Positions 1 through 52,600 of a stretch of 52,600 bases of DNA are shown here, piece by piece. The notes beneath the pieces are model-generated. The model did not search any database. It had not been told where the DNA came from and saw only the letters and a program-made list of their open reading frames with translations. Each line of letters starts with the position of its first letter. Within the stretch, counting starts at the first letter, position 1. The DNA is taken from contig JAHFKW010000002.1 of NCBI GenBank assembly GCA_023245145.1, forward strand, positions 1 to 52,600, given 5' to 3'. A program made the translations under genes and the position numbers. This DNA is from Candidatus Staskawiczbacteria bacterium. Its GTDB lineage: Bacteria > Patescibacteriota > Minisyncoccia > Minisyncoccales > Staskawiczbacteraceae.

Positions 1-576
1 AAGGCGCAAGCCGCTTTATGAATGGTCTGCGGTCTATCAGCTAGTTGGTGAGGTAATGGCTCACCAAGGCTATGACGGATAGGGGGCGTGAGAGCGCGAC
101 CCCCAAGAATGGCACTGCGACACGGGCCATACTCCTACGGGAGGCTGCAGTCGAGAATCTTCCGCAATGGACGAAAGTCTGACGGAGCGACATTTCGTGA
201 TGGATGAAGCCCTTCGGGGTGTAAACATCTTTTATCTGGGAAAAAGTTATTGATTGTACCAGATGAATAAGGGGATCCTAATTCTGTGCCAGCAGGAGCG
301 GTAATACAGAATCCCCGAGCGTTACCCGGATTTATTGGGCGTAAAGGGTTGGTAGGTGGTTTGGTAAGTTTGCGATTAAACCTCATCGGCTTAACCTTTG
401 AGCTGTTGCAAATACTGCTAGACTAAGAGGGCGTTAGAGGCAAACGGAACCGATGGAGTAGGGGTGAAATCCGTTGATATCATCGGGAACACCAAAAGCG
501 AAGGCAGTTTGCTGGGGCGACCCTGACACTGAACAACGAAAGCGTGGGGAGCAAAAAGGATTAACACCGTTGTGAC

Positions 577-720
577 GGAATTTCTAATTATTCTAATTGT
601 TCTAATTTCTAATCAAATTATAATTCTTGAATGTCTAATTTCTAAACGGTTTAGGAATTTTGGCATTAGGATTTGGTATTTGATTAGGTCAATTAGGTTA
701 ATTAGAATAATTAGAGATTT
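577..720. repeat. AT-rich periodic inverted repeat, (nnCTAATT)n..(AATTAGnn)n, in intron P1 loop
   Basis: CTAATT units followed by CTAATCAAAT, mirrored by ATTTGATTAG and AATTAG units. Confidence 0.85.
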
Positions 721-1198
721 ACGAACAATGGCCGGTAGGGTATACCGGAGATAGTCCCCAGGCGCAGTATTGTGTCCTGGAAAACTTGGCTGTATGCTGG
801 AAAATCCGTTGAAAAACGGACAATCAGCAGGCAACCTTAGTTTACTGAATGATGGGTTGGGTGACTCGTGATGAGACTGCTTGCCGGGGAGCTTAATCCC
901 GGAGGCGAGTTGCGCTAACTAACCCATAGCGAGTTCTTTGGAAAGTGCACTTCCAAGGAACTCGCTCCTATCATTCAGTAAATTAAGAGAGTCCTCAGAG
1001 ACTACACGCCGAGCATTGATGAATATGCGAGCCGAAGCCGAAAGGCATCCTCGCCATTTGCGAGGTCAGGAGGATTAGATACCCTCTTCGGCTCGCACCT
1101 TTTTATCGATGATGATATAGTCCGAACTATGCAGTAATGTATAGAGACGAGCAGAAATGCCTCGTCCACAAATTTAGGCATTAAGATTTCAAAATTAT

Positions 1199-1232
1199 TT
1201 AGAAATTAGAATAATTAGAAATTAGAAATTCC
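1199..1232. repeat. Half copy of AT-rich AATTAG repeat near intron 3' end
   Basis: TTAGAAATTAGAATAATTAGAAATTAGAAATTCC. Confidence 0.8.
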
Positions 1233-2194
1233 AAATTTGTAGCAACAAATTTGTAGATACCCTTGTAGTCCACGCTGTAAACGATGGATGCTGGCTATTG
1301 GCAGTGTCGACCCTGCCAGTGGCGAAGCTAACGCGTTAAGCATCCCGCCTGGGAAGTACGAACGCAAGTTTAAAACTCAAAGGAATAGACGGGGACTCAC
1401 ACAAGCAGTGGACCATGTGGCTTAATTCGACAACAAACGAAGAACCTTACCAGGACTAGAAACCCAACTGACCATTCTATGAAAGTAGAACTTCGCAAGA
1501 CAGTTGGGCAGGTGCTGCATGGTTGTCGTCAGTTCGTGTCTTGAGACGTACCGTTAATTCGGGTAACGAACGCAACCCTTGCTCTGTGTTTTACATGTCA
1601 CAGAGGACTGCCCGAGATAATTGGGAGGAAGGTGAGGATGACGCCAAATCAGCATGGCCCTTGATGTCCTGGGCTGCACACGTGGTACAATGGCCGGTAC
1701 AATGGGCCCGAACGCGCAAGCGGGAGGATAATCCCACCAAAGCCGGTCTCAGTTCGGATTGAGGGCTGAAACTCGCCCTCATGAAGCTGGAATTACTAGT
1801 AATCGCCAATCAGCTACGTGGCGATGAATACGTTCCTGAGTCTTGTACTCACCGCCCGTCAAGCCAAGCAAGCTGGGGATAGCCGAAGTTCCATGCAAAT
1901 GGGCCTAAGCTAGATTCAGTAAGAGGGGCTAAGTCGTAACAAGGCACGGGTAGCGGAAGCTGCTCGTGGATCATTTTTTTAAAAGTGTTGACTCTAGTTA
2001 AAGTCCAGAATTTAGATTTTAACTTTAAATGTTTTGCAGGTTTCTGGCTACGCCAGATCTCGCGCAGCGAGACATTTCAAAAACCAGCTATTTAAGACAG
2101 CTTTAAGAAACGAATACTTACCAAGAATAAACATTCCCGCCTAGCGGGTTTTGTTTTACCTTGAAATTTTAAGAATTTGTAGTAACATGGGCGT

Positions 2195-2647
2195 ATGGCT
2201 CAATATTTCACCAAAGAAGGCTTAAAAACCCTGAAAGATGAATTGAAGGAATTAAAGACGACTGAAATGAGGCGGATTGTTAAGTTGATTGCCGAGGCAG
2301 CCTCTTTTGGCGATTTAAAAGAAAATTCGGCTTACCACGAAGCTCGCAATTCCAAATCATTTTTGTTGGGCCGAATTGAACAACTTGAAAACGCCATCAA
2401 TGATGCAATAATTAAGGATAAGATTGAAGACGGAAAAATTCAGATTGGTTCAAGGGTTAAAATGCTGTTTGCAGGAAAAGAAGAAGAGTATCAGATCACA
2501 TCGCCAACCGAATCTGACATTTTAAAAAATAAAATTTCGTACCAATCGCCGTTTGGACAAAAACTGATGGGGAAAAAGGCGGGCGAAGAATTCAATTACG
2601 AAGCGGGGGCAAAAAAGGTTAAAATTAAGGTGCTCTTTATAAAATAA
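2195..2647 (+). CDS. greA: Transcription elongation factor GreA
   Basis: GDLKENSAYHEA and ISYQSPFG motifs. Confidence 0.95.
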   Translation: MAQYFTKEGLKTLKDELKELKTTEMRRIVKLIAEAASFGDLKENSAYHEARNSKSFLLGRIEQLENAINDAIIKDKIEDGKIQIGSRVKMLFAGKEEEYQITSPTESDILKNKISYQSPFGQKLMGKKAGEEFNYEAGAKKVKIKVLFIK

Positions 2648-2674
2648 AAACGCTTTTTAGGACGTTTTGCTGTG

Positions 2675-2745
2675 TGGACCCTGCGGGAGTCGAACCCGCC
2701 GCTCCTCATTGCAAATGAGGTGTGTTACCGATATACCAAGGGCCC
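2675..2745 (-). tRNA. tRNA-Ala(TGC)
   Basis: Minus-strand cloverleaf GGGCCCT..AGGGTCCA, anticodon arm CCTCA-TTTGCAA-TGAGG, G3:U70 Ala identity pair. Confidence 0.93.
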
Positions 2746-2788
2746 ATTAGTAGTTATAGTATTACAATTAACGAAAAATTTCAACATT

Positions 2789-3277
2789 ATGAAAAAACTG
2801 TATCTTATCATCGGGGGAATTGTAGTTTTGGCAATTGTGGGCTTCATTGCCAAAGGACTTATTTTTGGAGCGCTCACTGGGGGACATTATCAGCAAAATC
2901 TAAATGGCACGCAAACCTATTCAAATAATGAGGGTTCGGTAACGGTGGGAAATAATGCCAGCATGCCAAGCGAATGGCCTTCTGATGCGCCAAGTAATTT
3001 TGCCGGAGGCAGTATCGTATTTTCAGGAAATTCAAATCCGCAAACCGGAAAAAATGGAGCAGTGGTTTCCTACACAGTGAAAGGCGGAACGATTCAGGGT
3101 GTTTCTGATTATTACAAAGCTCAACTGACTGCCAATGGCTGGACACTTCAGGGTAATTACAATGTTGCGGGTCAGGGAGTTTTGGCTGCCCAAAAAGATG
3201 GCCGAACCTTTGGCGTGAGCATTTCCGACAGTGGTAATGGGAGCGTCACCGTCACTGCTGGCTTGGAGTTACAGTAA
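2789..3277 (+). CDS. Hypothetical exported/membrane-anchored protein
   Basis: ATG 2789 chosen because the upstream ORF extension overlaps the tRNA; MKK plus hydrophobic helix, Gly/Ser/Asn-rich beta domain. Confidence 0.8.
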   Translation: MKKLYLIIGGIVVLAIVGFIAKGLIFGALTGGHYQQNLNGTQTYSNNEGSVTVGNNASMPSEWPSDAPSNFAGGSIVFSGNSNPQTGKNGAVVSYTVKGGTIQGVSDYYKAQLTANGWTLQGNYNVAGQGVLAAQKDGRTFGVSISDSGNGSVTVTAGLELQ

Positions 3278-3283
3278 AATTAA

Positions 3284-3325
3284 AGAAAAAAGCCTGCTTC
3301 CTTTTTGGGGTAGCAGGCTTTTGTT
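3284..3325. terminator. Bidirectional intrinsic terminator
   Basis: A-tract, AAAAGCCTGCT..AGCAGGCTTTT, T-tract, between convergent genes. Confidence 0.85.
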
Positions 3326-3963
3326 TTAGCCTCCCAATGCAATGGTTGTGCCATTAGGAGAACTAAACGATGCGGGATTTTTTACGGGTAATTTCCCTCC
3401 AAAAATTGTTAGGAAAAGTGCGCGTTTGCCAGGATCATCTTTATTTGCCTTAAGATAACCCTCAACAATGCCATATCCAACGTCGTCGTAAATGGAATAG
3501 CTGTGCACAGTGTACAGAGGTCCATGCAGTAAATTTTTTATAACATCTTTCTGACTTAGGATGTCTCTTTGGAGCACGGCTGCACCTTTCCAGCGCATAT
3601 TCTTAGCTACGCCATCATCGACCCTCAATACACCGCCCCACATTTCCTTGAGGAGTTGAGGAAGTCTTTCGTTAGCGATTTTTCCGCCTCCTGTGTAATT
3701 TTTTCTTGTTGGCGCCAAGCTTCGTTTGGGTCTTTCTCTCTTTCCTTAAATACCGTAATTTGCCTGATTTTTTTAGGCTCAGTGGTGAGTGAAGTAAGGA
3801 AAGAGTTTGTCGCCATGCCCGCCGGAAAGGCTAATAGAGAAGTCAGAGCAAACACCAGCAGAGTTAGTTTGATACGTTCCCGTGCGATTAGTCGTCCGTT
3901 GTCTTTTTTGGGTTCGTCGATGGTGATTACGTTTCTCTGACTTACATCGGATGATTTTTTCAC
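3326..3963 (-). pseudogene. SD-led accessory gene split into two overlapping frames (3625-3963, 3326-3718)
   Basis: AAAGGAG-7nt-GTG start and N-terminal TM helix; the second frame continues with protein-like sequence but has no own SD. Promoter TTGGCT-18-TAAAAT at 4037-4066. Confidence 0.55.
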
Positions 3964-4085
3964 GGCGAGCTCCTTTGTTAAAGTGCCGGTTGACGCCAGT
4001 TCAATAGATCAAATTTACAATCGCTAAAGTTTAATTATTTTATCATACATTTGAAAAATCAGCCAATTTGTAATAGTATAATCAC

Positions 4086-5105
4086 ATGGCACTATCTATC
4101 GCAATCGTGGGGCTTCCAAACGTTGGTAAGTCCACGTTGTTTAAAACATTAACTAAAAAGGAAGTCTTGATTGCCAATTATCCTTTTGCCACGATTGACC
4201 CGAATGTGGGGGTGGTTTTGGTTCCTGATGAAAGAGTAGATAAGCTGGCTGAATTTTCCATTTCAGAGAAAAAGATTTATGCTACGGTGGAATTTGTGGA
4301 CATTGCCGGGTTGGTAAAAGGCGCCAGTGAAGGCGAGGGGTTGGGTAATAAATTTTTAGCCAATATTCGGGAAACCGATGCTATCGTCTATATTTTACGC
4401 GCCTTTAAAAATGATGACATTATCAACACGCAAAGTGACATTAATCCAATGCGTGACAAAGAAATTTTGGACGTGGAATTGATTTTAAAAGATTTGGAAA
4501 CGCTTCAAAAGTATAAAACCAAAGATGCTAAGGAAACTTCGGCGATAACCAAGGCCGTTAATTTTCTTAAACAACAGAAAGTGTTAGTTGAGCAATCTTG
4601 GAGTGAAGAAGAAAAATCAGTATTAAGAAATTTCCAATTGTTGACTCTCAAGCCAAGATTATATGTGTTAAACGGATCACGGGACGACTTGATAACTTTA
4701 CAACTTGATAACTTGACGAACTATCTTTTGATGAATATTGCGGAAGAATATGATTCAGCGGCGTTTACAAAAGAAGAAAGAATTGGGCTTGGGTTATCGG
4801 CGGAATCGGGGTTAGATATGTTAATTAAAAAATCGTATGAATTATTGGGTTTACAAACCTTTTTAACCACCGGGGAAACGGAAACGCGGGCGTGGACGAT
4901 TCATAAGGGCGACAAAGCTCCGCAGGCGGCAGGCGTAATTCATTCAGATTTTGAACAAAAGTTTGTGAAAGCGGAAGTAATTTTTTGGGAAGATTTGTTG
5001 AAAGTTGGTAACTATGCCAAAGCCCGCGAAACTGGATTAATCCGGACGGAAGGTAAGGAGTATGTGATAAAGGATGGAGATGTGGTTGAGTTTAAGCATG
5101 GGTAA
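4086..5105 (+). CDS. ychF: Redox-regulated ATPase YchF
   Basis: [36 protein letters not shown] domain AAGVIHSDF. Confidence 0.97.
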
Positions 5106-5172
5106 GAGGGTATAAATTTTGTAATAAAAAAATCCCGACGCTTGGTGGTCGGGATCTGGAGGGCTAGTTTTA

Positions 5173-5436
5173 TTATTGATTATCGAACTTTGCCCATTTT
5201 TTGACATTCTTTTTGTGTATTTGGCGTAGTCGTCGCCTTAGCGCGGCGGCTTCCTTGCGGGCTTCGGGTTGGGTTTCATAAGAAGAAGATGATTGCCATT
5301 TACCATTACCATCAAATATGGTAACCCCGAAACTCCAGCCACCTCCAGCCTGCTTCATGGGGCCGGGGTGGACTAAGACGTAGTGAGGTTCGATTCTGCG
5401 AGAAAGAGAATCCTGAACCATAATCGGCTTCAACAT
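5173..5436 (-). CDS. Small accessory protein, SD-led cassette
   Basis: GGAG-7nt-ATG; promoter TTGACA-17-TAGAGT (5485-5513); terminator ATCCCGAC..GTCGGGAT plus U-tract (5125-5155). Confidence 0.75.
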   Translation of the reverse strand: MLKPIMVQDSLSRRIEPHYVLVHPGPMKQAGGGWSFGVTIFDGNGKWQSSSSYETQPEARKEAAALRRRLRQIHKKNVKKWAKFDNQ

Positions 5437-5563
5437 GAATGGTCTCCAAAAAATATTGAGAATGGTGAGTACTGCTCTAATAATACTCTATTATATAATT
5501 CATAATCTGTCAAGTAAAATTTGAAATAAAAAATCCCACGGTGGCGAGTCGTGGGAAACTAGA

Positions 5564-5689
5564 CTAGTAGTGGAACAATCCGGCGCAGGCCATAACATCA
5601 GCAAAGACTTTACACGTCATAACCAGCGGTACCGTGACACAAAAATACTTCCACGCTAATCCAATACTTTCTTCATTGTAGCGATACAT
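5564..5689 (-). CDS. 41-aa accessory peptide (MYRYNEESIGLAWKYFCVTVPLVMTCKVFADVMACAGLFHY), SD-led cassette, not in ORF track
   Basis: AAGGAG-6nt-ATG; promoter TTGACA-17-TACTAT (5732-5760); terminator TCCCACG..CGTGGGA plus U-tract (5528-5556). Confidence 0.65.
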   Translation of the reverse strand: MYRYNEESIGLAWKYFCVTVPLVMTCKVFADVMACAGLFHY

Positions 5690-5761
5690 GATTTGCTCCT
5701 TGATAGAGAGGCAGGTTCAGGTGTTGAGGCTATAGTAGTATGAATCATTAAACTTGTCAAC

Positions 5762-6055
5762 ATGAAATTTGAGATAAAAAACTTACAAAGCAATATTAAT
5801 ATTATTATGCGACAGATTGGTTACCAACCAGCTTACTTCCAAGAGCCTGGGGAATTTAGTGTAGTTAAAAAAATAATGGGAAGTGACTACCCCAGATTTC
5901 ACTTATATATAAAAAATACAGGAAGTGATTTTAGCTTTAATCTTCACCTTGACCAGAAAAAACCTTCGTATGAAGGTGCAACGGGACATAGTGGAGATTA
6001 TGATGGAGAGGTAGTGGAAGGCGAGGCAGAGAGAATTCAGCAGTTATTAAAGTAA
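5762..6055 (+). CDS. Hypothetical protein
   Basis: 97-aa ORF with host-like codon use, YPRFHLY..LHLDQK; family not named. Confidence 0.75.
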   Translation: MKFEIKNLQSNINIIMRQIGYQPAYFQEPGEFSVVKKIMGSDYPRFHLYIKNTGSDFSFNLHLDQKKPSYEGATGHSGDYDGEVVEGEAERIQQLLK

Positions 6056-6099
6056 AAAAAGTGCGCACTTTGGTAGTGCGCTTATAGGAAAAATCACTG

Positions 6100-6318
6100 T
6101 CAAGGATTTATGGGAGTGATGGTCTCTGGATTAACCAGTCGCTCTTCGCTTGGATTTCGATTGTGAAACTTGATCCAATACTGTAGTTCTCCCGAAGCTG
6201 TCTTTGTCCACTCAGTCACTTTAGCTAGATCTCCGTTTCGCAGATCGTTGGGATCCTGAGATATATAAATTACAATCGTTCCAATCTTCAATCTCGTATT
6301 TGGATTTATCCCGTTCAT
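6100..6318 (-). CDS. Small accessory protein (possible SH3-like beta barrel), SD-led cassette
   Basis: AAGGGG before ATG 6318; promoter TTGACA-17-TATAGT (6358-6386); terminator GCGCACT..AGTGCGC plus U-tract (6054-6081). Confidence 0.72.
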   Translation of the reverse strand: MNGINPNTRLKIGTIVIYISQDPNDLRNGDLAKVTEWTKTASGELQYWIKFHNRNPSEERLVNPETITPINP

Positions 6319-6379
6319 GATGATTCCCCTTGTTTGTGAAAGTTGCTGAACAAATAAACTATAGTCTATAAATCTCAAT

Positions 6380-7030
6380 ATGTCAATAAAAATACTCTAC
6401 GAAGACAATCACATTATTGCGGTTGAAAAACCCGCAGGTGTTTTGAGTCAGGGAGACCGGTCGGGGCAAACCAGCATGTTTGGTTTGGTGAAAAAGTATT
6501 TAAAAGAGAAATATAAAAAACCGGGAAATGTGTTTTTGGGAATTGTGCATCGTTTAGATCGGCCGGTTTCTGGGATTTTATTGTTTGCTAAAACCAGCAA
6601 AGGTGCATCAAGATTATCCGAGCAATTCAGAAACAAGACGATTGAAAAAACGTATCACGCGTTGGTAGTTGGAAAACCGCCGAAAAATAGGGGAGTACTG
6701 GTGAATGTGATTGGCAAGGACGAAAAATTATTGAAGGCTAAAGAATATGGTGATGGGAAAGAGGCCGTGTTGCATTACGAATTGGTGAAAAGTAATGGGA
6801 AATATTCTTTACTGAAAATACAAATTCAAGGTGGGCAGTTTCATCAAATTCGGGTGCAACTTTCTTTGGCGGGGATGCCAATTGTGGGGGATGTAAAATA
6901 TAAAGGTGAAGCATGGAGTTTTGGAGAAGCAATTGCATTATGCGCCACGGGAATTTCATTCATACAAGCCACTGTGGATAAACGGGTTGACTTGTCTATT
7001 GCTATTCCATTTGAATTGGGGGATAATTAG
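6380..7030 (+). CDS. RluA-family pseudouridine synthase
   Basis: ILYED, KPAG, HRLD catalytic motif, HQIRVQL, PIVGD. Confidence 0.95.
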   Translation: MSIKILYEDNHIIAVEKPAGVLSQGDRSGQTSMFGLVKKYLKEKYKKPGNVFLGIVHRLDRPVSGILLFAKTSKGASRLSEQFRNKTIEKTYHALVVGKPPKNRGVLVNVIGKDEKLLKAKEYGDGKEAVLHYELVKSNGKYSLLKIQIQGGQFHQIRVQLSLAGMPIVGDVKYKGEAWSFGEAIALCATGISFIQATVDKRVDLSIAIPFELGDN

Positions 7031-7045
7031 AGAATATTCATTAAA

Positions 7046-7140
7046 ATTTCTAATTATACTAATTAACCTAATTATACTAATTAACCTAATTAATCTAATC
7101 AAATATTAATGATTAGAAATTAGAACAATTAGAATAATTT
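7046..7140. repeat. Intergenic copy of AT-rich CTAATT/AATTAG inverted repeat
   Basis: 9-nt period (TATACTAAT/TAACCTAAT), CTAATCAAAT..TGATTAG centre, as in the rRNA copies. Confidence 0.85.
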
Positions 7141-7147
7141 TAAAGCT

Positions 7148-7837
7148 ATGCTTTACAGTGATTGGTCGTTTGATATCATCCAACCGGTGGTGCAAGCATG
7201 TATTATGTTTGTGCTTAGCCTATTGTTGGCGGTCGTGGTGTTTGTAATTGGTTATTTAATTTCCGTGGCGATTGGCAGAATCGTTACTGAAATTTTAAAA
7301 GCCTTGAAATTTAATACGCTTTTTGCAAAAGAGGGTTGGGACAAGGCTTTAAAAACCGCTAATATTACCGTGCATCCGTCGGAATTTATCGGTGCGATTG
7401 TAAAGTGGGTGTTTGTGATTGTGTCGTTGTTGGTATCGGTGGATATTTTGGGGTTGGCGCAGTTTGGAGGAATTTTAACGCAGGTGTTGGATTATTTACC
7501 AAACGTAATTGTGGCCGCATTAATTTTTGTGGTGGCGGTGATTATTTCTGATATCATTGAAAAAATTATTCGCGTGGCGGTAGAAAGAATGAGGGTGGGG
7601 TATGGACATATTGCTTCCATGATTATTACCTGGGCTATTTGGATTTTTACTACTTTTTTAATTTTAGAACAGCTTTTGCCTAATAGTATTTTGATTCAAA
7701 CACTATACATGGCGATGGTGTATGGAATTGTTGGGGCGTTGGCGCTGGGAATTGCCATTGCTATTGGACTTGGTGGCAAAGAAACCGCCGGAGAAATTAT
7801 TTCAGAAATGTGGAAGAAAATTGAACATAAAAGTTAA
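7148..7837 (+). CDS. Multi-pass membrane protein, CmpX/MscS TM-helix type
   Basis: Several TM helices, YLPNVIVAALI, IAIGLGGK. Confidence 0.75.
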   Translation: MLYSDWSFDIIQPVVQACIMFVLSLLLAVVVFVIGYLISVAIGRIVTEILKALKFNTLFAKEGWDKALKTANITVHPSEFIGAIVKWVFVIVSLLVSVDILGLAQFGGILTQVLDYLPNVIVAALIFVVAVIISDIIEKIIRVAVERMRVGYGHIASMIITWAIWIFTTFLILEQLLPNSILIQTLYMAMVYGIVGALALGIAIAIGLGGKETAGEIISEMWKKIEHKS

Positions 7838-7851
7838 TTTTTTTGGATTAA

Positions 7852-7877
7852 AGGGCCCCGCTAAGCGGGGCCCTTTT
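7852..7877 (+). terminator. Intrinsic terminator
   Basis: GGGCCCCGC-TAA-GCGGGGCCC-TTTT. Confidence 0.85.
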
Positions 7878-7887
7878 GCATTACCTA

Positions 7888-7916
7888 TTGACATACAATT
7901 ATAAATAGAATAAACT
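7888..7916 (+). promoter_or_regulatory. sigma70 promoter for 23S-5S transcript
   Basis: TTGACA-17-TAAACT upstream of the 23S leader. Confidence 0.7.
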
Positions 7917-8948
7917 GGCTAGTAATGATGAATCAAATAAAAACCACAACAAAAAGCGGATAATTCTTTACCCATTTTTTAGGTTTTAGAAACCCGCTGC
8001 CAAGCGGTTTTTCATTTCATCAGCGAACCTTGTCAATTTTACCCTTATTAAAATATGCTCAAAAGGCATATACTTTTATTTGGTAAAGCAAATAAAAATA
8101 AGGTCTCTTAATCCATTTTAAGATGGGTCTTATTGGATTAAGAAAAGGTAACAAAAGCATATTCGCTGATAAATCTTTCACCAGATTTATTAGCATCACA
8201 AGTTCATACGATACATAAAATCTGTATCTATTACTTACGCATACGATCCCGCTTTGCGGGATCATTAAAAAATAGGTTATAAGCGAATGGTGGATGCCTT
8301 GGGATATTACAGTGATGAAAGACGTGGCGTGCCTGCGATAAGCGTCGGGGAGGTGGCTAGCAACCTTTGATCCGGCGATTTCTGAATGGGGAAACCCTAT
8401 TGTGTGAATAACGCAATAATCTGTGCCGTAAGGCATGGAAGCTAACCCACTGAAGTGAAACATCTCAGTAAGTGGAGGAACATAAAACAATGTCTCGCGC
8501 AAGCGAGACGCATTCCCTTAGTAGTGGCGAGCGAAAAGGGAGCAGTCTAAACCAGAATTTATTCTGGGGTTGTAAGGGTTTAACGTCGGGGGCATTACTG
8601 TGCTCTGCACAGAATATTGAAATATTTAAACATTTAAATATTCCGCGCAGGGCGCGGTAATGAATTCCGAGGGAGAACAAAAAGGTAAGTTATTAAAAGA
8701 AGCACCCTGGAAAGGGGCACCATAGAGGGTAATAGTCCCGTACTCTAAAATAATATTACGCTCCTTGTTAAGTTTCTTAAGTACTGTCGGGAATGATAAC
8801 CTGGCAGGAAGCAGGCCGAACTATCGGCCAAGACTAAATATGTAATATCACCGATAGTGAACCAGTACCGTGAGGGAAAGGTGAAAAGTAGGGGGATGAC
8901 CCCGGTGAAATAGAACCTGAAACCATTTGCTTACAAAGAGTCGGAGCG

Positions 8949-9450
8949 GCCACATCACACTGTGTGTGATACGGAATTGTTCTAATTACTCTAATTAACC
9001 TAATTATTCTAATCAAATGCTAAATTACCAAAATTCAAAATAAAAAAACGGCACCAATTTTTGGTCGGTGCCTCGTTGTTGCGATGAGAAAAAGATATTT
9101 TACTTTTTCTCGCGCCTGAAGAATGCGATGTATGTTTCAGTAAGTCCGATAGCTTGACACACTGAAACTAACTCCCAGCCTTCCTGCGCCATTTCATTCG
9201 CTGTATCAACTACCCCATCTTCGATGTCTTCAATTTCATTTGAACCGACGACACCGTAGTCGATAAGCATTTTGCAGTGTTCGTACATGTTTTCCTCCTT
9301 TGAGTAGGGAAACTAACTGGTTATTAATCTATCATATTATAGTTTTAATGTCAAGTTTGAATTTTGGAAATTAGTCATTGGTATTTGATTAGAATAATTA
9401 GAACAATTAGAAATTAGAATAATTTCACATCGCGCTTAGCGTGATGTGGC
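8949..9450 (+). other. 23S rRNA intervening sequence in helix 25
   Basis: About 500 nt between GGAGCG and TGTGACGGCGTGC; ~90-nt imperfect arms (GCCACATCAC/GTGATGTGGC, CTAATT/AATTAG repeats, CCAAAATTCAAA/TTTGAATTTTGG). Confidence 0.9.
9100..9288 (-). CDS. DUF4177-like small protein, SD-led cassette inside 23S IVS
   Basis: NEMAQEGWELVSV..FFRR resembles DUF4177; AAAGGAGG-5nt-ATG; promoter TTGACA-17-TAGATT (9326-9354); terminator GGCACC..GGTGCC plus U-tract (9042-9072). Confidence 0.8.
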   Translation of the reverse strand: MYEHCKMLIDYGVVGSNEIEDIEDGVVDTANEMAQEGWELVSVCQAIGLTETYIAFFRREKK

Positions 9451-11457
9451 TGTGACGGCGTGCTTTTTGCAGAACGAGCCAACGAGTTTATCTATTCGGC
9501 TTGTCTAAGCCCTTACGGGGTGAAGGCGTAGCGAAAGCGAGTGTTAATAGCGCGTTTGCCGAATGTATAAGACCCGAAGCGTGACGAGCTTACCATGTGC
9601 AGGCTGAAGTCTGTAGAAATACGGATGGAGGGCCGAACCCGTGAGTCGTGCAATCCTCTGGGATGACGTGTGGTAAGGAGTGAAAAGCTAATCGAGTTAC
9701 GTAATAGCTGGTTCTTCCCGAAACAGCTTTGGGGCTGGCGTCTGTTAAGATAGTATAGGGGGGTAGAGCACTGAATCGAAACTCTTGCCGCAAGGCAGAT
9801 TTTCGAATCAAACTCCGAATACCCTATGCCGTAAACAGGCAGTTAGACCGTGGGGGCTAAGCTCCATGGTCAAAAGAGTAACAGCTCAGATCATAGTCTA
9901 AGGTCCCTAAATTATATTAAGTGTTATGAAGGAAGTGTTTTGTCCTCGACAGGCAGGAAGTTAGCTTAGAGGTAGCTATCTTTTAAAGAGTGTGTAACAA
10001 CTCACTGTCCAAACTTTGCGGATTTCCGCGAGGAGGGACGAAATGCGCCAAAGATTTCCGGGGCTAAATATAATACCGAAGACATGGACTTATTTTTCCT
10101 TCGGGAAAAATAATTGGTAGGGAAGCGTTCCTATCGCAGTGAAGCAGGAGAGTAATCGACTGTGGAGCGTTAGGAAGTGAGAATGTTGGCCTGAGTAACC
10201 GCAATAGGGGTGAAAGCCCCCTACACCGAAAGTCCAAGGTTTCCTTGGCAATGGTATTCAACCAAGGGTTAGTCGGTCCTAAGGCGTATCCGAAAGGAGT
10301 AACTGATGGACAATGGGTTAATATCCCCATACTTGGATGCATTTCCATGACGTTGCGCATTGTAGTAATTTGGGTGGATAACTGGATTTCACATTCTGAC
10401 TTTTAAGAGTTAAGAAGAGTTGGCAGAAGTGTCAGCAATCCAAGTGAGCGCAGTGCCTAGAAAAGGCGTCGTGGGCGTGGTGCATTCAAACCGTACCGCA
10501 AACCGACACAGGTGGACAAGCGTAAGTATGCTAAGGTGAACGGGTGAGACCTCTTTAAGGAACTAGGCAAACAAGTGGACGTAAGTTCGCAATATGTCCT
10601 GCCCTTTTTCGCAAGAAAAAGGGCCGCAGCTACTGTCTCTCTACCGACTGTTTATCAAAAACACAGCTCCCTGCTAACTCGCAAGAGGATGTATAGGGGG
10701 TGAGGCCTGACCAGTGCTGGAATGTTAAGTTTGGGAGTCCAAGCCGCAAGGTTTGGGCCCACTGAATGAAGCACCAGTGAACGTCGGCGATAACTATAAT
10801 CGTCCAAAGGTAGCGTAATCCCTTGCCGGGTAAGTTCCGGCCCGCATGAATGGCTTAACGAGTGGAGAACTGTCTCAAAGAGGCGCCCGGTGAAAATGCA
10901 ATACCAGTGAAGATGCTGGTTACCTGCGGCTAGACGGAAAGACCCCGGAAGCTTTACTGTAGTTAGATATTGAATTTTAATTTTTGATACGTAGCGTAGT
11001 GGTGAGCCTTTGAAGCGGAATTTTCGGATTCCGTGGAGGCGCCGATGAAACAGCCATTTTTAAAAGTTAATATTCTAATCCACTTAACTGTGGTCACAGT
11101 GTTTAATGGGCAGTTTAAATGGGGCATTTGCCTCCTAAAGAGTAATGGAGGCGTTTAAAGGTTGGTTAGGTTCGGATGGAAATCGAACCGATAGGGCAAA
11201 GCCATACACCAGCTTTACTGCAAGACGGCTATGTCGCGCAGTTGCGAAAGCAGAACTTAGTGAACCGACGTGATTTCATAGGAAACACGAAGATCATCAG
11301 CCAAAAGCTACTCCGGGGATAACAGGCTAGTAGAGCCCGAGCGTCCATAGCGACGGCTCTGTTCGGCACCTCGATGTCGGCTCAACTTATCCTGGGGGTG
11401 GAGCAGCTCCCAAGGGTCGTGCTGTTCGCACGTTAAAAAGTTACGTGAGCTGGGTTC

Positions 11458-11488
<31 letters not shown>

Positions 11489-11830
11489 ACCGCAGGCGTT
11501 GAGTTTTGAGGAGATTTGTTCCTAGTACGAGAGGACCGGAATGAACCAACCTCTGGTGTACCAATTGTTCCGCCAGGAGCATTGTTGGGTAGCTACGTTG
11601 GGAATAGATAAACGCTGAAAGCATATAAGCGTGAAACTAACTCCAAGATGAGAACTCTTAGATTTCCCGAAGATTACGGGATTGATAGGCTCCAGGTGTA
11701 AGCTCCGCAAGGAGTTCAGCCGGGGAGTACTAATAAATCATTATATTTTTTAGCGTAAGAAAATAGATACAGATTTTACGTATCTTGTGACTATGCGATT
11801 GTTATCTTTAACACCACAGATTGAGTTCTG

Positions 11831-11941
11831 TGGTGGCGATTATACTGGTGTTGTCCCACCTGTTCCCATTTCGAACACAGCAGTGAAATACACCAAGGCC
11901 GATGATAGTGTGATGAACGCGAAAGTAGGTAGTCGCCACCA
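11831..11941 (+). rRNA. rrf: 5S rRNA
   Basis: TGGTGGCGAT/GTCGCCACCA terminal stem, CCCATTTCGAACAC, GCCGATGATAGT, GAAAGTAGGT. Confidence 0.93.
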
Positions 11942-12007
11942 AAGAACTTAATTGTAAAAAAAGAAACCGATCAGTCCGTGATCGGTTTTTGGTTGGCTAA
12001 TGACGGA

Positions 12008-12202
12008 TTAACGGATAGCTTTTCGAATGGCGAGCGATAATTTTTCGCCAGCCTCTGCCATTCTATGCATCCATCGTGTCTCTGCGCCAACTCCATCACC
12101 ACCTTTCTCAAGTTCTTTTTTGTAAAATCGCGCTGTCTTTCTTTTGCTCTGGGTATAGCAGCCTAGAGCTTGGCGAATTAATTTCATCTGGTTGCTGTTC
12201 AT
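12008..12202 (-). CDS. Small helical accessory protein, SD-led cassette
   Basis: AAAGGAG-5nt-ATG; promoter TTGACA-17-TAGAGT (12244-12272); terminator AAACCGATCA..TGATCGGTTT shared with the rRNA unit. Confidence 0.72.
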   Translation of the reverse strand: MNSNQMKLIRQALGCYTQSKRKTARFYKKELEKGGDGVGAETRWMHRMAEAGEKLSLAIRKAIR

Positions 12203-12318
12203 GTTAACTCCTTTGGTTCTCGGTGAGGGATATAACTATCGAAACTCTACCAAATTAAACTTTATTTGTCAAAGTTGTGGCAAGCTTATTATTTATGATA
12301 CAGTACATTATTGCATCT

Positions 12319-13170
12319 ATGAATTTTTATGTTAGAAAACCCTTCGGCCTGGCTCAGGGCAGGCCGAATCTTATTTGGCAAAAAGTGCTGGTTGGGGCGG
12401 GGATTTTGGTTGGTCTGATTATCTTTCTGAATCTGTTTGAATCGCCAGTACGAAACACTTTTTATTTCATTTCTAGTCCTATTTCAAATGTCTTTTTTCA
12501 AGCCGGAAAAAACATTAACCAATTTTTTGGTTCATTTTTAACCTTCGGTGCCTACCAAAAAGAAAATAGCAATTTAAAGCAGGAAAATAAAAATTTGTTA
12601 AGCCAGATCGCAGGACTCCAAGACCAAATAAAACAAAACCAAGATTTAAAAAGTTTCATCCAAACTCCCAGTCAAGCTGATTTTTCCATATTGTCGGCCG
12701 AAACCATCGGTCTCAATTCAGCCAACGACATGATTACCATTAGCAGAGGATCAAAAGACGGTATTCAAGAAGGCATGCCTGTTATTTCTCCACAAAAAGT
12801 GGTGTATGGAAAAGTTACCAAAGTCTATAAAAACTTTTCTGAAGTGATGTTAGTTTCCAATGTAAAAAGTGTGGTGGACGTGAAAATTTTACAAACGGGA
12901 TTAGAAAAACCACAAATTAATGGTGCCGTAAAAGGTATTGGGAACTTGGGTGCGTACTTGGATTTAGTAAATTCCGATGCCAAAATTCAAGAACACGATG
13001 TGTTGATTACTTCCGGACTGGAAGGTATTTTTCCAGCCGATTTGTTGGTGGGAAAGATTGAAAGTGCAAGCCAAAACGATGCCAAAGCCTTCCAAACTGC
13101 CAATGTAAAACCATTTTTTGACATCAATACCCTAGATAATGTTTTTGTAATAACTAACTACAAAAAATGA
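12319..13170 (+). CDS. mreC: Rod shape-determining protein MreC
   Basis: TM, coiled coil, beta domain, LITSGLEGIFP; followed by mreD and PBP2. Start uncertain. Confidence 0.92.
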   Translation: MNFYVRKPFGLAQGRPNLIWQKVLVGAGILVGLIIFLNLFESPVRNTFYFISSPISNVFFQAGKNINQFFGSFLTFGAYQKENSNLKQENKNLLSQIAGLQDQIKQNQDLKSFIQTPSQADFSILSAETIGLNSANDMITISRGSKDGIQEGMPVISPQKVVYGKVTKVYKNFSEVMLVSNVKSVVDVKILQTGLEKPQINGAVKGIGNLGAYLDLVNSDAKIQEHDVLITSGLEGIFPADLLVGKIESASQNDAKAFQTANVKPFFDINTLDNVFVITNYKK

Positions 13171-13658
13171 TAGGCAAAACTATTTCATTCATTATTTTTT
13201 CCTTGGTTTGTTTCTTGTTGACCATAATCCAAACCGTTTTTTTACCGTTTTTTAATATATGGGGCGTCGCACCAAATTTATTATTCATTCTTTTTTTCTT
13301 TGTCATCTTTTTTTCAAATAAGAAAGATTTTACTGCCACATTTTTTATGATTTTGATGATTGGATTTTTTTCGGATATAATTTCGCAAAGTCATTTCGGT
13401 ATTTTTATTGGTACATATGTGATACTCTATTTTTTACATCTTTTCATTAACAACTTTCTCCAAGACCGACAAGGTAAAAATGTAGTGGTTTATTTTATTG
13501 GCGAATTTTGTGTTTTGTTTTTATTATGTCATTTCACCTTAAATCCTTCTGTGTTGGTTCATTTACTGTACAGTTTATTATTCGCTTTAACGGCTTTTTA
13601 TGTCTGTCAAACATTTATTTTTACAAATCACGACAATAACCAATTAAAACTACTGTGA
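13167..13658 (+). CDS. mreD: Rod shape-determining protein MreD
   Basis: Hydrophobic, PNLL and GFFSD motifs, synteny. Confidence 0.75.
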   Translation: MIGKTISFIIFSLVCFLLTIIQTVFLPFFNIWGVAPNLLFILFFFVIFFSNKKDFTATFFMILMIGFFSDIISQSHFGIFIGTYVILYFLHLFINNFLQDRQGKNVVVYFIGEFCVLFLLCHFTLNPSVLVHLLYSLLFALTAFYVCQTFIFTNHDNNQLKLL

Positions 13659-15547
13659 AATTAGAAAAATATAAAATCCAAGAGTCTATCGGTAACATTG
13701 AGACTCACGAGGTTTTTTTGGATTCCTTGGCGCACATAAAAGAGGAGGAATTTGGATTGTCGGAAAAAAGGTTTGAGGTGGCTATTAAAACCAAAGTTAT
13801 TGGCGCCATTTTTGGGTTATTTTTTTTGTTGGCCATGATATTGTTTTTAAAAACCGCCTATTTACAAGTATTTAAAGGCGATGCTATGCGCCAAATCGTT
13901 AAAAATAATAAAGGTAGTATTAGCTTGGTACGGGCCGAGCGCGGTATTATTTACGATAGTAATTTGCAAAAATTAGCGGTAAATTCACCGGCGTATGATT
14001 TGATCTGCCGGCCAGCCGGCCGGCAGGCGACAAGTAACTTTTCTAATGGAATATTTCAAAAAGAAGTGGGATTACTTTCGGAAAGTCTCCATAAGACCAG
14101 TGCAGAAATAGAGAGCGCATTCAGGGATTCTACGGAACCAGTCGTATTATTGGCTGAAAATATTTCTCAAGAGCCTTTATTAATTTTGGAGGCCAGAATA
14201 GAGGAATTACCCGATTGTCAGATTGAAAAAAATACTACTCGAAATTATGTCATGGGCCAGGCATTTTCACATGTATTGGGGTATACAAGTCAAAAAATCG
14301 GAAAAACCGGCTTGGAAAATTATTATGAAGAAGAATTACGCGGTACTCCCGGTCAAACCGAAATTATTAAAACTGCCTCGGGGGTGCAAAAAAGCAATAC
14401 TATTATTTCAGAACCACAGGCGGGCGGTAATTTAGTACTTAATATCAATGCTGATTTGCAAAAGGCGGTATATAACTCTCTGGAAAAAAGTATCAAAAAT
14501 GTGGGTTCAAAAAAAGGTGCAGCGGTGGCACTAGATCCTCGCACCGGCGCCGTTTTAGCAATGGTTTCATATCCTTCCTACGATGATAATATTTTTTCCC
14601 AAGGAATTTCACAATCCGCCTATCAAAAATTAGTTAACGATCCTTACCAACCATTTTTCAATCGTGTGGCCGGTGCCAAATATCCTAGCGGTTCCACCAT
14701 CAAACCCTTTTTGGCTTCGGGCGCACTGCAAGAAAATATTATTTCACCCACCAAATTAATCAATGACCCGGGGTATATTTTGGTGCAAAGTCAAAATGAT
14801 CCAACGGTAACCTATAAATTTTCCGGAGTAGCTCCACATGGTTTGGTGGATATGCGAAAAGCCATTGCCGTTTCCAGTAACATTTATTTTTTTACGATCG
14901 GTGGGGGGTATGGCGATCAAAAAGGTCTGGGGCCGGCCGGTATAAAAAAGTATTTAGATATGTATGGCTTTGAACAGAAAACCGGCGTTGATTTACCGGG
15001 AGAATTTAAGGGTTTTGTGCCTTCGCCTACGTGGAAAAAGGAAGTCAAAAAAGAACAATGGTGGGATGGAGACACCTATAACTTATCTATTGGCCAATCC
15101 GATTTACAGGTTACGCCATTGCAGGTAGCGGTGGCATATTCAGCGATTGCTAATGGTGGTACTTTGTATAAGCCTCAAATTGTAAAAAAAGTTGTATCGT
15201 CGGTGGATGCTAATTCTATTATGCGACAGTTTGAGCCTGAGGTCTTAGGTCAGCTTTCCATTGATCCAGCTAATTTGGATGTGGTACGGCTTGGGATGCG
15301 TGACGCGGTGCATCAAGAATATGGTGGCTCACTGATGCTTAATAACCTTGGCGTGGACGTGGCAGGAAAAACCGGTACAGTGGAAACGGGTCGGGCGGGG
15401 GTGTATAATACTTGGTCGAGCAGTTTTGCTCCGTTTGATAATCCGGAAATTGTGTTTGTGGCAACTATTGAAGGGGTGCAGGGGTTAAGGTCTGCCACAT
15501 TGCCCGTGGCACATGATGTGTTGGACTATTATTTTAATAAAAAATAA
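13655..15547 (+). CDS. mrdA: Penicillin-binding protein 2 (class B)
   Basis: RGIIYD, STIK (SxxK), SSN (SxN), KTG. Confidence 0.93.
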   Translation: MKLEKYKIQESIGNIETHEVFLDSLAHIKEEEFGLSEKRFEVAIKTKVIGAIFGLFFLLAMILFLKTAYLQVFKGDAMRQIVKNNKGSISLVRAERGIIYDSNLQKLAVNSPAYDLICRPAGRQATSNFSNGIFQKEVGLLSESLHKTSAEIESAFRDSTEPVVLLAENISQEPLLILEARIEELPDCQIEKNTTRNYVMGQAFSHVLGYTSQKIGKTGLENYYEEELRGTPGQTEIIKTASGVQKSNTIISEPQAGGNLVLNINADLQKAVYNSLEKSIKNVGSKKGAAVALDPRTGAVLAMVSYPSYDDNIFSQGISQSAYQKLVNDPYQPFFNRVAGAKYPSGSTIKPFLASGALQENIISPTKLINDPGYILVQSQNDPTVTYKFSGVAPHGLVDMRKAIAVSSNIYFFTIGGGYGDQKGLGPAGIKKYLDMYGFEQKTGVDLPGEFKGFVPSPTWKKEVKKEQWWDGDTYNLSIGQSDLQVTPLQVAVAYSAIANGGTLYKPQIVKKVVSSVDANSIMRQFEPEVLGQLSIDPANLDVVRLGMRDAVHQEYGGSLMLNNLGVDVAGKTGTVETGRAGVYNTWSSSFAPFDNPEIVFVATIEGVQGLRSATLPVAHDVLDYYFNKK

Positions 15548-15561
15548 GATAGAATACGGTA

Positions 15562-17028
15562 ATGGCAACCATAGATGAATTGCGAAAAGTCAGGTTGGCA
15601 AAGTTAAAGTCCCTAAAAGACAGTGGTTTTTTGGCGTATCCGGCAAAGACAAAAAGAACACACTCTATTGCAGGGGCTCTGGAGAAATTTGATGAATTGG
15701 CGAAGACGGGTACGGAATTGTACTTGGCCGGAAGAATCATGGCTATGCGCGGTCATGGGGGAGCGACTTTTTTGGATATAAATGATGGTTCTGCTGACAA
15801 GATTCAAGGCTTAATTAAAGAAGATAAGTTGGGAGAAAAAGGCTACCATTTTTTTATTGACCATTTTGATATTGGGGATTTTGTGGAAATTAAAGGTGGG
15901 CTGATTGAAACAAAAAGAGGTGAAAAGACTATTGAAGCTTCTGACTACAAAATGCTTTCCAAATCTTTATTGCCTTTACCGGAAAAATGGCATGGATTGC
16001 AAGATGTTGAAGAAAGATTACGAAAAAGATATTTGGACATTTTATTTAATCCGGAAGTTCGCGAAATGGTAAAAAAGCGCGCGGTGTTTTTCAATAGCAT
16101 GCGTGAATTTTTAATGGAAAAAGGATTTTTAGAAGTGGAAACTCCAGTTTTAGAAAATCTTACAGGTGGAGCCGAAACCAAGCCATTCCAAACTCACCAC
16201 AATGCCATGGACTTGGATATGTTTTTGCGAATTTCGGTGGGGGAACTCTGGCAGAAAAAGTTAATGGTGGCTGGCTTTGAAAAAACCTTTGAAATTGGAC
16301 GGGTTTTCAGGAACGAAGGCATGGATGCCGAACATTTGCAGGATTACACTGCCATGGAATTTTATTGGGCTTATGCTGACTACGAAAAGGGTATGGAATT
16401 TGTGGAAGAAATGTATAAGTATGTGATTGAAAAAACTTTTGGTACGTTAAAGTTTAAAATAAAAGAGTTTGAAGTAGATTTTGGCAGTAAGTGGGAAAAG
16501 TATGATTACGTTTCTACGATTAGTAAATACACCAAAGTGAATATTCTGGAAGCCAGCCTGCCGGAAATGGAAAAGGCTTTGCAAAAATTAAAAATTGATT
16601 ACGATAAAAAAGGGTTTAATATCACCCGCGCCGTTGATAACCTTTGGAAATATTGCCGAAAAAATATTGGGGGGCCAGGGTTTTTGATTAATGTGCCTGA
16701 TTACATGGAGCCATTGGCAAAAAGAAGTGAAAAAAACCCGAAGTTGGTGCAAAGATTTCAAGTTATTATTGGTGGGTCAGAAAATGGCAAAGGGTTTAGT
16801 GAATTAAATGACCCGGTTGACCAAGCTCAAAGGTTTGCTGACCAACAAAAACTACGCGATAAAGGGGATGATGAGGCTCAAATGTTTGATAAGGAATATG
16901 TGGAAGCAATGGAGCACGGCATGCCACCAGCATTTGGCTTTGGGGTTTCAGAAAGATTATTTAGCTTTTTAATGGACAAACCCGCCCGGGAAACGCAGAT
17001 TTTTCCGTTGATGAGGCCAAAATCATGA
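15562..17028 (+). CDS. lysS: Lysine--tRNA ligase (class II)
   Basis: OB fold, LPLPEKWHGL, FRNEG, GMPP..GFG. Confidence 0.97.
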   Translation: MATIDELRKVRLAKLKSLKDSGFLAYPAKTKRTHSIAGALEKFDELAKTGTELYLAGRIMAMRGHGGATFLDINDGSADKIQGLIKEDKLGEKGYHFFIDHFDIGDFVEIKGGLIETKRGEKTIEASDYKMLSKSLLPLPEKWHGLQDVEERLRKRYLDILFNPEVREMVKKRAVFFNSMREFLMEKGFLEVETPVLENLTGGAETKPFQTHHNAMDLDMFLRISVGELWQKKLMVAGFEKTFEIGRVFRNEGMDAEHLQDYTAMEFYWAYADYEKGMEFVEEMYKYVIEKTFGTLKFKIKEFEVDFGSKWEKYDYVSTISKYTKVNILEASLPEMEKALQKLKIDYDKKGFNITRAVDNLWKYCRKNIGGPGFLINVPDYMEPLAKRSEKNPKLVQRFQVIIGGSENGKGFSELNDPVDQAQRFADQQKLRDKGDDEAQMFDKEYVEAMEHGMPPAFGFGVSERLFSFLMDKPARETQIFPLMRPKS

Positions 17029-17064
17029 AACATGAAACACACAACATGAAACATATATTAAACT

Positions 17065-17472
17065 ATGAGTAAAAAAGTACTAGTTTTTGGTACGTTTGAC
17101 GGTTTGCATGAAGGGCATAAAAACTTTTTTAAACAGGCGAAGATGCATGGTGATTATTTGATTGTGGTAGTAGGGCGGGATTCAACGGTCCAGCGAGTAA
17201 AAAAACGCTTGCCAAAGTTTAATGAAAATGAGCGGCTGGCGGTGGTGGAGCGGTGTGAATATGTTGATTTAGCCAGATTGGGCAATGAAGGCGTTGGCGT
17301 ATATGAAGTAATAAAAGAGGTTAAGCCCGACGTGATTTGCCTTGGTTATGACCAGATGGTTTTTACGGATAAACTGGAAGATAAAATAAAAGAATTTGGC
17401 CTAACTATCGAAATTAAAAGACTTGAAGCATTCCAGCCGGAAAAGTATCATTCTTCAATATTAAACAAATAA
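17065..17472 (+). CDS. Cytidylyltransferase-family protein (RibL-type FAD synthase-like)
   Basis: FGTFDGLHEGH, KPDVICLGYDQ, HSS. Confidence 0.85.
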   Translation: MSKKVLVFGTFDGLHEGHKNFFKQAKMHGDYLIVVVGRDSTVQRVKKRLPKFNENERLAVVERCEYVDLARLGNEGVGVYEVIKEVKPDVICLGYDQMVFTDKLEDKIKEFGLTIEIKRLEAFQPEKYHSSILNK

Positions 17473-17479
17473 AACGTAC

Positions 17480-18760
17480 ATGCTAGATATTAAATTCATC
17501 AGGGAAAATTCGGAGAAAGTAAAAAAGGCCTGCCAGGATAAAAATATACAACTTAATATTGATGAGATTTTAGCGTTGGATACCAAAAGGCGGTCTTTAA
17601 TAGTTTCCTCAGAAAATTTAAAAGCTAAACAAAGGAAATTGGGAAAAGATAATATTGATGAAGCCAGAAAAATCAAAGAAGAATTTTTACAGGCCGCCAA
17701 AACACTGCAAGAAACAGAAATACAATTACATCAATTATTAGTGCAAGTACCTAATATTCCACTGGCTGATGTGCCAGTTGGAAAAACAGAGGCCGAAAAT
17801 CAAGTCATAAAAATGGTTGGCAAAAAACCAATATTTGACTTTACGCCTAAAAATCATTGGGAATTAGCCCAGGGTCTGGATTTGATAGATAAAGAGCGGG
17901 CGACCAAAGTGACTGGCGCTCGGTTTGCTTATTTGAAGGGGGACTTGGTGAAACTGCAATGGGCACTGATGCATTTTGGCGTAGAGGTGTTGTCCAGCGA
18001 AAAAACGTTAGCCAAAATTGCCAGGGCTGCAAAATTACAGGTAAGTACCAAGCCCTTTGTTCCCGTTTTGCCACCATTAATGATTAAAACTGGGCCATAT
18101 GATGCCATGGACAGGCTTGAGCCTCGGGAAGAGCGATATAAAATTGAAGGTGAGGATTTGTGGTTGCAAGGCAGTGCTGAACATGTGCTGGGAACTATGC
18201 ACATGCAGGAAACTTTCGAAGAGGCAGAATTGCCCGTGAGGTATGTTGGTTATGCGACGAGTTTTCGCAAAGAAGCTGGAACGTACGGTAAAGACACGGA
18301 AGGGATTATTCGGATGCATCAATTTGATAAATTAGAGATGGAAAGTCTGACGACGGCTGAAAATTCTTTGGATGAACATTATTTTATGGTGGCTATTCAG
18401 GAATATTTAATGACGCAACTTGGCCTGCCATATCAGGTGGTATTAAAATGTACGGCGGATATTGGGAAACCCAATGCTCGAGGAATTGACATTGATGTTT
18501 GGCTTCCCGGGCAAGATAAATATCGTGAAACACACACGGCTGACTACATGACCGATTATCAGGCACGCAGATTACAAACAAAAGTAAAACGAAAAACAGG
18601 AACAACTGAATTGGTACATACAAATGATGCGACGGCGTTTTCCCAGCGTCCATTAATCGCCATCCTAGAAAACTATCAGCAAAAAGATGGCAGTGTGAAA
18701 GTACCAAAAGTGTTGCAAAAGTACACGGGTTTTAAGATTATCAAGAATGGAAGAAAATAA
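17480..18760 (+). CDS. serS: Serine--tRNA ligase
   Basis: MLDIKFIREN, FRKEAG, RMHQFDKLE, ENYQQKDG. Confidence 0.97.
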   Translation: MLDIKFIRENSEKVKKACQDKNIQLNIDEILALDTKRRSLIVSSENLKAKQRKLGKDNIDEARKIKEEFLQAAKTLQETEIQLHQLLVQVPNIPLADVPVGKTEAENQVIKMVGKKPIFDFTPKNHWELAQGLDLIDKERATKVTGARFAYLKGDLVKLQWALMHFGVEVLSSEKTLAKIARAAKLQVSTKPFVPVLPPLMIKTGPYDAMDRLEPREERYKIEGEDLWLQGSAEHVLGTMHMQETFEEAELPVRYVGYATSFRKEAGTYGKDTEGIIRMHQFDKLEMESLTTAENSLDEHYFMVAIQEYLMTQLGLPYQVVLKCTADIGKPNARGIDIDVWLPGQDKYRETHTADYMTDYQARRLQTKVKRKTGTTELVHTNDATAFSQRPLIAILENYQQKDGSVKVPKVLQKYTGFKIIKNGRK

Positions 18761-19547
18761 AATACTGGTTAAGAACCTTAAAATAAATTACAAAACGTTT
18801 GGGGGAGGCAACCCGCCTTCGCCAGAGGCTTTTGCGAGGCAAAGGCCATTTTTAATTCTCCACGGCTGGGGTTCAAAATCTGAAAGATGGGAAAAGGTAG
18901 CAAATTTGTTGGCAGAAAAAAATCTATTTGTGGTGGTGCCGGATTTGCCCGGGTTTGGAAAATCACAGGAACCAGAAACAGCTTGGAATTTGGATAATTA
19001 TGTGGAATTTGTGAAGGAATTTACTGAAAAAGTGCCTGAACTTAATAATAATTTTTATCTGCTTGGACATTCTTTTGGCGGAGCAATTTCAGCTAAATTT
19101 AGTATTATGCATGCCCAGCAGGTTGAAAAACTGTTTTTAGCCGCTGCCGCTTGCCATCGAGAAAAAACGGTAACAAAAAATTCGCTTTCCAGAGCTTCAA
19201 AAATGGTAAAAGTATTTTCTTTTGTGCCCGGCTATGTGTTATTTCGAAAAGCAGTTTATAAATATATTTTAAGAAAATCAGATTATGCCTATGTTTCCGG
19301 CGTAATAAAAGAAACGTACTTGAAAGTGATTGCCGAAGATTTATCACAAAAATTATTGTTTATTAAGGTGCCAACCGTGATTTTATGGGGTGATTCCGAT
19401 GATTTGACGCCGGTGGAAGATGCCTATTACATGAATAAAAAAATTGACGGGTCAAAGTTATTTGTGTTTGAGGGGGTTGGTCACAATTTAGACCGGCACG
19501 AACATCCAAAATTAATGGGTGAAAAAATTATAGCATGCCTTTCTTAA
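18747..19547 (+). CDS. Alpha/beta hydrolase
   Basis: LHGWG, DLPGFG, GHSFGG nucleophile elbow, C-terminal His. Confidence 0.92.
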   Translation: MEENKILVKNLKINYKTFGGGNPPSPEAFARQRPFLILHGWGSKSERWEKVANLLAEKNLFVVVPDLPGFGKSQEPETAWNLDNYVEFVKEFTEKVPELNNNFYLLGHSFGGAISAKFSIMHAQQVEKLFLAAAACHREKTVTKNSLSRASKMVKVFSFVPGYVLFRKAVYKYILRKSDYAYVSGVIKETYLKVIAEDLSQKLLFIKVPTVILWGDSDDLTPVEDAYYMNKKIDGSKLFVFEGVGHNLDRHEHPKLMGEKIIACLS

Positions 19548-21022
19548 TTATTCTCATCAGTTTTCTTTGGCTAGCAGGAACGGTAAAATCAATTCTTTTT
19601 TGGTTGTATCTTTGGCAATTAAAAGATTATCACATAGGCCGGTTTATAGACCATTTTCAAACCGCCAAAGGCAAGCGTATTATTTTTTTGTATGTGACTC
19701 AATTTATGTTTTGGCGAATGAAGAAGCCGGTTTTCACTGCTAAAATGATTTTACTTTGCATATTGGCCATAAGTATCAGTGCTCTTTATTTTGTGTTAAC
19801 GCATACCGTAATGACATTGGTGCTTTATAATCTTCTTGTTCCGATTATTGTTTCTGCCCTTGTTTTGTTGGTCCAGCCATTTTTTGTGACGGCGCGAAAT
19901 AGGATTTTAAAAAAAGCCAGAAAGAAGATGGCACAGTTTCCGAATTTAGTTGTTATTGGAATTACGGGAAGCTATGGTAAAACCTCAACCAAGGAATTTT
20001 TACAGACTATTTTGGCTGAAAAGTTTAAGGTATTGGCCACACCCGAGCATAAAAATTCAGAGATTGGCATTGCCCAAACTATTTTACAAGAATTAAATGC
20101 CAGACACGAAATATTCATTGTGGAAATGGGAGCCTACAACAAGGGTGGCATCAAGTTATTATGCGACATGGTTAAGCCACGCATCGGCGTGGTAACGGGA
20201 GTTAATGAGCAACATTTGGCCACCTTTGGCAGTTTGGAAAATTTACTTTCGGCCGAGGGTGGGCAAGAACTTTTGGCAAGTCTTCCCAAAAGTGGCACGC
20301 TGATGGTAAATGGAGAAAATAAATACTGTTTGGATTTGTATAAAAATGCCAAGATTGATAAAAAAATATATGCGATTAATAAAGATAAAATTAATACCGA
20401 TATTTGGACAGAAGAATTGAGCGTAAAACCGGAATGTTTGGATTTTGTGGCGGTGGACAGAGAAAAACACGCGGTACATATGGTGGTGGATGTGCTAGGT
20501 AGACAACATGCTCAAAATTTATTAGGCACAATGTTGGTGGCTCGCGAGTTGGGAATGAGTTTTGAAGAAATTGCCAGTGCGGCTAAAAACATCAGTCAGG
20601 CGCAGGGTGGCATGACATTAAAAAATGGTGCGCATGGAATAAAGGTTATAGATTCTTCATACTCGGCCAACCCGGATGGCGTGATGGCAGATTTGGATTA
20701 TTTAAAGGTTTTCACCGGTAAGCGCGTCATAGTTATGCCTTGTTTAATTGAGTTGGGTGCAAAATCTATTGAAGCGCACATTCAAATTGGTAAAAAAATT
20801 GCAGAGGTTGCCGATTTAGCTATTATCACCACCCGTGACAAATTTGAAGAAATAAGGAACGGAGCTATTATTAACGGTCTGTCGCCGGAAAAAGTATTGT
20901 TTATAGAAAATCAGAAAGAAATTTTTAACGTGCTGACCACATTTTGCGGTATGGGCGATACAGTTTTATTGGAAGGCGGAAGGCCAAGTGAAGTTATCAA
21001 GTTATTAAAGTTATCAAGTTGA
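19535..21022 (+). CDS. murF: MurF-like Mur ligase with N-terminal TM segments
   Basis: GITGSYGKTSTK, VEMGA, DSSYSANP, IELG. Confidence 0.85.
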   Translation: MPFLIILISFLWLAGTVKSILFWLYLWQLKDYHIGRFIDHFQTAKGKRIIFLYVTQFMFWRMKKPVFTAKMILLCILAISISALYFVLTHTVMTLVLYNLLVPIIVSALVLLVQPFFVTARNRILKKARKKMAQFPNLVVIGITGSYGKTSTKEFLQTILAEKFKVLATPEHKNSEIGIAQTILQELNARHEIFIVEMGAYNKGGIKLLCDMVKPRIGVVTGVNEQHLATFGSLENLLSAEGGQELLASLPKSGTLMVNGENKYCLDLYKNAKIDKKIYAINKDKINTDIWTEELSVKPECLDFVAVDREKHAVHMVVDVLGRQHAQNLLGTMLVARELGMSFEEIASAAKNISQAQGGMTLKNGAHGIKVIDSSYSANPDGVMADLDYLKVFTGKRVIVMPCLIELGAKSIEAHIQIGKKIAEVADLAIITTRDKFEEIRNGAIINGLSPEKVLFIENQKEIFNVLTTFCGMGDTVLLEGGRPSEVIKLLKLSS

Positions 21023-22212
21023 AAGTTTTTAACAAATTCAAACCAATTTCAATTTCTTTATCTCCCAACGTCCAAAAAGATGATGTGGTTTTGGCGTTGA
21101 AATTATTATTTCAGCCGTGGAAGTGGAAAAATGGCCTAGCGATAAAAACTTTTGAAAATAATTTCGCTAAATATTTGGGGGTAAAATATGCCTTTTCGTT
21201 TAATTCGGGCCGCAGTGCTTTGTACGCGATTTTAAAAGCGCTAAATTTACCAAAAGGTTCTGACGTGAAGCTTCAAGCGTTTACGTGCAATGCCGTAGTA
21301 AATCCAATATTGTGGGCTGGTTTGAGTCCAATTTATGTTGATTGTGCGACTGATTTTAATGCTGAAAGTAAAATTGATATTGTCCAGCATACGTTTGGTC
21401 TACCCAATGAAAAGTTACTTAATCAAAACGTAATTGAAGACTGTGCGCATGCACTGGGAGCGGAAATTAACGGCCGTAAAGTTGGCACCTTTGGCAAGGC
21501 CGGGTTTTTTAGTTTTTCGCGGGATAAGGTGATTTCTTGTGTGTATGGTGGTATGGCGGTAACTAACGATGATGAATTAGGTAAAAAATTGGAAGCCTTG
21601 CAAATAGAGTTTGGCATGCCAAGCAATTTTTGGACGCGCCAGCAAATTATGCACCCAGTATTGCTACATTTTTTTATTTTACCTTTGTACAATTTTTTGG
21701 ATTTAGGAAAAGTTTTTTTGGTGGCAAGTCAATGGTTTCATATTTTATCAAAAGCAGTAAGTTGGCAAGAAAAAAGGGGATTGAGGCCAGATTATTTTCC
21801 CAAAGCTCTGCCCAATGCTTTGGCTATCATGGCCCAGCACCAATTTAATAAACTGGAAAAATTTAACGCACACCGTAAAAAAATCGCCGAGTTTTATTAT
21901 CAAGAACTGTCTGGCACGAATTTTGTTCTGCCAAAAAAAGAAAATAATATATTTTTGCGTTTTGCTGTCCAACATCCCAAAGCTATAGAAATTTTATATG
22001 AAGCTTGGCATCACGAAAAGATTTTACTAGGGGATTGGTACACTACGCCCATCGCACCGGATGACACAAAAATGGAGGAAATGAAATATGTAGCCGGTAG
22101 TTGCCCCAACGCCGAATGGCTCGCCAAACGCACTCTGAATTTACCCACGCATATCAACATTTCCATGAATGACGCTCGTCGTATCATCAACTTCCTCAAA
22201 AAGTTTATATAG
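21019..22212 (+). CDS. DegT/DnrJ/EryC1/StrS-family PLP aminotransferase
   Basis: NSGRSAL, IEDCAHALG, FSFSRDK, LNLPTH. Confidence 0.9.
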   Translation: MKVFNKFKPISISLSPNVQKDDVVLALKLLFQPWKWKNGLAIKTFENNFAKYLGVKYAFSFNSGRSALYAILKALNLPKGSDVKLQAFTCNAVVNPILWAGLSPIYVDCATDFNAESKIDIVQHTFGLPNEKLLNQNVIEDCAHALGAEINGRKVGTFGKAGFFSFSRDKVISCVYGGMAVTNDDELGKKLEALQIEFGMPSNFWTRQQIMHPVLLHFFILPLYNFLDLGKVFLVASQWFHILSKAVSWQEKRGLRPDYFPKALPNALAIMAQHQFNKLEKFNAHRKKIAEFYYQELSGTNFVLPKKENNIFLRFAVQHPKAIEILYEAWHHEKILLGDWYTTPIAPDDTKMEEMKYVAGSCPNAEWLAKRTLNLPTHINISMNDARRIINFLKKFI

Positions 22213-22214
22213 TT

Positions 22215-22255
22215 TATGTACCTATATATTATAAGCTTGTATAATTAGAGCACAC
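22215..22255. repeat. Left imperfect inverted repeat flanking PaaX-like gene
   Basis: 29/41 ungapped identity to the reverse complement of 22833-22873; centred on AAGCTT. Confidence 0.65.
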
Positions 22256-22287
22256 TATATGCTAGCTAAAAATATGTTATCAAGTTT

Positions 22288-22821
22288 ATGAAATTGTCGA
22301 TTACCGATCAGTTTCTCTATGATCTACTGGTGTTGATAGACGAAGGTGCTTATACTGCCGGAAAGTTGTTTGGTCCTCGACGTAGTATTATTAGAGCGTT
22401 GCCATATCATCGTAATCCGGTTCTTGAAAAATATCGAAAAGAAAAAAGCGCTAAGGCTCTCAGAAAAATTATCTATTATCTTAAAACCAATAATTATATT
22501 AAGGTGAAGAGCTTGGAGGGTAATAAGGGAATTATGTTAACATCCGGGGGAATAGCTAAAGCTCTGCGGACGAGCATGGTCATTGAAGCAAAACAAAAGC
22601 GTAAAGACGGAAAATGGATTATGATTATTTTCGATGTGCCTCAAAAATATCAAAAATCCAGAAACATTTTAAAAAGTATATTATTAAATTCTGGTTATAA
22701 GCTATTGCAACAAAGTGTATGGGTTAATCCCTACGATGTCTACGAAAAAACGGTGGCACTATTGCAACACCATGATCTGGAACGATACGTAAAAATATTT
22801 ATCATTGAGGCTATTCGATAG
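22288..22821 (+). CDS. PaaX-like protein (winged HTH plus Cas2/VapD-like domain)
   Basis: LTSGG wing, DGKWIMIIFDVP..R..L..GYKLLQQSVWVNPY. Confidence 0.8.
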   Translation: MKLSITDQFLYDLLVLIDEGAYTAGKLFGPRRSIIRALPYHRNPVLEKYRKEKSAKALRKIIYYLKTNNYIKVKSLEGNKGIMLTSGGIAKALRTSMVIEAKQKRKDGKWIMIIFDVPQKYQKSRNILKSILLNSGYKLLQQSVWVNPYDVYEKTVALLQHHDLERYVKIFIIEAIR

Positions 22822-22832
22822 TGGTACGTGGT

Positions 22833-22873
22833 GTGCACTTTAATTCTATAAGCTTGTTGAATTAGGGTACATA
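22833..22873. repeat. Right imperfect inverted repeat flanking PaaX-like gene
   Basis: Partner of 22215-22255. Confidence 0.65.
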
Positions 22874-22971
22874 TTAATTTTCGGAGGATTAGGGGGGGGT
22901 AAAAGTTCGCAAGAAAAAAGCCCGCGGTTGTCAATCGCGAGACTTTTTGGAGTGGTTTTACTGCACTCCTT

Positions 22972-23205
22972 CTAATGGCGCGAAGAGTGGCCGACTACCT
23001 CGCGCTTACCGCATTTCCGACAATGTAATATCCATCTATTGTCGGAAGTGATGGCGGGTTGTCCATTTTCCATCAAGTTTTCGAACTGATGGCCGCCGCA
23101 CCGATATTCACTGTACCAGTCGGCGATGCTCTCGCCCCAAAATGCCCAGATTCCCGTGGCGAATATCAGTCCCAAAACGATCAGTAATGCGATGACGTAG
23201 ATCAT
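22972..23205 (-). CDS. Small TM plus Cys/His (zinc-ribbon-like) accessory protein, SD-led cassette
   Basis: AGGAG-5nt-ATG; promoter TTGACA-18-TATAGT (23263-23292); hairpin plus U-tract 22911-22948; CGGH..CRKC. Confidence 0.78.
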   Translation of the reverse strand: MIYVIALLIVLGLIFATGIWAFWGESIADWYSEYRCGGHQFENLMENGQPAITSDNRWILHCRKCGKREVVGHSSRH

Positions 23206-23341
23206 TTTTGCTCCTATAATACGTAGGAATGGCTGGAAATCAGCGCTTTTACCTACACCCTAACTATAGCATACACTAAGAGTTCTTGTCAAGTAGTGCC
23301 AGGGGTTTGGAAAAGGCGGTGAAAACTGGTAAAATAACAAG

Positions 23342-24370
23342 ATGGAAATCAAAGAGGTTTTAAACAAAGAGCTGTGGGAAAGTTTTTTGGCGCAACAGAC
23401 GCGAAAGACGTTTTTGCAGTCTTGGTATTGGGGCGAGTTTCATACATCTTTGGGAAACAAGATTTGGCGGTTTGGGATATATGAAAATAATAAATTGGTG
23501 GCCGTGGCTTTGACGGTAAAAATTAAATCGCGAAGAGGGGATTTTTTGTTGGTTCCGCATGGGCCGGTGACGAAGTTATCAAGCTCATCAAGTTATAAAG
23601 TTATCAAGTTATTATTAGAGAGATTAAAAGAGTTGGCTAAACAGGAGAAAGTAGATTTTATCAGAATTTGCCCGATTTGGGAAAGGACGTCAGAAAATGT
23701 TTCAATATTTAAATCTTTAAATTTCAGAGAGGCGCCGTTGCACTATCATCCCGAAAGCAGTTGGAAATTAGATATTACGCCAACGGAAGAACAGCTTTTG
23801 GCCGGCATGCGAAAAAGTACGCGCTACTTAATTAAGCAGGCCCAAAATAATAAAGACATAGAAATTATAAAAAGTACGGATGTAAAAGATTTAGATTTAT
23901 TTTATAAACTTCACACGCCGGTGGCTAACATGCAAAAATTTGTGCCGTTTAGTTTGGAATATTTACGTAAAGAATTTGAAGCTTTTTTGGCTGACAAAAA
24001 TATCTCCTTGTATTTTGCTAAATACAAGGGCGAATACATTGCTACGGCTTTTGAAATTTTCTGGTCGGGAATCGGTTTTTACCACCACGCCGCACTTTTG
24101 CCACAGTTTCACAAAATCCCGGTTTCGGTATTGCTTCAATGGGAAGCTATTAAAGAAGCCAAAAGTAGTGGGTCTAAAGTATATGATTTTTGGGGTTATG
24201 CTGACCCCATGAAAAATCCAAAACACCCTTACGCCGGCCCCACATTATTTAAGCAAGGTTTTGGTGGCTACGTGGATGAATATGTCAAAACCCAAGATTT
24301 TGTGATTAGCCAAAAGTATTGGATGCATTATATAATAGAGAAAATAAGAAAGTTTAAGAGAGGATTATGA
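23342..24370 (+). CDS. FemABX-family peptidoglycan bridge peptidyltransferase
   Basis: FLQSWYWG, PHGP, MRKSTRY, LQWEAI, YDFWG, FKQGFGG. Confidence 0.92.
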   Translation: MEIKEVLNKELWESFLAQQTRKTFLQSWYWGEFHTSLGNKIWRFGIYENNKLVAVALTVKIKSRRGDFLLVPHGPVTKLSSSSSYKVIKLLLERLKELAKQEKVDFIRICPIWERTSENVSIFKSLNFREAPLHYHPESSWKLDITPTEEQLLAGMRKSTRYLIKQAQNNKDIEIIKSTDVKDLDLFYKLHTPVANMQKFVPFSLEYLRKEFEAFLADKNISLYFAKYKGEYIATAFEIFWSGIGFYHHAALLPQFHKIPVSVLLQWEAIKEAKSSGSKVYDFWGYADPMKNPKHPYAGPTLFKQGFGGYVDEYVKTQDFVISQKYWMHYIIEKIRKFKRGL

Positions 24371-25152
24371 AGTATCGCAAACCCTATAGCATTAAAAAGC
24401 ACAAGAAGTTTTATCAATCTAGCTGGTTTTGGTTGGCATTTTTGGGATTGAGTTTGGCATTAGGCATAACTTATTTACTATTATTTTTACCAAACATACA
24501 AATTACGCACCTTGAAATTTCAGGTAACCAAAAAGTGGCGACTCAAGATATTGAAGCATTGGTACAAAAAGAGATTGATCAAAGAATTATAGGTTTTTCA
24601 TCAAAAAGTATTTTTCTTGTTAATTCAAAAACTATATCCCAAAAATTATTGGCGGGATTTCCTTCTCTTGAAAGTGCAGAGGTGAAAAAGGGTTATTTTT
24701 CAAAGTTAACAATTTATATCACCGAGCGTAAACCTTTCGCCATATTTTGTAAAACGGGCAGTGATTGTTTTTCTATAGATAAAAATGGGATTATTTTTCA
24801 GTTGACCGATAGTTCTCCGAAGAATATGATGGTTTTAAGTCATGATCCTGCAGATGTTAAAAAGCTGGAATTTGGACAAACTGTAATTGCTAAAAATATT
24901 ATGGAAGGGATTATCAATATTCAGGATGATTTAAAGAAAAATTTCCAGATTGATATAAAAGAGATCATGGTTTCCAATCCACTGATTATCACCACTTTTG
25001 AAAACTGGAAAGTGTATATTGATCCTTTGGCGGATATTAATCTTCAGATTGCCAAAATGAGAAAACTGTTAACAGATGAGATTAGTCCTAGTGCCAGAAA
25101 AAAGTTACAATATATCTATTTACAATATCAAGATCGGGCCTATTTTAAATAA
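24367..25152 (+). CDS. ftsQ: Cell division protein FtsQ/DivIB-like
   Basis: Single TM, POTRA (ISGNQKV), ITERKP, IDKNG, C-terminal YIYL..RAYF. Confidence 0.7.
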   Translation: MKYRKPYSIKKHKKFYQSSWFWLAFLGLSLALGITYLLLFLPNIQITHLEISGNQKVATQDIEALVQKEIDQRIIGFSSKSIFLVNSKTISQKLLAGFPSLESAEVKKGYFSKLTIYITERKPFAIFCKTGSDCFSIDKNGIIFQLTDSSPKNMMVLSHDPADVKKLEFGQTVIAKNIMEGIINIQDDLKKNFQIDIKEIMVSNPLIITTFENWKVYIDPLADINLQIAKMRKLLTDEISPSARKKLQYIYLQYQDRAYFK

Positions 25153-25219
25153 AGACGTGCTATTGACATAATTGCTTGACGTATGATATAATTAAGTATT
25201 AGGTAATAACCTTAATATT

Positions 25220-26215
25220 ATGAATTATATCCTTGGAGGTGAAGAACAATTTAAAAAACTCTGGGTCAGAATTCTAAATGTGCTTGAAAGCAAGGTGCTT
25301 TTGTATGTGGCACTGGTTTTACTTGTACTGAAAATTGGGGTGGTGGCGGTGAATATTCCCTTACCCCAAAATTTCTTTTTTGCCGATATTACTAAATCTA
25401 CTTTAATCTCTTTACTAAATCAAAATAGGGAGGCGCAGGGTCTCAATAGTCTGACTGAAAGTGATGCCTTAAACAGAGCTGCTACTTTGAAAGCTAAAGA
25501 CATGGTGATCAACGATTATTTTGCCCACAAAAGCCCAACGGGAATTACGCCCTGGTATTGGTTTGGCGAGGCTGGATATACCTATAAATACGCCGGGGAA
25601 AATCTGGCGGTGGGGTTTATGGATTCTCCGGAAGTATTTAACGCCTGGCTCAATTCTCCCAGTCACAAAGCTAATATGATTAACCCAAATTATAAGGAAG
25701 TTGGAACCGCCGTTTTATCCGGTTTTGAAGGTAATTCTATTATTGTGGTACAATTGTTTGGCAGTCCAAAAATAGTAACTGCGACTCCAAAACCCACCCC
25801 CAAAATCCCACCAATAATAACTCAAACTCAAAAACCGATACCGGCTCCAACGGTCCCGGTTATCGCTAAAACCGAACCCAAAGACGCTGTTACTGTTGAT
25901 CCTGCTCCGCAAGTATTGTCAGCCATATCGGAAAATGGAGTGTACTCAAAACCCGGCGACAATGTCGCCACATCACCATATTTGAAAGTATTGAATTTCG
26001 TAATATACGGTAATACAGAGGGCTTGCAATACGTGGCTTATTTGTTATTATTGTTAATCGGTGGTGGCTTATTTGTGGGTATTATTACCGGCGCTGAAAA
26101 ATTGCATAAAGAGTTAATCATCCAGTCGCTGGCCGTCGTGGGCATCGTAAGTCTGTCGCTGATGGTTAATCAAGATTTACTGATTAAAATTATTCCACAT
26201 CAAATCATTATTTAA
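25220..26215 (+). CDS. CAP/SCP-domain membrane protein
   Basis: YFAH, AGENLA, WLNSPSHKAN, Pro/Thr linker, C-terminal TMs; promoter TTGACG/TATAAT upstream. Confidence 0.9.
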   Translation: MNYILGGEEQFKKLWVRILNVLESKVLLYVALVLLVLKIGVVAVNIPLPQNFFFADITKSTLISLLNQNREAQGLNSLTESDALNRAATLKAKDMVINDYFAHKSPTGITPWYWFGEAGYTYKYAGENLAVGFMDSPEVFNAWLNSPSHKANMINPNYKEVGTAVLSGFEGNSIIVVQLFGSPKIVTATPKPTPKIPPIITQTQKPIPAPTVPVIAKTEPKDAVTVDPAPQVLSAISENGVYSKPGDNVATSPYLKVLNFVIYGNTEGLQYVAYLLLLLIGGGLFVGIITGAEKLHKELIIQSLAVVGIVSLSLMVNQDLLIKIIPHQIII

Positions 26216-26218
26216 ACT

Positions 26219-26890
26219 ATGTACATCAATAGACAACAAAAAAAGTTAATTAAAGCGTACATCGCTTTATTTATTCTGATTTTTACGGTTATAAATTGGG
26301 ACAATGTTTCATGGATGTTTAATTATCGCGAAATTTCGGGATTAGCGTACGATTTTTTTAATCCGTATCAGAACAGTAATTTACTGGTTAGTGCCAATAC
26401 TATACCCGTACAAGTTCCCGTAACTTCGGCCACTACCCAAAAAACCTACCCGTATTCTAGCAAGGAAAATTCCTTGGAAATCCCGACACTTTCGCTGGTT
26501 ACCCCACTTGTTATCGGAGAAAGTACAGACATTCCTTCTTTGGAAAAGAATTTGGATAAAGGAGTGGTATATTATCCCGGTTCTGTTCTACCGGCTCAAA
26601 CGGGGCAAATCTTGGTTTTGGGTCATTCGGCTCCGCCCAACTGGCCTCATATCAAGCACGATTGGGTGTTTACCAATATTGAAAAACTGACCGTGGGAGA
26701 TAAAATTGAACTATATTTTAATAATCATCAATATACCTACCTAGTCATTCAAAAAGACATTGTACCGCGGGGGCAAGAAGTGGGTTCTGACACACTGACG
26801 GGGAAAAATAACATTTTAACACTGGTAAGTTGCTGGCCACCGGGTAAAGATTATAAGCGCATTGCGGTTTCAGCACAGCTGGTTGACTAA
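26219..26890 (+). CDS. Sortase
   Basis: N-terminal TM, GHS (His), LTLVSC (Cys), downstream Arg. Confidence 0.9.
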   Translation: MYINRQQKKLIKAYIALFILIFTVINWDNVSWMFNYREISGLAYDFFNPYQNSNLLVSANTIPVQVPVTSATTQKTYPYSSKENSLEIPTLSLVTPLVIGESTDIPSLEKNLDKGVVYYPGSVLPAQTGQILVLGHSAPPNWPHIKHDWVFTNIEKLTVGDKIELYFNNHQYTYLVIQKDIVPRGQEVGSDTLTGKNNILTLVSCWPPGKDYKRIAVSAQLVD

Positions 26891-26970
26891 AGGCTAGAGC
26901 TTGACAAGAATACTTAAATAATATATAATCATAAATTAACAAAATTAATCATTAATAAATAATTCATATC

Positions 26971-29205
26971 ATGAAAACGATATATAGAATTAGTTTGGCG
27001 GTAATGTGTGTGGGACTGTTCTTGGGTCTTGCGGTTTTTGGGGTTAGCGCTTCAACTGTGTCTATGATGACAATTAATGGTAGCCATAGCACCCATCCAG
27101 TAGTTGCCCCTGGTACCCAAGTAACTGTTAGCTGGCGAGCCCCAGCCGGATATACCTATTGTAATACCGGTGTAAGCCCTAATATGCCAGCTGGGTGGGG
27201 TTCATACACCGATCTTCCACTTAGTGGCACAAACTACTACTATCCTACTGTAGCTATGCGATTTCAAATGCAATGTGCCGTAGACAGAAATAGTCCGATG
27301 ACGATTGAAGACGGAGTAGCCGTTGACGTAACGACTACTACCTGCACGCCAAATACCACACAAAAGTGTGTGCCTGGTTCCAATGCTGTATACAACTTTA
27401 ATTCCTGCAATGTACAGGGAAGTTTGGTAACTCAATGTAATGCCAACCAGACTTGTCCGACCGGATCAAGTGTCTGTGTCAATAATACTACAAATACCGG
27501 AACCGTTACTTGTTCTACTGATGCCCAGTGCGGAACAAGTGGATACATTGGTGGTCCTTCCTGTTCAAATGGAAATGTTTTTCAAAACTACATAAACTAC
27601 ACCGGAACGTGTAAAAATCCTAGTCTGACCACTTCATACTGCGATTCTCCGACTTCAACCTTTCAACAGAAAACGCCTTGCTCGAGCGGAACTACTTGTT
27701 CAAATGGAGCCTGCGTTAACAGTAATACCAATCTTGGTGGTGTCATTGTTTGTTCCAATGACTCACAATGCGGAACAAGTGGATACACCGGTGGTCCTTC
27801 CTGTTCCAACGGAAATGTCTTCCAAAACTACTTAAATTATACCGGAACGTGTAAAAATTCGGGATTAATTACTTCATACTGTGAATCTCCAACATCAAAC
27901 TTTCAGCAAAAAAATGTTTGCTCAAGTGGTACGACCTGTTCCAATGGCGCCTGCACAACCAATGGAAGTAACGGAAATGGAACTTTGGCAATTTCGTGCA
28001 GTGCCAACCCCGGTAATATCCTAATCAATCAATCAACCACTTTTAATGGATATGCTGCGGGTGGAAGTGGAACTTACTCATATACTTGGCAAGGAGCTTG
28101 CCAAGCGGGATCACAAAATTGTTCCGCTACTTTTTCTCAAGCCGGAGCCTATACAGCTAATTTAACCGTGACTTCAGGAGGTCAGTCTCAAAGCACATCT
28201 TGTTCAGTTGGAGTAAGTGGCAATAATAATACTATTATTAATAATACTTGCACCAATAACCAGTCATTAAAATGTGTGGGCAACTCATTGTATTGGTTTG
28301 ATTCATGTAATGTGCAGGGTAACTGGTATCAAACCTGTGGATACAATCAATATTGCTCAAGTGGAGCTTGTGTTAACAACTACACGAATTACACTAATTA
28401 TATCAATACCTGCACTTACCACGCTTATCAGAGTTGTATGAGCGGTTCGGTACATTGGTTTGATAGTTGTGGCGTTGATCAAGGTATTTCTCAAGCTTGC
28501 ACAGGAAATCAAACCTGCTCGGGCAACACCTGTGTTAATCAATACATTAACAATAACTATGGCAATGTATACACCACTACTCAAGTAAGAAATCTTTCAG
28601 CCGGAAATTTAAACTGGTCCTCATCGGTTTCTGCTAGTCCGTCTGATATTTTGCAATTCCAAATCACTATTCAGAATAATTCTGGTGTGACTATCAATAA
28701 TGTTAATGTCAGAGATAATTTGCCAACTAACTTATTCTACAATAATAATTTAACGGTTGATGGCATCGCAAATTCGGGTAACATTACTTATGGAGTTAAC
28801 ATCGGCACTTTGAGTCAATGGCAAACTAAAACGGTAAGCTATCAGGCACAAGTTGGTCCCGCCCAGAACTTCGTATTTGGAAATACCACTTTGACTGACG
28901 CTGTTACCATCACTTCTGACAACGGCAATACTGCCAGTTCCAATGCTTCAGCATCGGTTAATCGCTCGGGTGTATTGGGAGCTACTTCGGTATCTACCGG
29001 ATTAACTAATAACTTTTGGCTGGACTCATTCTTCCTGCCATTAATTTTGGCGCTATTGGGAGTTTGGGCTTATAAAGCCGGGATTTTAAACACCTTTGGT
29101 TTTGCTCAATGGGTTGGTATGAAAAAAAATAACAAAAACGAACTTTTGGCCCAATCTCAATTGCATAAAAAAATTACTGCAATTAAGGCAAAAGAAAATG
29201 CTTAA
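26971..29205 (+). CDS. Large Cys-rich surface protein with PKD-like and DUF11-like domains
   Basis: Signal peptide, Cys repeats, FSQAGAYTANLTV, VRDNLP, C-terminal VSTG plus TM plus basic tail. Confidence 0.85.
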   Translation: MKTIYRISLAVMCVGLFLGLAVFGVSASTVSMMTINGSHSTHPVVAPGTQVTVSWRAPAGYTYCNTGVSPNMPAGWGSYTDLPLSGTNYYYPTVAMRFQMQCAVDRNSPMTIEDGVAVDVTTTTCTPNTTQKCVPGSNAVYNFNSCNVQGSLVTQCNANQTCPTGSSVCVNNTTNTGTVTCSTDAQCGTSGYIGGPSCSNGNVFQNYINYTGTCKNPSLTTSYCDSPTSTFQQKTPCSSGTTCSNGACVNSNTNLGGVIVCSNDSQCGTSGYTGGPSCSNGNVFQNYLNYTGTCKNSGLITSYCESPTSNFQQKNVCSSGTTCSNGACTTNGSNGNGTLAISCSANPGNILINQSTTFNGYAAGGSGTYSYTWQGACQAGSQNCSATFSQAGAYTANLTVTSGGQSQSTSCSVGVSGNNNTIINNTCTNNQSLKCVGNSLYWFDSCNVQGNWYQTCGYNQYCSSGACVNNYTNYTNYINTCTYHAYQSCMSGSVHWFDSCGVDQGISQACTGNQTCSGNTCVNQYINNNYGNVYTTTQVRNLSAGNLNWSSSVSASPSDILQFQITIQNNSGVTINNVNVRDNLPTNLFYNNNLTVDGIANSGNITYGVNIGTLSQWQTKTVSYQAQVGPAQNFVFGNTTLTDAVTITSDNGNTASSNASASVNRSGVLGATSVSTGLTNNFWLDSFFLPLILALLGVWAYKAGILNTFGFAQWVGMKKNNKNELLAQSQLHKKITAIKAKENA
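27511..27954 (+). repeat. Intragenic tandem duplication, 240-bp period
   Basis: Two copies of C..QCGTSGY.GGPSCSNGNVFQNY.NYTGTCKN..CSSGTTCSNGAC starting at 27511 and 27751. Confidence 0.92.
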
Positions 29206-29218
29206 TTAATTAAGCAAC

Positions 29219-29249
29219 AAAAAACCCCGTCAACGGGGTTTTTTGTTGC
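29219..29249. terminator. Bidirectional terminator
   Basis: AAAAAACCCCGT-CA-ACGGGGTTTTTT between convergent genes. Confidence 0.9.
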
Positions 29250-29250
29250 T

Positions 29251-29856
29251 CTATTTTCTGCCTTCAAATGCAGAATCCAATGTTTCTTCATCGGCGTATT
29301 CTAGCTCACCACCCACGGGCAGGCCTTGACCAAGGCGAGTTATTTTAAACGTGCTAAATTGTGGTAATTCTTTTAGGGTGCGTACTACCAAAACAGTACT
29401 CGCCCGACCTTCCGGAGTAGAATTTAAAGCAATAATAACTTCCGTAAATTGGCTAGCCTGAATTCGTTTTTTTAATTCAACCAAACGTAATGGATTTCCC
29501 AAAACAAAATATACCCCATGAAACTTTTTCGTCTTTTCCAAGGAATGTAAATCGGCTTCTTTTTCTACGATGCACAATAATTGTTTGTCGCGAGAAGGGG
29601 ATTGGCAGATGTCACAGAAATGCGAGGTCTCCGACATCTCGCCAGACTTGCCCTGAGCCGTGTCGAAGGGTTCAAATGGGTTGAAACAGGATTCGCACAG
29701 TTTAACATTCTTTTTTAGTTCTTGGATAGCCTGGATTAGCTCGTCAGTTGTTTGTTGAGGCTGATTAATCAGGTAAAAAACAAACCGCCCGGCCGTGCGC
29801 GAGCCAATGGTCGGAAATTTTCTAAATAGTTCTTGAAGTTTTTTGATAGAATCCAT
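29251..29856 (-). CDS. recR: Recombination mediator RecR
   Basis: PTIGSRTAGR HhH, C4 zinc finger, Toprim, GLPVGGELEYAD; start MDSIKKL. Confidence 0.95.
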   Translation of the reverse strand: MDSIKKLQELFRKFPTIGSRTAGRFVFYLINQPQQTTDELIQAIQELKKNVKLCESCFNPFEPFDTAQGKSGEMSETSHFCDICQSPSRDKQLLCIVEKEADLHSLEKTKKFHGVYFVLGNPLRLVELKKRIQASQFTEVIIALNSTPEGRASTVLVVRTLKELPQFSTFKITRLGQGLPVGGELEYADEETLDSAFEGRK

Positions 29857-29857
29857 A

Positions 29858-31225
29858 TTACTCTCCCTGAATTTCGGTCGCATAATCGCCCTGTTCCAAG
29901 TCCCTGAAACTGACGCGTTGTTCGTCAAAGTACAGTTTCACGGCTCCGGTGGCACCATTCCTGTGCTTGGCTACAATAATTTCAGCGATGTTTTTTTCCA
30001 GCGACATCTCATTATATTTATCTTCGCGGTAAATAAAGAGTACTACGTCGGCATCTTGTTCAATGGCTCCCGATTCACGTAAGTCCGACAACATCGGCCG
30101 GTGGGGAGTGCGTTGTTCAACCGCACGAGAAAGTTGAGACAGCACTAGTACCGGTATATTTAATTCGCGTGCTAGTTGTTTTAGAGCCCGAGAATTTTCC
30201 GTTACCTGTTGAATAGGCGAGGCGTATTTATTTTCACTATCCATCAACTGTAAATAATCCACCACAATCAATCCTAGCCCCACATCGGCCTGCAATCTTC
30301 GCGCCATAGCTCGCATCTGCAGTTTATTAGTGGTGCCAGCATCGTCAATGTAGATAGGAGCTTCAGAAAGTGTACCCATGGCTGATTGTAATCGTGAAAA
30401 ATCATTATCACCCGTGCCATCTTGTAGTTTACCGGTTCTTAGCCTCCAAGCATCCACGTTGGCTTGCCGAGCCAATAATCTTTCCACCAATTGATCTTTG
30501 CCCATTTCCAAGCTGAAAATTCCCACGGGTAAATTTTGGTGCACCGCTACGTGACGAGCAATATCCATGGCCAGTGAAGATTTACCCATGGAAGGTCGGG
30601 CCGCCAGCACAATTAAATCCGATCGTTGCAGGCCGGACAGCATATTATCTAATTGCTTAAAGCCAGTTGGTATTCCCCGATACAGCGATTCGTGTTTGGA
30701 AAGCTGTTCTATTCTTTCAAATGTCTCACCTAAAATTTCTTTAATCGGTAAAAAAGCTTGCTTAAGTGATTTTTGGCTGATAGAAAAAACAGTTTTTTCG
30801 GCTTTATCTAAAAGTGAATCCACTTCTTGGGTTTCATCAAAAGCATCGGTGCCAATTTGAGCTGAAGCCGAAATTAAATCTCGTAAAATCTTTTTTTCGC
30901 GTACAATTTTAGCGTAATTGGCCACGTGCGTAGCAGTGGGGACGGTGTTAATGAGGCTGGTTAAATAAGCACTTCCGCCAATTTGCTCTAACACATTATG
31001 TTCTTTTAGCTTGCTGGAAATGGATAAAATATCAATTGGTTCGGACTTAGCAAATAAATCCATCATGGCGCCGTAAATATTTTTGTGACTGTCTTTGTAA
31101 AAATCTTCGGCGCTGATGGTATCAGAAACCCGAATAATGGCATTTTTATCCAACATCAAACAACCCAATAGCGACTGTTCGGCTTCAATATTTTGCGGTG
31201 GTTTTTTTATGGTTGTTTCATTCAT
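29858..31225 (-). CDS. dnaB: Replicative DNA helicase
   Basis: PPQNIEAE, AARPSMGKS, VDYLQL, LSQLSR, DLRESGAIEQDAD; no intein. Confidence 0.98.
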   Translation of the reverse strand: MNETTIKKPPQNIEAEQSLLGCLMLDKNAIIRVSDTISAEDFYKDSHKNIYGAMMDLFAKSEPIDILSISSKLKEHNVLEQIGGSAYLTSLINTVPTATHVANYAKIVREKKILRDLISASAQIGTDAFDETQEVDSLLDKAEKTVFSISQKSLKQAFLPIKEILGETFERIEQLSKHESLYRGIPTGFKQLDNMLSGLQRSDLIVLAARPSMGKSSLAMDIARHVAVHQNLPVGIFSLEMGKDQLVERLLARQANVDAWRLRTGKLQDGTGDNDFSRLQSAMGTLSEAPIYIDDAGTTNKLQMRAMARRLQADVGLGLIVVDYLQLMDSENKYASPIQQVTENSRALKQLARELNIPVLVLSQLSRAVEQRTPHRPMLSDLRESGAIEQDADVVLFIYREDKYNEMSLEKNIAEIIVAKHRNGATGAVKLYFDEQRVSFRDLEQGDYATEIQGE

Positions 31226-32616
31226 AGCTTTTTTAAAACTTGACCGTCTTTTGTATCTTGCACGATATATCCGTATTTTTCAATCTCTTGACGAACCTCA
31301 TCGGCTTTTTGCCAGTTTTGCTCTTTTCTAGATTGTTCGCGCTCGGTCATTAATTTTTCGACTTCGGGTGGAATGGTAGTTTGTCGTAACTTTTTAAAAT
31401 CAATAATGTTAAAAATATGATTTATTTCCTCAAAAAAATGATATATCGTGTAGGCTTGAGATTGGCTCAAAAAATCCAGCGCCACGTTTATTTCTTTTAT
31501 TAATTCAAATAAGGTGGCGAAAGCTTTAGGTGTATTAAAATCATCAGCCAAAGCGTCCCAAAATTGAGTTTGATACTTTTTAATTTTCGCAGTTATAACT
31601 GCTTTTCCCTTTAAGGTTTTGACCAGTTTAACTTTACGTAAAAATTCTTCCATTTTTTCCAGCGCTGATTTGACTTCAATCATGCTGGATTCGGAATAAT
31701 TCATGGGCTGATGCCATAGATTCTTGGCAATGAAAAAGCGTAATTGTTGCACGGAATAGCGTTTTAAAAACGCGTCGATAGTCACTGAATTTCCTCCCGA
31801 CTTAGCCATTTTTTGATCATTGATGGTCAAAAATCCGGTGTGCATCCAATATTTCGCCAAAGGAGCTTTACCAGAAATGGATTCCATTAGGGCCACCTCG
31901 GCTTCGTGGTGTGGAAAAATCAAATCTTGAGCACCGCCGTGAATATCGTATTGCTCGCCAAAGAATTTCTCGGTGATGGCGGTATCTTCAATGTGCCAAC
32001 CCGGTCTGCCGATTCCAAAAGGAGACTCCCAGCTTGGTTCGCCTTCAACGGCAAGTTTCCAGAGGCAAAAGTCTCCCCGATTTTTTTTGGTAGTGCTGTA
32101 GTCAATACGCGAAACGGAGTCTTCGGCTTGCAGGGCGGTTCGACCGGAAAGTTTTCCATAGTTTTTAAAACCGACAATGTCAAAATATATTCCATCATCC
32201 AATTTATAGGCAAGTCCTTTTTCAACGAGCCGTTCAATTTGGTTGATTATTTCTTGAATATGATCGGTGGCGCGGGCGTATTTTTTAACACTGGTAATGC
32301 CGAGCAATTTCATGTCTTTTAAATGCTCTTTCTCAAACGCTTCGGCTAGATCTTTGGGTAGAACACTTTTTTCGCGCGCGCGAACAATAATTTTGTCATC
32401 CACATCGGTGATATTTTGTAAATAAAACACCTCAAAACCTTGATGCGTTAAATATTTGGCAAAGCAATCAAAAATAACGTAGGTGCGGGCGTGTCCAATG
32501 TGAGAAAAATCATACACCGTTGGACCACAAACAAAAAAGTTAATTTTATTACCTTCGAGTGGCTTAATTTCTTCTTTTCTGCCAGAAAGAGTATTGTAAA
32601 CTTTAATCTTTTCCAT
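31222..32616 (-). CDS. cysS: Cysteine--tRNA ligase
   Basis: CGPTVY, HIGH, GRPGWHIE, FPHHE, KMAKS. Confidence 0.97.
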   Translation of the reverse strand: MEKIKVYNTLSGRKEEIKPLEGNKINFFVCGPTVYDFSHIGHARTYVIFDCFAKYLTHQGFEVFYLQNITDVDDKIIVRAREKSVLPKDLAEAFEKEHLKDMKLLGITSVKKYARATDHIQEIINQIERLVEKGLAYKLDDGIYFDIVGFKNYGKLSGRTALQAEDSVSRIDYSTTKKNRGDFCLWKLAVEGEPSWESPFGIGRPGWHIEDTAITEKFFGEQYDIHGGAQDLIFPHHEAEVALMESISGKAPLAKYWMHTGFLTINDQKMAKSGGNSVTIDAFLKRYSVQQLRFFIAKNLWHQPMNYSESSMIEVKSALEKMEEFLRKVKLVKTLKGKAVITAKIKKYQTQFWDALADDFNTPKAFATLFELIKEINVALDFLSQSQAYTIYHFFEEINHIFNIIDFKKLRQTTIPPEVEKLMTEREQSRKEQNWQKADEVRQEIEKYGYIVQDTKDGQVLKKL

Positions 32617-32661
32617 GCGTGTATTTTAGCATCTTTTTTTGAAATATGGTATATTGAGCAC

Positions 32662-33042
32662 ATGCAGTTAGTTATTTTCCAAGCAACCAAGCATTTAATT
32701 GTTGGGGCGTTTGCTACGTTGGTGGATTTATTTTTATTTGAATTTTTATTTTTTTTATTTCCTGTCAGTTCATTGATGATAAAGGGGGTTTCTTTTCTTT
32801 TTTCGACGATTATAAAATATGGCGGGAATAAATATTGGGCGTTTCTGCAACATGAAAGAGAGGATTGGCACAAAGAGGTTATGGTATTTTTTGTGATTAC
32901 ATTGGTGGGGCTGGCCATAGACCTTATAGCTTTTCATTATTGTGCGAAAGTAGTAGATAGGAGGTTGGCGGTTGTTTTGGCGGCGGCCGCGGCCGCCGCC
33001 GTAAACTTCACCGGCTACAAATTCGTCGTATTTAAAAAATAA
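32662..33042 (+). CDS. GtrA-family membrane protein
   Basis: Four TMs, VG.FATLVD, NKYWAF, NF.GYKFVVF. Confidence 0.85.
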   Translation: MQLVIFQATKHLIVGAFATLVDLFLFEFLFFLFPVSSLMIKGVSFLFSTIIKYGGNKYWAFLQHEREDWHKEVMVFFVITLVGLAIDLIAFHYCAKVVDRRLAVVLAAAAAAAVNFTGYKFVVFKK

Positions 33043-33047
33043 ATAAT

Positions 33048-34085
33048 ATGGCAGAAAATTTAGTGTTATACCGCAAATATAGACCACAAGATTTTGACGA
33101 GGTCATTGGGCAGGAACACATTGTCAAAACTCTCCAAAACTCGCTTAGCTCTGGATCAATTTCACATGCTTATTTGTTCTGTGGCCCCCGAGGCTCTGGC
33201 AAAACCACCATTGCCCGTATTTTTGCCAAAGAATTGGGATGTGATGGAATGGATTTAGTAGAAATTGACGCAGCCAGCCACACCGGTGTAGAGGACGTGC
33301 GAGCCTTAATTGAAGGACTACAATTTGCTCCCGTAAAATCAAAGTATAAAGTTTTCATCATTGACGAATGCCACCAATTAAGTAAATCGGCCGCCAACGC
33401 GCTACTGAAAACTCTGGAAGAACCGCCTGCTCACGCCATTTTTATTTTGGCCACCACCGAAGCTAGTAAAATGCTGGCGACTATTGTTTCGCGTTGCCAA
33501 CGGTTTGATTTTAAACGTTTACATGTTTCTGAAATTGAGAAAAAGCTGGCTTTTATTTTAAAAAAAGAGGGGATTTTAGCCGAACCAGCCGTTTTACCAT
33601 TAATTGCGCTAAACGCTCGTGGATCTTTCCGGGATGCCGAAAGCTTACTGGACAAATGCATCAGCTTTACGGCTGGCGATAAATTAATCACCGTCAAAGA
33701 AATAAAAGAGTTACTGGGGATTGTGGAAGTAGGCCAAATTTCCAAACTGGTGGACTTTTTACTGGTTAAAAATTCCAAAGACGCCATTGGGTATATCAAT
33801 GCAATGCTGGATAGCGGAGTTGATTTGCAGGAAGCCACCAAAACACTGGTGTTTTATTTACGCCAGTGTTTGTTGCTCAAAATTAATCCCGAATTTCTAA
33901 CACCTCAAAATTCAGGTCTTTCCAAAGAAGAATTGGAAGTTATTGTGCGACAAATCACCGGCCTGACCGAAAAAAACATCCAGGCGATGCTGGAAATTTT
34001 CATTGAAGCCGAACAAAAAATGAAGTATGCCACTATTTTACAGCTCCCTCTGGAGTTGGCCGTGGTTGAAATTTGCAGTGCCTAA
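33048..34085 (+). CDS. dnaX: DNA polymerase III subunit gamma/tau
   Basis: LYRKYRP, GPRGSGKTT, IDECH, LKTLEEPP, SRCQ. Confidence 0.97.
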   Translation: MAENLVLYRKYRPQDFDEVIGQEHIVKTLQNSLSSGSISHAYLFCGPRGSGKTTIARIFAKELGCDGMDLVEIDAASHTGVEDVRALIEGLQFAPVKSKYKVFIIDECHQLSKSAANALLKTLEEPPAHAIFILATTEASKMLATIVSRCQRFDFKRLHVSEIEKKLAFILKKEGILAEPAVLPLIALNARGSFRDAESLLDKCISFTAGDKLITVKEIKELLGIVEVGQISKLVDFLLVKNSKDAIGYINAMLDSGVDLQEATKTLVFYLRQCLLLKINPEFLTPQNSGLSKEELEVIVRQITGLTEKNIQAMLEIFIEAEQKMKYATILQLPLELAVVEICSA

Positions 34086-34849
34086 GACTCTTCGTCACGG
34101 CCTTTAAAACCTCGCCAAAAAAGATAGAGCACAGTTAAAAAGACAACCCCAAGGCCCGCGTAAATGTAATTGTTAATATCTTTGAGCGCACCGGAAAAAT
34201 TAGAAGTTAATTTGCTCGAGTCAATGGGTTTGACTAAGTCTAAATGAAACCATTTTTTCGCCTGATCGGTGATGTTTTGATTGATGGTTTTAATACCATT
34301 TTTAATGGGGTTTGACTCTGCAAAATTATCTAAGCCCTGCTGAATATCAGCGGGTAAAAAGGAAGAATTTGAGGTTGAGGGAATATCAGTCACAGTTGGA
34401 GAAAGGGTTGGCTTAGCGGGCTCCTCGGTTGACTTGGTTTGCTGGACCGACACTGGGGTGCTAATAACTAATTCTTTTTTCTCCGACACATTATTTTTAA
34501 CATTTTCATCGGTTGGATTGATTCCAACAATTTTGGCTGAAATATTATTGATACCAGCTGTTACTTTCCAATCCACAAACACATCATCGTAGGTATTGGG
34601 ACGAATGGAAATTTGTTGAGGCAGGGCCATTTCTTTGCCATTATTTAAAAAGTCTACAAACGCAACCACATCCGTATCGCCCGTATTAAAAACTCGTGCG
34701 TAAATTTTTATTGTTTCACCAACCGTCGGCGCCTCCTTTGAAAAGGTAATATCCGTTTCGGAAATTGACACATCGATTTTGGCAAAAACCAAAATAGGGC
34801 AGAGAAACAATATTAAAGTAGCCAAGAAATATTTCAAAAAAGAATTCAT
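34082..34849 (-). CDS. Exported CARDB/Ig-like domain protein with C-terminal TM
   Basis: Signal peptide, VFNTG..W..AG..DEN..NN, C-terminal anchor. Confidence 0.75.
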   Translation of the reverse strand: MNSFLKYFLATLILFLCPILVFAKIDVSISETDITFSKEAPTVGETIKIYARVFNTGDTDVVAFVDFLNNGKEMALPQQISIRPNTYDDVFVDWKVTAGINNISAKIVGINPTDENVKNNVSEKKELVISTPVSVQQTKSTEEPAKPTLSPTVTDIPSTSNSSFLPADIQQGLDNFAESNPIKNGIKTINQNITDQAKKWFHLDLVKPIDSSKLTSNFSGALKDINNYIYAGLGVVFLTVLYLFWRGFKGRDEES

Positions 34850-34896
34850 AGATATATTTTACAATAAATCCCAAAAATGATATAGTGGATAAGTAT

Positions 34897-34970
34897 TCCG
34901 GGATCGTCTAATGGTAGGACATGGGTCTTTGGAACCCAGTATCTAGGTTCGAATCCTAGTCCCGGAACCA
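34897..34970 (+). tRNA. tRNA-Gln(TTG)
   Basis: TCCGGGA/TCCCGGA acceptor stem, TGGGT-CTTTGGA-ACCCA, TTCGAAT, encoded CCA. Confidence 0.95.
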
Positions 34971-34993
34971 GAAAATTATTAAAAAATAAAAAC

Positions 34994-35212
34994 ATGAAAA
35001 CAATTACATGTAGGCAAATGGGTGGGATGTGTGACGAAGCAATTTCAGGCAATACTCCTGATGAAATAATGATGACTGGCATGAAGCACGTAGAAGTAGC
35101 GCATCCAGACATGGCGGCTAGCATTAAGGCTATGCCAAAAGATGACCCAAAAATGGTGGAGTGGTCACAAACATTTATGAAAACTTGGGCAGAGACACCG
35201 GATAATCAATAA
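34994..35212 (+). CDS. DUF1059-like small metal-binding protein
   Basis: MKTITC..GG.CD..H...AH pattern. Confidence 0.75.
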   Translation: MKTITCRQMGGMCDEAISGNTPDEIMMTGMKHVEVAHPDMAASIKAMPKDDPKMVEWSQTFMKTWAETPDNQ

Positions 35213-35219
35213 TAATATA

Positions 35220-35759
35220 TTGAAAATACGACGAGAATCTATTGTATTTGGCGGAGGTTGCTTTTGGTGTACCGAGGCGGTTTTTAAGATGCTTAAAGGC
35301 GTGCTTTCGGTTCAGTCTGGATACGCGGGCGGAAATATGTCAAACCCAACCTATGAAGATATTTGCGTTGGAAATACGGGCCACGCCCAAGTGGTAAAAA
35401 TTGAATATGATGCGGATGTGGTTAAATTGGAAACTCTTTTGACCGTATTTTTCGCCAGCCACGATCCAACCACCAAAGACAAGCAGGGCAATGATGTGGG
35501 CAGTCAATACCGCTCAATTATTTTGTATGAAACCGATGAACAGAAATTATTATGCGACAAATTTATCGCGGATTTAAATAACTCATCAAAACTTGGTGCT
35601 CCGATTATGACAGAAGTTAAAAAGTTAGATATTTTTTACCCCGCCGAAGATTATCATAAAAACTATTACGAAAACAATAAGAATCAGGGTTATTGCCAAG
35701 TCATTATCAATCCGAAATTGAAGAAAGTTCAAGAAAAGTTTGCGGAATTATTAAAGTAA
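35220..35759 (+). CDS. msrA: Peptide-methionine (S)-S-oxide reductase
   Basis: GGGCFWC, AEDYHKNYY. Confidence 0.97.
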   Translation: MKIRRESIVFGGGCFWCTEAVFKMLKGVLSVQSGYAGGNMSNPTYEDICVGNTGHAQVVKIEYDADVVKLETLLTVFFASHDPTTKDKQGNDVGSQYRSIILYETDEQKLLCDKFIADLNNSSKLGAPIMTEVKKLDIFYPAEDYHKNYYENNKNQGYCQVIINPKLKKVQEKFAELLK

Positions 35760-35765
35760 AAAAAT

Positions 35766-36128
35766 ATGAATGAAGAACAAATCAAACAAAAACTAACGCC
35801 CGAGCAATATAAAGTTTTGCGGGAAAAGGGGACGGAGGCGCCTTTTACGGGAAAGTATGTGCACAAGACCGTTGATGGAAATTATGTTTGTATGGTTTGC
35901 CAAAATACGCTTTTTTCGTCTGATGCGCAGTTTGATAGTGGCACGGGCTGGCCCAGTTTTGACAAAGCCATTACTGGCGCGGTAGAATATAAACAGGAAG
36001 TTGATGGAAGAACGGAAATCACTTGCACCAAATGCAAAAGTCATTTGGGACATGTATTTGATGACGGGCCGACTGACACTGGTAAACGGTTTTGCGTAAA
36101 CTCCGTTTGTCTGGATTTAAAGAAGTAG
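35766..36128 (+). CDS. msrB: Peptide-methionine (R)-S-oxide reductase
   Basis: GTEAPF, SGTGWPSF, HLGHVFDDGP, RFCVNS. Confidence 0.97.
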   Translation: MNEEQIKQKLTPEQYKVLREKGTEAPFTGKYVHKTVDGNYVCMVCQNTLFSSDAQFDSGTGWPSFDKAITGAVEYKQEVDGRTEITCTKCKSHLGHVFDDGPTDTGKRFCVNSVCLDLKK

Positions 36129-36148
36129 TTCTTTTAAGGAGTACCTTC

Positions 36149-36340
36149 ATGGCTACCTGTACCCGAGGAGCGAGGAAAAAAGTACTCGGACCAGTTGTGT
36201 TCGACCGCGATTGGGACGCTGCACTCACCGCAGCTCATGTGATGTGGAAAAACAGAAATCCTGGAGAAAAGTTTTCTCTCACGATTGAGATAGAGCCACC
36301 CAAGCAAGATGACGGAAGGAGCAGCATCCCTCCCGATTAA
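36149..36340 (+). CDS. Small accessory protein, SD-led
   Basis: AAGGAG-7nt-ATG; long terminator hairpin plus T-tract 36349-36410; no clear own promoter. Confidence 0.65.
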   Translation: MATCTRGARKKVLGPVVFDRDWDAALTAAHVMWKNRNPGEKFSLTIEIEPPKQDDGRSSIPPD

Positions 36341-36419
36341 ACCACCTAGCGGGTTGTGCCTTTGCTAACTAGGGAGTACAGCAGAGAGGACACGACCCGC
36401 TCTTTTTTTATTCACAGGA

Positions 36420-36457
36420 TTAGCACTCTTGACATGAGTTTGCTAATTTATTAAGAT
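36420..36457 (+). promoter_or_regulatory. CIRCE operator overlapping the sigma70 promoter of hrcA
   Basis: TTAGCACTC-N9-GTTTGCTAA (2 mismatches to CIRCE), with TTGACA-17-TAAGAT. Confidence 0.9.
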
Positions 36458-36463
36458 AGAAAT

Positions 36464-36898
36464 ATGATTTCAGACAGACAAGAAAAAATATTGGAATTAT
36501 TGATTAAAGAATACATTGATTCGGCTCGACCCGTCAGTTCCGACATGCTCAAAAAAAGACTACACCTGGATATTTCGCCTGCCACGATTCGCAATGAATT
36601 ACAAGAATTAATGGAAGCGGGGTACGTGGCCCAGCCTCACACTTCCGCCGGACGGGTACCAACCGAAAAGGGCTATCGGTTTTTCGTAACGGTTACCATC
36701 ACCCCGCAAAATCATCAACTGCCTAATTTTATTCATCGTGAAATCCAAGAAGCGCGCGAAAACATCAAAAAAGAACTCATGCTGGCGGAGGATATGGTTA
36801 GGTCTTTACGCGGAAAACTGGCTTTACTGGATGGGGTCCGGAATTTAACCGAGCAGGAAACATTATATGAAATATTAACTATTTTAGGCTCATTATAA
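36464..36898 (+). CDS. hrcA: Short HrcA heat-shock repressor (DNA-binding domain)
   Basis: PVSS, SPATIRNE, QPHTSAGRVPTEKGYR. Confidence 0.9.
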   Translation: MISDRQEKILELLIKEYIDSARPVSSDMLKKRLHLDISPATIRNELQELMEAGYVAQPHTSAGRVPTEKGYRFFVTVTITPQNHQLPNFIHREIQEARENIKKELMLAEDMVRSLRGKLALLDGVRNLTEQETLYEILTILGSL

Positions 36899-36900
36899 CC

Positions 36901-37365
36901 ATGACAGACGAACATAAGGAAAATAAAGAGGAAGAGTATTTAAACAACTGGAAGCGCGCGGCGGCAGATTTGGCAAACTATAAAAAAGATGAAATGGAGC
37001 GCATGGGGACATTATTGCAATACAGCAAAGCCGATTTGATTGAAAAAGTCTTGCCGGTATTTGATAGCATTTACTTGGCGCAAAAGAGTTTACCGGATGA
37101 TGCTGGCATTGCCCAAATTATAAAACAAATTGTAGATTTTCTAAAAAAAGAGGGGATTGAGGAGATAAAAGTGGTTGGGGAGAAATTTAATGCAGAGACC
37201 ATGGAAATTGTAGCCGCCTCCGCTGAAGCTTCCACCTTCGATAAATCTACGGCGGGACAAGCCGGCGAGCCGCAGGAAGAAATAGTTGTCGTTGAAGAAT
37301 TACAGAAGGGGTATATGATGCAAGGGAAAGTGTTAAGAGTGGCGAGGGTTAAAGTGAATAAATAA
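36901..37365 (+). CDS. grpE: Nucleotide exchange factor GrpE
   Basis: RAAADLANYKK, LPVFD, QKGY..VLRVARV. Confidence 0.93.
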   Translation: MTDEHKENKEEEYLNNWKRAAADLANYKKDEMERMGTLLQYSKADLIEKVLPVFDSIYLAQKSLPDDAGIAQIIKQIVDFLKKEGIEEIKVVGEKFNAETMEIVAASAEASTFDKSTAGQAGEPQEEIVVVEELQKGYMMQGKVLRVARVKVNK

Positions 37366-37377
37366 AGTCAAGATAAA

Positions 37378-37701
37378 ATGATTGAGGAATTTGTTAATAA
37401 AGGAATTATTTCAGATGGATGGCATACTTTTGATGAATTATACGAACACCGAGCTGAACTTTTTATAGCTCTGTGTCGCAAAGTTAAAGAAAACGTTTGG
37501 CGTAGCAAATTACAAAGTGACGGAATCATGTTTGAAAATATGTTTCTTCTGGGAGTCGGCAAAAACAAAGGCGAACAGATTACTTACCATTTACCACTTT
37601 CAAAATGGGAAGAAGTGAATTTTGCGGAAACATTAGAAAAAGCACCAGAATTTGACGGCCATACAAGTAATGATAATATTGAAAGGCTAAAAAGAATATA
37701 A
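37378..37701 (+). CDS. Conserved hypothetical protein, phage-like
   Basis: SDGWHTFDELYEHR..LF, QITYHL..W, FDGHT; recalled as a phage-associated motif set, not verified. Confidence 0.7.
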   Translation: MIEEFVNKGIISDGWHTFDELYEHRAELFIALCRKVKENVWRSKLQSDGIMFENMFLLGVGKNKGEQITYHLPLSKWEEVNFAETLEKAPEFDGHTSNDNIERLKRI

Positions 37702-37785
37702 AAATAAATAATTAAGTAACAAAGTAAAGTGTCGCAATGTCCCGCTAAGAGGGACAAAGTGAATTTCTCACTTCGTTCAAAATTC

Positions 37786-39672
37786 ATGTCAAAAATATTA
37801 GGAATTGATTTAGGAACAACCAATAGCGCGATGGCGATTGTGGAAAATGGTGAGCCAAAAATAATAGAGAATAAAGAGGGGGCACGGACTACACCTTCCA
37901 TTGTGGCGGTTTCAAAAACTGGTGAAAGGGTAGTGGGAGTGTTGGCCAAACGGCAATCAGTAACCAACCCAACTAATACGATTTTTTCGGTGAAGCGTTT
38001 GATTGGGCGAAAGTTTTCTGAAGCGGAGGTGCAAAAAGACAAAAAGAATTTACCCTATGAAATTCGCGAATCGCAAGATGGCGGAGTAGATGTAAAAATG
38101 GGAGACAAATGGTTAAATCCAGCGGAAATTTCGGCGATGATTTTACAAAAGTTAAAAGCTGATGCAGAAGCAAAATTGGGCGAGCCAGTAACTGAAGCTA
38201 TTATTACCGTGCCAGCTTACTTTGACGACAGCCAGAGAAAAGCCACCAAAATTGCCGGAGAAATTGCTGGCTTTGATGTAAAGCGCGTGATTAACGAACC
38301 AACCGCCGCGGCTTTGGCCTATGGATTAAACAAAAAGAAAGATGAGAAAATTGTGGTGTACGACTTTGGCGGCGGAACTTTTGATATTTCCATTTTGGAT
38401 GTGGGCGCCGACACCGTGGAAGTAAAAGCCACTGGCGGAGATACCCATCTGGGCGGAGATGATTTGGACCAAAAAGTGATGGATTGGATTGTGACTGCTT
38501 TCAAAAAAGATAATGGCATTGATTTGGCCAAAGATAATTTGGCATTGCAACGCATTAAAGAGGCGGCTGAAAAAGCCAAAATTGAACTGTCTAGCAGCCA
38601 AGAAACAGAAATTAACTTGCCGTTTATTACCAGCGGCGCTGATGGGCCAAAACATTTGCTGTACAAATTAAGCCGAGCGCAGTTTGAGCAAATGGTGGGG
38701 GATTACATTGATAAAAGTATTGAGTTGGTGAAAAAAACTTTGAAAGAAGCGGGTTTGGAGGCCAACCAAATTAATGAAGTGGTTTTGGTGGGCGGGCAAA
38801 CCAGAATGCCAAAAATTATTGACGAAGTAAAAAAACTGTTTGGCAAAGAACCCAATAAAGAAGTCAATCCAGATGAAGTGGTGGCGATTGGAGCGGCCAC
38901 GCAGGGCGGAATTATGCAGGGCAACGTGCGGGATGTATTGCTTTTGGATGTGACGCCACTTTCCCTGGGAATTGAAACCATGGGCGGTGTCAGCACCGTT
39001 TTAATTAGCAAAAACACCACCGTGCCAACGGCTAAAACGCAAGTGTTCTCAACCGCTGCTGACTCACAACCAAGCGTGGAAATTCATGTACTTCAGGGAG
39101 AAAGGCCAATGGCACAAGACAACAAAACGCTGGGTAGGTTTATGTTAGATGGCATTCCGGCGGCGCCACGTGGAACTCCGCAAATTGAAGTAAGTTTTGA
39201 CATTGACGCTAATGGAATTTTAAATGTGTCAGCTAAAGATAAAGCTACTAACAAAACGCAGTCTATTAAAATTGAAGGTTCAAGCGGACTTTCAAAAGAA
39301 GAAGTGGAAAAAATGAAAAAAGATGCTGAAATTCACGCCACCGAAGATAAGAAAAAACAAGAAGCTATTGAAACCAAAAACTTGGCGGATGCCATGGTTT
39401 ACACGGCAGAGAAAACGCTTAAAGATGCAGGTGATAAAGTTGCCGCCGATGCAAAAAAAGAAGCTGAAACTAAAATTTCAGCGTTGAAAGAAACTCAAAA
39501 GACTGATAACATTGAGGAAATTAAGGCAAAGACCAAAGATCTTTCTGAAACGATGCAGAAAATCGGCGCGGAGCTTTATAAACAGCAACCACAACCCGGA
39601 ACACCTGGTACCGAAGAAAAGCCAAAGGATGAACCGAAGACAGAGGAAGGCCAATTCGAAGAAAAAAAATAG
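37786..39672 (+). CDS. dnaK: Chaperone DnaK
   Basis: [34 protein letters not shown]. Confidence 0.99.
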
Positions 39673-39733
39673 GCGCCGGGTTGAATTGAATCAACTCGCG
39701 GCGCTTCAGAAAATTAGAGCCGATAAAGATTAC

Positions 39734-39979
39734 CTAAGCTTCTAATGATCGCACCTTATTGGCAACAAACCCAGCCAATTGCACAGAATCCATTGCGCTC
39801 GGAATCGCCACTATCTTGACTAATCGGATTCCGCACGAGGCACGGGTCACATTAGCTGTGCCGTTTCCGTCCCCATCTGGCTTGTAGTCGGTAACTGCGC
39901 CACAAGCGACGGCCTTGTCTAGTTCGGCTCTGGAAATTTCACAGACAATGACACCACGGTATTGAACGCACAAGATCAT
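39734..39979 (-). CDS. Small accessory protein, SD-led cassette (slot copy 1)
   Basis: GGAGG-8nt-ATG; weak promoter TTGATT-17-TATTTT (40028-40056); terminator 39662-39704. Confidence 0.68.
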   Translation of the reverse strand: MILCVQYRGVIVCEISRAELDKAVACGAVTDYKPDGDGNGTANVTRASCGIRLVKIVAIPSAMDSVQLAGFVANKVRSLEA

Positions 39980-40062
39980 TTAAGAATCCTCCAATGTCAC
40001 AATGGGTAGGTGGCTAGAACTTACTCTAAAATATCATAAATTCAAAAAGTAATCAATAGATC

Positions 40063-40121
40063 ATGGACTATTACTAAACATTAGGCATTACAAAGCAAGC
40101 CAGCCGATAAATATCAAAAAA
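40063..40121 (+). pseudogene. Remnant of dnaJ 5' end
   Basis: Reads MDYY*TLGITKQAS versus dnaJ MDYYEVLGITKQAS. Confidence 0.85.
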
Positions 40122-40123
40122 CA

Positions 40124-40510
40124 GTGAAAAAAGATTTCAAAAATTGGGGCGGACAAAAAGCCAACATTCACAACGAAAAGCAAAGGCCATTTTTTCATGA
40201 GAGGGAAGTGTGGTTTTGCACTCTCGGAGAGAATATCGGCTTTGAGCAAGATGGCAGCGGTGGTAAATTCTTACGGCCAGCGGTCATTTTGAAAAAATTC
40301 AACAATGAGGTAGTATGGATATTGCCACTGACTCGTAATCCAAAAGCAGGTAAATACTATTTTAGCGTTTTGCTGAATGGTAAAGCAAGCACCATTATTT
40401 TATCTCAAATTCGTCTGATTGATACCAAGAGGTTGCAGTACAAAATAGGAATGGTTAACGAGAATGAATTCGGTAAACTAAAAGAAGCGCTTGTGGCGCT
40501 CCTAAAATAA
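40124..40510 (+). CDS. PemK/MazF-family toxin, no protein antitoxin nearby
   Basis: EVWFC.LGENIGFEQDG, RPAVIL, PLT, SQIRLIDTKRL. Confidence 0.88.
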   Translation: MKKDFKNWGGQKANIHNEKQRPFFHEREVWFCTLGENIGFEQDGSGGKFLRPAVILKKFNNEVVWILPLTRNPKAGKYYFSVLLNGKASTIILSQIRLIDTKRLQYKIGMVNENEFGKLKEALVALLK

Positions 40511-40519
40511 GTGGTAGAA

Positions 40520-40596
40520 ATAGTTACTCCCGCTTGCGCGGGAGAGGGCCGAAGCCGTTTGTACGTTAAGTATAGCAGAATAAAGACCCGTGTCAA
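40520..40596 (-). ncRNA. Putative small structured RNA transcribed antisense toward pemK, with its promoter
   Basis: TTGACA-16-TATACT (40569-40596), then minus-strand hairpins with UUCG and GCAA tetraloops. Confidence 0.45.
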
Positions 40597-40601
40597 TAGA
40601 C

Positions 40602-40667
40602 GCAGAAGAAGGCCAATTTGAGGAAAAAAAATAGGCGCCGAAAGTTGATTGAACAACTCGCGACGCC
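40602..40667 (+). repeat. Diverged duplicate of dnaK 3' end plus terminator
   Basis: Encodes [10 protein letters not shown] versus dna[11 protein letters not shown], followed by a homologous GGCGCCG..GTTGA..CAACTCGCG.CGC hairpin. Confidence 0.92.
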
Positions 40668-40674
40668 AATAGAA

Positions 40675-40863
40675 CTATTTTTTTGATGTCTTGCGGGGGG
40701 GAGCTTCAATTCGAACAGATTCGAATTTGCCTCCACTCTGTGTGCACATGCGATATTGAAGAAGACTGCAGAGTTGCCGAAGGAATTCTTGATCTTTTTT
40801 GTTCCTTGGAACCAACAAAATCGTTGGGGTTATAATGTCCTCTGTTTCGAGAACGCAATTCAT
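40675..40863 (-). CDS. Small accessory protein, SD-led cassette (slot copy 2)
   Basis: AAAAGGAG-6nt-ATG; promoter TTGCAA-17-TATAGT (40908-40936); terminator 40624-40667. Confidence 0.7.
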   Translation of the reverse strand: MNCVLETEDIITPTILLVPRNKKDQEFLRQLCSLLQYRMCTQSGGKFESVRIEAPPRKTSKK

Positions 40864-40940
40864 GATTTTCTCCTTTTACGGAAGGTTGAATGTGCAATAC
40901 CTGAATAACTATATCATAAATATAATAAATTTGCAATAGC

Positions 40941-42017
40941 ATGGACTACTATGAAGTTTTAGGCATCACAAAACAAGCCAGCGCGGACGAAATCAAAAAA
41001 GCTTTTCATAAGCTGGCTCATAAGTATCACCCTGATAAAGGCGGGGATGAGAAAAAGTTTAAAGAGATAAATGAAGCTTATCAGGTTTTAAGTAACGCCG
41101 AAAAGCGCCAACAGTATGATCAATTTGGCAGAACGTTTGATCAAAATGGCGGAGGAGCTGGAGATTTTAATTGGGCTTGGCAGAATCAGGGAGCAAGCGG
41201 TTTTGATCCGGAAGACTTGGGTGATATTTTTGAGAACTTTTTTCAATTTGGAGGTGGGGGACGCAGAGCTAGCAAAAAAGATATTAAAAAGGGTAAAGAT
41301 ATTCAAATTGACATTGAAATTGCACTGGAAGAAACTCTGCAACCCATTCACAAAAAGATTTCTCTGAAAAAAGAAATTACGTGTACACGATGCGTAGGCA
41401 AAGGCGCCGAGCCCGGAACAAAAGTTAACGAATGTTTTTCATGTCGGGGAAGTGGCCAGGTGCAGGAAGTTAAGCGCACCATTTTGGGCAGTTACACGAC
41501 ATTTACCACTTGTCCGGAATGTAAGGGCGAAGGGAATAGACCCGAAAAAGTTTGCAATGTGTGTCATGGCGAAGGCCGATTAAAAGGCCATGAGGACATT
41601 GAATTTACCATTCCCGCTGGCATTGATAATAATCAGGCTATTGAAATTGATGGCAGAGGTGACGCTGGTAAGAAAAATGGCAAAGCCGGGAATTTGTATG
41701 TGCGAATTTTTGTAAAAAAGCACCCTGTGTTTTTGCGCAAAGGTGATGATTTATATTTATCTCGTGAAATTAATTATTCGGACGCTATTTTGGGTGGCAA
41801 CATGGAAATGCCAACACTAGAAAATACGCCGATTATCGTTAAAATTCCGGCTGGCACCGAATCGGGAAAAATTTTACGCATCAGTGAAAAAGGAATCCCG
41901 CATTATGGCAGTTACGGCAGAGGCAGTATTTATGTGGAATTGATTATCAAAACGCCCAAAAAAGTAAGTAAAAGACAAAAAGAATTACTTGACCAATTGC
42001 GCCAAGAAGGGTTATAA
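40941..42017 (+). CDS. dnaJ: Chaperone DnaJ
   Basis: J domain HPD, G/F region, four CxxCxGxG repeats. Confidence 0.98.
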   Translation: MDYYEVLGITKQASADEIKKAFHKLAHKYHPDKGGDEKKFKEINEAYQVLSNAEKRQQYDQFGRTFDQNGGGAGDFNWAWQNQGASGFDPEDLGDIFENFFQFGGGGRRASKKDIKKGKDIQIDIEIALEETLQPIHKKISLKKEITCTRCVGKGAEPGTKVNECFSCRGSGQVQEVKRTILGSYTTFTTCPECKGEGNRPEKVCNVCHGEGRLKGHEDIEFTIPAGIDNNQAIEIDGRGDAGKKNGKAGNLYVRIFVKKHPVFLRKGDDLYLSREINYSDAILGGNMEMPTLENTPIIVKIPAGTESGKILRISEKGIPHYGSYGRGSIYVELIIKTPKKVSKRQKELLDQLRQEGL

Positions 42018-42039
42018 TCGAAGGGAGGAAGAAAAGCGG

Positions 42040-42111
42040 GCTCCTATAGCTCAACGGTAGAGCAGTTGCCTTTTAAGCAATTGGTTCCAGGTTCGAATCC
42101 TGGTGGGAGCA
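42040..42111 (+). tRNA. tRNA-Lys(TTT)
   Basis: GCTCCTA/TGGGAGC acceptor stem, GTTGC-CTTTTAA-GCAAT, TTCGAAT. Confidence 0.94.
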
Positions 42112-42147
42112 CAGGGTAAAAAAAGTCTTCAACTTAAGGAGTTGGCC

Positions 42148-42567
42148 ATGGTTGCGCAGAGCATGAAAAAATTGGCAGATCTTTTTGTCATAGACTTGGC
42201 AGGCTGGGAAATTGGCTATTGCCATTTCCTGGAACTGGAACACTCGTGTATGGGGACCTTCCCCGCGATTAGGCTCAGCGACGGAGCCCCAATGTTGGTG
42301 GCGGAAAAAGGTTTACTAAAACTGGTTTGGGAAGCTGTTGGGCAGTGTCAAGCCAGAACATCAAGTTTTTTGGGTCTGTTTAACCGCCGACTCGGCCTCG
42401 TCTTTAATCTGGAGGCACCCGGATCCAACAAGGGCAATTCCGTTTCGCTCAAACTTTTCGGGAGGGATGAGATTCAAATCCTGGTCAATACACCCAATGG
42501 CTTAGGATGGGCACCGGGACTTCTGGGCGGCAGCGAAGGTATCGCATCTCCCCTAAGATTCGACTAA
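42148..42567 (+). CDS. Accessory hypothetical protein, SD-led
   Basis: AAGGAG-6nt-ATG just after tRNA-Lys; terminator 42603-42650. Confidence 0.65.
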   Translation: MVAQSMKKLADLFVIDLAGWEIGYCHFLELEHSCMGTFPAIRLSDGAPMLVAEKGLLKLVWEAVGQCQARTSSFLGLFNRRLGLVFNLEAPGSNKGNSVSLKLFGRDEIQILVNTPNGLGWAPGLLGGSEGIASPLRFD

Positions 42568-42710
42568 CTCGCACTTTAACGGCCAAGCTCTAAAGATCGA
42601 CCAAGCCCCTTAATGCAAAAGGAATTGCAGCAAGGGGTTTTTATTTTTTGGTAGTTTTTTAGTGAATAATGTGTGTTGCACATAGACCAGCTCCATGGTA
42701 CGATTAATAC

Positions 42711-43397
42711 ATGAAATCAAAATATCACTCATTAAAAGAGATGGCTATTAATCTACGGAAGAACGGGAGAAGTTATAGTGAAATTATAACAATAACTAAA
42801 ACTAAAATCCCTAAAAGCACTTTATCTACATGGTTTAGTAAGATTTATTTAACGAACGAGCAAAAGAAAAGAATACATGCCAACATCAAGGAAAGCTCAA
42901 GAAAGGGAATGGAGGTGGCAAGAGTTGTAAACAAACGAAGAAGAGAAAAATACCTACAATCCATAATTGACCGCAATCAACATCTTTCCCTGACGCTAGA
43001 AGATATAAATACATCGAAAGTAGTTTTATCAATCCTTTATTTGGCAGAAGGTGCAAAAAGTATGAAAAGAGGCTCTTTGTATTTTGGAAATTCAGACCCG
43101 TTTATTATAGATCTATTCTTGAGTTTAATGAGGAAGTGTTATACTATTGATGAAAGTAAATTTCGCTGCACTCTCTTATGCAGAGCTGATCAGAACATTT
43201 TAAAATTAGAGAAGCTTTGGTCAAAAATAACAAACATACCAAAAAAACAGTTTTATGGAGCAAGAATTGATCCAAGAACTATTGGGAAGCCCTCTAGAAA
43301 TCTAGGGTATAAAGGTGTCTGTAAAATAGATTATTTTTCTGCTGACGTATTTCTAGATTTAATGACCGTTCCTAGAATAATTCATAAGGGCCCGTAG
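42711..43397 (+). CDS. HTH plus single LAGLIDADG-like domain protein
   Basis: AINLRKNGRSYSEI..KSTLSTW helix-turn-helix; LYLAEG, F.NSDP..I..F pattern. Confidence 0.7.
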   Translation: MKSKYHSLKEMAINLRKNGRSYSEIITITKTKIPKSTLSTWFSKIYLTNEQKKRIHANIKESSRKGMEVARVVNKRRREKYLQSIIDRNQHLSLTLEDINTSKVVLSILYLAEGAKSMKRGSLYFGNSDPFIIDLFLSLMRKCYTIDESKFRCTLLCRADQNILKLEKLWSKITNIPKKQFYGARIDPRTIGKPSRNLGYKGVCKIDYFSADVFLDLMTVPRIIHKGP

Positions 43398-43461
43398 CTC
43401 AGCTGGCTAGAGCGTTCGCATGGCATGCGAAAGGTCGTCGGTTCGAATCCGATCGGGTCCA
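43388..43461 (+). tRNA. tRNA-Ala(GGC)
   Basis: GGGCCCG/CGGGTCC with G3:U70, TTCGC-ATGGCAT-GCGAA, TTCGAAT. Confidence 0.94.
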
Positions 43462-43520
43462 CATTGACAAATCCTGTTTACGCGGTAGTATGTAGTATCA
43501 ATAACCTAACTCAAAAAACC

Positions 43521-44561
43521 ATGAAAAAAGCCTATCTTTTGCTAGCAGTGATTATTGGCATCTTAACTGTTTCTTCAGTTGCACAAGCTTACGCGGGGAA
43601 CTGTTACTCATACGCTTCAAAAAAGTGTGTGAGCAACATTTCATACTGGTACGATTCTTGCGGAAACATCCAGGCAGTCAATCAAAACTGCAACACTTCA
43701 AACCAAATCTGTAGCAATGGCACTTGTGTTGGCGAAAGTACCGTAAATCCTCCTGTTCAAACTTACATCCAAAACTACCGCACCGCCTGCTATAATAATA
43801 ACATTTTCTGGTACGACTCAAATGGAATTACGCAAAACATGCAAAAGAGTTGCTCTGATGGCAACTCTTGCACCACCGACACTTGTACTAGCACCGCCTG
43901 TAAAAACACCTTAAAGTGCGATGGTTCAACTTGTGGTATTAATTCTGCAGACTACATAACCTACTGCACTGGCAACATCAATACTGGAACTGGTGTCACT
44001 ACCCAGAGCACTATCACCAATGGCAACCAGGCCGTGGTCACAGGAAGTTTTGCCGTTTCTATGTTCGTCAAAAAAGAATCTGATCCAGATTGGTCAAAAT
44101 CGGTAACTACAGTTAACGGAGAAAAACTTACCTTTTTAATAATTTTCAAAAACATCTCCAGCACGCCGGCTGACAACACCACTCTTCAGGCTAACGTAAC
44201 CAATGGCATTACCTACGCCGGAAACTTAAAAATTGATAACACCACTTCAGCGGGGAATATTATTTCAGGAGTCAATATAGGACAACTTAGCGCCCAGACT
44301 TCAAAAGTAGTTAGTTTTTCGGGTACTGTCCAAAGTCAAAATCAACAAACCATCCAGGCCAGCTCCAATGTATATTCGGGCAACATGCATGACTCTGATT
44401 ATGTAACAGTGAATGTGTTAGCCTCTTCAAACGCCACGGCATCAGTTTCGGGCAGTGGGTTTGTCAACTTTGTGAAAAAGTGGTACCTCTGGTTAATTGT
44501 AATCATTGTCCTGATTGCGTTGTTTATAATCATTTTCAGAAGATTATCAACGAACGCGTAA
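43521..44561 (+). CDS. Cys-rich surface protein, related to 26971-29205
   Basis: Signal peptide, C..C....YWYDSCG..C..C repeats, DUF11-like domain, C-terminal TM. Confidence 0.85.
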   Translation: MKKAYLLLAVIIGILTVSSVAQAYAGNCYSYASKKCVSNISYWYDSCGNIQAVNQNCNTSNQICSNGTCVGESTVNPPVQTYIQNYRTACYNNNIFWYDSNGITQNMQKSCSDGNSCTTDTCTSTACKNTLKCDGSTCGINSADYITYCTGNINTGTGVTTQSTITNGNQAVVTGSFAVSMFVKKESDPDWSKSVTTVNGEKLTFLIIFKNISSTPADNTTLQANVTNGITYAGNLKIDNTTSAGNIISGVNIGQLSAQTSKVVSFSGTVQSQNQQTIQASSNVYSGNMHDSDYVTVNVLASSNATASVSGSGFVNFVKKWYLWLIVIIVLIALFIIIFRRLSTNA

Positions 44562-44661
44562 CAGTTTAAACAGAATCACCCGAATTGTAATTATATAATT
44601 TTGTGTTATACTATAATCGTGTTAGCTTTTACTAGTATCTAACTCCGGGGAGGCTAGTTTC

Positions 44662-45252
44662 ATGTTGAGTAAAAATACGAAAGTTACTCTTGTGACAATC
44701 GTGAAACCATGGGATAGCCTTGTGGCTTTCCCTCTCGGCGCTGGAGAGATGGGAATCATGGCCGGCGCCGAAGATCGAACGGGATTGGTACTTAGGCTAC
44801 TGTCTTTGGTTCTGGATTTCAATTCGCAATGGGTGCCTGTATTCATGAGGGTAGATGTGAGCCCCCTGAAGCCGACTTTTTTTGCATCGCTGATCATTGG
44901 CCTTGAAGAGGGCAATTTGTTCTCAAACGATTGCAAAAGTTTTAAAGAATATGTCACAAAGCAAGCTTTTGACCCGATATCTGGTTATCGGATGGCGGTC
45001 AAAGGTAGAGCAGATTTGAATATCATAGTCAGTGACAACACCAACGCGTTGGCTAATGTCTTCAAGATTTTTGATAGGCATGGTGCACACCCGTGCCAGG
45101 CCGAGTCTTCCTTAAGTGTGGATGTCAATTCCGGTAAAACCTTCATTGACCTGAAGGTGAGCTTGGAACTATTCGAACAAGCGAAAGCCACTCTTGCGGA
45201 AATGCTCAACGAACTGCGAGCAGACGGATGTCGTTTGGTGACAACAGAATAA
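44662..45252 (+). CDS. Accessory protein, possible tandem ACT-like domains, SD-led cassette
   Basis: GGAGG-8nt-ATG; promoter TTGTAA-16-TATACT (44585-44612); terminator 45280-45313; AEDRTGLV and VSDNTNALANVF resemble ACT beta1-alpha1. Confidence 0.7.
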   Translation: MLSKNTKVTLVTIVKPWDSLVAFPLGAGEMGIMAGAEDRTGLVLRLLSLVLDFNSQWVPVFMRVDVSPLKPTFFASLIIGLEEGNLFSNDCKSFKEYVTKQAFDPISGYRMAVKGRADLNIIVSDNTNALANVFKIFDRHGAHPCQAESSLSVDVNSGKTFIDLKVSLELFEQAKATLAEMLNELRADGCRLVTTE

Positions 45253-45355
45253 GTAAAAGGACTGATTGTCCATTGATCAAACCTCGAAACGGATATTCGA
45301 GGTTATTTTTTTATGTTGTCAAAAGTGTAAGTTTTTGATAAAGTAAAGTAATTTC

Positions 45356-47686
45356 ATGAATAGAAAGGCCACTGTTTTTGAGTTTACCTCTTATCAATTT
45401 GAACCTGAAAAAAAGCAGGCGATATTTTATTATGCAACAGTTTTTGAAGATGGAGAAACTATTCATTGGACGGAAATCATTATTTTACCTAAAATTGCGA
45501 GATCTCCGACACCTCGCAATTTGCTAGAGAGCCTGCATATAATTTTGGGAATTTCTTACTACAAATTCCATTGTGCGACAAGTGTTAAGTTACGTTACGC
45601 ATTGACCAAGCAGGAAGCTGATTTTTGGAACACGGTATATAAAAAAGGCCTTGGGGAGTTTTTTTATAAAAATAATTTAGACCCAAGTATTTCCCCGAAA
45701 TTCCCTTTTAACAAAATTGAAAAAAGCGCGCCAAGATTCATGATTCATGATTCAAGTTCCAAGTGCCTAGTTGGCATCGGAGGTGGCAAGGATTCCATTG
45801 TAGTTGCAGAACTATTAAAACAGCACGGCTTTGACATCACTGCTTTTGTGACTGAAACGGCTGAATCAACATTGATTAACAAGGTGACTGAAACCATGGA
45901 AGTATCGGGCTTAAAAATTCGACGCATTTTAGACCCAAAAGTCCATGAAAAGCATCTTTATAACGGCCACATTCCCGTTTCAGCCATCTATGCTTTTTTG
46001 GGAATTTTTTCTTGCATACTTTACGGCTACAAATATTTTATTGTCGGCAATGAGCACAGTTCAAACTTTGGAAATACAAAATACAAAGGATTACAGGTAA
46101 ACCATCAATGGAGCAAATCGTTTGAATTCGAAATGTTGTTTTCTGATTATGTAAAAAGTTTTATCAGTCCGAATGTACAATACTTTTCTTTAATGCGTCC
46201 ATTTTACGAGATTAGGATTGTTAAAATGTTCGCCAAGCTTGGCAAGAAATATTTCCCCTATTTTTCTAGCTGTAACAAAAATTTCAAAATAAAAAATAGT
46301 TTAACTGATGCACTTTGGTGTGGCCAATGTGCCAAGTGCGTGTTTGCATTTGCATTATTGTCGGCCTTTTTAAACAAAAAAGAATGGTTGGGAATTTTTG
46401 GTAAAGACTTAAACAAAGATGAAAGTTTAAAGCCGTTATTTAAAGATATTTTGGGGCAGGGGACCATGAAACCCTTTGATTGCGTAGGTACATTTGAAGA
46501 AGCTAAAACCGCGCTAAAAGTTAAAACATATCCTGAAGTTTTTCAAACCTATCCCAACAATGTTCCGGAAGAATTTAAGTTTTTGGGTATGGAAAAAGTG
46601 TCCGTCGTAAATCCTGATGGTATTGAAGGAACATCCGCCAAACAGTATCTGAAAAAATACTGGCCAAAGATAAAAATCGTAACCAAAGATGCCGATTTAA
46701 TTATTAAAACGCCGGGAGTTAAGAAAAACCTCATAAAGATTCCGTACACTACGCCAACTAATATCTTTTTTTCAAAAATAAAAGGGAGAAATATGATGAT
46801 CGGTGTTACGGGCAGTAAGGGTAAAAGCACCACCTCTTCACTTGTTTATCATATATTAAAAACCGCCGGAAAAGATGTCCAATTACTGGGAAATATCGGC
46901 AGGCCCATGCTCAATGCACTCCAAAAACCCATACCAAAGGAACGAATATTTGTGTTGGAACTTTCCAGTTTTCAATTGGATGATATTGCATTTTCACCCG
47001 ACATTGCCGTGATTACTAATTTATTTCCCGAGCATATGGATTTTCACGGTAGCTTAAAAAACTATTACCAAGCCAAAAAGAATATTTATCGCTTCCAGAA
47101 ATCAGGAGAGTATCTGGTGGATCGCCCGAAAGCAAAACAAAGATATCAAAGTAATCTTTTGGGTCAGCACAACCAAAATAACATTCAAGCCGCCGTGGAA
47201 GTTGCCACAATTTTAAAAATCCCCAAATTAAGCATCCAAAAAGCTATCGCAACATTTAAAGGTTTACCGCACCGATTAGAAAAAATTGGCACATTTAAAG
47301 AAATTACCTTTTACGACGATGCCATTTCCACTACGCCAGATTCAACTATTATGGCGATTAAGGCTCTGAAAAACGTAGACACGATATTTTTAGGCGGACA
47401 AGATAGGGGATATGATTTTGGGCAATTAGAAAAAGTCATAAAAAAGTATAAAATTAAAAATATTGTTTTGTTCCCAGATAGCGGAAAAAAGATGCTGACT
47501 TCAACCAAGGGTTTGCGGATTTTGAAAACCAAAAAAATGGCAGAAGCCGTACAATTTGCTTATCAAAAAACCAAAAAAGGGGGTATATGCTTGTTGTCAT
47601 GCGCTTCACCAAGTTATTCTTTATGGAAGAATTTTGAAGTTAAAGGTGATGAGTTTAAAAAGTGGGTAAAAATATTGGCCAAATGA
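45356..47686 (+). CDS. murD: MurL (UDP-MurNAc-L-Ala-L-Glu epimerase)-MurD ligase fusion
   Basis: N-half GGGKDS, NGHIP, NHQWSKS, SSCN, WCGQCAKC, KPFDCVG; C-half GVTGSKGKSTT, ELSSFQL, HRLE, DDAIST, FLGG, SCASPS. Confidence 0.85.
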   Translation: MNRKATVFEFTSYQFEPEKKQAIFYYATVFEDGETIHWTEIIILPKIARSPTPRNLLESLHIILGISYYKFHCATSVKLRYALTKQEADFWNTVYKKGLGEFFYKNNLDPSISPKFPFNKIEKSAPRFMIHDSSSKCLVGIGGGKDSIVVAELLKQHGFDITAFVTETAESTLINKVTETMEVSGLKIRRILDPKVHEKHLYNGHIPVSAIYAFLGIFSCILYGYKYFIVGNEHSSNFGNTKYKGLQVNHQWSKSFEFEMLFSDYVKSFISPNVQYFSLMRPFYEIRIVKMFAKLGKKYFPYFSSCNKNFKIKNSLTDALWCGQCAKCVFAFALLSAFLNKKEWLGIFGKDLNKDESLKPLFKDILGQGTMKPFDCVGTFEEAKTALKVKTYPEVFQTYPNNVPEEFKFLGMEKVSVVNPDGIEGTSAKQYLKKYWPKIKIVTKDADLIIKTPGVKKNLIKIPYTTPTNIFFSKIKGRNMMIGVTGSKGKSTTSSLVYHILKTAGKDVQLLGNIGRPMLNALQKPIPKERIFVLELSSFQLDDIAFSPDIAVITNLFPEHMDFHGSLKNYYQAKKNIYRFQKSGEYLVDRPKAKQRYQSNLLGQHNQNNIQAAVEVATILKIPKLSIQKAIATFKGLPHRLEKIGTFKEITFYDDAISTTPDSTIMAIKALKNVDTIFLGGQDRGYDFGQLEKVIKKYKIKNIVLFPDSGKKMLTSTKGLRILKTKKMAEAVQFAYQKTKKGGICLLSCASPSYSLWKNFEVKGDEFKKWVKILAK

Positions 47687-48807
47687 AAAAACACATAAAC
47701 TATTCTTTGCTTATTGTCTCAACAGTTTTACTCACGTTTGGTGTATTATTTTTAGCTACCCTTTCAGCCATTGCCTCACTGAATGCTTTTGGCAATACCA
47801 ATTATTACTTATTCCATCAATTAGTGGCGGTTGGCATTGGAATTATTGCGGGATTTTGCATGTACAAAATCTCATTAGATTGGCTCAAAAAGCTAGCTTT
47901 ACCCTTATTAATCCTCAACCTCTTACTATTAGCCTCGGTTTTTATACCATTATTAGGTTCTAAGTTTTGGGGTGCTAGTCGATGGATTAGCATTGGATTC
48001 ATTACTCTACAACCCTCTGAATTTTTAAAAATTACCGCCATATTATATCTGTCTGCTTTTTTATCAACTAAATTTTCTGAGAATGTCAAAAGGGGATTTA
48101 TGGCCGCCGCCAAAAAAAGTTATCAAAATGGAATCCACGTCTTCTTACCTTTTGTTTTTTTATTACTCACTATTAACGGATTGCTATTTTTACAAAAGGA
48201 TTTAAGTACAATGAGTATTGTTGCCGGCTCATTAATAGCCATATATTTTATTGCTGGCACTCCGCTTTGGCATACGGCACTGCTTTTTGTTTCAGGAATT
48301 GCCGGAGCACTGTTGCTGGTAAAAATAGAGCCTTATCGAGTACAACGCTTTTTAGTTTTTTTGCATCCGGAGACAGACGTACTGGGGATTGGATATCAAT
48401 TAAAGCAATCGCTTTTGGCCATCGGCTCGGGTGGTATTTTTGGCAAAGGACTTGGCATGTCCACCCAAAAATTTGGCTTTTTACCTAGTTCTATGGCCGA
48501 TTCCATTTTTGCCATCATCGGAGAAGAATTAGGTATTATTGGTTGCGTATTGCTTATATTATTATTCATATTTTTTTTCTGGCAATGTGTACGCATCGCC
48601 AAAAGTTCAACCGACAAATTCAGTAAATTAACTGTAGTGGGTATTTGCACCTGGATACTGTCACAAGCCTTCATGAACATTGCTTCCACGCTGGGCATTT
48701 TTCCGCTGGCCGGCATTCCACTGCCATTTTTTTCCTACGGCGGTAGTCACATCATTGCAGAACTCATAGCAATTGGGCTATTATTAAATATATCCAAAAA
48801 TACATGA
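47683..48807 (+). CDS. ftsW: SEDS peptidoglycan polymerase FtsW
   Basis: GASRWI, QPSEFLK, GYQ, IGSGG, GEELG, PFFSYGGS; lies between murD and murG. Confidence 0.92.
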   Translation: MKKHINYSLLIVSTVLLTFGVLFLATLSAIASLNAFGNTNYYLFHQLVAVGIGIIAGFCMYKISLDWLKKLALPLLILNLLLLASVFIPLLGSKFWGASRWISIGFITLQPSEFLKITAILYLSAFLSTKFSENVKRGFMAAAKKSYQNGIHVFLPFVFLLLTINGLLFLQKDLSTMSIVAGSLIAIYFIAGTPLWHTALLFVSGIAGALLLVKIEPYRVQRFLVFLHPETDVLGIGYQLKQSLLAIGSGGIFGKGLGMSTQKFGFLPSSMADSIFAIIGEELGIIGCVLLILLFIFFFWQCVRIAKSSTDKFSKLTVVGICTWILSQAFMNIASTLGIFPLAGIPLPFFSYGGSHIIAELIAIGLLLNISKNT

Positions 48808-49919
48808 AAATATTATTTACCGGTGGGGGGTCGGGTGGACACATATTTCCTATCATCGCCATATCCAGAGAATTACGAAGACTCTATGAAAAAGACGATT
48901 TGCATTTTGATTATATAGGACCAAGCAACAGTACGGGAATACTGCAATTAACGCAAGAACCACTTTTTGGCATACACTACATAGCAAGCGGAAAGTTGCG
49001 CCGATATTTTTCACTACTCAATATACTAGACCTAGCAGTCATGATTCCATTTAGTTTTTTACAAAGTTTTTTAATACTACTTTTCCACCGCCCCAATTTG
49101 GTCTTTTCAAAGGGTGGCACAGGCTCTCTACCGGTAACATATGCCGCCCGATTATTATTTATCCCCGTATTTTTACATGAATCCGACATAGTACCAGGGC
49201 TTTCCAATCGTATTACTTCAAAATGGGCTAAAAAAGTGTTTACCAGCTTTGAAAAAACCGAGTATTTTGACTTATCAAAAACCATCTGTGTTGGAACTCC
49301 CATTAAAAAAGAATTATTGGAGGGAGACGCCACGACTGCCAAAGAATTATTTCATTTGGCTGGTGGAAAACCCGTCATCATGTTTTGGGGTGGCAGTCAG
49401 GGAGCAGAGCCCCTTAACGATTTTGTTATTTTAACCATTAACGATTTGTTAAAAAACTATGAAGTTATTCACGTCTGCGGAAAAAAGAATCTGGCCGAAA
49501 CGCAAGCTGAAATTGACGTGATGTTACAAAAAGAATTAGTGGCTTATTATCATTTGTATAATGAATTAGACGAAGTACGCTTAAAGCACGCCTACCACAT
49601 TGCCGATATTATTATTTCCCGAGCCGGATCAGCCAGCATTTTTGAATTGGCAGCCTGTGGTAAACCCAGTATTTTAATTCCATTGCCCAGTGCGGCCGGA
49701 GACCATCAATCCAAAAACGCGCATGCCTATGAAGCCTCTGGGGCAACCATTGTCATTGAACAAGACAATGTTACTCCACATTTTTTCTTCAGTAAAATCC
49801 AACATCTATTGGCATCACCGGAAAAAATGGAAGCCATGCGTCAAACTGCTCTGGCTTTTGCCAAACCTCTGGCCGCCAAAGCCGTCGCCCGGGAAATATT
49901 AGAATATTTACAAAAGTGA
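48804..49919 (+). CDS. murG: MurG glycosyltransferase
   Basis: TGGGSGGHIFP, HESD, GGSQGA, SRAG, HQSKNA. Confidence 0.96.
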   Translation: MKILFTGGGSGGHIFPIIAISRELRRLYEKDDLHFDYIGPSNSTGILQLTQEPLFGIHYIASGKLRRYFSLLNILDLAVMIPFSFLQSFLILLFHRPNLVFSKGGTGSLPVTYAARLLFIPVFLHESDIVPGLSNRITSKWAKKVFTSFEKTEYFDLSKTICVGTPIKKELLEGDATTAKELFHLAGGKPVIMFWGGSQGAEPLNDFVILTINDLLKNYEVIHVCGKKNLAETQAEIDVMLQKELVAYYHLYNELDEVRLKHAYHIADIIISRAGSASIFELAACGKPSILIPLPSAAGDHQSKNAHAYEASGATIVIEQDNVTPHFFFSKIQHLLASPEKMEAMRQTALAFAKPLAAKAVAREILEYLQK

Positions 49920-51358
49920 AAAAAAATAAATCAGAAAAAATCAGGGTAAGATTTGCGCCATCTCCAACAGGAGCCCTTCATATTGGAGGAGCCAGGAGTG
50001 CCTTGTTTAATTACCTTTTTGCTAAACAAAATAATGGCGAATTTATTTTACGCATTGAAGACACCGATAGGGAACGATCAGAGCTAAAATGGGTGCCGGA
50101 AATTATTGATGAATTAAAATGGTTGGGGATTGAGTGGAACGAAGGCCCAGATATTGGTGGACCATTTGGACCATACAAACAGTCACAAAAAACAGATGTG
50201 TATAAAAAATATTTAGAAATTTTACTATTAGAAAAAAAAGCCTATTACTGTAATTGCAGTGCGGAAGAACTGGAAGCCAAACGCCAAGACCAGCAGAGCA
50301 GGGGATTAGCTCCAAAATATGACGGTAAGTGCCGGGATAAAAATCACACCGAAGGCGTCATTCGTTTTATTATTCATGCCCAAAAAATAAAATTCCACGA
50401 TCTCATTAGAAAAGATGTGGAATTTGATATGGGATTATTGGGCGATGTTGTTATTGCTAAAAATTTAGAACAGGCACTCTACCATTTTGTCGTTGTGGTG
50501 GACGATTTTGAAATGCAGATTAGTCATGTTATTCGAGCGGAGGAACATCTATCAAACACTCCAAGACAAATTCTACTGCAAGAAGCATTGGGATTTTATA
50601 CACCGATCTACGCACACTTACCGCTCATGCTTAACGCTGACAGAAGCAAGATGGCAAAACGTTCAGGAGACGTAGCGCTTAGCGATTATCATATGAAAGG
50701 TTACCTACCAGAAGCGATTGTAAATTTTATCGTGCTTTTGGGTTGGAATCCGGGGACGGAAAAAGAAATTTTCAGTCTGGCAGAACTGGTCAAAGAATTT
50801 TCTCTGGAAAAAGTGCAAAAGAGTGGGGCAGTCTTTAACACCCAACGCTTGGATTTTATCAATGGCTTGTATATTCGCGAAAAATCGGTGGAAGCGCTGA
50901 CAAAACTATGTTTACCATATTTACCGGAAGCAGCGGGGGAGTGGCCGGAAAAAACCGTTCATAAAATCATTGCCTCGTGCCAGAGTCGGTTAAAAAAACT
51001 GTCGGATATTACCGACATGACTGAATTTTTCTTTGCCGAAAAATTGTCATTTGATAAAAAAATGTTAGCCTGGAAAGAAATGGGGGATTTAGATATTCGT
51101 GAAGCCTTGTTATTATGCGACACTTCGCTCAAAGAGCTGGGTGCCAGCAAATGGAATGCAGAAGAACTTGAAAAAATACTCGTGCCACTAGCCGAAAAAT
51201 TCAATACAAAAAATAAGGGCTATCTTTTGTGGCCACTACGCGTAGCCCTGTCGGGTAGGGAAGCCAGTGCTGGGCCTTTTGAATTGGCTGATATTTTGGG
51301 GAAAGAAAAGACGCTACAAAGGATTCAGGACGCTATACATTATGGTAAAACCAAATAA
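49916..51358 (+). CDS. gltX: Glutamate--tRNA ligase
   Basis: RFAPSPTG.LHIGG, LRIEDTD, KMAKR, PLRVALSG. Confidence 0.97.
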   Translation: MKKNKSEKIRVRFAPSPTGALHIGGARSALFNYLFAKQNNGEFILRIEDTDRERSELKWVPEIIDELKWLGIEWNEGPDIGGPFGPYKQSQKTDVYKKYLEILLLEKKAYYCNCSAEELEAKRQDQQSRGLAPKYDGKCRDKNHTEGVIRFIIHAQKIKFHDLIRKDVEFDMGLLGDVVIAKNLEQALYHFVVVVDDFEMQISHVIRAEEHLSNTPRQILLQEALGFYTPIYAHLPLMLNADRSKMAKRSGDVALSDYHMKGYLPEAIVNFIVLLGWNPGTEKEIFSLAELVKEFSLEKVQKSGAVFNTQRLDFINGLYIREKSVEALTKLCLPYLPEAAGEWPEKTVHKIIASCQSRLKKLSDITDMTEFFFAEKLSFDKKMLAWKEMGDLDIREALLLCDTSLKELGASKWNAEELEKILVPLAEKFNTKNKGYLLWPLRVALSGREASAGPFELADILGKEKTLQRIQDAIHYGKTK

Positions 51359-51623
51359 CAAGGGGTTTATACTCAATATCGTAGCCATTGTGGTGGTGCT
51401 TGGCATCGTCTTTTTGAGTCAGCAGGCAAACTATGACTATATTGGCGACTGGTTTAAAACTAATATTTATCCTAGAGTCAGCCACGAGATAGAAAGTAGG
51501 GGAGAGGAGGTCCAAAAAGAGGTACTAAAACAAAAAGATATGGTGGCCCAAAGTTTGTGGGATAAAATAAAAATATTTTTCCAGGAAAAGTTTAATACGA
51601 CTTTTAAAACGAATGTGAAATAG
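51342..51623 (+). CDS. Small single-TM hypothetical protein
   Basis: KGFIL plus hydrophobic helix; overlaps the gltX stop. Confidence 0.6.
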   Translation: MVKPNNKGFILNIVAIVVVLGIVFLSQQANYDYIGDWFKTNIYPRVSHEIESRGEEVQKEVLKQKDMVAQSLWDKIKIFFQEKFNTTFKTNVK

Positions 51624-51654
51624 CTTGACTGTCGATGAGGCAGGGCGAGGGCGC

Positions 51655-51683
51655 TTGACACCCGTTTTCAGCTAGATTAGTAT
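51655..51683 (+). promoter_or_regulatory. sigma70 promoter of xer gene
   Basis: TTGACA-17-TAGTAT. Confidence 0.7.
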
Positions 51684-51692
51684 TAAGATACT

Positions 51693-51720
51693 ATGTCGCA
51701 AAATGTAGGTAAAGCGACAA
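51693..51720. other. dif-like tyrosine recombinase site (11-6-11)
   Basis: ATGTCGCAAAA-TGTAGG-TAAAGCGACAA, inverted arms, directly upstream of xer. Confidence 0.55.
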
Positions 51721-51774
51721 AGTATCTATAGATACTTTTAAAACGTCGCAAAATCGTGGCAAACATATTATTAT

Positions 51775-52600
51775 ATGAAAAAATCTTTTAAAACTATCGT
51801 TGATCACATTCCTGATTTTTTGGATTATTGTGAAGTAGAAAAAGGTTTGCGCGACAACACGCAAAAAAATTACGCACGCTACTTACACAAATTTACCGAG
51901 TGGCAAAAGGCTAAAAACCTCACTTCCCTGCTCCCCCATCAGTTAACCAGCGAACACATCTGGGAATATCGGCTTTACCTCTCCAGATACCAAAAACCCA
52001 GGCAAAAAGGCTTCACCGGCCTGGAGTCCAGCCCCACCCTAAAAAAAAGCACTCAAAACTACTATTTAATCGCTTTAAGGGCCTTTTTAGGCTACTTTGT
52101 GGCTAAAGACGTAGTTTCGCTACCCCCCGACAAAATAACCCTTCCTAAGGGCGATAAACGCGAAAAAACCCTCAAATTCCTTACCGTCGAGCAAATAGAG
52201 AAACTGTTAACCTCGGCCGACGCCAGCGACTATTTAAGCATCCGCAACCGAGCCATGTTGGAAGCCCTTTTTTCCACCGGCTTGCGTATCGCCGAATTAA
52301 TTTCGCTCAACCTTGAACAGTTTACCAGCCTTAAAAATAAACCGGATTTGGAACTGGGCATTATTGGCAAGGGTGGCAATCCGCGTACGGTGTATTTTTC
52401 CGAGCGCGCGTTAAGCTGGATTAAAAAATGGTTGTCGGTACGTAATTCCAAATCCAAGGCTTTGTTTATTAATTTGCAAAAAGAAAATTCTGACAATGAT
52501 AATCGCATAACTCCAAGATCCGTTGAACGAATTGTAAAAAAATACGCCGTGCTGGCCAGTGTGCCGTTGTTTACCACGCCTCACACCCTGCGCCATTCTT
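51775..52600 (+). CDS. XerC/XerD-family tyrosine recombinase, truncated by window end (not in ORF track)
   Basis: Manual translation: MKKSFKTIVDHIPDFLDYCEVEKGL.., RNRAMLEALFSTGLRIAEL, GKGGNPR, TPHTLRHS. Confidence 0.93.
   Translation, partial: MKKSFKTIVDHIPDFLDYCEVEKGLRDNTQKNYARYLHKFTEWQKAKNLTSLLPHQLTSEHIWEYRLYLSRYQKPRQKGFTGLESSPTLKKSTQNYYLIALRAFLGYFVAKDVVSLPPDKITLPKGDKREKTLKFLTVEQIEKLLTSADASDYLSIRNRAMLEALFSTGLRIAELISLNLEQFTSLKNKPDLELGIIGKGGNPRTVYFSERALSWIKKWLSVRNSKSKALFINLQKENSDNDNRITPRSVERIVKKYAVLASVPLFTTPHTLRHS

Follow-up and report, generated by a model that had tools for sequence, protein, structure and literature searches.

Shine-Dalgarno-type leaders on orphan gene cassettes of a bacterium with no anti-Shine-Dalgarno sequence in its 16S rRNA

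Introduction

Why would a bacterium carry Shine-Dalgarno (SD) leaders that its own ribosome has no means of pairing with? About one gene in ten bears a textbook SD signal in the genome of this tiny groundwater bacterium, and its 16S rRNA gene closes with ...GTGGATCATTTTTTTAAAAG, from which CCTCC is absent. An earlier note on a window of 52,600 nucleotides (the whole stretch of DNA that was analysed) had described 12 short open reading frames (ORFs) led by SD motifs as a distinct gene class and had offered three explanations, namely units meant for expression in a host cell, a second ribosome bearing an anti-SD, or capture of transcription units from SD-using donors. Our comparison of the source genome (G000) with a congener (G007), a member of another family (G028) and a further genome of the order with 27% G+C (G036) indicates that the SD leaders most likely mark DNA acquired from unsampled donors.

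Results

All 12 cassettes (Table 1) carry AAGGAG, AGGAG, GGAGG, GGAG or AAGGGG 5-9 nt before the start, i.e., a purine-rich motif of GGAGG type within the canonical spacing of 5-10 nt. The six exact TTGACA promoters of the earlier note, each set 17-18 nt from a TAnnnT box, were recovered as well (5436-, 5689-, 6318-, 9288-, 12202-, and 23205-); of the remaining promoters three score 9/12, two 8/12, and that of 42148+, directly behind tRNA-Lys, 7/12. Other details had to be amended. A terminator hairpin with a T-run was found for 11 cassettes rather than all 12, with none for 3963-. Nine cassettes are indeed antisense to their neighbours, but the genome as a whole has no such bias (14 antisense versus 19 sense). 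The ORFs are mutually unrelated in themselves, yet 39979- and 40863- occupy an intergenic slot that has been duplicated in tandem, and the 9288- ORF lies in a 504-nt insertion inside the 23S gene span.

Table 1. Positions and signals of the features discussed in the text
Feature	Position	Strand	Description
3' end of 16S rRNA gene	1933..1981	+	Helix 45, GGATCA, then TTTTTTT replacing CCTCCTT
Cassette 1	3625..3976	-	AAGGAG, 7 nt, GTG; 112-aa ORF; weak promoter (8-9/12); terminator not found
Cassette 2	5130..5513	-	TTGACA-17-TAGAGT, GGAG, ATG; 87-aa ORF; hairpin + T7 terminator
Cassette 3	5535..5760	-	TTGACA-17-TACTAT, AAGGAG, ATG; 41-aa ORF; terminator
Cassette 4	6063..6386	-	TTGACA-17-TATAGT, AAGGGGA, ATG; 72-aa ORF; GCGCACT hairpin + T7
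23S insertion (intervening sequence)	8948..9451	+	504 nt, about model position 583; long stem of AATTAGAA repeats
Cassette 5	9050..9354	-	Antisense in 23S insertion; TTGACA-17-TAGATT, AAGGAGG, ATG; 62-aa ORF; terminator
Cassette 6	11964..12272	-	Between 5S and mreC; TTGACA-17-TAGAGT, AAGGAG, ATG; 64-aa ORF; terminator
PaaX-like gene	22288..22821	+	Cas2-like middle domain; native-type A/T-rich start
Cassette 7	22915..23292	-	TTGACA-18-TATAGT, AGGAG, ATG; 77-aa membrane + zinc-ribbon ORF; terminator
Cassette 8	36073..36412	+	CTGACA-18-TAAACT, AAGGAG, ATG; 63-aa ORF; terminator
Cassette 9	39655..40056	-	GGAGGA, ATG; 81-aa ORF, GC 51%; bidirectional terminator of upstream gene
PemK/MazF-like toxin ORF	40124..40510	+	Native-type A-rich start; between two copies of duplicated intergenic slot
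Cassette 10	40605..40936	-	TTGCAA-17-TATAGT, AAGGAG, ATG; 62-aa ORF
Cassette 11	42135..42650	+	Behind tRNA-Lys; AAGGAG, ATG; 139-aa ORF; terminator; no own promoter
Cassette 12	44585..45312	+	TTGTAA-16-TATACT, GGGGAGG, ATG; 196-aa ORF; hairpin + T7 terminator

The sole 16S of the assembly, which is 99% complete, has the 3' terminus GGATCATTTTTTT. Canonical SD pairing requires CCUCC at this end; the tail reads GGAUCAUUUUUUU, and GATCACCTCC occurs nowhere in the assembly. The tail without CCTCC is the same in 13/13 genomes of the genus with an assembled 16S end, including a single-contig congener with exactly one 16S, and CCTCC is also absent in 6/6 such genomes from other families. Judged from these tails, the anti-SD was lost long ago, before the order diversified, and its absence is order-wide. 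The ribosomal protein uL1 was searched for and likewise not found. The reading that the 16S in the window is unable to recognize SD motifs thus holds, and neither of the escapes named in the earlier note, a normal anti-SD-bearing 16S elsewhere or a misassembled end, was encountered. The ribosomal half of the paradox is not new: Tsurumaki et al. (2022, PMC9297842) described 16S rRNA lacking the anti-SD in about half of Parcubacteria, where they considered SD helices unlikely to form, and the old loss seen here agrees with their account.

Scored across the genome, five-mer SD motifs separate orphan from core genes. They precede 28/193 non-conserved gap ORFs and 12/449 conserved genes (Fisher p = 8e-8), and 16/119 non-conserved genes; similar frequencies in core and cassette genes, which the earlier note had named as evidence against its reading, were thus not seen. 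The 12 conserved cases are at background level with a flat positional profile, so housekeeping genes make no bulk use of the signal, and the chance motifs before conserved genes are mostly lost in G007 (read by eye). With starts picked blind as the first ATG, GGAG begins at -14..-9 in 34 instances among the 193 gap ORFs, which have a sharp peak at -11/-10, versus 9 among the 449 conserved genes. Within non-gene space, GGAG takes the top rank when the 256 four-mers are scored for an ATG 4-10 nt downstream that opens an ORF of at least 30 aa (72/533, 13.5%, versus 4.1% overall). In 32/53 leaders GGA is followed by G, as in an SD. Native genes, for their part, have leaderless starts or an A-rich stretch upstream. 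Two of the three other genomes of the order, G007 and G028 (SD peak at -13..-8), repeat the pattern; it is missing in G036.

SD-led ORFs genuinely code for protein: G occupies 31.8% of first codon positions in the orphans among them (n = 42) and 32.7% in core genes, versus 23.0% in 151 SD-less gap ORFs. Their composition is atypical. Among non-conserved genes of G000, GC3 is 51.2% in SD-led (n = 21) versus 37.9% in SD-less genes (n = 100), and overall G+C is 47.7% versus 39.4% (p = 5e-6); corresponding GC3 values are 57.1% versus 40.7% in G007 (p = 6e-6) and 54.9% versus 44.1% in G028 (p = 3e-6), i.e., 51-57% versus 38-44% across the three genomes. Conserved genes with and without SD do not differ in composition, and intergenic G+C is 37.9%. 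The cassettes have a codon score near 0, and C stands at -1 in 54% of 41 SD-led starts versus 22% of 358.

Homology searches, as called for in the earlier note, found no relatives for any of the three proteins tested (cassettes 2, 4, and 12), which are singletons in 5.8 billion proteins; that of cassette 12 stayed a singleton both in a word search and when full HMMER was run on 1.8 billion representatives. Almost all of the 39 SD-led proteins scanned, including that of cassette 1, lack a Pfam or PHROG family, and phage, viral and genome collections gave no match for SD-led proteins. For the nine of the 12 cassettes covered, tblastn against G007 returned no match, and no paralogue was found either. 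A DNA match to cassettes 1-4 is absent in 40 relatives, cassettes 8-12 are not among the matches listed in 24 congeners, and a search of 300 further genomes from the class did not recover cassette 5, whose protein has a weak DUF4177 match below cut-off. Lack of families, conservation, G+C and GC3, codon score and start context, in each of which SD-led and core genes differ, together support the notion of a distinct gene class.

Some products and neighbours are more tangible. The cassette 4 protein is modelled by AlphaFold2 as a small beta-barrel (pLDDT 72.7), while the ESM model of the cassette 11 protein reaches a pLDDT of 0.33; the AAGGAG of cassette 11 sits within a CAACT/AGTTG hairpin. Cassette 7 converges with a PaaX-like gene that is part of a 1.1-kb insertion relative to G007 and is one of four paralogues, each adjoining a small SD-led ORF, three of which begin with a membrane-helix-like stretch. 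The PemK/MazF-like toxin ORF has DNA relatives at other loci in 2/24 congeners.

Absence from close relatives coincides with indels in conserved synteny. Two cassette slots are gaps of 0-3 nt in G007, where the genes flanking cassette 4 are just 3 nt apart. One slot spans about 30 nt to 2.1 kb across the genus, and three congeners have it reduced to about 30-140 nt (gaps determined by hand). Other slots are filled differently: in G007, the ychF slot holds a small antisense ORF (118 aa, AAGGAAAG, terminator) and the counterpart of the slot at 39672-40941 a 67-aa antisense ORF with hydrophobic stretches and AAAAGGA, both unrelated in sequence. The duplicated slot in G000 has flanks that are 76-92% identical around two dissimilar ORFs, and the terminator of cassette 10 is a 92% copy of that at 39641-39678; as far as sequence can tell, the slot contents arose by replacement, not divergence. 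No repeat family flanks the cassettes, the local tandem duplication providing the only shared flanks. An integron or other site-specific cassette system was considered and disfavoured, as no shared recombination site was found at the cassette boundaries. A donor, a vehicle, and relatives elsewhere were likewise not found.

A csrA gene is present (92 bits, above cut-off), as in 21/23 other genomes of the genus and in 0/16 from other families of the order. It is itself SD-led and G+C-rich (GC3 0.67-0.76). All 23 copies from 21 genomes have a GGA 1-10 nt before the start, and 21/23 have GGAG, GAGG or AGGA within -17..-5. Most copies have a second upstream GGA, which lies in a hairpin in G000, G004, and G017 (by eye), and the bases separating the GGA motifs vary among copies. 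Because the GGAGGA leader is kept, GGA leaders can evidently be selected without an anti-SD, and because csrA is so widespread in the genus, high GC3 with an SD-like leader is no proof of youth.

Discussion

We favour, with somewhat better than even confidence, a flexible, foreign-derived gene pool that retains donor-type SD leaders. This comes closest to the capture from SD-using donors suggested earlier and fits best among the three original options, albeit without a donor found and with units that are not always whole. The organism would be a candidate-phyla-radiation bacterium, probably of the Parcubacteria, and the cassettes part of its flexible genome, as species-specific, foreign-looking orphans in a few permissive gaps between syntenic core genes, one of them having apparently lodged in an rRNA intervening sequence instead. 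We infer the foreign origin and its direction from sequence comparison, and propose that the cassettes have SD-type leaders because their pool of origin was shaped by SD-reading ribosomes. That pool would be unsampled, and our guess is that it consists of mobile DNA, such as phage, from organisms living alongside. The resident ribosome has no CCUCC tail and therefore should not pair with the cassette leaders, so that the motif would not be read as an SD. If translated at all, the cassettes would use the same SD-independent routes as native genes.

Several observations sit uneasily with a foreign pool. Ordinary transfer from sampled bacteria should leave relatives, and no donor was found. A syntenic 163-aa gene has AAAGGAC, C at -1 and a GC3 of 0.61 in both G000 and G007; its third-position identity is 65% versus a core mean of 53%, and it keeps its SD-like leader despite this roughly core-like synonymous divergence. 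A useless SD should decay if cassettes recombine homologously within a genus lacking the anti-SD. Some cassettes rely on their neighbours' terminator and promoter region, i.e., on resident rather than imported parts. Finally, one of the three other genomes of the order, the 27% G+C G036, does not have the pattern.

Alternatively, GGA(G) could be a working signal whose reader is not the 16S tail. The most concrete candidate is CsrA, a protein that binds to GGA motifs overlapping ribosome-binding sites. We regard such a working signal as unlikely, if worth serious consideration. The SD-led genes would then form a putative regulon, for example of translationally repressed foreign genes, with the motif under selection. 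The genus-bound distribution of csrA and its constant GGA leader are in accordance with this idea, the cassette leaders resemble that of csrA (C-rich, T-run, GGAGG, 6-8 nt, ATG), and the two csrA carriers among the genomes compared show the strongest enrichment. However, G028 is without csrA and possesses the same class of SD-led, G+C-rich genes with an SD peak of its own. The selected CsrA consensus has U after GGA, whereas the leaders mostly have the SD-like G. A second GGA at -60..-18 is found in 24% of SD-positive versus 42% of SD-negative leaders, and GGA falls in a predicted hairpin loop in 7/63 leaders versus 6.8 +/- 2.4 in shuffles; at least two GGA with one in a hairpin loop thus characterize the csrA leader, not the cassettes.

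It is rather improbable that the cassettes are small genes native to this genome and passed on vertically, evolving too fast for orthologues to be recognized, with a selected SD-like leader in slots that are always occupied. The two G007 slots, each with a small antisense ORF that has a terminator and a motif of AAGGA type, would agree with such a history, and because third positions are near saturation (53% identity), weakly constrained sequence would be unalignable between species anyway. Yet two slots are empty in G007 and one nearly closes in three congeners, the duplicated slot combines similar flanks with wholly dissimilar ORFs, product kinds differ (soluble, 81 and 62 aa, versus 67 aa with hydrophobic stretches), and G+C above the mutational equilibrium given by intergenic DNA is unexpected for fast, weakly constrained native sequence. 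Expression in an SD-reading host cell of the presumed epibiont is very improbable. It would account for the mismatch itself, that is, a cell lacking the anti-SD that nevertheless has canonical SD motifs, terminators and strong promoters of sigma-70 type, which is all that speaks for it; no link to transfer or secretion was seen, native genes have promoters of the same type, the cassette set is wholly different between species of one genus, and several products look like the cell's own (putative membrane peptides by the PaaX-like regulator, a zinc ribbon, an HTH protein). A second ribosome, or an assembly error at the 16S end, has a next to negligible chance. rRNA genes are often missed in metagenome-assembled genomes, but the single 16S, the missing GATCACCTCC, the recurrence of the tail throughout the genus, also in a single contig, and the published loss (PMC9297842) all contradict it.

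Several known systems invite comparison. The genome shares a 16S without CCUCC and a lineage without uL1 with the Parcubacteria subgroup that lost the anti-SD, whereas SD-bearing genes in such genomes do not figure in the part of that account drawn on here (PMC9297842). As self-contained small units between syntenic genes, missing in close relatives, of atypical composition and without known families, the cassettes resemble transferred orphan genes and phage 'morons'. The latter, reportedly described by Hendrix and colleagues, are autonomous promoter-gene-terminator units between conserved genes. The cassettes differ in residing in a cellular core genome rather than a prophage, in having neither donor nor vehicle found and a ribosome-binding signal without a reader in the recipient, and in being richer in G+C than their host, the reverse of the A+T enrichment usual in foreign genes.

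In Salmonella, Leptospira, and Coxiella, helix 25 of 23S rRNA can contain intervening sequences, some with an ORF. The insertion described here resembles them in its length of about 500 nt, its position in the same tolerated 23S region, its long terminal stem and its variable presence among close relatives, being absent from the 23S of G007. Unlike the sense-strand ORFs of the known intervening-sequence protein family, the ORF in this insertion runs antisense, comes with a promoter, an SD-like motif and a terminator of its own, and gives no match to that family.

CsrA sites overlapping SD sequences are known from work on E. coli and B. subtilis, and a layout of two GGA motifs is the classical arrangement for csrA autoregulation in E. 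coli. The csrA leader is alike in having GGA at the SD position and mostly one upstream; unlike those systems, the cell has no anti-SD, and neither the paired sites nor the loop are a feature of the cassettes. In Bacteroidetes, Jha and colleagues reportedly found in 2021 that SD is generally unused, with a few SD-bearing genes retained for regulation. Both systems share SD-independent initiation genome-wide, A-rich leaders, and SD-like motifs in a special minority of genes. In Bacteroidetes, however, the anti-SD is kept but sequestered and the SD genes are conserved ribosomal genes, whereas here the anti-SD is deleted and the SD-led minority consists of orphans and csrA.

Results

The window is the opening 52.6 kb of contig 9 in a Candidatus Staskawiczbacteria genome (G000) of 626 kb, which is assembled in 14 contigs, 99% complete and has a G+C content of ~40%. 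Its 16S rRNA gene is truncated by the contig start and split by an insert resembling a group I intron, protein genes (6.3 kb) separate it from the 23S-5S pair, the 23S rRNA gene has a length excess of ~560 nt, and four tRNA genes lie in the window. uL1 was not found. Judged by the missing anti-Shine-Dalgarno (anti-SD) sequence, the apparent lack of uL1 and the rRNA traits, the genome fits the candidate phyla radiation, probably Parcubacteria.

The 16S rRNA in the window ends in GTGGATCATTTTTTTAAAAG, and the tail GGATCATTTTTTTAAA is present in all 13 genus genomes with an assembled 16S 3' end. The 16S tails in six further families of the order differ from it but are likewise A/T-rich and without CCTCC. 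Neither a second 16S nor a hidden CCTCC was found in G000, and the single-contig congener G007 encodes exactly one 16S. A second, anti-SD-bearing ribosome, one of the options raised in the earlier note, is thus excluded as far as the genomes tell. A CUCU lying downstream of the 16S was considered as a replacement anti-SD and dropped, as G007 and other genomes do not conserve it. All 13 genus genomes share the seven U's that follow GGAUCA, and core-gene leaders are A-rich (45-58% A at -12 to -3); this U-tail might pair with the A-rich leaders.

Both rRNA insertions of the window are flanked by long inverted repeats made of TTCTAATT/AATTAGAA units, and a third palindrome of this kind, without an insert, occurs elsewhere in G000. 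These palindromes may represent one mobile stem element with differing cargo. The 23S insertion of the window is absent from G007, which has its own insertion at a position uninterrupted in the window; rRNA insertions thus turn over between species of the genus. A 201-aa ORF overlapping tRNA-Ala(UGC), of which only 26 residues match G007, is probably not real. Seven intergenic copies of a palindromic repeat family of ~70 nt show no association with the cassettes.

Coordinates of features in the window, elsewhere in G000 and in G007
Feature	Location	Remarks
SD-led short ORFs (cassettes 1-12), starts	window 3963-, 5436-, 5689-, 6318-, 9288-, 12202-, 23205-, 36149+, 39979-, 40863-, 42148+, 44662+	
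16S insertion	window 575-1245	holds group I intron-like RNA (676-1144)
23S insertion	window 8948-9451	504 nt; contains the 9288- unit, antisense
23S insertion of G007	G007, ~552389-552901	~512 nt, near 3' end; opposite window 11464/11465
TTCTAATT/AATTAGAA palindrome without insert	contig 6, 5236-5373	
GGAUCA and seven U's of 16S	window 1974-1990	
tRNA-Ala(UGC)	window 2674-2745	minus strand; between 16S and 23S
201-aa ORF	window 2672-3277	plus strand
~70-nt palindromes	contig 8: 80558-80631, 81331-81404	
~70-nt palindrome	contig 13: 64547-64629	
~70-nt palindromes	contig 14: 66888-66963, 81256-81334	
~70-nt palindromes	contig 9: 87271-87344, 113102-113174	
Promoter-like -10 boxes of ychF, greA and the gene at 36464	window 4051-4086, 2161-2195, 36429-36464	~7 nt before ATG
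Duplicated slot	window 39641-39678 / 40603-40640 and 40031-40104 / 40911-40982	around PemK/MazF-like ORF 40124-40510
PaaX-like copies	window 22288-22821; contig 14: 46333-46851, 9585-10100; contig 8: 89543-90070	
csrA	contig 8, 66214-66366	

A GGAG-type motif precedes all 12 cassette starts that the earlier note had listed, at a spacing of 5-9 nt. Six of the 12 have TTGACA without mismatch, a 17-18 nt spacer and a TAnnnT box, and three more promoters score 9 of 12; a hairpin followed by a T-run was found for 11, but none for 3963-. The 9288- unit has the motif, but its placement had to be corrected to antisense within the 504-nt 23S insertion. Antisense orientation did not survive as a feature of the class (14 antisense versus 19 sense genome-wide, p = 0.49).

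Genome-wide statistics were based on 572 genes from home-made calling (codon log-odds score and greedy choice) with blind choice of the first ATG as start; 451 of these were termed conserved by a tblastn match in one congener only, G007, the closest complete one. In line with the housekeeping starts inspected in the earlier note, conserved genes lack an SD signal: GGAG occurs at -18 to -4 in 4.9% of conserved genes versus 5.7% in a shifted control, and a five-mer SD precedes 12 of 449 with a flat positional profile. Conserved starts instead have an A-rich stretch upstream and T at -1, and in many operon-first genes a -10 box ends ~7 nt before the ATG, an arrangement typical of leaderless mRNAs; promoter-like boxes at this ~7-nt distance precede greA, ychF and the gene at 36464. 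TAnAAT-like boxes show peaks at -12 and -14 (32 of 358 core genes). Outside conserved genes, GGAG ranks first of 256 four-mers 4-10 nt ahead of an ATG opening an ORF of at least 30 aa (72 of 533 versus 4.1% overall), with AGGA second and GAGG third. SD presence accordingly separates orphan from core genes throughout the genome: GGAG lies at -14 to -9 in 34 of 193 non-conserved gap ORFs, peaking at -11/-10, versus 9 of 449 conserved genes, and the difference in five-mer SD is significant (Fisher p = 8e-8). The SD-led non-conserved genes number ~63, roughly a tenth of the gene set. Their leaders run from a C-rich to a T-rich stretch and then the motif, with C at -1 in 54% of 41 SD-led starts versus 22% of 358 core starts. 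T stands at -2 in 44% of SD-led starts and instead at -1 in 50% of core starts; the C(-1)/T(-2) context is a second signature of the SD-led class or its donors.

The class also differs in composition. Among non-conserved G000 genes, GC3 is 51.2% in SD-positive versus 37.9% in SD-negative genes, and overall G+C, on which the test was run, is 47.7% versus 39.4% (p = 5e-6); conserved G000 genes show no G+C difference by SD presence, and leftover intergenic DNA has 37.9% G+C. The pattern recurs in G007, where SD precedes 14 of 447 genes in the conserved set, 23 of 157 in the non-conserved set and 29 of 148 gap ORFs (peak -12 to -10; GC3 57.1% versus 40.7%, p = 6e-6). It recurs also in G028, a genome of another family analyzed over about 90% of its length, where SD precedes 18 of the 333 genes that have a homologue in G000 and 34 of the 278 that lack one (peak -13 to -8; GC3 54.9% versus 44.1%, p = 3e-6). 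G036, from a third family and with 27% G+C, has no SD pattern (GGAG rank 29).

As a group, the SD-led ORFs are real genes: G occupies the first codon position in 31.8% of codons of the 42 strictest SD-led orphans and 32.7% in the core, versus 23.0% in 151 gap ORFs without SD; this coding signal holds for the group only and is thin for individual ORFs. The homology and structure searches that the earlier note had called for revealed hardly any family. Pfam gave only weak or short matches for 39 SD-led proteins (DUF4177, DUF4406, NUDIX, zinc ribbons, HTH), PHROGs one short match for 20, and phage records, viral contigs and genome contigs none for the SD-led genes tested. All three cassette proteins searched among 5.8 billion proteins are singletons, the 196-aa protein (cassette 12) also by exhaustive HMMER against 1.8 billion representatives, and the 62-aa protein (cassette 5) is absent from 300 further genomes of the class. 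Folding evidence is weak: the 72-aa protein (cassette 4) is modelled as a small beta-barrel (pLDDT 72.7) with weak Tudor/SH3-like matches (E > 0.1), the 62-aa protein reaches pLDDT 56.5, and Atlas models of the 139-aa protein (cassette 11) and a 361-aa protein reach 0.33 and 0.49.

Gene order is conserved almost perfectly between G000 and G007, with the cassettes as indels. With tblastn, the nine cassettes in the test set had no match in G007 and no paralogue; cassettes 1-4 had no DNA match in 40 relatives, and cassettes 8-12 had none among the matches listed for 24 congeners, with 44 weaker matches beyond these. In G007, slots 6055-6380 and 22212-23342 measure 0-3 nt, and slot 39672-40941 varies genus-wide from ~30-140 nt (three genomes) to 1.4-2.1 kb (four genomes), as derived by hand from coordinates. 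G007 fills the latter with another SD-led small ORF (67 aa, hydrophobic stretches) and its ychF slot with an SD-led ORF of 118 aa. Cassettes 9 and 10 occupy two tandem copies of one intergenic slot, in which the last 38 nt of the upstream gene plus terminator are repeated at 92%. For the downstream gene, the promoter region plus first 43 nt are repeated at 76-81%; no sequence is common to the antisense ORFs within the two copies. This arrangement suggests integration, by homologous recombination (single crossover), of DNA from a related species with another filling. The bidirectional terminator and the A/T-rich promoter region that serve both cassettes are those of the neighbouring genes rather than imported. 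In G019, a further genus genome, the start of the downstream gene seems to be present in a comparable extra copy. Shared mobile-element ends were sought around the cassettes and not found, the repeats being ~70-nt palindromes, AATTAGAA stems and local duplications. The stretch is present in four DNA runs of one groundwater study, and no RNA run containing it is listed. Contigs from the four runs are identical to the window over cassettes 8-12, leaving no variation usable for selection; one related-strain contig skips 39635-40989.

A PaaX-like gene with a Cas2-like middle domain has four paralogues in G000, all with native-type starts, and none in G007. An SD-led small ORF adjoins each copy, so that the two may form a two-gene module; three of the small ORFs start with a membrane-helix-like stretch, and these are convergent with the PaaX-like gene.

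csrA is itself SD-led, and its GC3 of 0.67-0.76 lies far above the genome's 0.38. Besides G000, it is encoded in 21 of 23 genus genomes and in none of 16 other families, in a lineage presumably without flagella. It occurs in two sequence types, both of which G013 and G015 have in tandem. In 23 leaders from 21 genomes, GGA lies 1-10 nt before every start, and GGAG, GAGG or AGGA falls within -17 to -5 in 21. In most copies another GGA lies upstream, within a hairpin in those traced by eye (G000, G004, G017), and the bases between the two motifs differ among copies. The two-GGA layout of the csrA leader is known from E. coli.

Discussion

In three genomes from two families, the GGAG-type motif cleanly splits the core genes from the tenth of the gene set that is flexible and foreign-looking. 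The paradox of an SD motif without a reader is real, but its first half, the loss of the anti-SD, is already known: one study reports that the anti-SD motif was detected in only 48% of Parcubacteria and that its loss overlaps the uL1-lacking group (PMC9297842). In the literature searched on SD/anti-SD, leaderless genes, Patescibacteria/CPR/Parcubacteria, and orphan genes and transfer, no account of SD-led orphan genes in genomes lacking an anti-SD was found. Anti-SD loss, foreign orphan genes, CsrA leaders and rRNA intervening sequences are each known singly; their combination, with a motif that cleanly divides foreign-looking from core genes, is a new variation on them.

The best fit to the data is a flexible gene pool drawn from outside that retains donor-type leaders, a reading we regard as somewhat probable. 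The capture from SD-using donors considered in the earlier note thereby gains ground, but no donor was found in phage, viral and genome collections, and cassettes 9 and 10 brought neither terminator nor promoter. The main weaknesses of the foreign-pool reading are this lack of a donor, the existence of at least two older genes with lasting high GC3 and an SD-like leader (csrA and a syntenic 163-aa gene), and the expectation that a useless motif should decay during exchange within the genus. For the same reasons a selected role of the motif, independent of any anti-SD, keeps weight, although it is rather unlikely. That the cassettes are fast-evolving resident genes is quite doubtful, their expression in a host cell, as also proposed earlier, is very improbable, and a second ribosome or an artefact has a negligible chance; explanations beyond these take the remainder.

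Because GGA is kept in the csrA leader while the intervening bases differ, comparison of these leaders suggests that an SD-like motif is under selection in this anti-SD-less genus, and binding of CsrA to its own leader would be the most economical reason. CsrA might then act on the cassette leaders too. The G+C-rich accessory class, ~10% of the genome, would then follow a second, selected expression regime in which a GGA(G) leader is read by a non-16S factor, in this genus possibly the lineage-specific CsrA, which could gatekeep foreign mRNAs because native leaders hardly ever have the motif. The GGA kept in 23 of 23 csrA leaders suggests that such a motif can be selected, but we consider this regime unlikely. 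The csrA-less G028 has the same SD-led class, the motif is SD-shaped (G follows GGA in 32 of 53), and CsrA-specific features were not found in cassette leaders, neither an excess of second GGA sites nor presentation in hairpin loops (7 of 63 versus 6.8 +/- 2.4).

Anti-SD-deleted lineages are a natural experiment on the worth of an SD motif without a reader. If the motif is a relic, recently gained genes in candidate-phyla-radiation genomes can readily be recognized by it, and it would imply a large unsampled donor pool together with a high rate of DNA capture in tiny cells. Under selection, the motif would be an SD-like signal with another reader, a novelty both for translation control and for the handling of foreign genes by streamlined symbionts. 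Either way, ribosome-binding-site models trained on such genomes mix two classes, which calls for caution with gene callers. In the CsrA version of a selected motif, the protein could be a silencer or gatekeeper of foreign mRNAs and a counterpart of H-NS-type xenogeneic silencing, which it would resemble in holding down foreign genes but from which it would differ in acting on translation.

Follow-up and report, generated by a model that had tools for sequence, protein, structure and literature searches.

How does a complete small gene come to lie inside a 23S rRNA gene, and what kind of gene is it? No genes of a cell are more conserved or more heavily transcribed than those for ribosomal RNA. 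The window analyzed here, a stretch of 52,600 nucleotides of a Candidatus Staskawiczbacteria genome, contains the only 23S rRNA gene copy in the genome of this tiny uncultured bacterium, and this copy is interrupted by 508 nt at the tip of helix 25. Members of the CPR carry one rRNA gene copy, and their 23S genes often have short insertions at known sites of intervening sequences (IVSs), which are regarded as being of this same kind (PMC11270868). Common IVS sites are helices 9, 25 and 45, from which the insertions are excised by RNase III (PMC4990558).

The interrupted gene and the two arms of the insertion are located as follows:

8267 to 11753, plus strand: 23S rRNA gene, host of the insertion (Rfam RF02541, full length, 2259 bits; 3487 nt compared with a model of 2925 positions)
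8946 to 9039, plus strand: 5' arm of the IVS (inverted repeats I1-I5, direct-repeat family D1, fold)
9356 to 9453, plus strand: 3' arm of the IVS (inverted repeats and fold)

The extra sequence (8946-9453) starts after position 583 of the Rfam model, where the helix-25 stem opens, and its flanks align on both sides. We take this position to be helix 25 on the basis of E. coli numbering and the site list given in PMC4990558. With this break in the Rfam alignment, the helix-25 location proposed in an earlier reading made from the letters of the DNA (the sequence-only reading) was confirmed, and the insertion replaces a helix tip at one of the tolerated sites (helix 9, 25 or 45). A group I intron or homing-endonuclease insertion was ruled out, as neither core structure nor endonuclease ORF is present: Rfam found no intron core in 8946-9453, the only group I intron seen being that of the 16S gene (676-1144), and Pfam and NCBIfam scans found no endonuclease domain in the ORF of this interval.

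Both arms are about 94 nt long and pair into an outer stem of 84 bp, leaving an apex of about 316-318 nt. The 5' arm is composed of a G+C-rich base (8946-8972), 9-nt AT-rich units (8975-9013) and the end CCAAAATTCAAA (9028-9039), while the 3' arm starts with TTTGAATTTTGG (9356-9367) and finishes in a G+C-rich base. These terminal inverted repeats thus form the long double-stranded stem of an IVS. Folding of 8930-9470 gave -190.7 kcal/mol compared with -113.8 ± 5.8 kcal/mol for 100 shuffled sequences (z -13.3, 0/100 as good), and the stem base co-varies between species through compensatory differences. The long hairpin with arms of ~90 nt and the two ends given above was thereby recovered as previously described. 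An RNase III gene is present in the genome (G000:C3:2166-2561, where G000 denotes the study genome and other G numbers the compared genomes), with PF14622 matching a frame of 237 codons at 131 bits (cut-off 35). By analogy with known IVSs, the insertion would be excised by RNase III and the ends left without religation.

To judge from sequence similarity, the arms are not private to rRNA but are members of a repeat family dispersed over intergenic regions. They represent one copy of a palindromic, AT-rich repeat that elsewhere in the genome fills intergenic gaps as hairpins free of any gene (cargo). The study genome holds 7 such cargo-free hairpins and several half copies homologous to the arms, located between co-directional genes; the arm repeat has many matches in genomes of the same genus, and the same family brackets the 16S group I intron. 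The hairpin therefore combines inverted repeats with dispersed copies, as a miniature inverted-repeat transposable element does, and arms and cargo might together represent one such mobile element, with a passenger gene, that transposed into helix 25, empty hairpins being its deletion derivatives. The arms would then be the terminal inverted repeats of this dispersed and, over the genus, abundant family, whose presence on both sides of the 16S intron would fit. However, whole-genome self-comparison yielded only 4 inverted-repeat pairs with a spacer of 0-3000 nt (the IVS, the 16S insertion, two tRNA genes and two neighboring separate hairpins) and no second copy of arms plus gene. A transposase is absent, and neither a recombinase nor a donor copy of the cargo was found. 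Moreover, G000 and G006 have near-identical apex-proximal arms around unrelated cargo in opposite orientation, and homologues of the G000 cargo in G013 and G005 lack such arms. A mobile element is thus, in our view, distinctly improbable.

The 316-nt apex consists of one complete unit antisense to the rRNA, with promoter, AAAGGAGG, a 62-codon ORF and an intrinsic terminator:

9326 to 9354, minus strand: sigma-70-type promoter, TTGACA, 17 nt (with TG), TAGATT (promoter scan, 10/12 matches; same geometry in 5/5 antisense cargos)
9294 to 9301, minus strand: Shine-Dalgarno sequence AAAGGAGG, 5 nt 5' of the ATG (read from the sequence)
9100 to 9288, minus strand: DUF4177-like ORF, 62 codons plus stop, ATG at 9288 (ORF list; Pfam PF13783, E 1.1e-4)
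9040 to 9072, minus strand: intrinsic terminator, hairpin 9072-9050 and T-run 9049-9040 (terminator scan)

On the minus strand, the -35 box TTGACA (9354-9349) is followed by a 17-nt spacer with TG and the -10 box TAGATT (9331-9326), which would place the transcript start near 9319. The terminator hairpin has 8 pairs, 5 of them G-C, a loop of 7 and the tail GTTTTTTTAT. Read on the rRNA strand, the same hairpin has A's before it and no T's after it and should therefore not halt rRNA transcription. The sequence-only reading had described the loop as a single antisense cassette of terminator, ORF, Shine-Dalgarno sequence and TTGACA promoter, and every element was found at its place. Its borders, defined as -35 box to terminator U-tract, hold against cargo-free repeat copies in the study genome and in G020 as well as against G006, where nearly the same apex-proximal arms enclose an unrelated, oppositely oriented gene.

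By itself, the promoter scan is at chance level, with 2 sites compared with 1.8 expected. What lifts the layout above chance is that TTGACA, exactly 17 nt and TAnnnT recur in all five antisense cargos of the genus (5/5), with the promoter 95-108 nt away from the insertion's 3' border. With 28 occurrences of the 29-nt promoter pattern in 16/25 genus genomes (reversed control: 0), this promoter type is common across the genus and is thus an ordinary gene promoter; the study genome contains 22 units of the same pattern, 14 of them with an ORF of ≤105 codons. Cargo G+C content is 39-47%, compared with 35-45% at other genus loci and 17-26% in the arms, and a clear foreign signal in cargo base composition was not found.

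As judged by sequence comparison, the ORF is a real gene of a rare DUF4177-like family, the other members of which are free-standing outside rRNA. The protein is 49% identical to a homologue in G013 and 44% to one in G005. Each of these two genes has its own promoter and terminator, no rRNA nearby and no such arms, and rRNA is absent at all 5 loci of cassette relatives from the genome and metagenome collections (L054-L058, including G013 and G005). A profile search of 1.8 billion proteins returned 17 relatives, and motifs are conserved over 12 family sequences, with the ORF of the study genome intact and the invariant residues kept. Coding conservation, which the sequence-only reading had named among its checks, is thus evident from the homologues, the profile matches and the motifs. 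The label 'DUF4177-like' is fair but does not hold in the strict sense, since the PF13783 match of the 62-residue protein, at 22.7 bits, stays below the gathering cut-off of 25. DUF4177 was matched by 8/10 small relatives scanned, and the PF13783 cut-off was passed by P0002 (the G013 protein, 29.3 bits), P0007 (29.3 bits) and P0011 (31.6 bits) in this set of ten.

With DUF4177 proteins the study protein shares similar length, a central motif that contains tryptophan, and the predicted fold strand-helix-strand-strand. Its AlphaFold model (pLDDT 84.7) comprises E2-10, H22-34, E39-45 and E52-60, which agrees with the DUF4177 fold of one helix and three strands as described in the available text of PMC11322243, the comparison being with this description and not with a solved structure. 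In the Pfam scan up to E 10, PF13783 was the only match. The IVS-encoded family S23p / 23S_rRNA_IVP (PF05635) gave no profile match within this range, and the ORF is on the minus strand; this identity was rejected. NCBIfam returned Sp36_fam alone, below threshold (26.3 bits compared with 50), PHROG and PADLOC gave no match to the protein, and a word-index search retrieved the protein itself only. A sequence search of the PDB returned no match below E 0.05, and Foldseek against the PDB gave no hit at E ≤0.001, the best (0.06) being part of fibrillarin. One DUF4177 member has been reported as antibacterial (PMC11322243), and YjzH of B. subtilis, also a DUF4177 protein, has been reported as a candidate RNA-binding protein that is produced when glucose runs out (bioRxiv 10.1101/2025.03.21.644579).

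Alternatively, the purpose of the unit could lie in its RNA. Such an antisense transcript would pair with the precursor loop, whereupon RNase III would destroy the excised piece or processing would be helped, and the ORF would be incidental. The transcript would fully complement the 316-nt loop, RNase III is encoded in the genome, and an antisense RNA of Helicobacter pylori reportedly acts on the pre-rRNA leader by guiding RNase III cleavage. Nevertheless, the strong Shine-Dalgarno sequence speaks for a coding gene, as does conservation with the free-standing homologues at the protein level; empty hairpins and insertion-free sister species do without such an RNA, and the G006 cargo is in sense orientation. 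We regard a role of the unit as RNA as very unlikely.

The site was surveyed at 30 loci, of which 27 were readable (that of the study genome and those of 26 relatives); G010 and G019 were left out for a missing flank and G050 for a flank match that was too short. At G019, a 43-nt piece of 23S and a right arm lie beside protein genes in partly masked sequence, an observation that was set aside. Cargo is present in 5/26 relatives (insertions of 468-549 nt), a hairpin with no gene unit in 7/26 (84-243 nt) and a mere 12-36 nt in 14/26. The sequence-only reading had proposed to compare relatives for empty hairpins or different cargo, and both were encountered: 7 cargo-free hairpins and 5 different cargos. 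Within the genus, 6 of the 11 sites with both flanks hold cargo (286-388 nt), 2 an empty hairpin and 3 no insertion. An insertion at 8/11 sites corresponds to the sporadic distribution of IVSs among close relatives; this count rests on the 13/25 genomes that show the region, and all compared genomes are metagenome assemblies, in which rRNA regions assemble poorly. In the rest of the family, 17 sites are uninterrupted and 3 are split (84, 188 and ~246 nt). At the level of the order, 55/243 matched genomes are split at the site (hand count of the table), and among the 20 of these 55 that were examined, 18 have gaps of 61-233 nt and 2 lie on separate contigs, with no gap as long as 300 nt.

Across the genus, the cargo ORFs are mutually unrelated. 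Five of six cargos are antisense, and one (G006) is in sense orientation and has no promoter. All five antisense cargos show, in this order, TTGACA-17-TAnnnT, Shine-Dalgarno sequence, ORF, hairpin and a T-run abutting the arm. Likeness between cargo-bearing insertions is limited to the arms, except that G021, G002 and G009 also share the promoter through the -10 box. Since the 29-nt pattern is widespread, this likeness may reflect the genus promoter consensus, and a shared promoter platform with swapped ORFs is not claimed. The sister cargo ORFs belong to no accepted Pfam, NCBIfam, PHROG or PADLOC family. For two cargo ORFs, no homologue outside their own insertion was found in 78 family genomes, apart from one weak broken match, and the G006 cargo has only two near relatives, both truncated. 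In the atlas, the G002 cargo resembles unnamed clusters, most of them viral, at 0.91 and with Sm/Hfq-like models, and the G021 cargo scored 0.76; we treat both as leads only. As the same slot is occupied by unrelated small genes or is empty in sister species, the cargo probably turns over on a species time scale.

A gene inside an rRNA gene of a metagenome-assembled genome could also stem from a chimeric join during assembly. Such genomes often have broken rRNA regions, and the contigs of G010, G022 and G079 end at or near the site. Yet six separate assemblies have the same architecture, each with self-pairing arms and a different cargo, and the junctions coincide precisely with the apex of a perfect stem. 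In addition, two DNA runs, one of which may be the source sample, contained 0.83 and 0.79 of the words sampled from 8800-9600. An artefact is, on this evidence, barely credible. In contigs from two RNA and two DNA runs, depth was zero over 9064-9345 in all four, DNA included. Joints skipping 8946-9453 in the RNA runs have 8-25 other letters between the flanks, corresponding to short helix-25 tips of other organisms. The DNA joints 9005>9378 and 9013>9389, with sides of only 22-24 letters, probably come from cargo-free repeat copies elsewhere.

The G009 cargo is split over two frames and the G006 cargo has no promoter, and therefore some cargos may be decaying passengers, as described for the Coxiella IVS ORF (PMC4990558). 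Extended to the cargo in general, this reasoning would make it a neutral or decaying passenger, silent or irrelevant and with no working link to rRNA, in a slot that merely tolerates insertions. That the cargos are orphans, the frame split in G009 and the report of the Coxiella ORF as unexpressed and eroding (PMC4990558) would agree with it. On the other hand, a consensus promoter, Shine-Dalgarno sequence and terminator are kept in 5/5 antisense cargos, and the G000 ORF is intact and retains the invariant residues of its family. The single orientation of 5/6 cargos also speaks against decay, although the species are related and hence not independent. We consider a general passenger state rather unlikely, but give it appreciable weight.

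Taken together, the locus is likely a classical helix-25 IVS, the stem of which derives from a genus repeat and the apex of which is an exchangeable accessory-gene slot. The stem would have originated as a copy of the AT-rich palindrome scattered in intergenic gaps of the genus, and RNase III would cut it from the precursor, giving a fragmented but working 23S rRNA. The apical loop would be a permissive slot, as whatever is lodged there would leave the rRNA together with the stem. In the study genome, the slot would hold a self-contained accessory gene in the usual small-gene style of the genus, comprising consensus promoter, leader, strong Shine-Dalgarno sequence, 62-residue DUF4177-like protein and terminator. 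Transcription of this gene would oppose that of the rRNA gene head-on, its mRNA would be complementary throughout to the loop RNA that is excised, and the rRNA precursor would supply the gene with antisense RNA, as the sequence-only reading had suggested. Its output is therefore expected to be low during high rRNA synthesis, through polymerase collision and RNase III attack on the duplex, and to rise when synthesis stops. Exchange of cargo between strains would most simply occur by homologous recombination via the arms and the near-identical 23S flanks.

A more far-reaching version, which we find quite doubtful, would see the helix-25 apex as a dedicated landing pad in which the genus keeps interchangeable small accessory genes, with near-identical 23S flanks acting as universal homology arms between species and the rRNA rate inversely setting cargo output. 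With the cargo facing the rRNA polymerase and complementing the excised loop, the rate of rRNA synthesis would set output inversely, and the gene would consequently be on only when ribosome production stops, as in starvation, dormancy or host loss.

Among the closest known systems are the insertions in CPR rRNA genes, reportedly described by Brown et al. 2015 and surveyed in 2024. This survey (PMC11270868) covers the same organism group and reports short non-intron insertions at IVS sites and uncharacterized insertions of 500-1000 bp. Insertion ORFs were annotated there via Pfam domains and were mostly homing endonucleases, and section 5 of PMC11270868 contains no description of small, self-contained antisense gene units or of cargo being replaced at one site. 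We found no published description of swappable antisense 23S cargo, although the supplementary insertion tables of PMC11270868 may list such cases. With the RNase III-excised helix 25/45 IVSs of Salmonella, Helicobacter and Proteus, according to the available text of PMC4990558, the insertion shares an extended stem-loop at the helix tip with long complementary arms, sporadic presence in close relatives and a genome that encodes RNase III. It differs from them in that its stem copies a genome-wide intergenic repeat, its loop is a full antisense transcription unit of species-specific content, and its excision is inferred. A protein ORF in the IVS loop is likewise known from the four-helix-bundle S23p / 23S_rRNA_IVP family of Coxiella, Leptospira and Xanthomonas, which, in the same text (PMC4990558), is a single family encoded on the sense strand with no promoter of its own. 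Here, by contrast, an antisense ORF is equipped with a promoter and a terminator of its own, and the sister cargos are mutually unrelated.

Beyond the sequence-only reading, the analysis adds the repeat family of the arms, the variable cargo and the real gene family of the ORF. It links dispersed intergenic palindromes with rRNA intervening sequences, which have so far been treated apart. Surveys of rRNA insertions that are based on the sense strand and on Pfam will miss such cargo, and annotation pipelines likely discard small orphan genes inside rRNA coordinates. If the proposed reading is true, the locus would be a natural case of a gene lying head-on to the strongest transcription unit of the cell, and complete, independently promoted genes swapped inside an rRNA gene would represent an unexpected home for accessory genes.

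The genome of the window comprises 625,768 bp in 14 contigs, with a completeness rating of 99%. Its rRNA genes were located with Rfam:

1-1908, 16S rRNA gene, 5' end cut off
676-1144, group I intron in the 16S gene
8267-11753, 23S rRNA gene
11832-11941, 5S rRNA gene

There is no linkage between the 16S and 23S genes, which stand 6.3 kb apart (window 1908-8267) with ORFs in between; this stretch occurs a single time in the genome. One minus-strand tRNA (2675-2745) and two small minus-strand units of promoter and Shine-Dalgarno sequence (promoters at 5513 and 5760) also lie in this interval, and a third such unit is found directly past the 5S gene (12272).

With 3487 nt, the 23S gene exceeds the 2925 positions of the Rfam model. 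A large unaligned block follows model position 583, within the opening stem of what we take to be helix 25, going by the E. coli numbering together with the site list of PMC4990558. The block spans 8946-9453, and both of its ends are inverted repeats. Folding of 8930-9470 yielded -190.7 kcal/mol compared to -113.8 +/- 5.8 kcal/mol for shuffled sequences (z -13.3), with an outer stem of 84 pairs around a 318-nt apex. The long-armed hairpin previously proposed from the sequence alone is thus borne out. A second 23S insertion of about 90 nt (8590-8680, Rfam model position 312) forms a hairpin with G+C ends and an AT-rich middle; DNA contigs of two metagenome runs skip 70 and 87 nt here, so the insertion is absent from relatives inhabiting the same water.

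The apex of the helix-25 hairpin holds a transcription unit antisense to the rRNA:

9354-9349, minus strand, -35 box TTGACA (promoter scan and sequence)
to 9326, minus strand, 17-nt spacer including TG, then -10 box TAGATT
9301-9294, minus strand, Shine-Dalgarno sequence AAAGGAGG
ATG 9288, stop 9100-9102, minus strand, ORF of 62 codons
9072-9050, minus strand, terminator hairpin, T-run as far as 9040

The sequence-only reading had described this unit of promoter, Shine-Dalgarno sequence, ORF and terminator in the loop, and the sequence, ORF list and scans agree with it to the base. On the rRNA strand, A's precede the terminator hairpin and no T's follow it, so rRNA synthesis should not stop there.

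The 62-codon ORF matches the Pfam family DUF4177 at E 1.1e-4, short of the cut-off. It is single-copy in the genome, and homologues were detected in two of 59 relatives (49% and 44% identity). Both are free-standing, each with its own TTGACA promoter and terminator, and no rRNA was found near them in their loci. Among 1.8 billion representatives, a profile search returned 17 hits (E of 0.001 or lower); when ten small hits were scanned, eight matched DUF4177 and three passed the cut-off. Twelve sequences have invariant residues in common, located in a central motif with a tryptophan and in a basic motif at the C-terminus. Structure prediction was confident (pLDDT 84.7), showing a strand-helix-strand-strand fold that fits the description of one DUF4177 member in PMC11322243. 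Structure-database searches yielded neither a solved-structure relative nor a function. Homologues, motifs and fold together establish the ORF as a real, rare gene, which elsewhere is an ordinary stand-alone unit.

The arms of the insertion belong to a dispersed repeat family. A genome search with the insertion gave 29 matches, mostly AT-rich arm units at other places, and many matches to the arm repeat were present in genomes of the same genus. Apart from several half copies, a motif scan and folds identified seven hairpins without cargo, each roughly 70-150 nt long, elsewhere in the genome (contig C9 being that of the window):

C6:5240-5375, cargo-free hairpin
C8:121485-121585, cargo-free hairpin
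C9:569-715, cargo-free hairpin inside the 16S insertion
C9:7045-7135, cargo-free hairpin
C13:31518-31625, cargo-free hairpin
C14:11202-11269, cargo-free hairpin
C14:80028-80134, cargo-free hairpin

Outside the rRNA genes, these palindromes take up nearly every base of the short spaces separating co-directional genes, and this suggests that they serve operon transcripts as hairpins for processing or stabilisation. The inner arms of the 23S insertion can be aligned with the inner parts of these hairpins, whose apical loops are located at the position matching the cargo of the insertion.

The 16S gene is interrupted by about 690 nt (window 564-1256) inside the conserved 790-loop motif. This insertion is made up of the hairpin 569-715, the group I intron (Rfam 676-1144) and an extra repeat arm (1199-1233); a copy of the interrupted motif lies within the intron, near 1072-1086. 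The forward arm can pair at -41.9 kcal/mol with its partner 5' of the intron and at -44.0 kcal/mol with the one 3' of it (1199-1233). Since pairing is about equal on either side, foreign cargo is bracketed by the same arms in both rRNA genes. Inverted-repeat pairs spaced by at most 3 kb numbered only four in the whole genome (the 23S insertion, the 16S insertion, two tRNA genes and two separate hairpins lying side by side), and hairpin-apex cargo is therefore confined to rRNA genes in this genome.

To survey the site in relatives, 60 related genomes were searched with window 8780-9620 and the sequence between the conserved flanks was extracted. Thirty loci left 27 usable ones (own and 26 relatives) after removal of G010 and G019 (flank missing) and G050 (flank match too short). 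Empty hairpins and different cargo, both envisaged by the sequence-only reading, were present among the 26 readable sites:

14 genomes, short tip only, no insertion, 12-36 nt
G020, G023, G035, G033, G051, G040 and G058, hairpin without gene unit, 84-243 nt
G021, G002, G009, G017 and G006, hairpin with cargo, 468-549 nt

All five cargo-bearing relatives belong to the window's own genus; the four foldable ones have stems of 64-84 pairs, and the six cargo apices, including that of the window, measure 286-388 nt. Within the genus, where the 23S flanks are 95-98% identical, the region was visible in 13 of 25 genomes and both flanks in 11, of which six carried cargo, two were empty and three had no insertion. 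The rest of the family contributed 26 matched genomes (17 uninterrupted, three split by 84, 188 and about 246 nt, six with one flank). Across the order, 243 of 400 genomes matched and 55 were split by hand count; 20 of these 55 were examined, giving 18 gaps of 61-233 nt and two sites on separate contigs. On these figures, cargo is seen in this genus only, among the genomes searched. At the partly masked locus L039 (G019:C23:7019-10155), a 43-nt 23S piece and a right repeat arm adjoin ordinary protein genes, with no upstream 23S part within 1.5 kb; the piece could be a relic or the product of a mis-join.

The cargo changes from species to species:

G021, antisense, 67 codons
G002, antisense, 65 codons
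G009 (L017 1792-2038), antisense, two overlapping frames of 36 and 51 codons
G017, antisense, partly masked
G006 (L015 1666-2204), rRNA sense, 98-codon cysteine-rich ORF

Four sister cargos (G021, G002, G009, G017) are thus antisense as in the window, each showing TTGACA, exactly 17 nt, TAnnnT, a Shine-Dalgarno sequence, an ORF and finally a hairpin, the T-run of which abuts the arm. The split frame of G009 could reflect a frameshift, sequencing error or decay. In G006, the ORF starts 17 nt past the arm with no promoter visible, and after it, in the rRNA direction, come a terminator-like hairpin and T-run, which would have to be read through to make 23S rRNA. Pairwise likeness between cargo-bearing insertions is restricted to the arms, extending in G021, G002 and G009 through the promoter up to the -10 box. 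Between the window's genome and G006, the apex-proximal arm sequence is nearly the same and the cargo unrelated and oppositely oriented. Family-profile scans of the cargo ORFs gave no match at accepted levels, and across 78 family genomes the G021 and G002 proteins had no homologue outside their own insertions, bar one weak, stop-interrupted match.

The promoter likeness of G021, G002 and G009 is no evidence for a common platform, as the 29-nt extended pattern (CTA before TTGACA, AAGG after it, CTTG in the spacer, TATGCTAT at -10) occurs genus-wide. Allowing up to three mismatches, it gave 28 occurrences spread over 16 of 25 genus genomes, against none in a reversed control; in the window's genome it lies at C12:2049-2077. 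That genome holds 22 units of the same style (consensus promoter, leader, Shine-Dalgarno sequence, mostly small ORF), 14 of them with an ORF of at most 105 codons and three adjoining rRNA genes.

In the known intervening sequences with an ORF (PMC4990558), the ORF lies on the sense strand, has no promoter and belongs to one family, S23p; that of Coxiella is seemingly silent and eroding. In contrast, the window gene is antisense, self-sufficient and of another family, with unrelated genes in its place in sister species. For the Candidate Phyla Radiation (CPR), the survey PMC11270868 reports that non-intron insertions at such sites are common, annotates insertion ORFs by Pfam and mentions uncharacterised 500-1000-bp insertions; the main-text account of insertions (section 5) does not include an antisense, self-contained gene layout. 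Full-text searches on rRNA intervening sequences, including those of CPR/Patescibacteria, gave no published account of such antisense cargo.

RNase III is described as excising the lengthened stems of helices 9, 25 and 45, which leaves the 23S rRNA in fragments (PMC4990558), and an RNase III gene is present in the genome. The insertion would accordingly be excised from the rRNA precursor, and its apex may be tolerated as it would be removed along with the stem. Transcription of the antisense gene is predicted to run from about 9319 to 9040; metatranscriptome contigs do not cover the apex, and neither do those of the DNA runs. During ribosome making, the gene could be held down by rRNA transcription running head-on into it and by base pairing of its mRNA with the loop RNA once excised, which would be an attractive regulatory consequence of the layout. 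Recombination through the arms and 23S flanks might pass cargo from one strain to another. The insertion itself is real and was read correctly from the sequence: its layout is a variant of the rRNA intervening sequence, set apart by a gene slot in the tip of the hairpin that is hypervariable and mostly antisense.

Follow-up and report, generated by a model that had tools for sequence, protein, structure and literature searches.

How two versions of the dnaK-dnaJ spacer came to stand in tandem on one chromosome, alike at their ends and different in what they carry, is the question raised by this locus. The window analysed here is a stretch of 52,600 nucleotides at the start of contig JAHFKW010000002.1 of a Candidatus Staskawiczbacteria assembly; the source is a tiny groundwater bacterium with a 625-kb genome of 40% GC.

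The tandem dnaK-dnaJ spacer

The order and coordinates of the tandem elements put forward in the original prediction were reproduced from the sequence and the list of open reading frames. The dnaK gene (37729..39672, plus strand; the longest ORF begins at a GTG at 37729, with the likely true start at an ATG near 37786) is the last large gene of an hrcA (36464), grpE (36901), WDGH (37378), dnaK run, as judged from the ORF list and Pfam searches of the neighbours, and its product is 94% identical in amino acids to that of the closest relative, G007. The intact dnaJ (40941..42017, plus strand) encodes 358 amino acids with the Pfam domains DnaJ, DnaJ_CXXCXGXG and DnaJ_C, and neither a Shine-Dalgarno site nor a plus-strand promoter was detected in front of it. 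Between these genes lie a second dnaK end (..EEGQFEEKK*; 40603..40634, plus strand), which is unattached to any gene and matches 39641-39672 at 29 of 32 nt, and a dead dnaJ 5′ fragment (40063..40121, plus strand), which reads ATG GAC TAT TAC TAA and thus stops at codon 5. The dnaK-end copies differ, as had been claimed, at three codons (GAG/GAA, TTC/TTT, GAA/GAG), all of them synonymous. Homology of the dead stub to the live dnaJ start is firm to 40104 (34 of 42 nt) and weaker over 40105-40121 (14 of 19); the stub has also acquired a nonsense codon and an indel.

Aligning the copies with each other revealed the expected homologous flanks and unrelated cargo between terminator and promoter. Three ungapped repeats, each far above chance, pair 39641-39678 with 40603-40640 (38 nt at 92%), 40062-40104 with 40940-40982 (43 nt at 81%) and 40031-40059 with 40911-40939 (29 nt at 76%); gapped self-BLAST renders them as repeats of 66 nt at 86% (E 3e-15) and 92 nt at 75% (E 2e-11).

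The suggestion that the junctions be checked for chimerism was followed up in four sequencing runs, X1-X4, all from one groundwater study that may include the source sample, so that they represent independent assembly and not independent DNA. In X1, a second assembler produced a single 1334-nt contig (depth 19.6) that spans 39655-40988 and bridges every junction with no differences. Two contigs from X3 (396 nt, 39688-40083; 814 nt, 40062-40875) are likewise free of differences, and X4 yielded three error-free pieces across 40364-41000; in X2, 39609-40478 is uncovered, an absence that carries no weight either way. The tandem is the only form assembled at good depth. No exact run common to both spacer copies exceeds 18 nt, so an assembler working at k=31 would not be misled. 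More than one haplotype is present in the sample, as a minor variant lacking 2 nt at 40642 indicates (depth 4.8 of 24.4, X1).

Backward-facing gene units in the slot

Each spacer version is, as read from its predicted signals, a complete minus-strand gene unit composed of a sigma-70 promoter, a Shine-Dalgarno site, a small ORF and a terminator. The predicted promoter abuts the dnaJ ATG, and the terminator hairpin with its U8 tract overlaps the dnaK stop. Promoter scans and RNA folds refine the original prediction here, assigning these signals to the small ORFs on the minus strand and not to dnaK or dnaJ. Terminator 1 (39662..39704, minus strand) consists of a hairpin at 39673-39704 followed by U8 at 39662-39669, which overlaps the dnaK codons KK and adjoins the stop; its minus-strand fold reaches -18.3 kcal/mol (z -3.6). 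Terminator 2 (40624..40667, minus strand; hairpin 40634-40667, U8 40624-40631) reaches -20.3 kcal/mol (z -5.4). For both, 0 of 200 shuffles were as good, and no U tract follows either hairpin on the plus strand. The proposed homology of the terminators and promoters holds, with 28 of 36 and 24 of 35 alignment columns identical, respectively. Promoter 2 (40908..40936, minus strand) comprises TTGCAA (40936-40931), 17 nt and TG-n-TATAGT (40913-40908), scores 9/12 plus TG in the scan, and has its -35 box 5 nt from the dnaJ ATG. Promoter 1 (40028..40056, minus strand) comprises TTGATT (40056-40051), 17 nt and TG-n-TATTTT (40033-40028), with its -35 box 7 nt from the dead dnaJ ATG; at 8/12 consensus positions it falls below the scan threshold, so it is absent from the scan list and was read from the sequence. 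By consensus count, the four promoters found in the whole region are not above the 3.3 expected from shuffles.

ORF A (39734..39979, minus strand, 81 aa) is preceded by GGAGGA (39987-39992) 7 nt before its ATG and probably encodes a real small protein. Its codon-usage score of 0.171 lies in the range of true genes and is reached by 1.9% of decoy ORFs. Its GC content is 51%, against 40% for the genome. A single distant homologue, P0003 (78 aa, 40% identity, E 3.6e-8), was found among 1.84 billion representatives, with 28 invariant positions in the alignment, and ORF A belongs to no family in Pfam, NCBIfam or PADLOC. The coding status of ORF B (40675..40863, minus strand, 62 aa, AGGAGA 5 nt before the ATG) is uncertain: its codon score of -0.012 is decoy-like (38% of decoys reach it), homology searches yielded no homologue, and it may give rise to a protein or to nothing more than antisense RNA. 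The claimed lack of similarity between the ORF A and ORF B stretches was borne out in nucleotide alignment (local score 11, shuffles 11.0 +/- 1.6, 179 of 300 reaching it) and in protein alignment (19, shuffles 21.0 +/- 3.7, 360 of 500).

Comparison with relatives, which had been called for, covered 19 genomes of the genus and uncovered spacers of 3 to 2098 nt with variable cargo, often toxin-antitoxin genes, and with ParE, DUF4258/DUF2283 and DUF6290 genes. A minus-strand promoter sits beside the dnaJ ATG in 9 of the 19, and each is followed, 23-90 nt past the predicted transcript start, by an ORF of 51-105 aa with a Shine-Dalgarno-like motif (AAGG or AGGA at its most lenient). These nine ORFs have no mutual matches. 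The A8-TAG-hairpin terminator at the dnaK stop was recovered by pattern in 3 of the 19 spacers; inspection by eye added G005, where it lies 6 nt past the stop, and two G014 contigs. The hairpin of G007 differs. The promoter-terminator frame envisaged as fixed thus varies across the genus. Cargo nevertheless changes behind a promoter that is kept, as the nine different small ORFs show. Extremely fast evolution in place, offered as the other option, is not supported: the one distant homologue of ORF A elsewhere is a better fit with replacement. The ground state, on these predictions, is a compact backward unit between dnaK and dnaJ carrying a Shine-Dalgarno site and a lineage-specific ORF of 50-105 aa, its -35 box 3-10 nt from the dnaJ ATG and its terminator U tract overlapping the last dnaK codons.

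A different view of these units, compatible with our account of the tandem, is that the small ORFs are incidental and untranslated: the conserved element would be a backward promoter making antisense RNA against dnaK-dnaJ readthrough, and the sequence behind it would drift or be replaced freely. The promoter position kept in front of unrelated ORFs and the decoy-like, homologue-free ORF B speak for it. The regular occurrence of an ORF with a Shine-Dalgarno-like motif at all nine promoters, together with the host-like codon score of ORF A and its homologue with 28 invariant positions, speaks against it, and we regard this view as doubtful.

A pemK module with a predicted convergent small-RNA gene

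The two spacer versions are joined by a module of ~0.5 kb that contains a promoterless PemK/MazF toxin gene and a predicted convergent small-RNA gene. The toxin gene, pemK (40124..40510, plus strand), encodes 128 aa from a GTG start and matches PF02452 (E 1e-11) at 45.4 bits, the cut-off being 23.1; in full-length but weak alignments to EndoA/MazF structures (E 0.045), the RP and PLT positions line up. No Shine-Dalgarno site was seen in front of the gene, the plus-strand promoter scan was empty upstream, and its codon score, 0.08, is not host-like. Opposite its 3′ end lies the predicted small-RNA gene (40483..40596, minus strand), with -35 TTGACA (40596-40591) and -10 TG-n-TATACT (40574-40569), which match 11 of 12 consensus positions plus TG, and a start near 40562. 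Two hairpins, GGC(UUCG)GCC at 40547-40556 and CUCCCGC(GCAA)GCGGGAG at 40527-40544, are followed by a third with a U-rich tail (40503-40483) within the pemK 3′ end. The minus-strand fold has an energy of -29.9 kcal/mol and z -4.2, against z -1.7 for the plus strand, and only on the minus strand do the loops read as UUCG or GNRA, both stable tetraloops.

The same pairing recurs at 11 of 11 genus loci found with a PemK query, which are homologous and hence not independent observations. At every one, TTGAC(A/T), 16 nt and TG-n-TATA(A/C/G)T stand 63-87 nt past the stop codon; of only 20 promoter sites of that quality in the 625-kb genome, three lie behind its three pemK paralogues. Compensatory changes occur in four of the nine consensus pairs of the small RNA. 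No conserved protein partner or antitoxin candidate was found at any of the 11 loci. Lacking a promoter of its own, pemK would probably be reached by transcription of the dnaK operon. Restraint may come from the convergent small RNA with its strong promoter, whether the RNA pairs as antisense with the 3′ end of pemK or transcription from the two sides collides, so that the small RNA would act as an antitoxin toward PemK.

The PemK_toxin domain and the conserved Arg and Thr positions that align with EndoA place the toxin with type II PemIK/MazEF systems, from which the module differs in three respects: no antitoxin ORF was seen upstream or overlapping at any of the 11 loci, the toxin gene lacks its own promoter, and the protein has a KDF..W extension at its N terminus. 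In type I toxin-antitoxin pairs such as txpA/RatA and bsrG/SR4, antisense RNAs overlap the toxin gene convergently at its 3′ end, an arrangement paralleled here by the strong convergent promoter and the predicted short structured RNA; type I toxins, however, are small membrane peptides and not RNases, whereas this one is of the PemK/MazF family. ToxN of the type III ToxIN system has a MazF-like fold and is held in check by RNA, but its RNA partner, ToxI, consists of tandem repeats and is encoded upstream in the same orientation as the toxin, and the RNA here is convergent and downstream. Neither the type I nor the type III architecture matches the pemK module.

Origin of the tandem

The original prediction passed over pemK as a bystander. 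Our reading is instead that the tandem arose through insertion of the module to which pemK belongs; the same scar is present at other genes. Imperfect direct repeats of local sequence (31-155 nt, 75-92% identity) flank 8 of the 11 modules, and three have no flanking repeat; examples are the htpX 5′ stub at G000 C13 and the pgk 3′ end in G019. The dnaK-dnaJ spacers of G019 and G006 also hold such copies, of the dnaJ start in the former and of the dnaK end in the latter. Differences between repeats fall at codon positions 1, 2 and 3 in 20, 10 and 54 cases, with 46 differing codons synonymous and 23 non-synonymous. The window contributes only three synonymous sites, and the claim that the second copy derives from a functional allele of a related lineage is more strongly upheld elsewhere: the unattached pgk′ differs by 18 synonymous and 4 non-synonymous codons with its reading frame and own stop kept, and htpX′ by 6 and 1. 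The dead htpX′ stub encodes the exact G007 peptide, and of seven changes polarised against G007, two lie on the dead and five on the live copy. Such a preponderance of synonymous differences fits one-ended or Campbell-type recombination between alleles of separate lineages, and not decay in place.

We propose that the tandem most likely records an exchange of DNA with a related lineage. The donor segment would have carried pemK, the small RNA, the 32-nt dnaK end, terminator 2, ORF B, promoter 2 and a dnaJ start. One end would have entered by homologous recombination in dnaJ just past nt ~60, the other by an illegitimate joint roughly between +44 and +60 of the recipient dnaJ; integration of a circle through one crossover would lead to an identical arrangement. 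Terminator 1, ORF A and promoter 1 of the recipient would thereby have been left upstream, together with a dnaJ stub that is now dead. Downstream, the incoming unit would have made dnaJ complete again, and the insertion would be tolerated because dnaJ remains whole. This direction of import is suggested by the live dnaJ, which is 77% identical to that of G007 over its first 60 nt and 93% in windows covering ~nt 61-240, by an ACA (Thr) codon that the dead stub shares with G007, and by codon scores that are host-like for ORF A and not for pemK or ORF B. The 51% GC of ORF A is a poor fit with native status, and over the first 42 nt the dead and live starts are equally far from G007 (35 and 34 identical, by eye). 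A donor allele was not found, and a strain search for ORF A-only or ORF B-only forms gave no hits; at htpX, comparison with relatives revealed no recombination breakpoint.

Studies of Acinetobacter and pneumococcus reportedly describe one-sided-homology and insertion-duplication integration in natural transformation. As in homology-facilitated illegitimate or Campbell-type integration, one homologous side (or a circle) would leave an insert flanked by partial target copies, and ComEC (181 bits) and RecA (430 bits) are encoded in this genome. Unlike in those transformation studies, the process here is inferred from natural genomes, recurs at several genes and always leaves one gene copy intact, and no microhomology could be fixed at the joints. 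The mechanism behind the comparison is outlined in PMC3240628. [quoted passage not shown] In lpl, however, recombination takes place between tandem paralogues, at a conserved block inside the genes, and the flanks here are two unrelated single-copy core genes.

An unlikely alternative is duplication in place, whereby template switching or unequal crossover doubled dnaK -33 to dnaJ +60 and captured the pemK module, the copies then diverging and one cargo being swapped by ordinary recombination in the flanks. The GQF state common to both dnaK ends (the other 18 genus genomes have GE followed by F, V or Y) favours it, as do the dead htpX′, 92% identical to the live copy and at most 78% to other species (295-nt query), and the second dnaJ start of G019, which equals the live one over 69 nt. 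Transformation-triggered tandem duplications are moreover documented (PMC3784515): Streptococcus pneumoniae merodiploids carry IS-bounded duplications of 100-900 kb with identical copies. They resemble this locus in having an intact essential gene beside an interrupted copy and a partly homologous fragment as trigger, and differ from it in that the unit here is ~0.45 kb, with diverged alleles and different cargo. Duplication in place predicts a dead copy with mostly non-synonymous changes and more of them than the live copy, the opposite of what pgk′ and htpX′ display, and requires an extra replacement event for the unrelated ORFs A and B. Some decay in place did occur, as indicated by gene X′ in G018 (12 synonymous, 11 non-synonymous codons) and by the nonsense codon and indel of the dead dnaJ stub.

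Very improbable, in our judgment, is site-specific accretion, in which a cis-mobilisable islet (39673-40602, terminator 1 through the small RNA) served by an integrase in trans would have used the dnaK 3′ end as attachment site, much like tandem islands at tRNA or gene 3′ ends. The segment is indeed bounded by the 38-nt repeat, a gene 3′ end in G018 is repeated three times with cargo between copies, and the cassettes that precede a RuvB-like ORF in G040 and G012 share a flanking repeat of 35-48 nt with another cassette in G018. Against this, no integrase lies within or beside the segment (ORF list, Pfam), the repeats at the pemK loci vary in length and sequence with the local gene end, and a single attachment site leaves the second repeat (promoter and dnaJ start) unplaced. 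An assembly chimera of two co-existing strains, which the metagenomic source and the second haplotype at 40642 might bring to mind, has a negligible chance of being correct, given the error-free contig from a second assembler, the shortness of exact runs between copies, and a stop-bearing dnaJ stub and pemK joints foreign to any single-spacer strain.

Like hotspots between core genes elsewhere, the dnaK-dnaJ interval combines conserved flanks, turnover of content between species and toxin-antitoxin cargo; unlike typical hotspots, it lies inside a heat-shock operon of a 0.6-Mb genome, measures 0-2 kb and retains a fixed backward promoter. In the literature searched, supplementary files aside, no published description of this slot was found. 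Taking exchange with a related lineage as the preferred account, we consider it reasonably probable that this hypervariable slot of the heat-shock operon bears a genuine scar of recombination.

Structure and strand of the tandem spacer

The gene run around the dnaK-dnaJ spacer starts with an hrcA-like ORF (from 36464) and continues through grpE (from 36901), a WDGH-domain gene (from 37378) and dnaK, which ends at 39672; the intact dnaJ (40941–42017) lies 1268 nt further on. Reading the intervening sequence bore out the exact feature order of the original prediction, in which two versions of the spacer stand in tandem. The repeat listing records the dnaK end (92% over 38 nt), the promoter block (76% over 29 nt) and the dnaJ start (81% over 43 nt), and gapped self-BLAST extends these into two matches, one of 66 nt with 86% identity (E 3e-15) and one of 92 nt with 75% identity (E 2e-11). 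Compared copy against copy, identity is 29/32 at the dnaK end, 28/36 in the hairpin, 24/35 columns in the promoter, 34/42 in dnaJ nt 1–42 and 14/19 in nt 43–60. Between hairpin and promoter the copies have no similarity at all, as had been claimed: the nucleotide local alignment score was 11, against 11.0 ± 1.6 in shuffles, and the two cargo ORFs, checked for homology as proteins, scored 19 against 21.0 ± 3.7, so that neither comparison yields an alignable likeness. Two side observations concern the upstream genes. The hrcA-like ORF (36464–36898, 144 aa) matches the N-terminal DNA-binding domain of HrcA only (E 1.3e-5) and may be a short form or remnant, and the WDGH-domain protein (37378–37701; Pfam PF25311, E 1e-30), lying between grpE and dnaK, represents extra cargo at a second junction of the operon.

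The tandem is not a product of chimeric assembly. Contigs built by a different assembler from four public groundwater runs (X1–X4) were placed on 39000–41600, and a single 1334-nt contig from X1 (depth 19.6) bridges 39655–40988 with 0 differences. X3 gave contigs without errors across 39688–40083 and 40062–40875, and X4 gave three error-free pieces in 40364–41000; X2 leaves most of the region without cover and proves nothing. The longest exact run common to both spacer copies is at most 18 nt. Because the four runs come from a single study that possibly includes the source sample, their agreement rules out an error of the assembler but not a peculiarity of the sample. Two low-depth joints, 39671 to 40941 (depth 2, X1) and 40648 to 40941 (depth 2, X2), were considered as traces of a single-slot strain and rejected, each having one side of fewer than 30 letters and 90% likeness; we take both as short spacers of other organisms, comparable to the 3-nt spacer of genome G008. 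In the search for strain variants, an exact-pattern scan of metagenome contigs for the dnaK end gave 0 matches. At 40642, in terminator 2, a 2-nt deletion variant at depth 4.8 of 24.4 in X1 indicates that a second haplotype of the locus is present in the sample.

The blocks originally described as a promoter and terminator framing the cargo are homologous between copies, but both elements belong to the minus strand. What reads on the plus strand as A8-TAG and then a GC hairpin corresponds, in reverse complement, to a hairpin with U8 behind it. Folding of the minus strand gives -18.3 kcal/mol for the first hairpin and -20.3 kcal/mol for the second (z -3.6 and -5.4; 0/200 shuffles as good), and both are GC-rich with U8 directly after, as the Rho-independent terminator test demands; on the plus strand no U tract follows either one. 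The U8 overlaps the final dnaK codons. A simple terminator scan missed both hairpins, probably owing to an inner bulge. Likewise, the block read as a promoter (ATATCATAAAT...CAATAG) contains, in reverse complement, a predicted sigma-70 promoter of the minus strand, judged here by consensus matches only (-35/-10 hexamers 16–18 nt apart). Promoter 2 (40936–40908; TTGCAA, 17 nt, TG-n-TATAGT) was found by the promoter scan and matches consensus at 9/12 positions plus the TG, and promoter 1 (TTGATT, 17 nt, TG-n-TATTTT) matches at 8/12 by eye, under the scan threshold. Shine-Dalgarno sequences precede both cargo ORFs (GGAGGA 7 nt ahead of ORF A, AGGAGA 5 nt ahead of ORF B). With a minus-strand promoter, Shine-Dalgarno site and terminator in both versions, each reads as a putative self-contained gene unit facing backward. 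The units are tightly wedged: the terminator touches the dnaK stop, and the -35 box lies 5–7 nt from the dnaJ ATG. A scan of the region found no plus-strand promoter or Shine-Dalgarno site for dnaJ or pemK, and both are therefore presumably transcribed by readthrough from dnaK.

The cargo itself differs in character. ORF A (81 aa) has a codon score of 0.171, a value reached by 1.9% of decoys, and ORF B (62 aa) scores a decoy-like -0.012; for reference, true 72-codon pieces score 0.205 ± 0.096 and decoy ORFs -0.047 ± 0.104. A full HMMER scan of 1.84 billion representatives returned a single distant relative of ORF A, P0003 (78 aa, E 3.6e-8, 28 invariant positions), for which the genome and metagenome contigs searched held 0 confirmed loci. 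A word-indexed search of 5.8 billion proteins recovered only the two queries themselves, and the ESM Atlas gave nothing usable for either. When 300 further genomes of the order were searched in six frames, ORF A had marginal matches inside long frames (E 0.004 and 0.009) and ORF B one with stops in frame (E 0.006), and across the word-indexed, six-frame and ESM Atlas searches no relative of ORF B was found. Neither PADLOC nor NCBIfam placed PemK or either cargo ORF in a family, and an AlphaFold2 single-sequence model of ORF A (pLDDT 61.7) was too weak for a fold search; from these, Pfam and the ESM Atlas no function could be assigned to ORF A or ORF B. On codon usage and its one relative, ORF A is taken as a real small protein, while ORF B may be coding or non-coding. 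Part of the ORF B frame (40696–40773) resembles sequence directly upstream of a pemK paralogue in the source genome (C14:56097–56174) over 26 aa at 50% (tblastx E 0.011 genome-wide; blastp E 4e-5 in a tiny database), a likeness that is probably due to chance.

The pemK module and its predicted convergent RNA

The joint between the two spacer copies is a module of pemK and a predicted small-RNA gene, the probable agent of the tandem. PemK matches Pfam PF02452 with 45.4 bits (cut-off 23.1) over residues 28–126 and profile positions 4–108 of 109. In a weak match to EndoA (4mdx; E 0.045), LRPAV falls opposite VRPVL and PLT opposite AIT, placing in register the Arg and Thr/Ser that we take to be the catalytic residues of MazF/EndoA. 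Downstream of pemK, a predicted promoter (40596–40569) aims back at the gene and matches consensus at 11/12 positions plus the TG in the promoter scan (TTGACA, 16 nt, TG-n-TATACT). A PemK query found 11 PemK-subfamily loci in 25 genomes of the genus. Three are paralogues in the source genome (34–42% identity to the copy in the window), and the remaining eight, including two broken genes, are spread over seven other genomes. All 11 have TTGAC(A/T), 16 nt and TATA(A/C/G)T plus TG at 63–87 nt past the stop codon. Sites that match equally well number only 20 over both strands of the whole source genome, and three of the 20 follow its three pemK genes. The 11 loci share no neighbouring ORFs other than syntenic host genes, and the module begins at the pemK start codon, directly after the local host gene.

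The predicted transcript starts with two short hairpins that carry stable tetraloops on the minus strand; their loops read on the plus strand are unremarkable. The first loop is UUCG in 7/11 loci and otherwise GAAA, GUAA or GUUA, and the second is GCAA in five, GAAA in two and UUCG in one. The consensus fold contains 9 pairs, 4 of them with compensatory changes, and in the window the small-RNA region folds with z -4.2 on the minus strand versus -1.7 on the plus strand. From these features we infer that the pemK toxin would be held down by the convergent RNA.

At the gathering threshold, an Rfam scan of the whole window returned only rRNAs, 4 tRNAs and a group I intron. A permissive scan of 39600–41000 added CRISPR-DR28 on hairpin 2 (23.3 bits, threshold 35) and a sub-threshold SAM-II match (18.1 bits), both taken as chance; the same hairpin occurs at G018:C47, a contig of another genus member, which is not a CRISPR array. 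The group I intron scores 73 bits and is located at 676–1144, within the 16S rRNA gene. The 23S match (8267–11753) spans 3487 nt against a 2925-position model, so the 23S rRNA gene probably carries insertions as well. The 16S-23S gap is about 6.4 kb, with tRNA-Ala (2674–2745) on the opposite strand. Beyond dnaJ, about 600 nt of 47–51% GC without a convincing gene lie between tRNA-Lys (42040–42112) and tRNA-Ala (43388–43462); after this stretch comes a 228-aa ORF (42711–43397) with no Pfam family (best E 0.053), one motif of which may resemble homing endonucleases.

The module was compared with known toxin-antitoxin systems. Type II systems have an adjacent co-transcribed antitoxin gene; no such neighbour is common to the 11 loci, and pemK in the window has the dead dnaJ stub upstream. 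Type I systems use a cis antisense RNA that overlaps the toxin mRNA; the pemK loci have a convergent predicted promoter (11/11) and stable predicted hairpins, from which an RNA of that kind may arise. Type I toxins, however, are small hydrophobic peptides, and the window pemK encodes a 128-aa soluble protein with the signature of the MazF fold family. In type III (ToxIN-like) systems a tandem-repeat antitoxin RNA lies upstream on the same strand; here the RNA gene is downstream and convergent, and the repeat list for 38500–42200 contains no tandem repeats. Integron cassettes, finally, have attC and a nearby IntI, and 36500–43500 holds no integrase-like ORF. In the literature searched, neither a MazF-family toxin paired with a convergent RNA nor a dnaK-dnaJ toxin-antitoxin hotspot came up, although supplementary tables might list such cases.

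Recurrent scars and the dnaK-dnaJ spacer across the genus

The tandem spacer has the architecture of an insertion-duplication or one-ended scar, in which a heterologous insert lies between direct copies of the target and one gene remains intact. Direct repeats of local sequence (31–155 nt, 75–92% identity) surround 8/11 modules. A parallel is found on contig C13 of the source genome (35314–36002; L049:1402–2090), where a pemK paralogue lies between a dead htpX stub and, beyond the small-RNA promoter, an intact htpX, the same architecture as at the dnaJ stub. Here the repeated sequence covers htpX nt 1–83 (92% identical), and the stub reads MASIYTQ...VIA, then a stop, ahead of pemK. Together with the window copy before dnaJ, this places two of the genome's three pemK genes in front of heat-shock genes. 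Elsewhere the repeat is a gene end: at G019:C28 it consists of the last 127 nt of pgk, and at G018:C31 (L027, 3157–4768) one gene end (...KEPIE*) occurs three times (55–130 nt, 67–82% identity), the copies being separated by a broken pemK module and other sequence, on a contig that stops inside that gene. A shared 35–48-nt sequence (...CAGCTCTGGAGTTGGAGG...) flanks different cassettes in three genomes, bordering pemK modules upstream of a RuvB-like ORF in L043 (G040:C3; 1451–2047) and L050 (G012:C5; 1468–2043) and a different ORF in L031 (G018:C47; 298–1115); this looks like another recurrent slot.

Related processes have been described: homology-facilitated illegitimate (one-ended) recombination in naturally competent bacteria (PMC3240628), tandem duplications that are triggered by transformation in pneumococcus and keep an essential gene intact (PMC3784515), and, in the S. 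aureus lpl cluster, a unit that consists of a 3′ gene end, a spacer and the 5′ end of the next gene (PMC2568036).

The dnaK-dnaJ spacer was surveyed in 24 genomes of the genus, the source included, of which 19 have both gene ends on one fetched locus (G012 is partial, G014 and G020 are split over two contigs, and G018 and G022 gave no match). Its length ranges from 3 to 2098 nt, and its contents vary. G015 has a ParE-family toxin, which ORFs of G016 and G004 resemble; G013 has DUF4258 and DUF2283 proteins (resembled by a DUF2283-like ORF in G006); G004 has DUF6290; G019 and G006 each have an unnamed gene pair, and G019 also a DUF2238 membrane protein. Many unrelated minus-strand ORFs occur besides. 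Duplicated gene ends recur here as well: in G019 a second dnaJ start (128 nt, 94%) precedes another gene pair, and in G006 the dnaK end is present twice (34 nt, 82%).

The proposal of a fixed promoter-terminator frame around changing cargo survives in part. A minus-strand promoter (at least 8/12 consensus), with its -35 box starting 3–10 nt from the dnaJ ATG, is widely kept, in 9/19 genomes, and in 9/9 of these spacers an ORF of 51–105 aa starts 23–90 nt past the predicted transcript start, preceded by a Shine-Dalgarno-like motif that is in some cases only a lenient AAGG or AGGA. The cargo differs each time, none of the nine ORFs matching any other. The terminator, in contrast, is patchy: the A8-TAG-hairpin at the dnaK stop was found by pattern in the source genome, G010 and G015, and by eye in G005 (6 nt past the stop), two G014 contigs and an unrelated G010 locus, while the closest relative, G007, has a different hairpin. 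The two G014 instances, L025 (G014:C70; 2203–2245) and L006 (G014:C75; 875–917), lie on short contigs, one with the end of dnaK and one with the start of dnaJ; the G014 assembly may break at a tandem spacer like that of the window.

Origin of the repeat copies and implications

A copy decaying in place is expected to change faster than its live counterpart, and mostly at non-synonymous sites. Across seven coding repeats, differences at codon positions 1, 2 and 3 number 20, 10 and 54, and differing codons are synonymous in 46 cases versus 23 non-synonymous, totals to which the G019 dnaJ repeat, one of the seven, contributes nothing (counted by eye, its differences are 3 synonymous and 1 non-synonymous). 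The bias is clearest in the pgk repeat of G019, with 18 synonymous versus 4 non-synonymous codons, in which the unattached copy retains the frame and its own stop. The htpX repeat has 6 versus 1, and polarisation with G007 places 5/7 changes on the live copy and 2, both synonymous, on the dead one, whose stub peptide is exactly that of G007; a rough binomial estimate of ours puts this split at p ~0.005 under decay. The synonymous bias and the htpX polarisation point towards the original suggestion that alleles come from related strains, but no donor allele was found in the metagenome contig scan for the dnaK end or in the htpX species comparison. Also against a foreign allele are one repeat in G018, with 12 synonymous versus 11 non-synonymous codons, and the dnaJ stub of the window, with a nonsense codon and an indel. 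A further point against it is that dead copies lie far nearer to the live copy in the same genome (92% for htpX) than that live copy does to any sampled species (at most 78%, 295-nt htpX query); any donor must thus be an unsampled near relative. Comparison of htpX with four relatives revealed no visible recombination breakpoint.

As to the direction of import, identity between the live dnaJ and that of G007 is 77% over the initial 60 nt, versus 93% in each of the next four windows of the gene; the stub has an ACA codon as in G007 where the live gene has GTT; and the codon score is host-like in ORF A, not in pemK or ORF B. These observations suggest a native origin for ORF A and the stub, and a joint import of pemK, the dnaK fragment, ORF B and about the first 60 nt of dnaJ, against which stands the 51% GC of ORF A. 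The incoming piece would already have borne the dnaK-end fragment beside the module, which implies that the donor lineage had earlier received an insertion at the 3′ end of dnaK; G006, G019:C28 and G018 have insertions of this kind at gene 3′ ends. Integration of a circular copy by a single crossover would lead to the same arrangement. The genome encodes ComEC and RecA.

The observation behind the original prediction is confirmed and its interpretation was partly right; what is new here is the strand assignment, the role of the pemK/small-RNA module and the genus-wide occurrence of core-gene stubs with synonymous differences. The source genome, recovered in groundwater metagenomes, has 625,768 bp in 14 contigs at 99% completeness, a size by which we judge the organism an ultra-small bacterium. 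We put forward tentatively, as a possibility that we ourselves consider rather doubtful, that the pemK/RNA unit is a new class of toxin-antitoxin element which spreads by means of target-gene handles, with the dnaK-dnaJ spacer as a standing 'socket'. The unit, of about 0.5 kb, would comprise a promoterless MazF-family toxin and a convergent, tetraloop-capped small RNA without a protein antitoxin, residing in ultra-small bacteria and feeding on housekeeping and heat-shock transcription at the 5′ ends of dnaJ and htpX and the 3′ end of pgk. It would carry a piece of the target gene between lineages as a homology handle, each hop leaving a core-gene stub, and the socket would consist of a backward promoter kept in place at the dnaJ ATG, with unrelated small genes swapped in and out behind it.

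If the overall reading of the locus given here does not hold, what is left is a commonplace horizontal-transfer hotspot that contains a toxin gene and is of interest only locally. If it holds, the stubs with synonymous-only differences would be fossil alleles of donors, and the loci would form a natural record of gene trade in ~0.6 Mb genomes that lack obvious mobile-element machinery, conducted through ordinary recombination with one sloppy end and tolerated where an intact copy of the target is rebuilt. A MazF-type RNase would apparently be controlled by RNA rather than by protein, blurring the divide between types I, II and III, and the conserved promoter with its unrelated small ORFs would offer a natural system for the birth, swap and loss of small genes.
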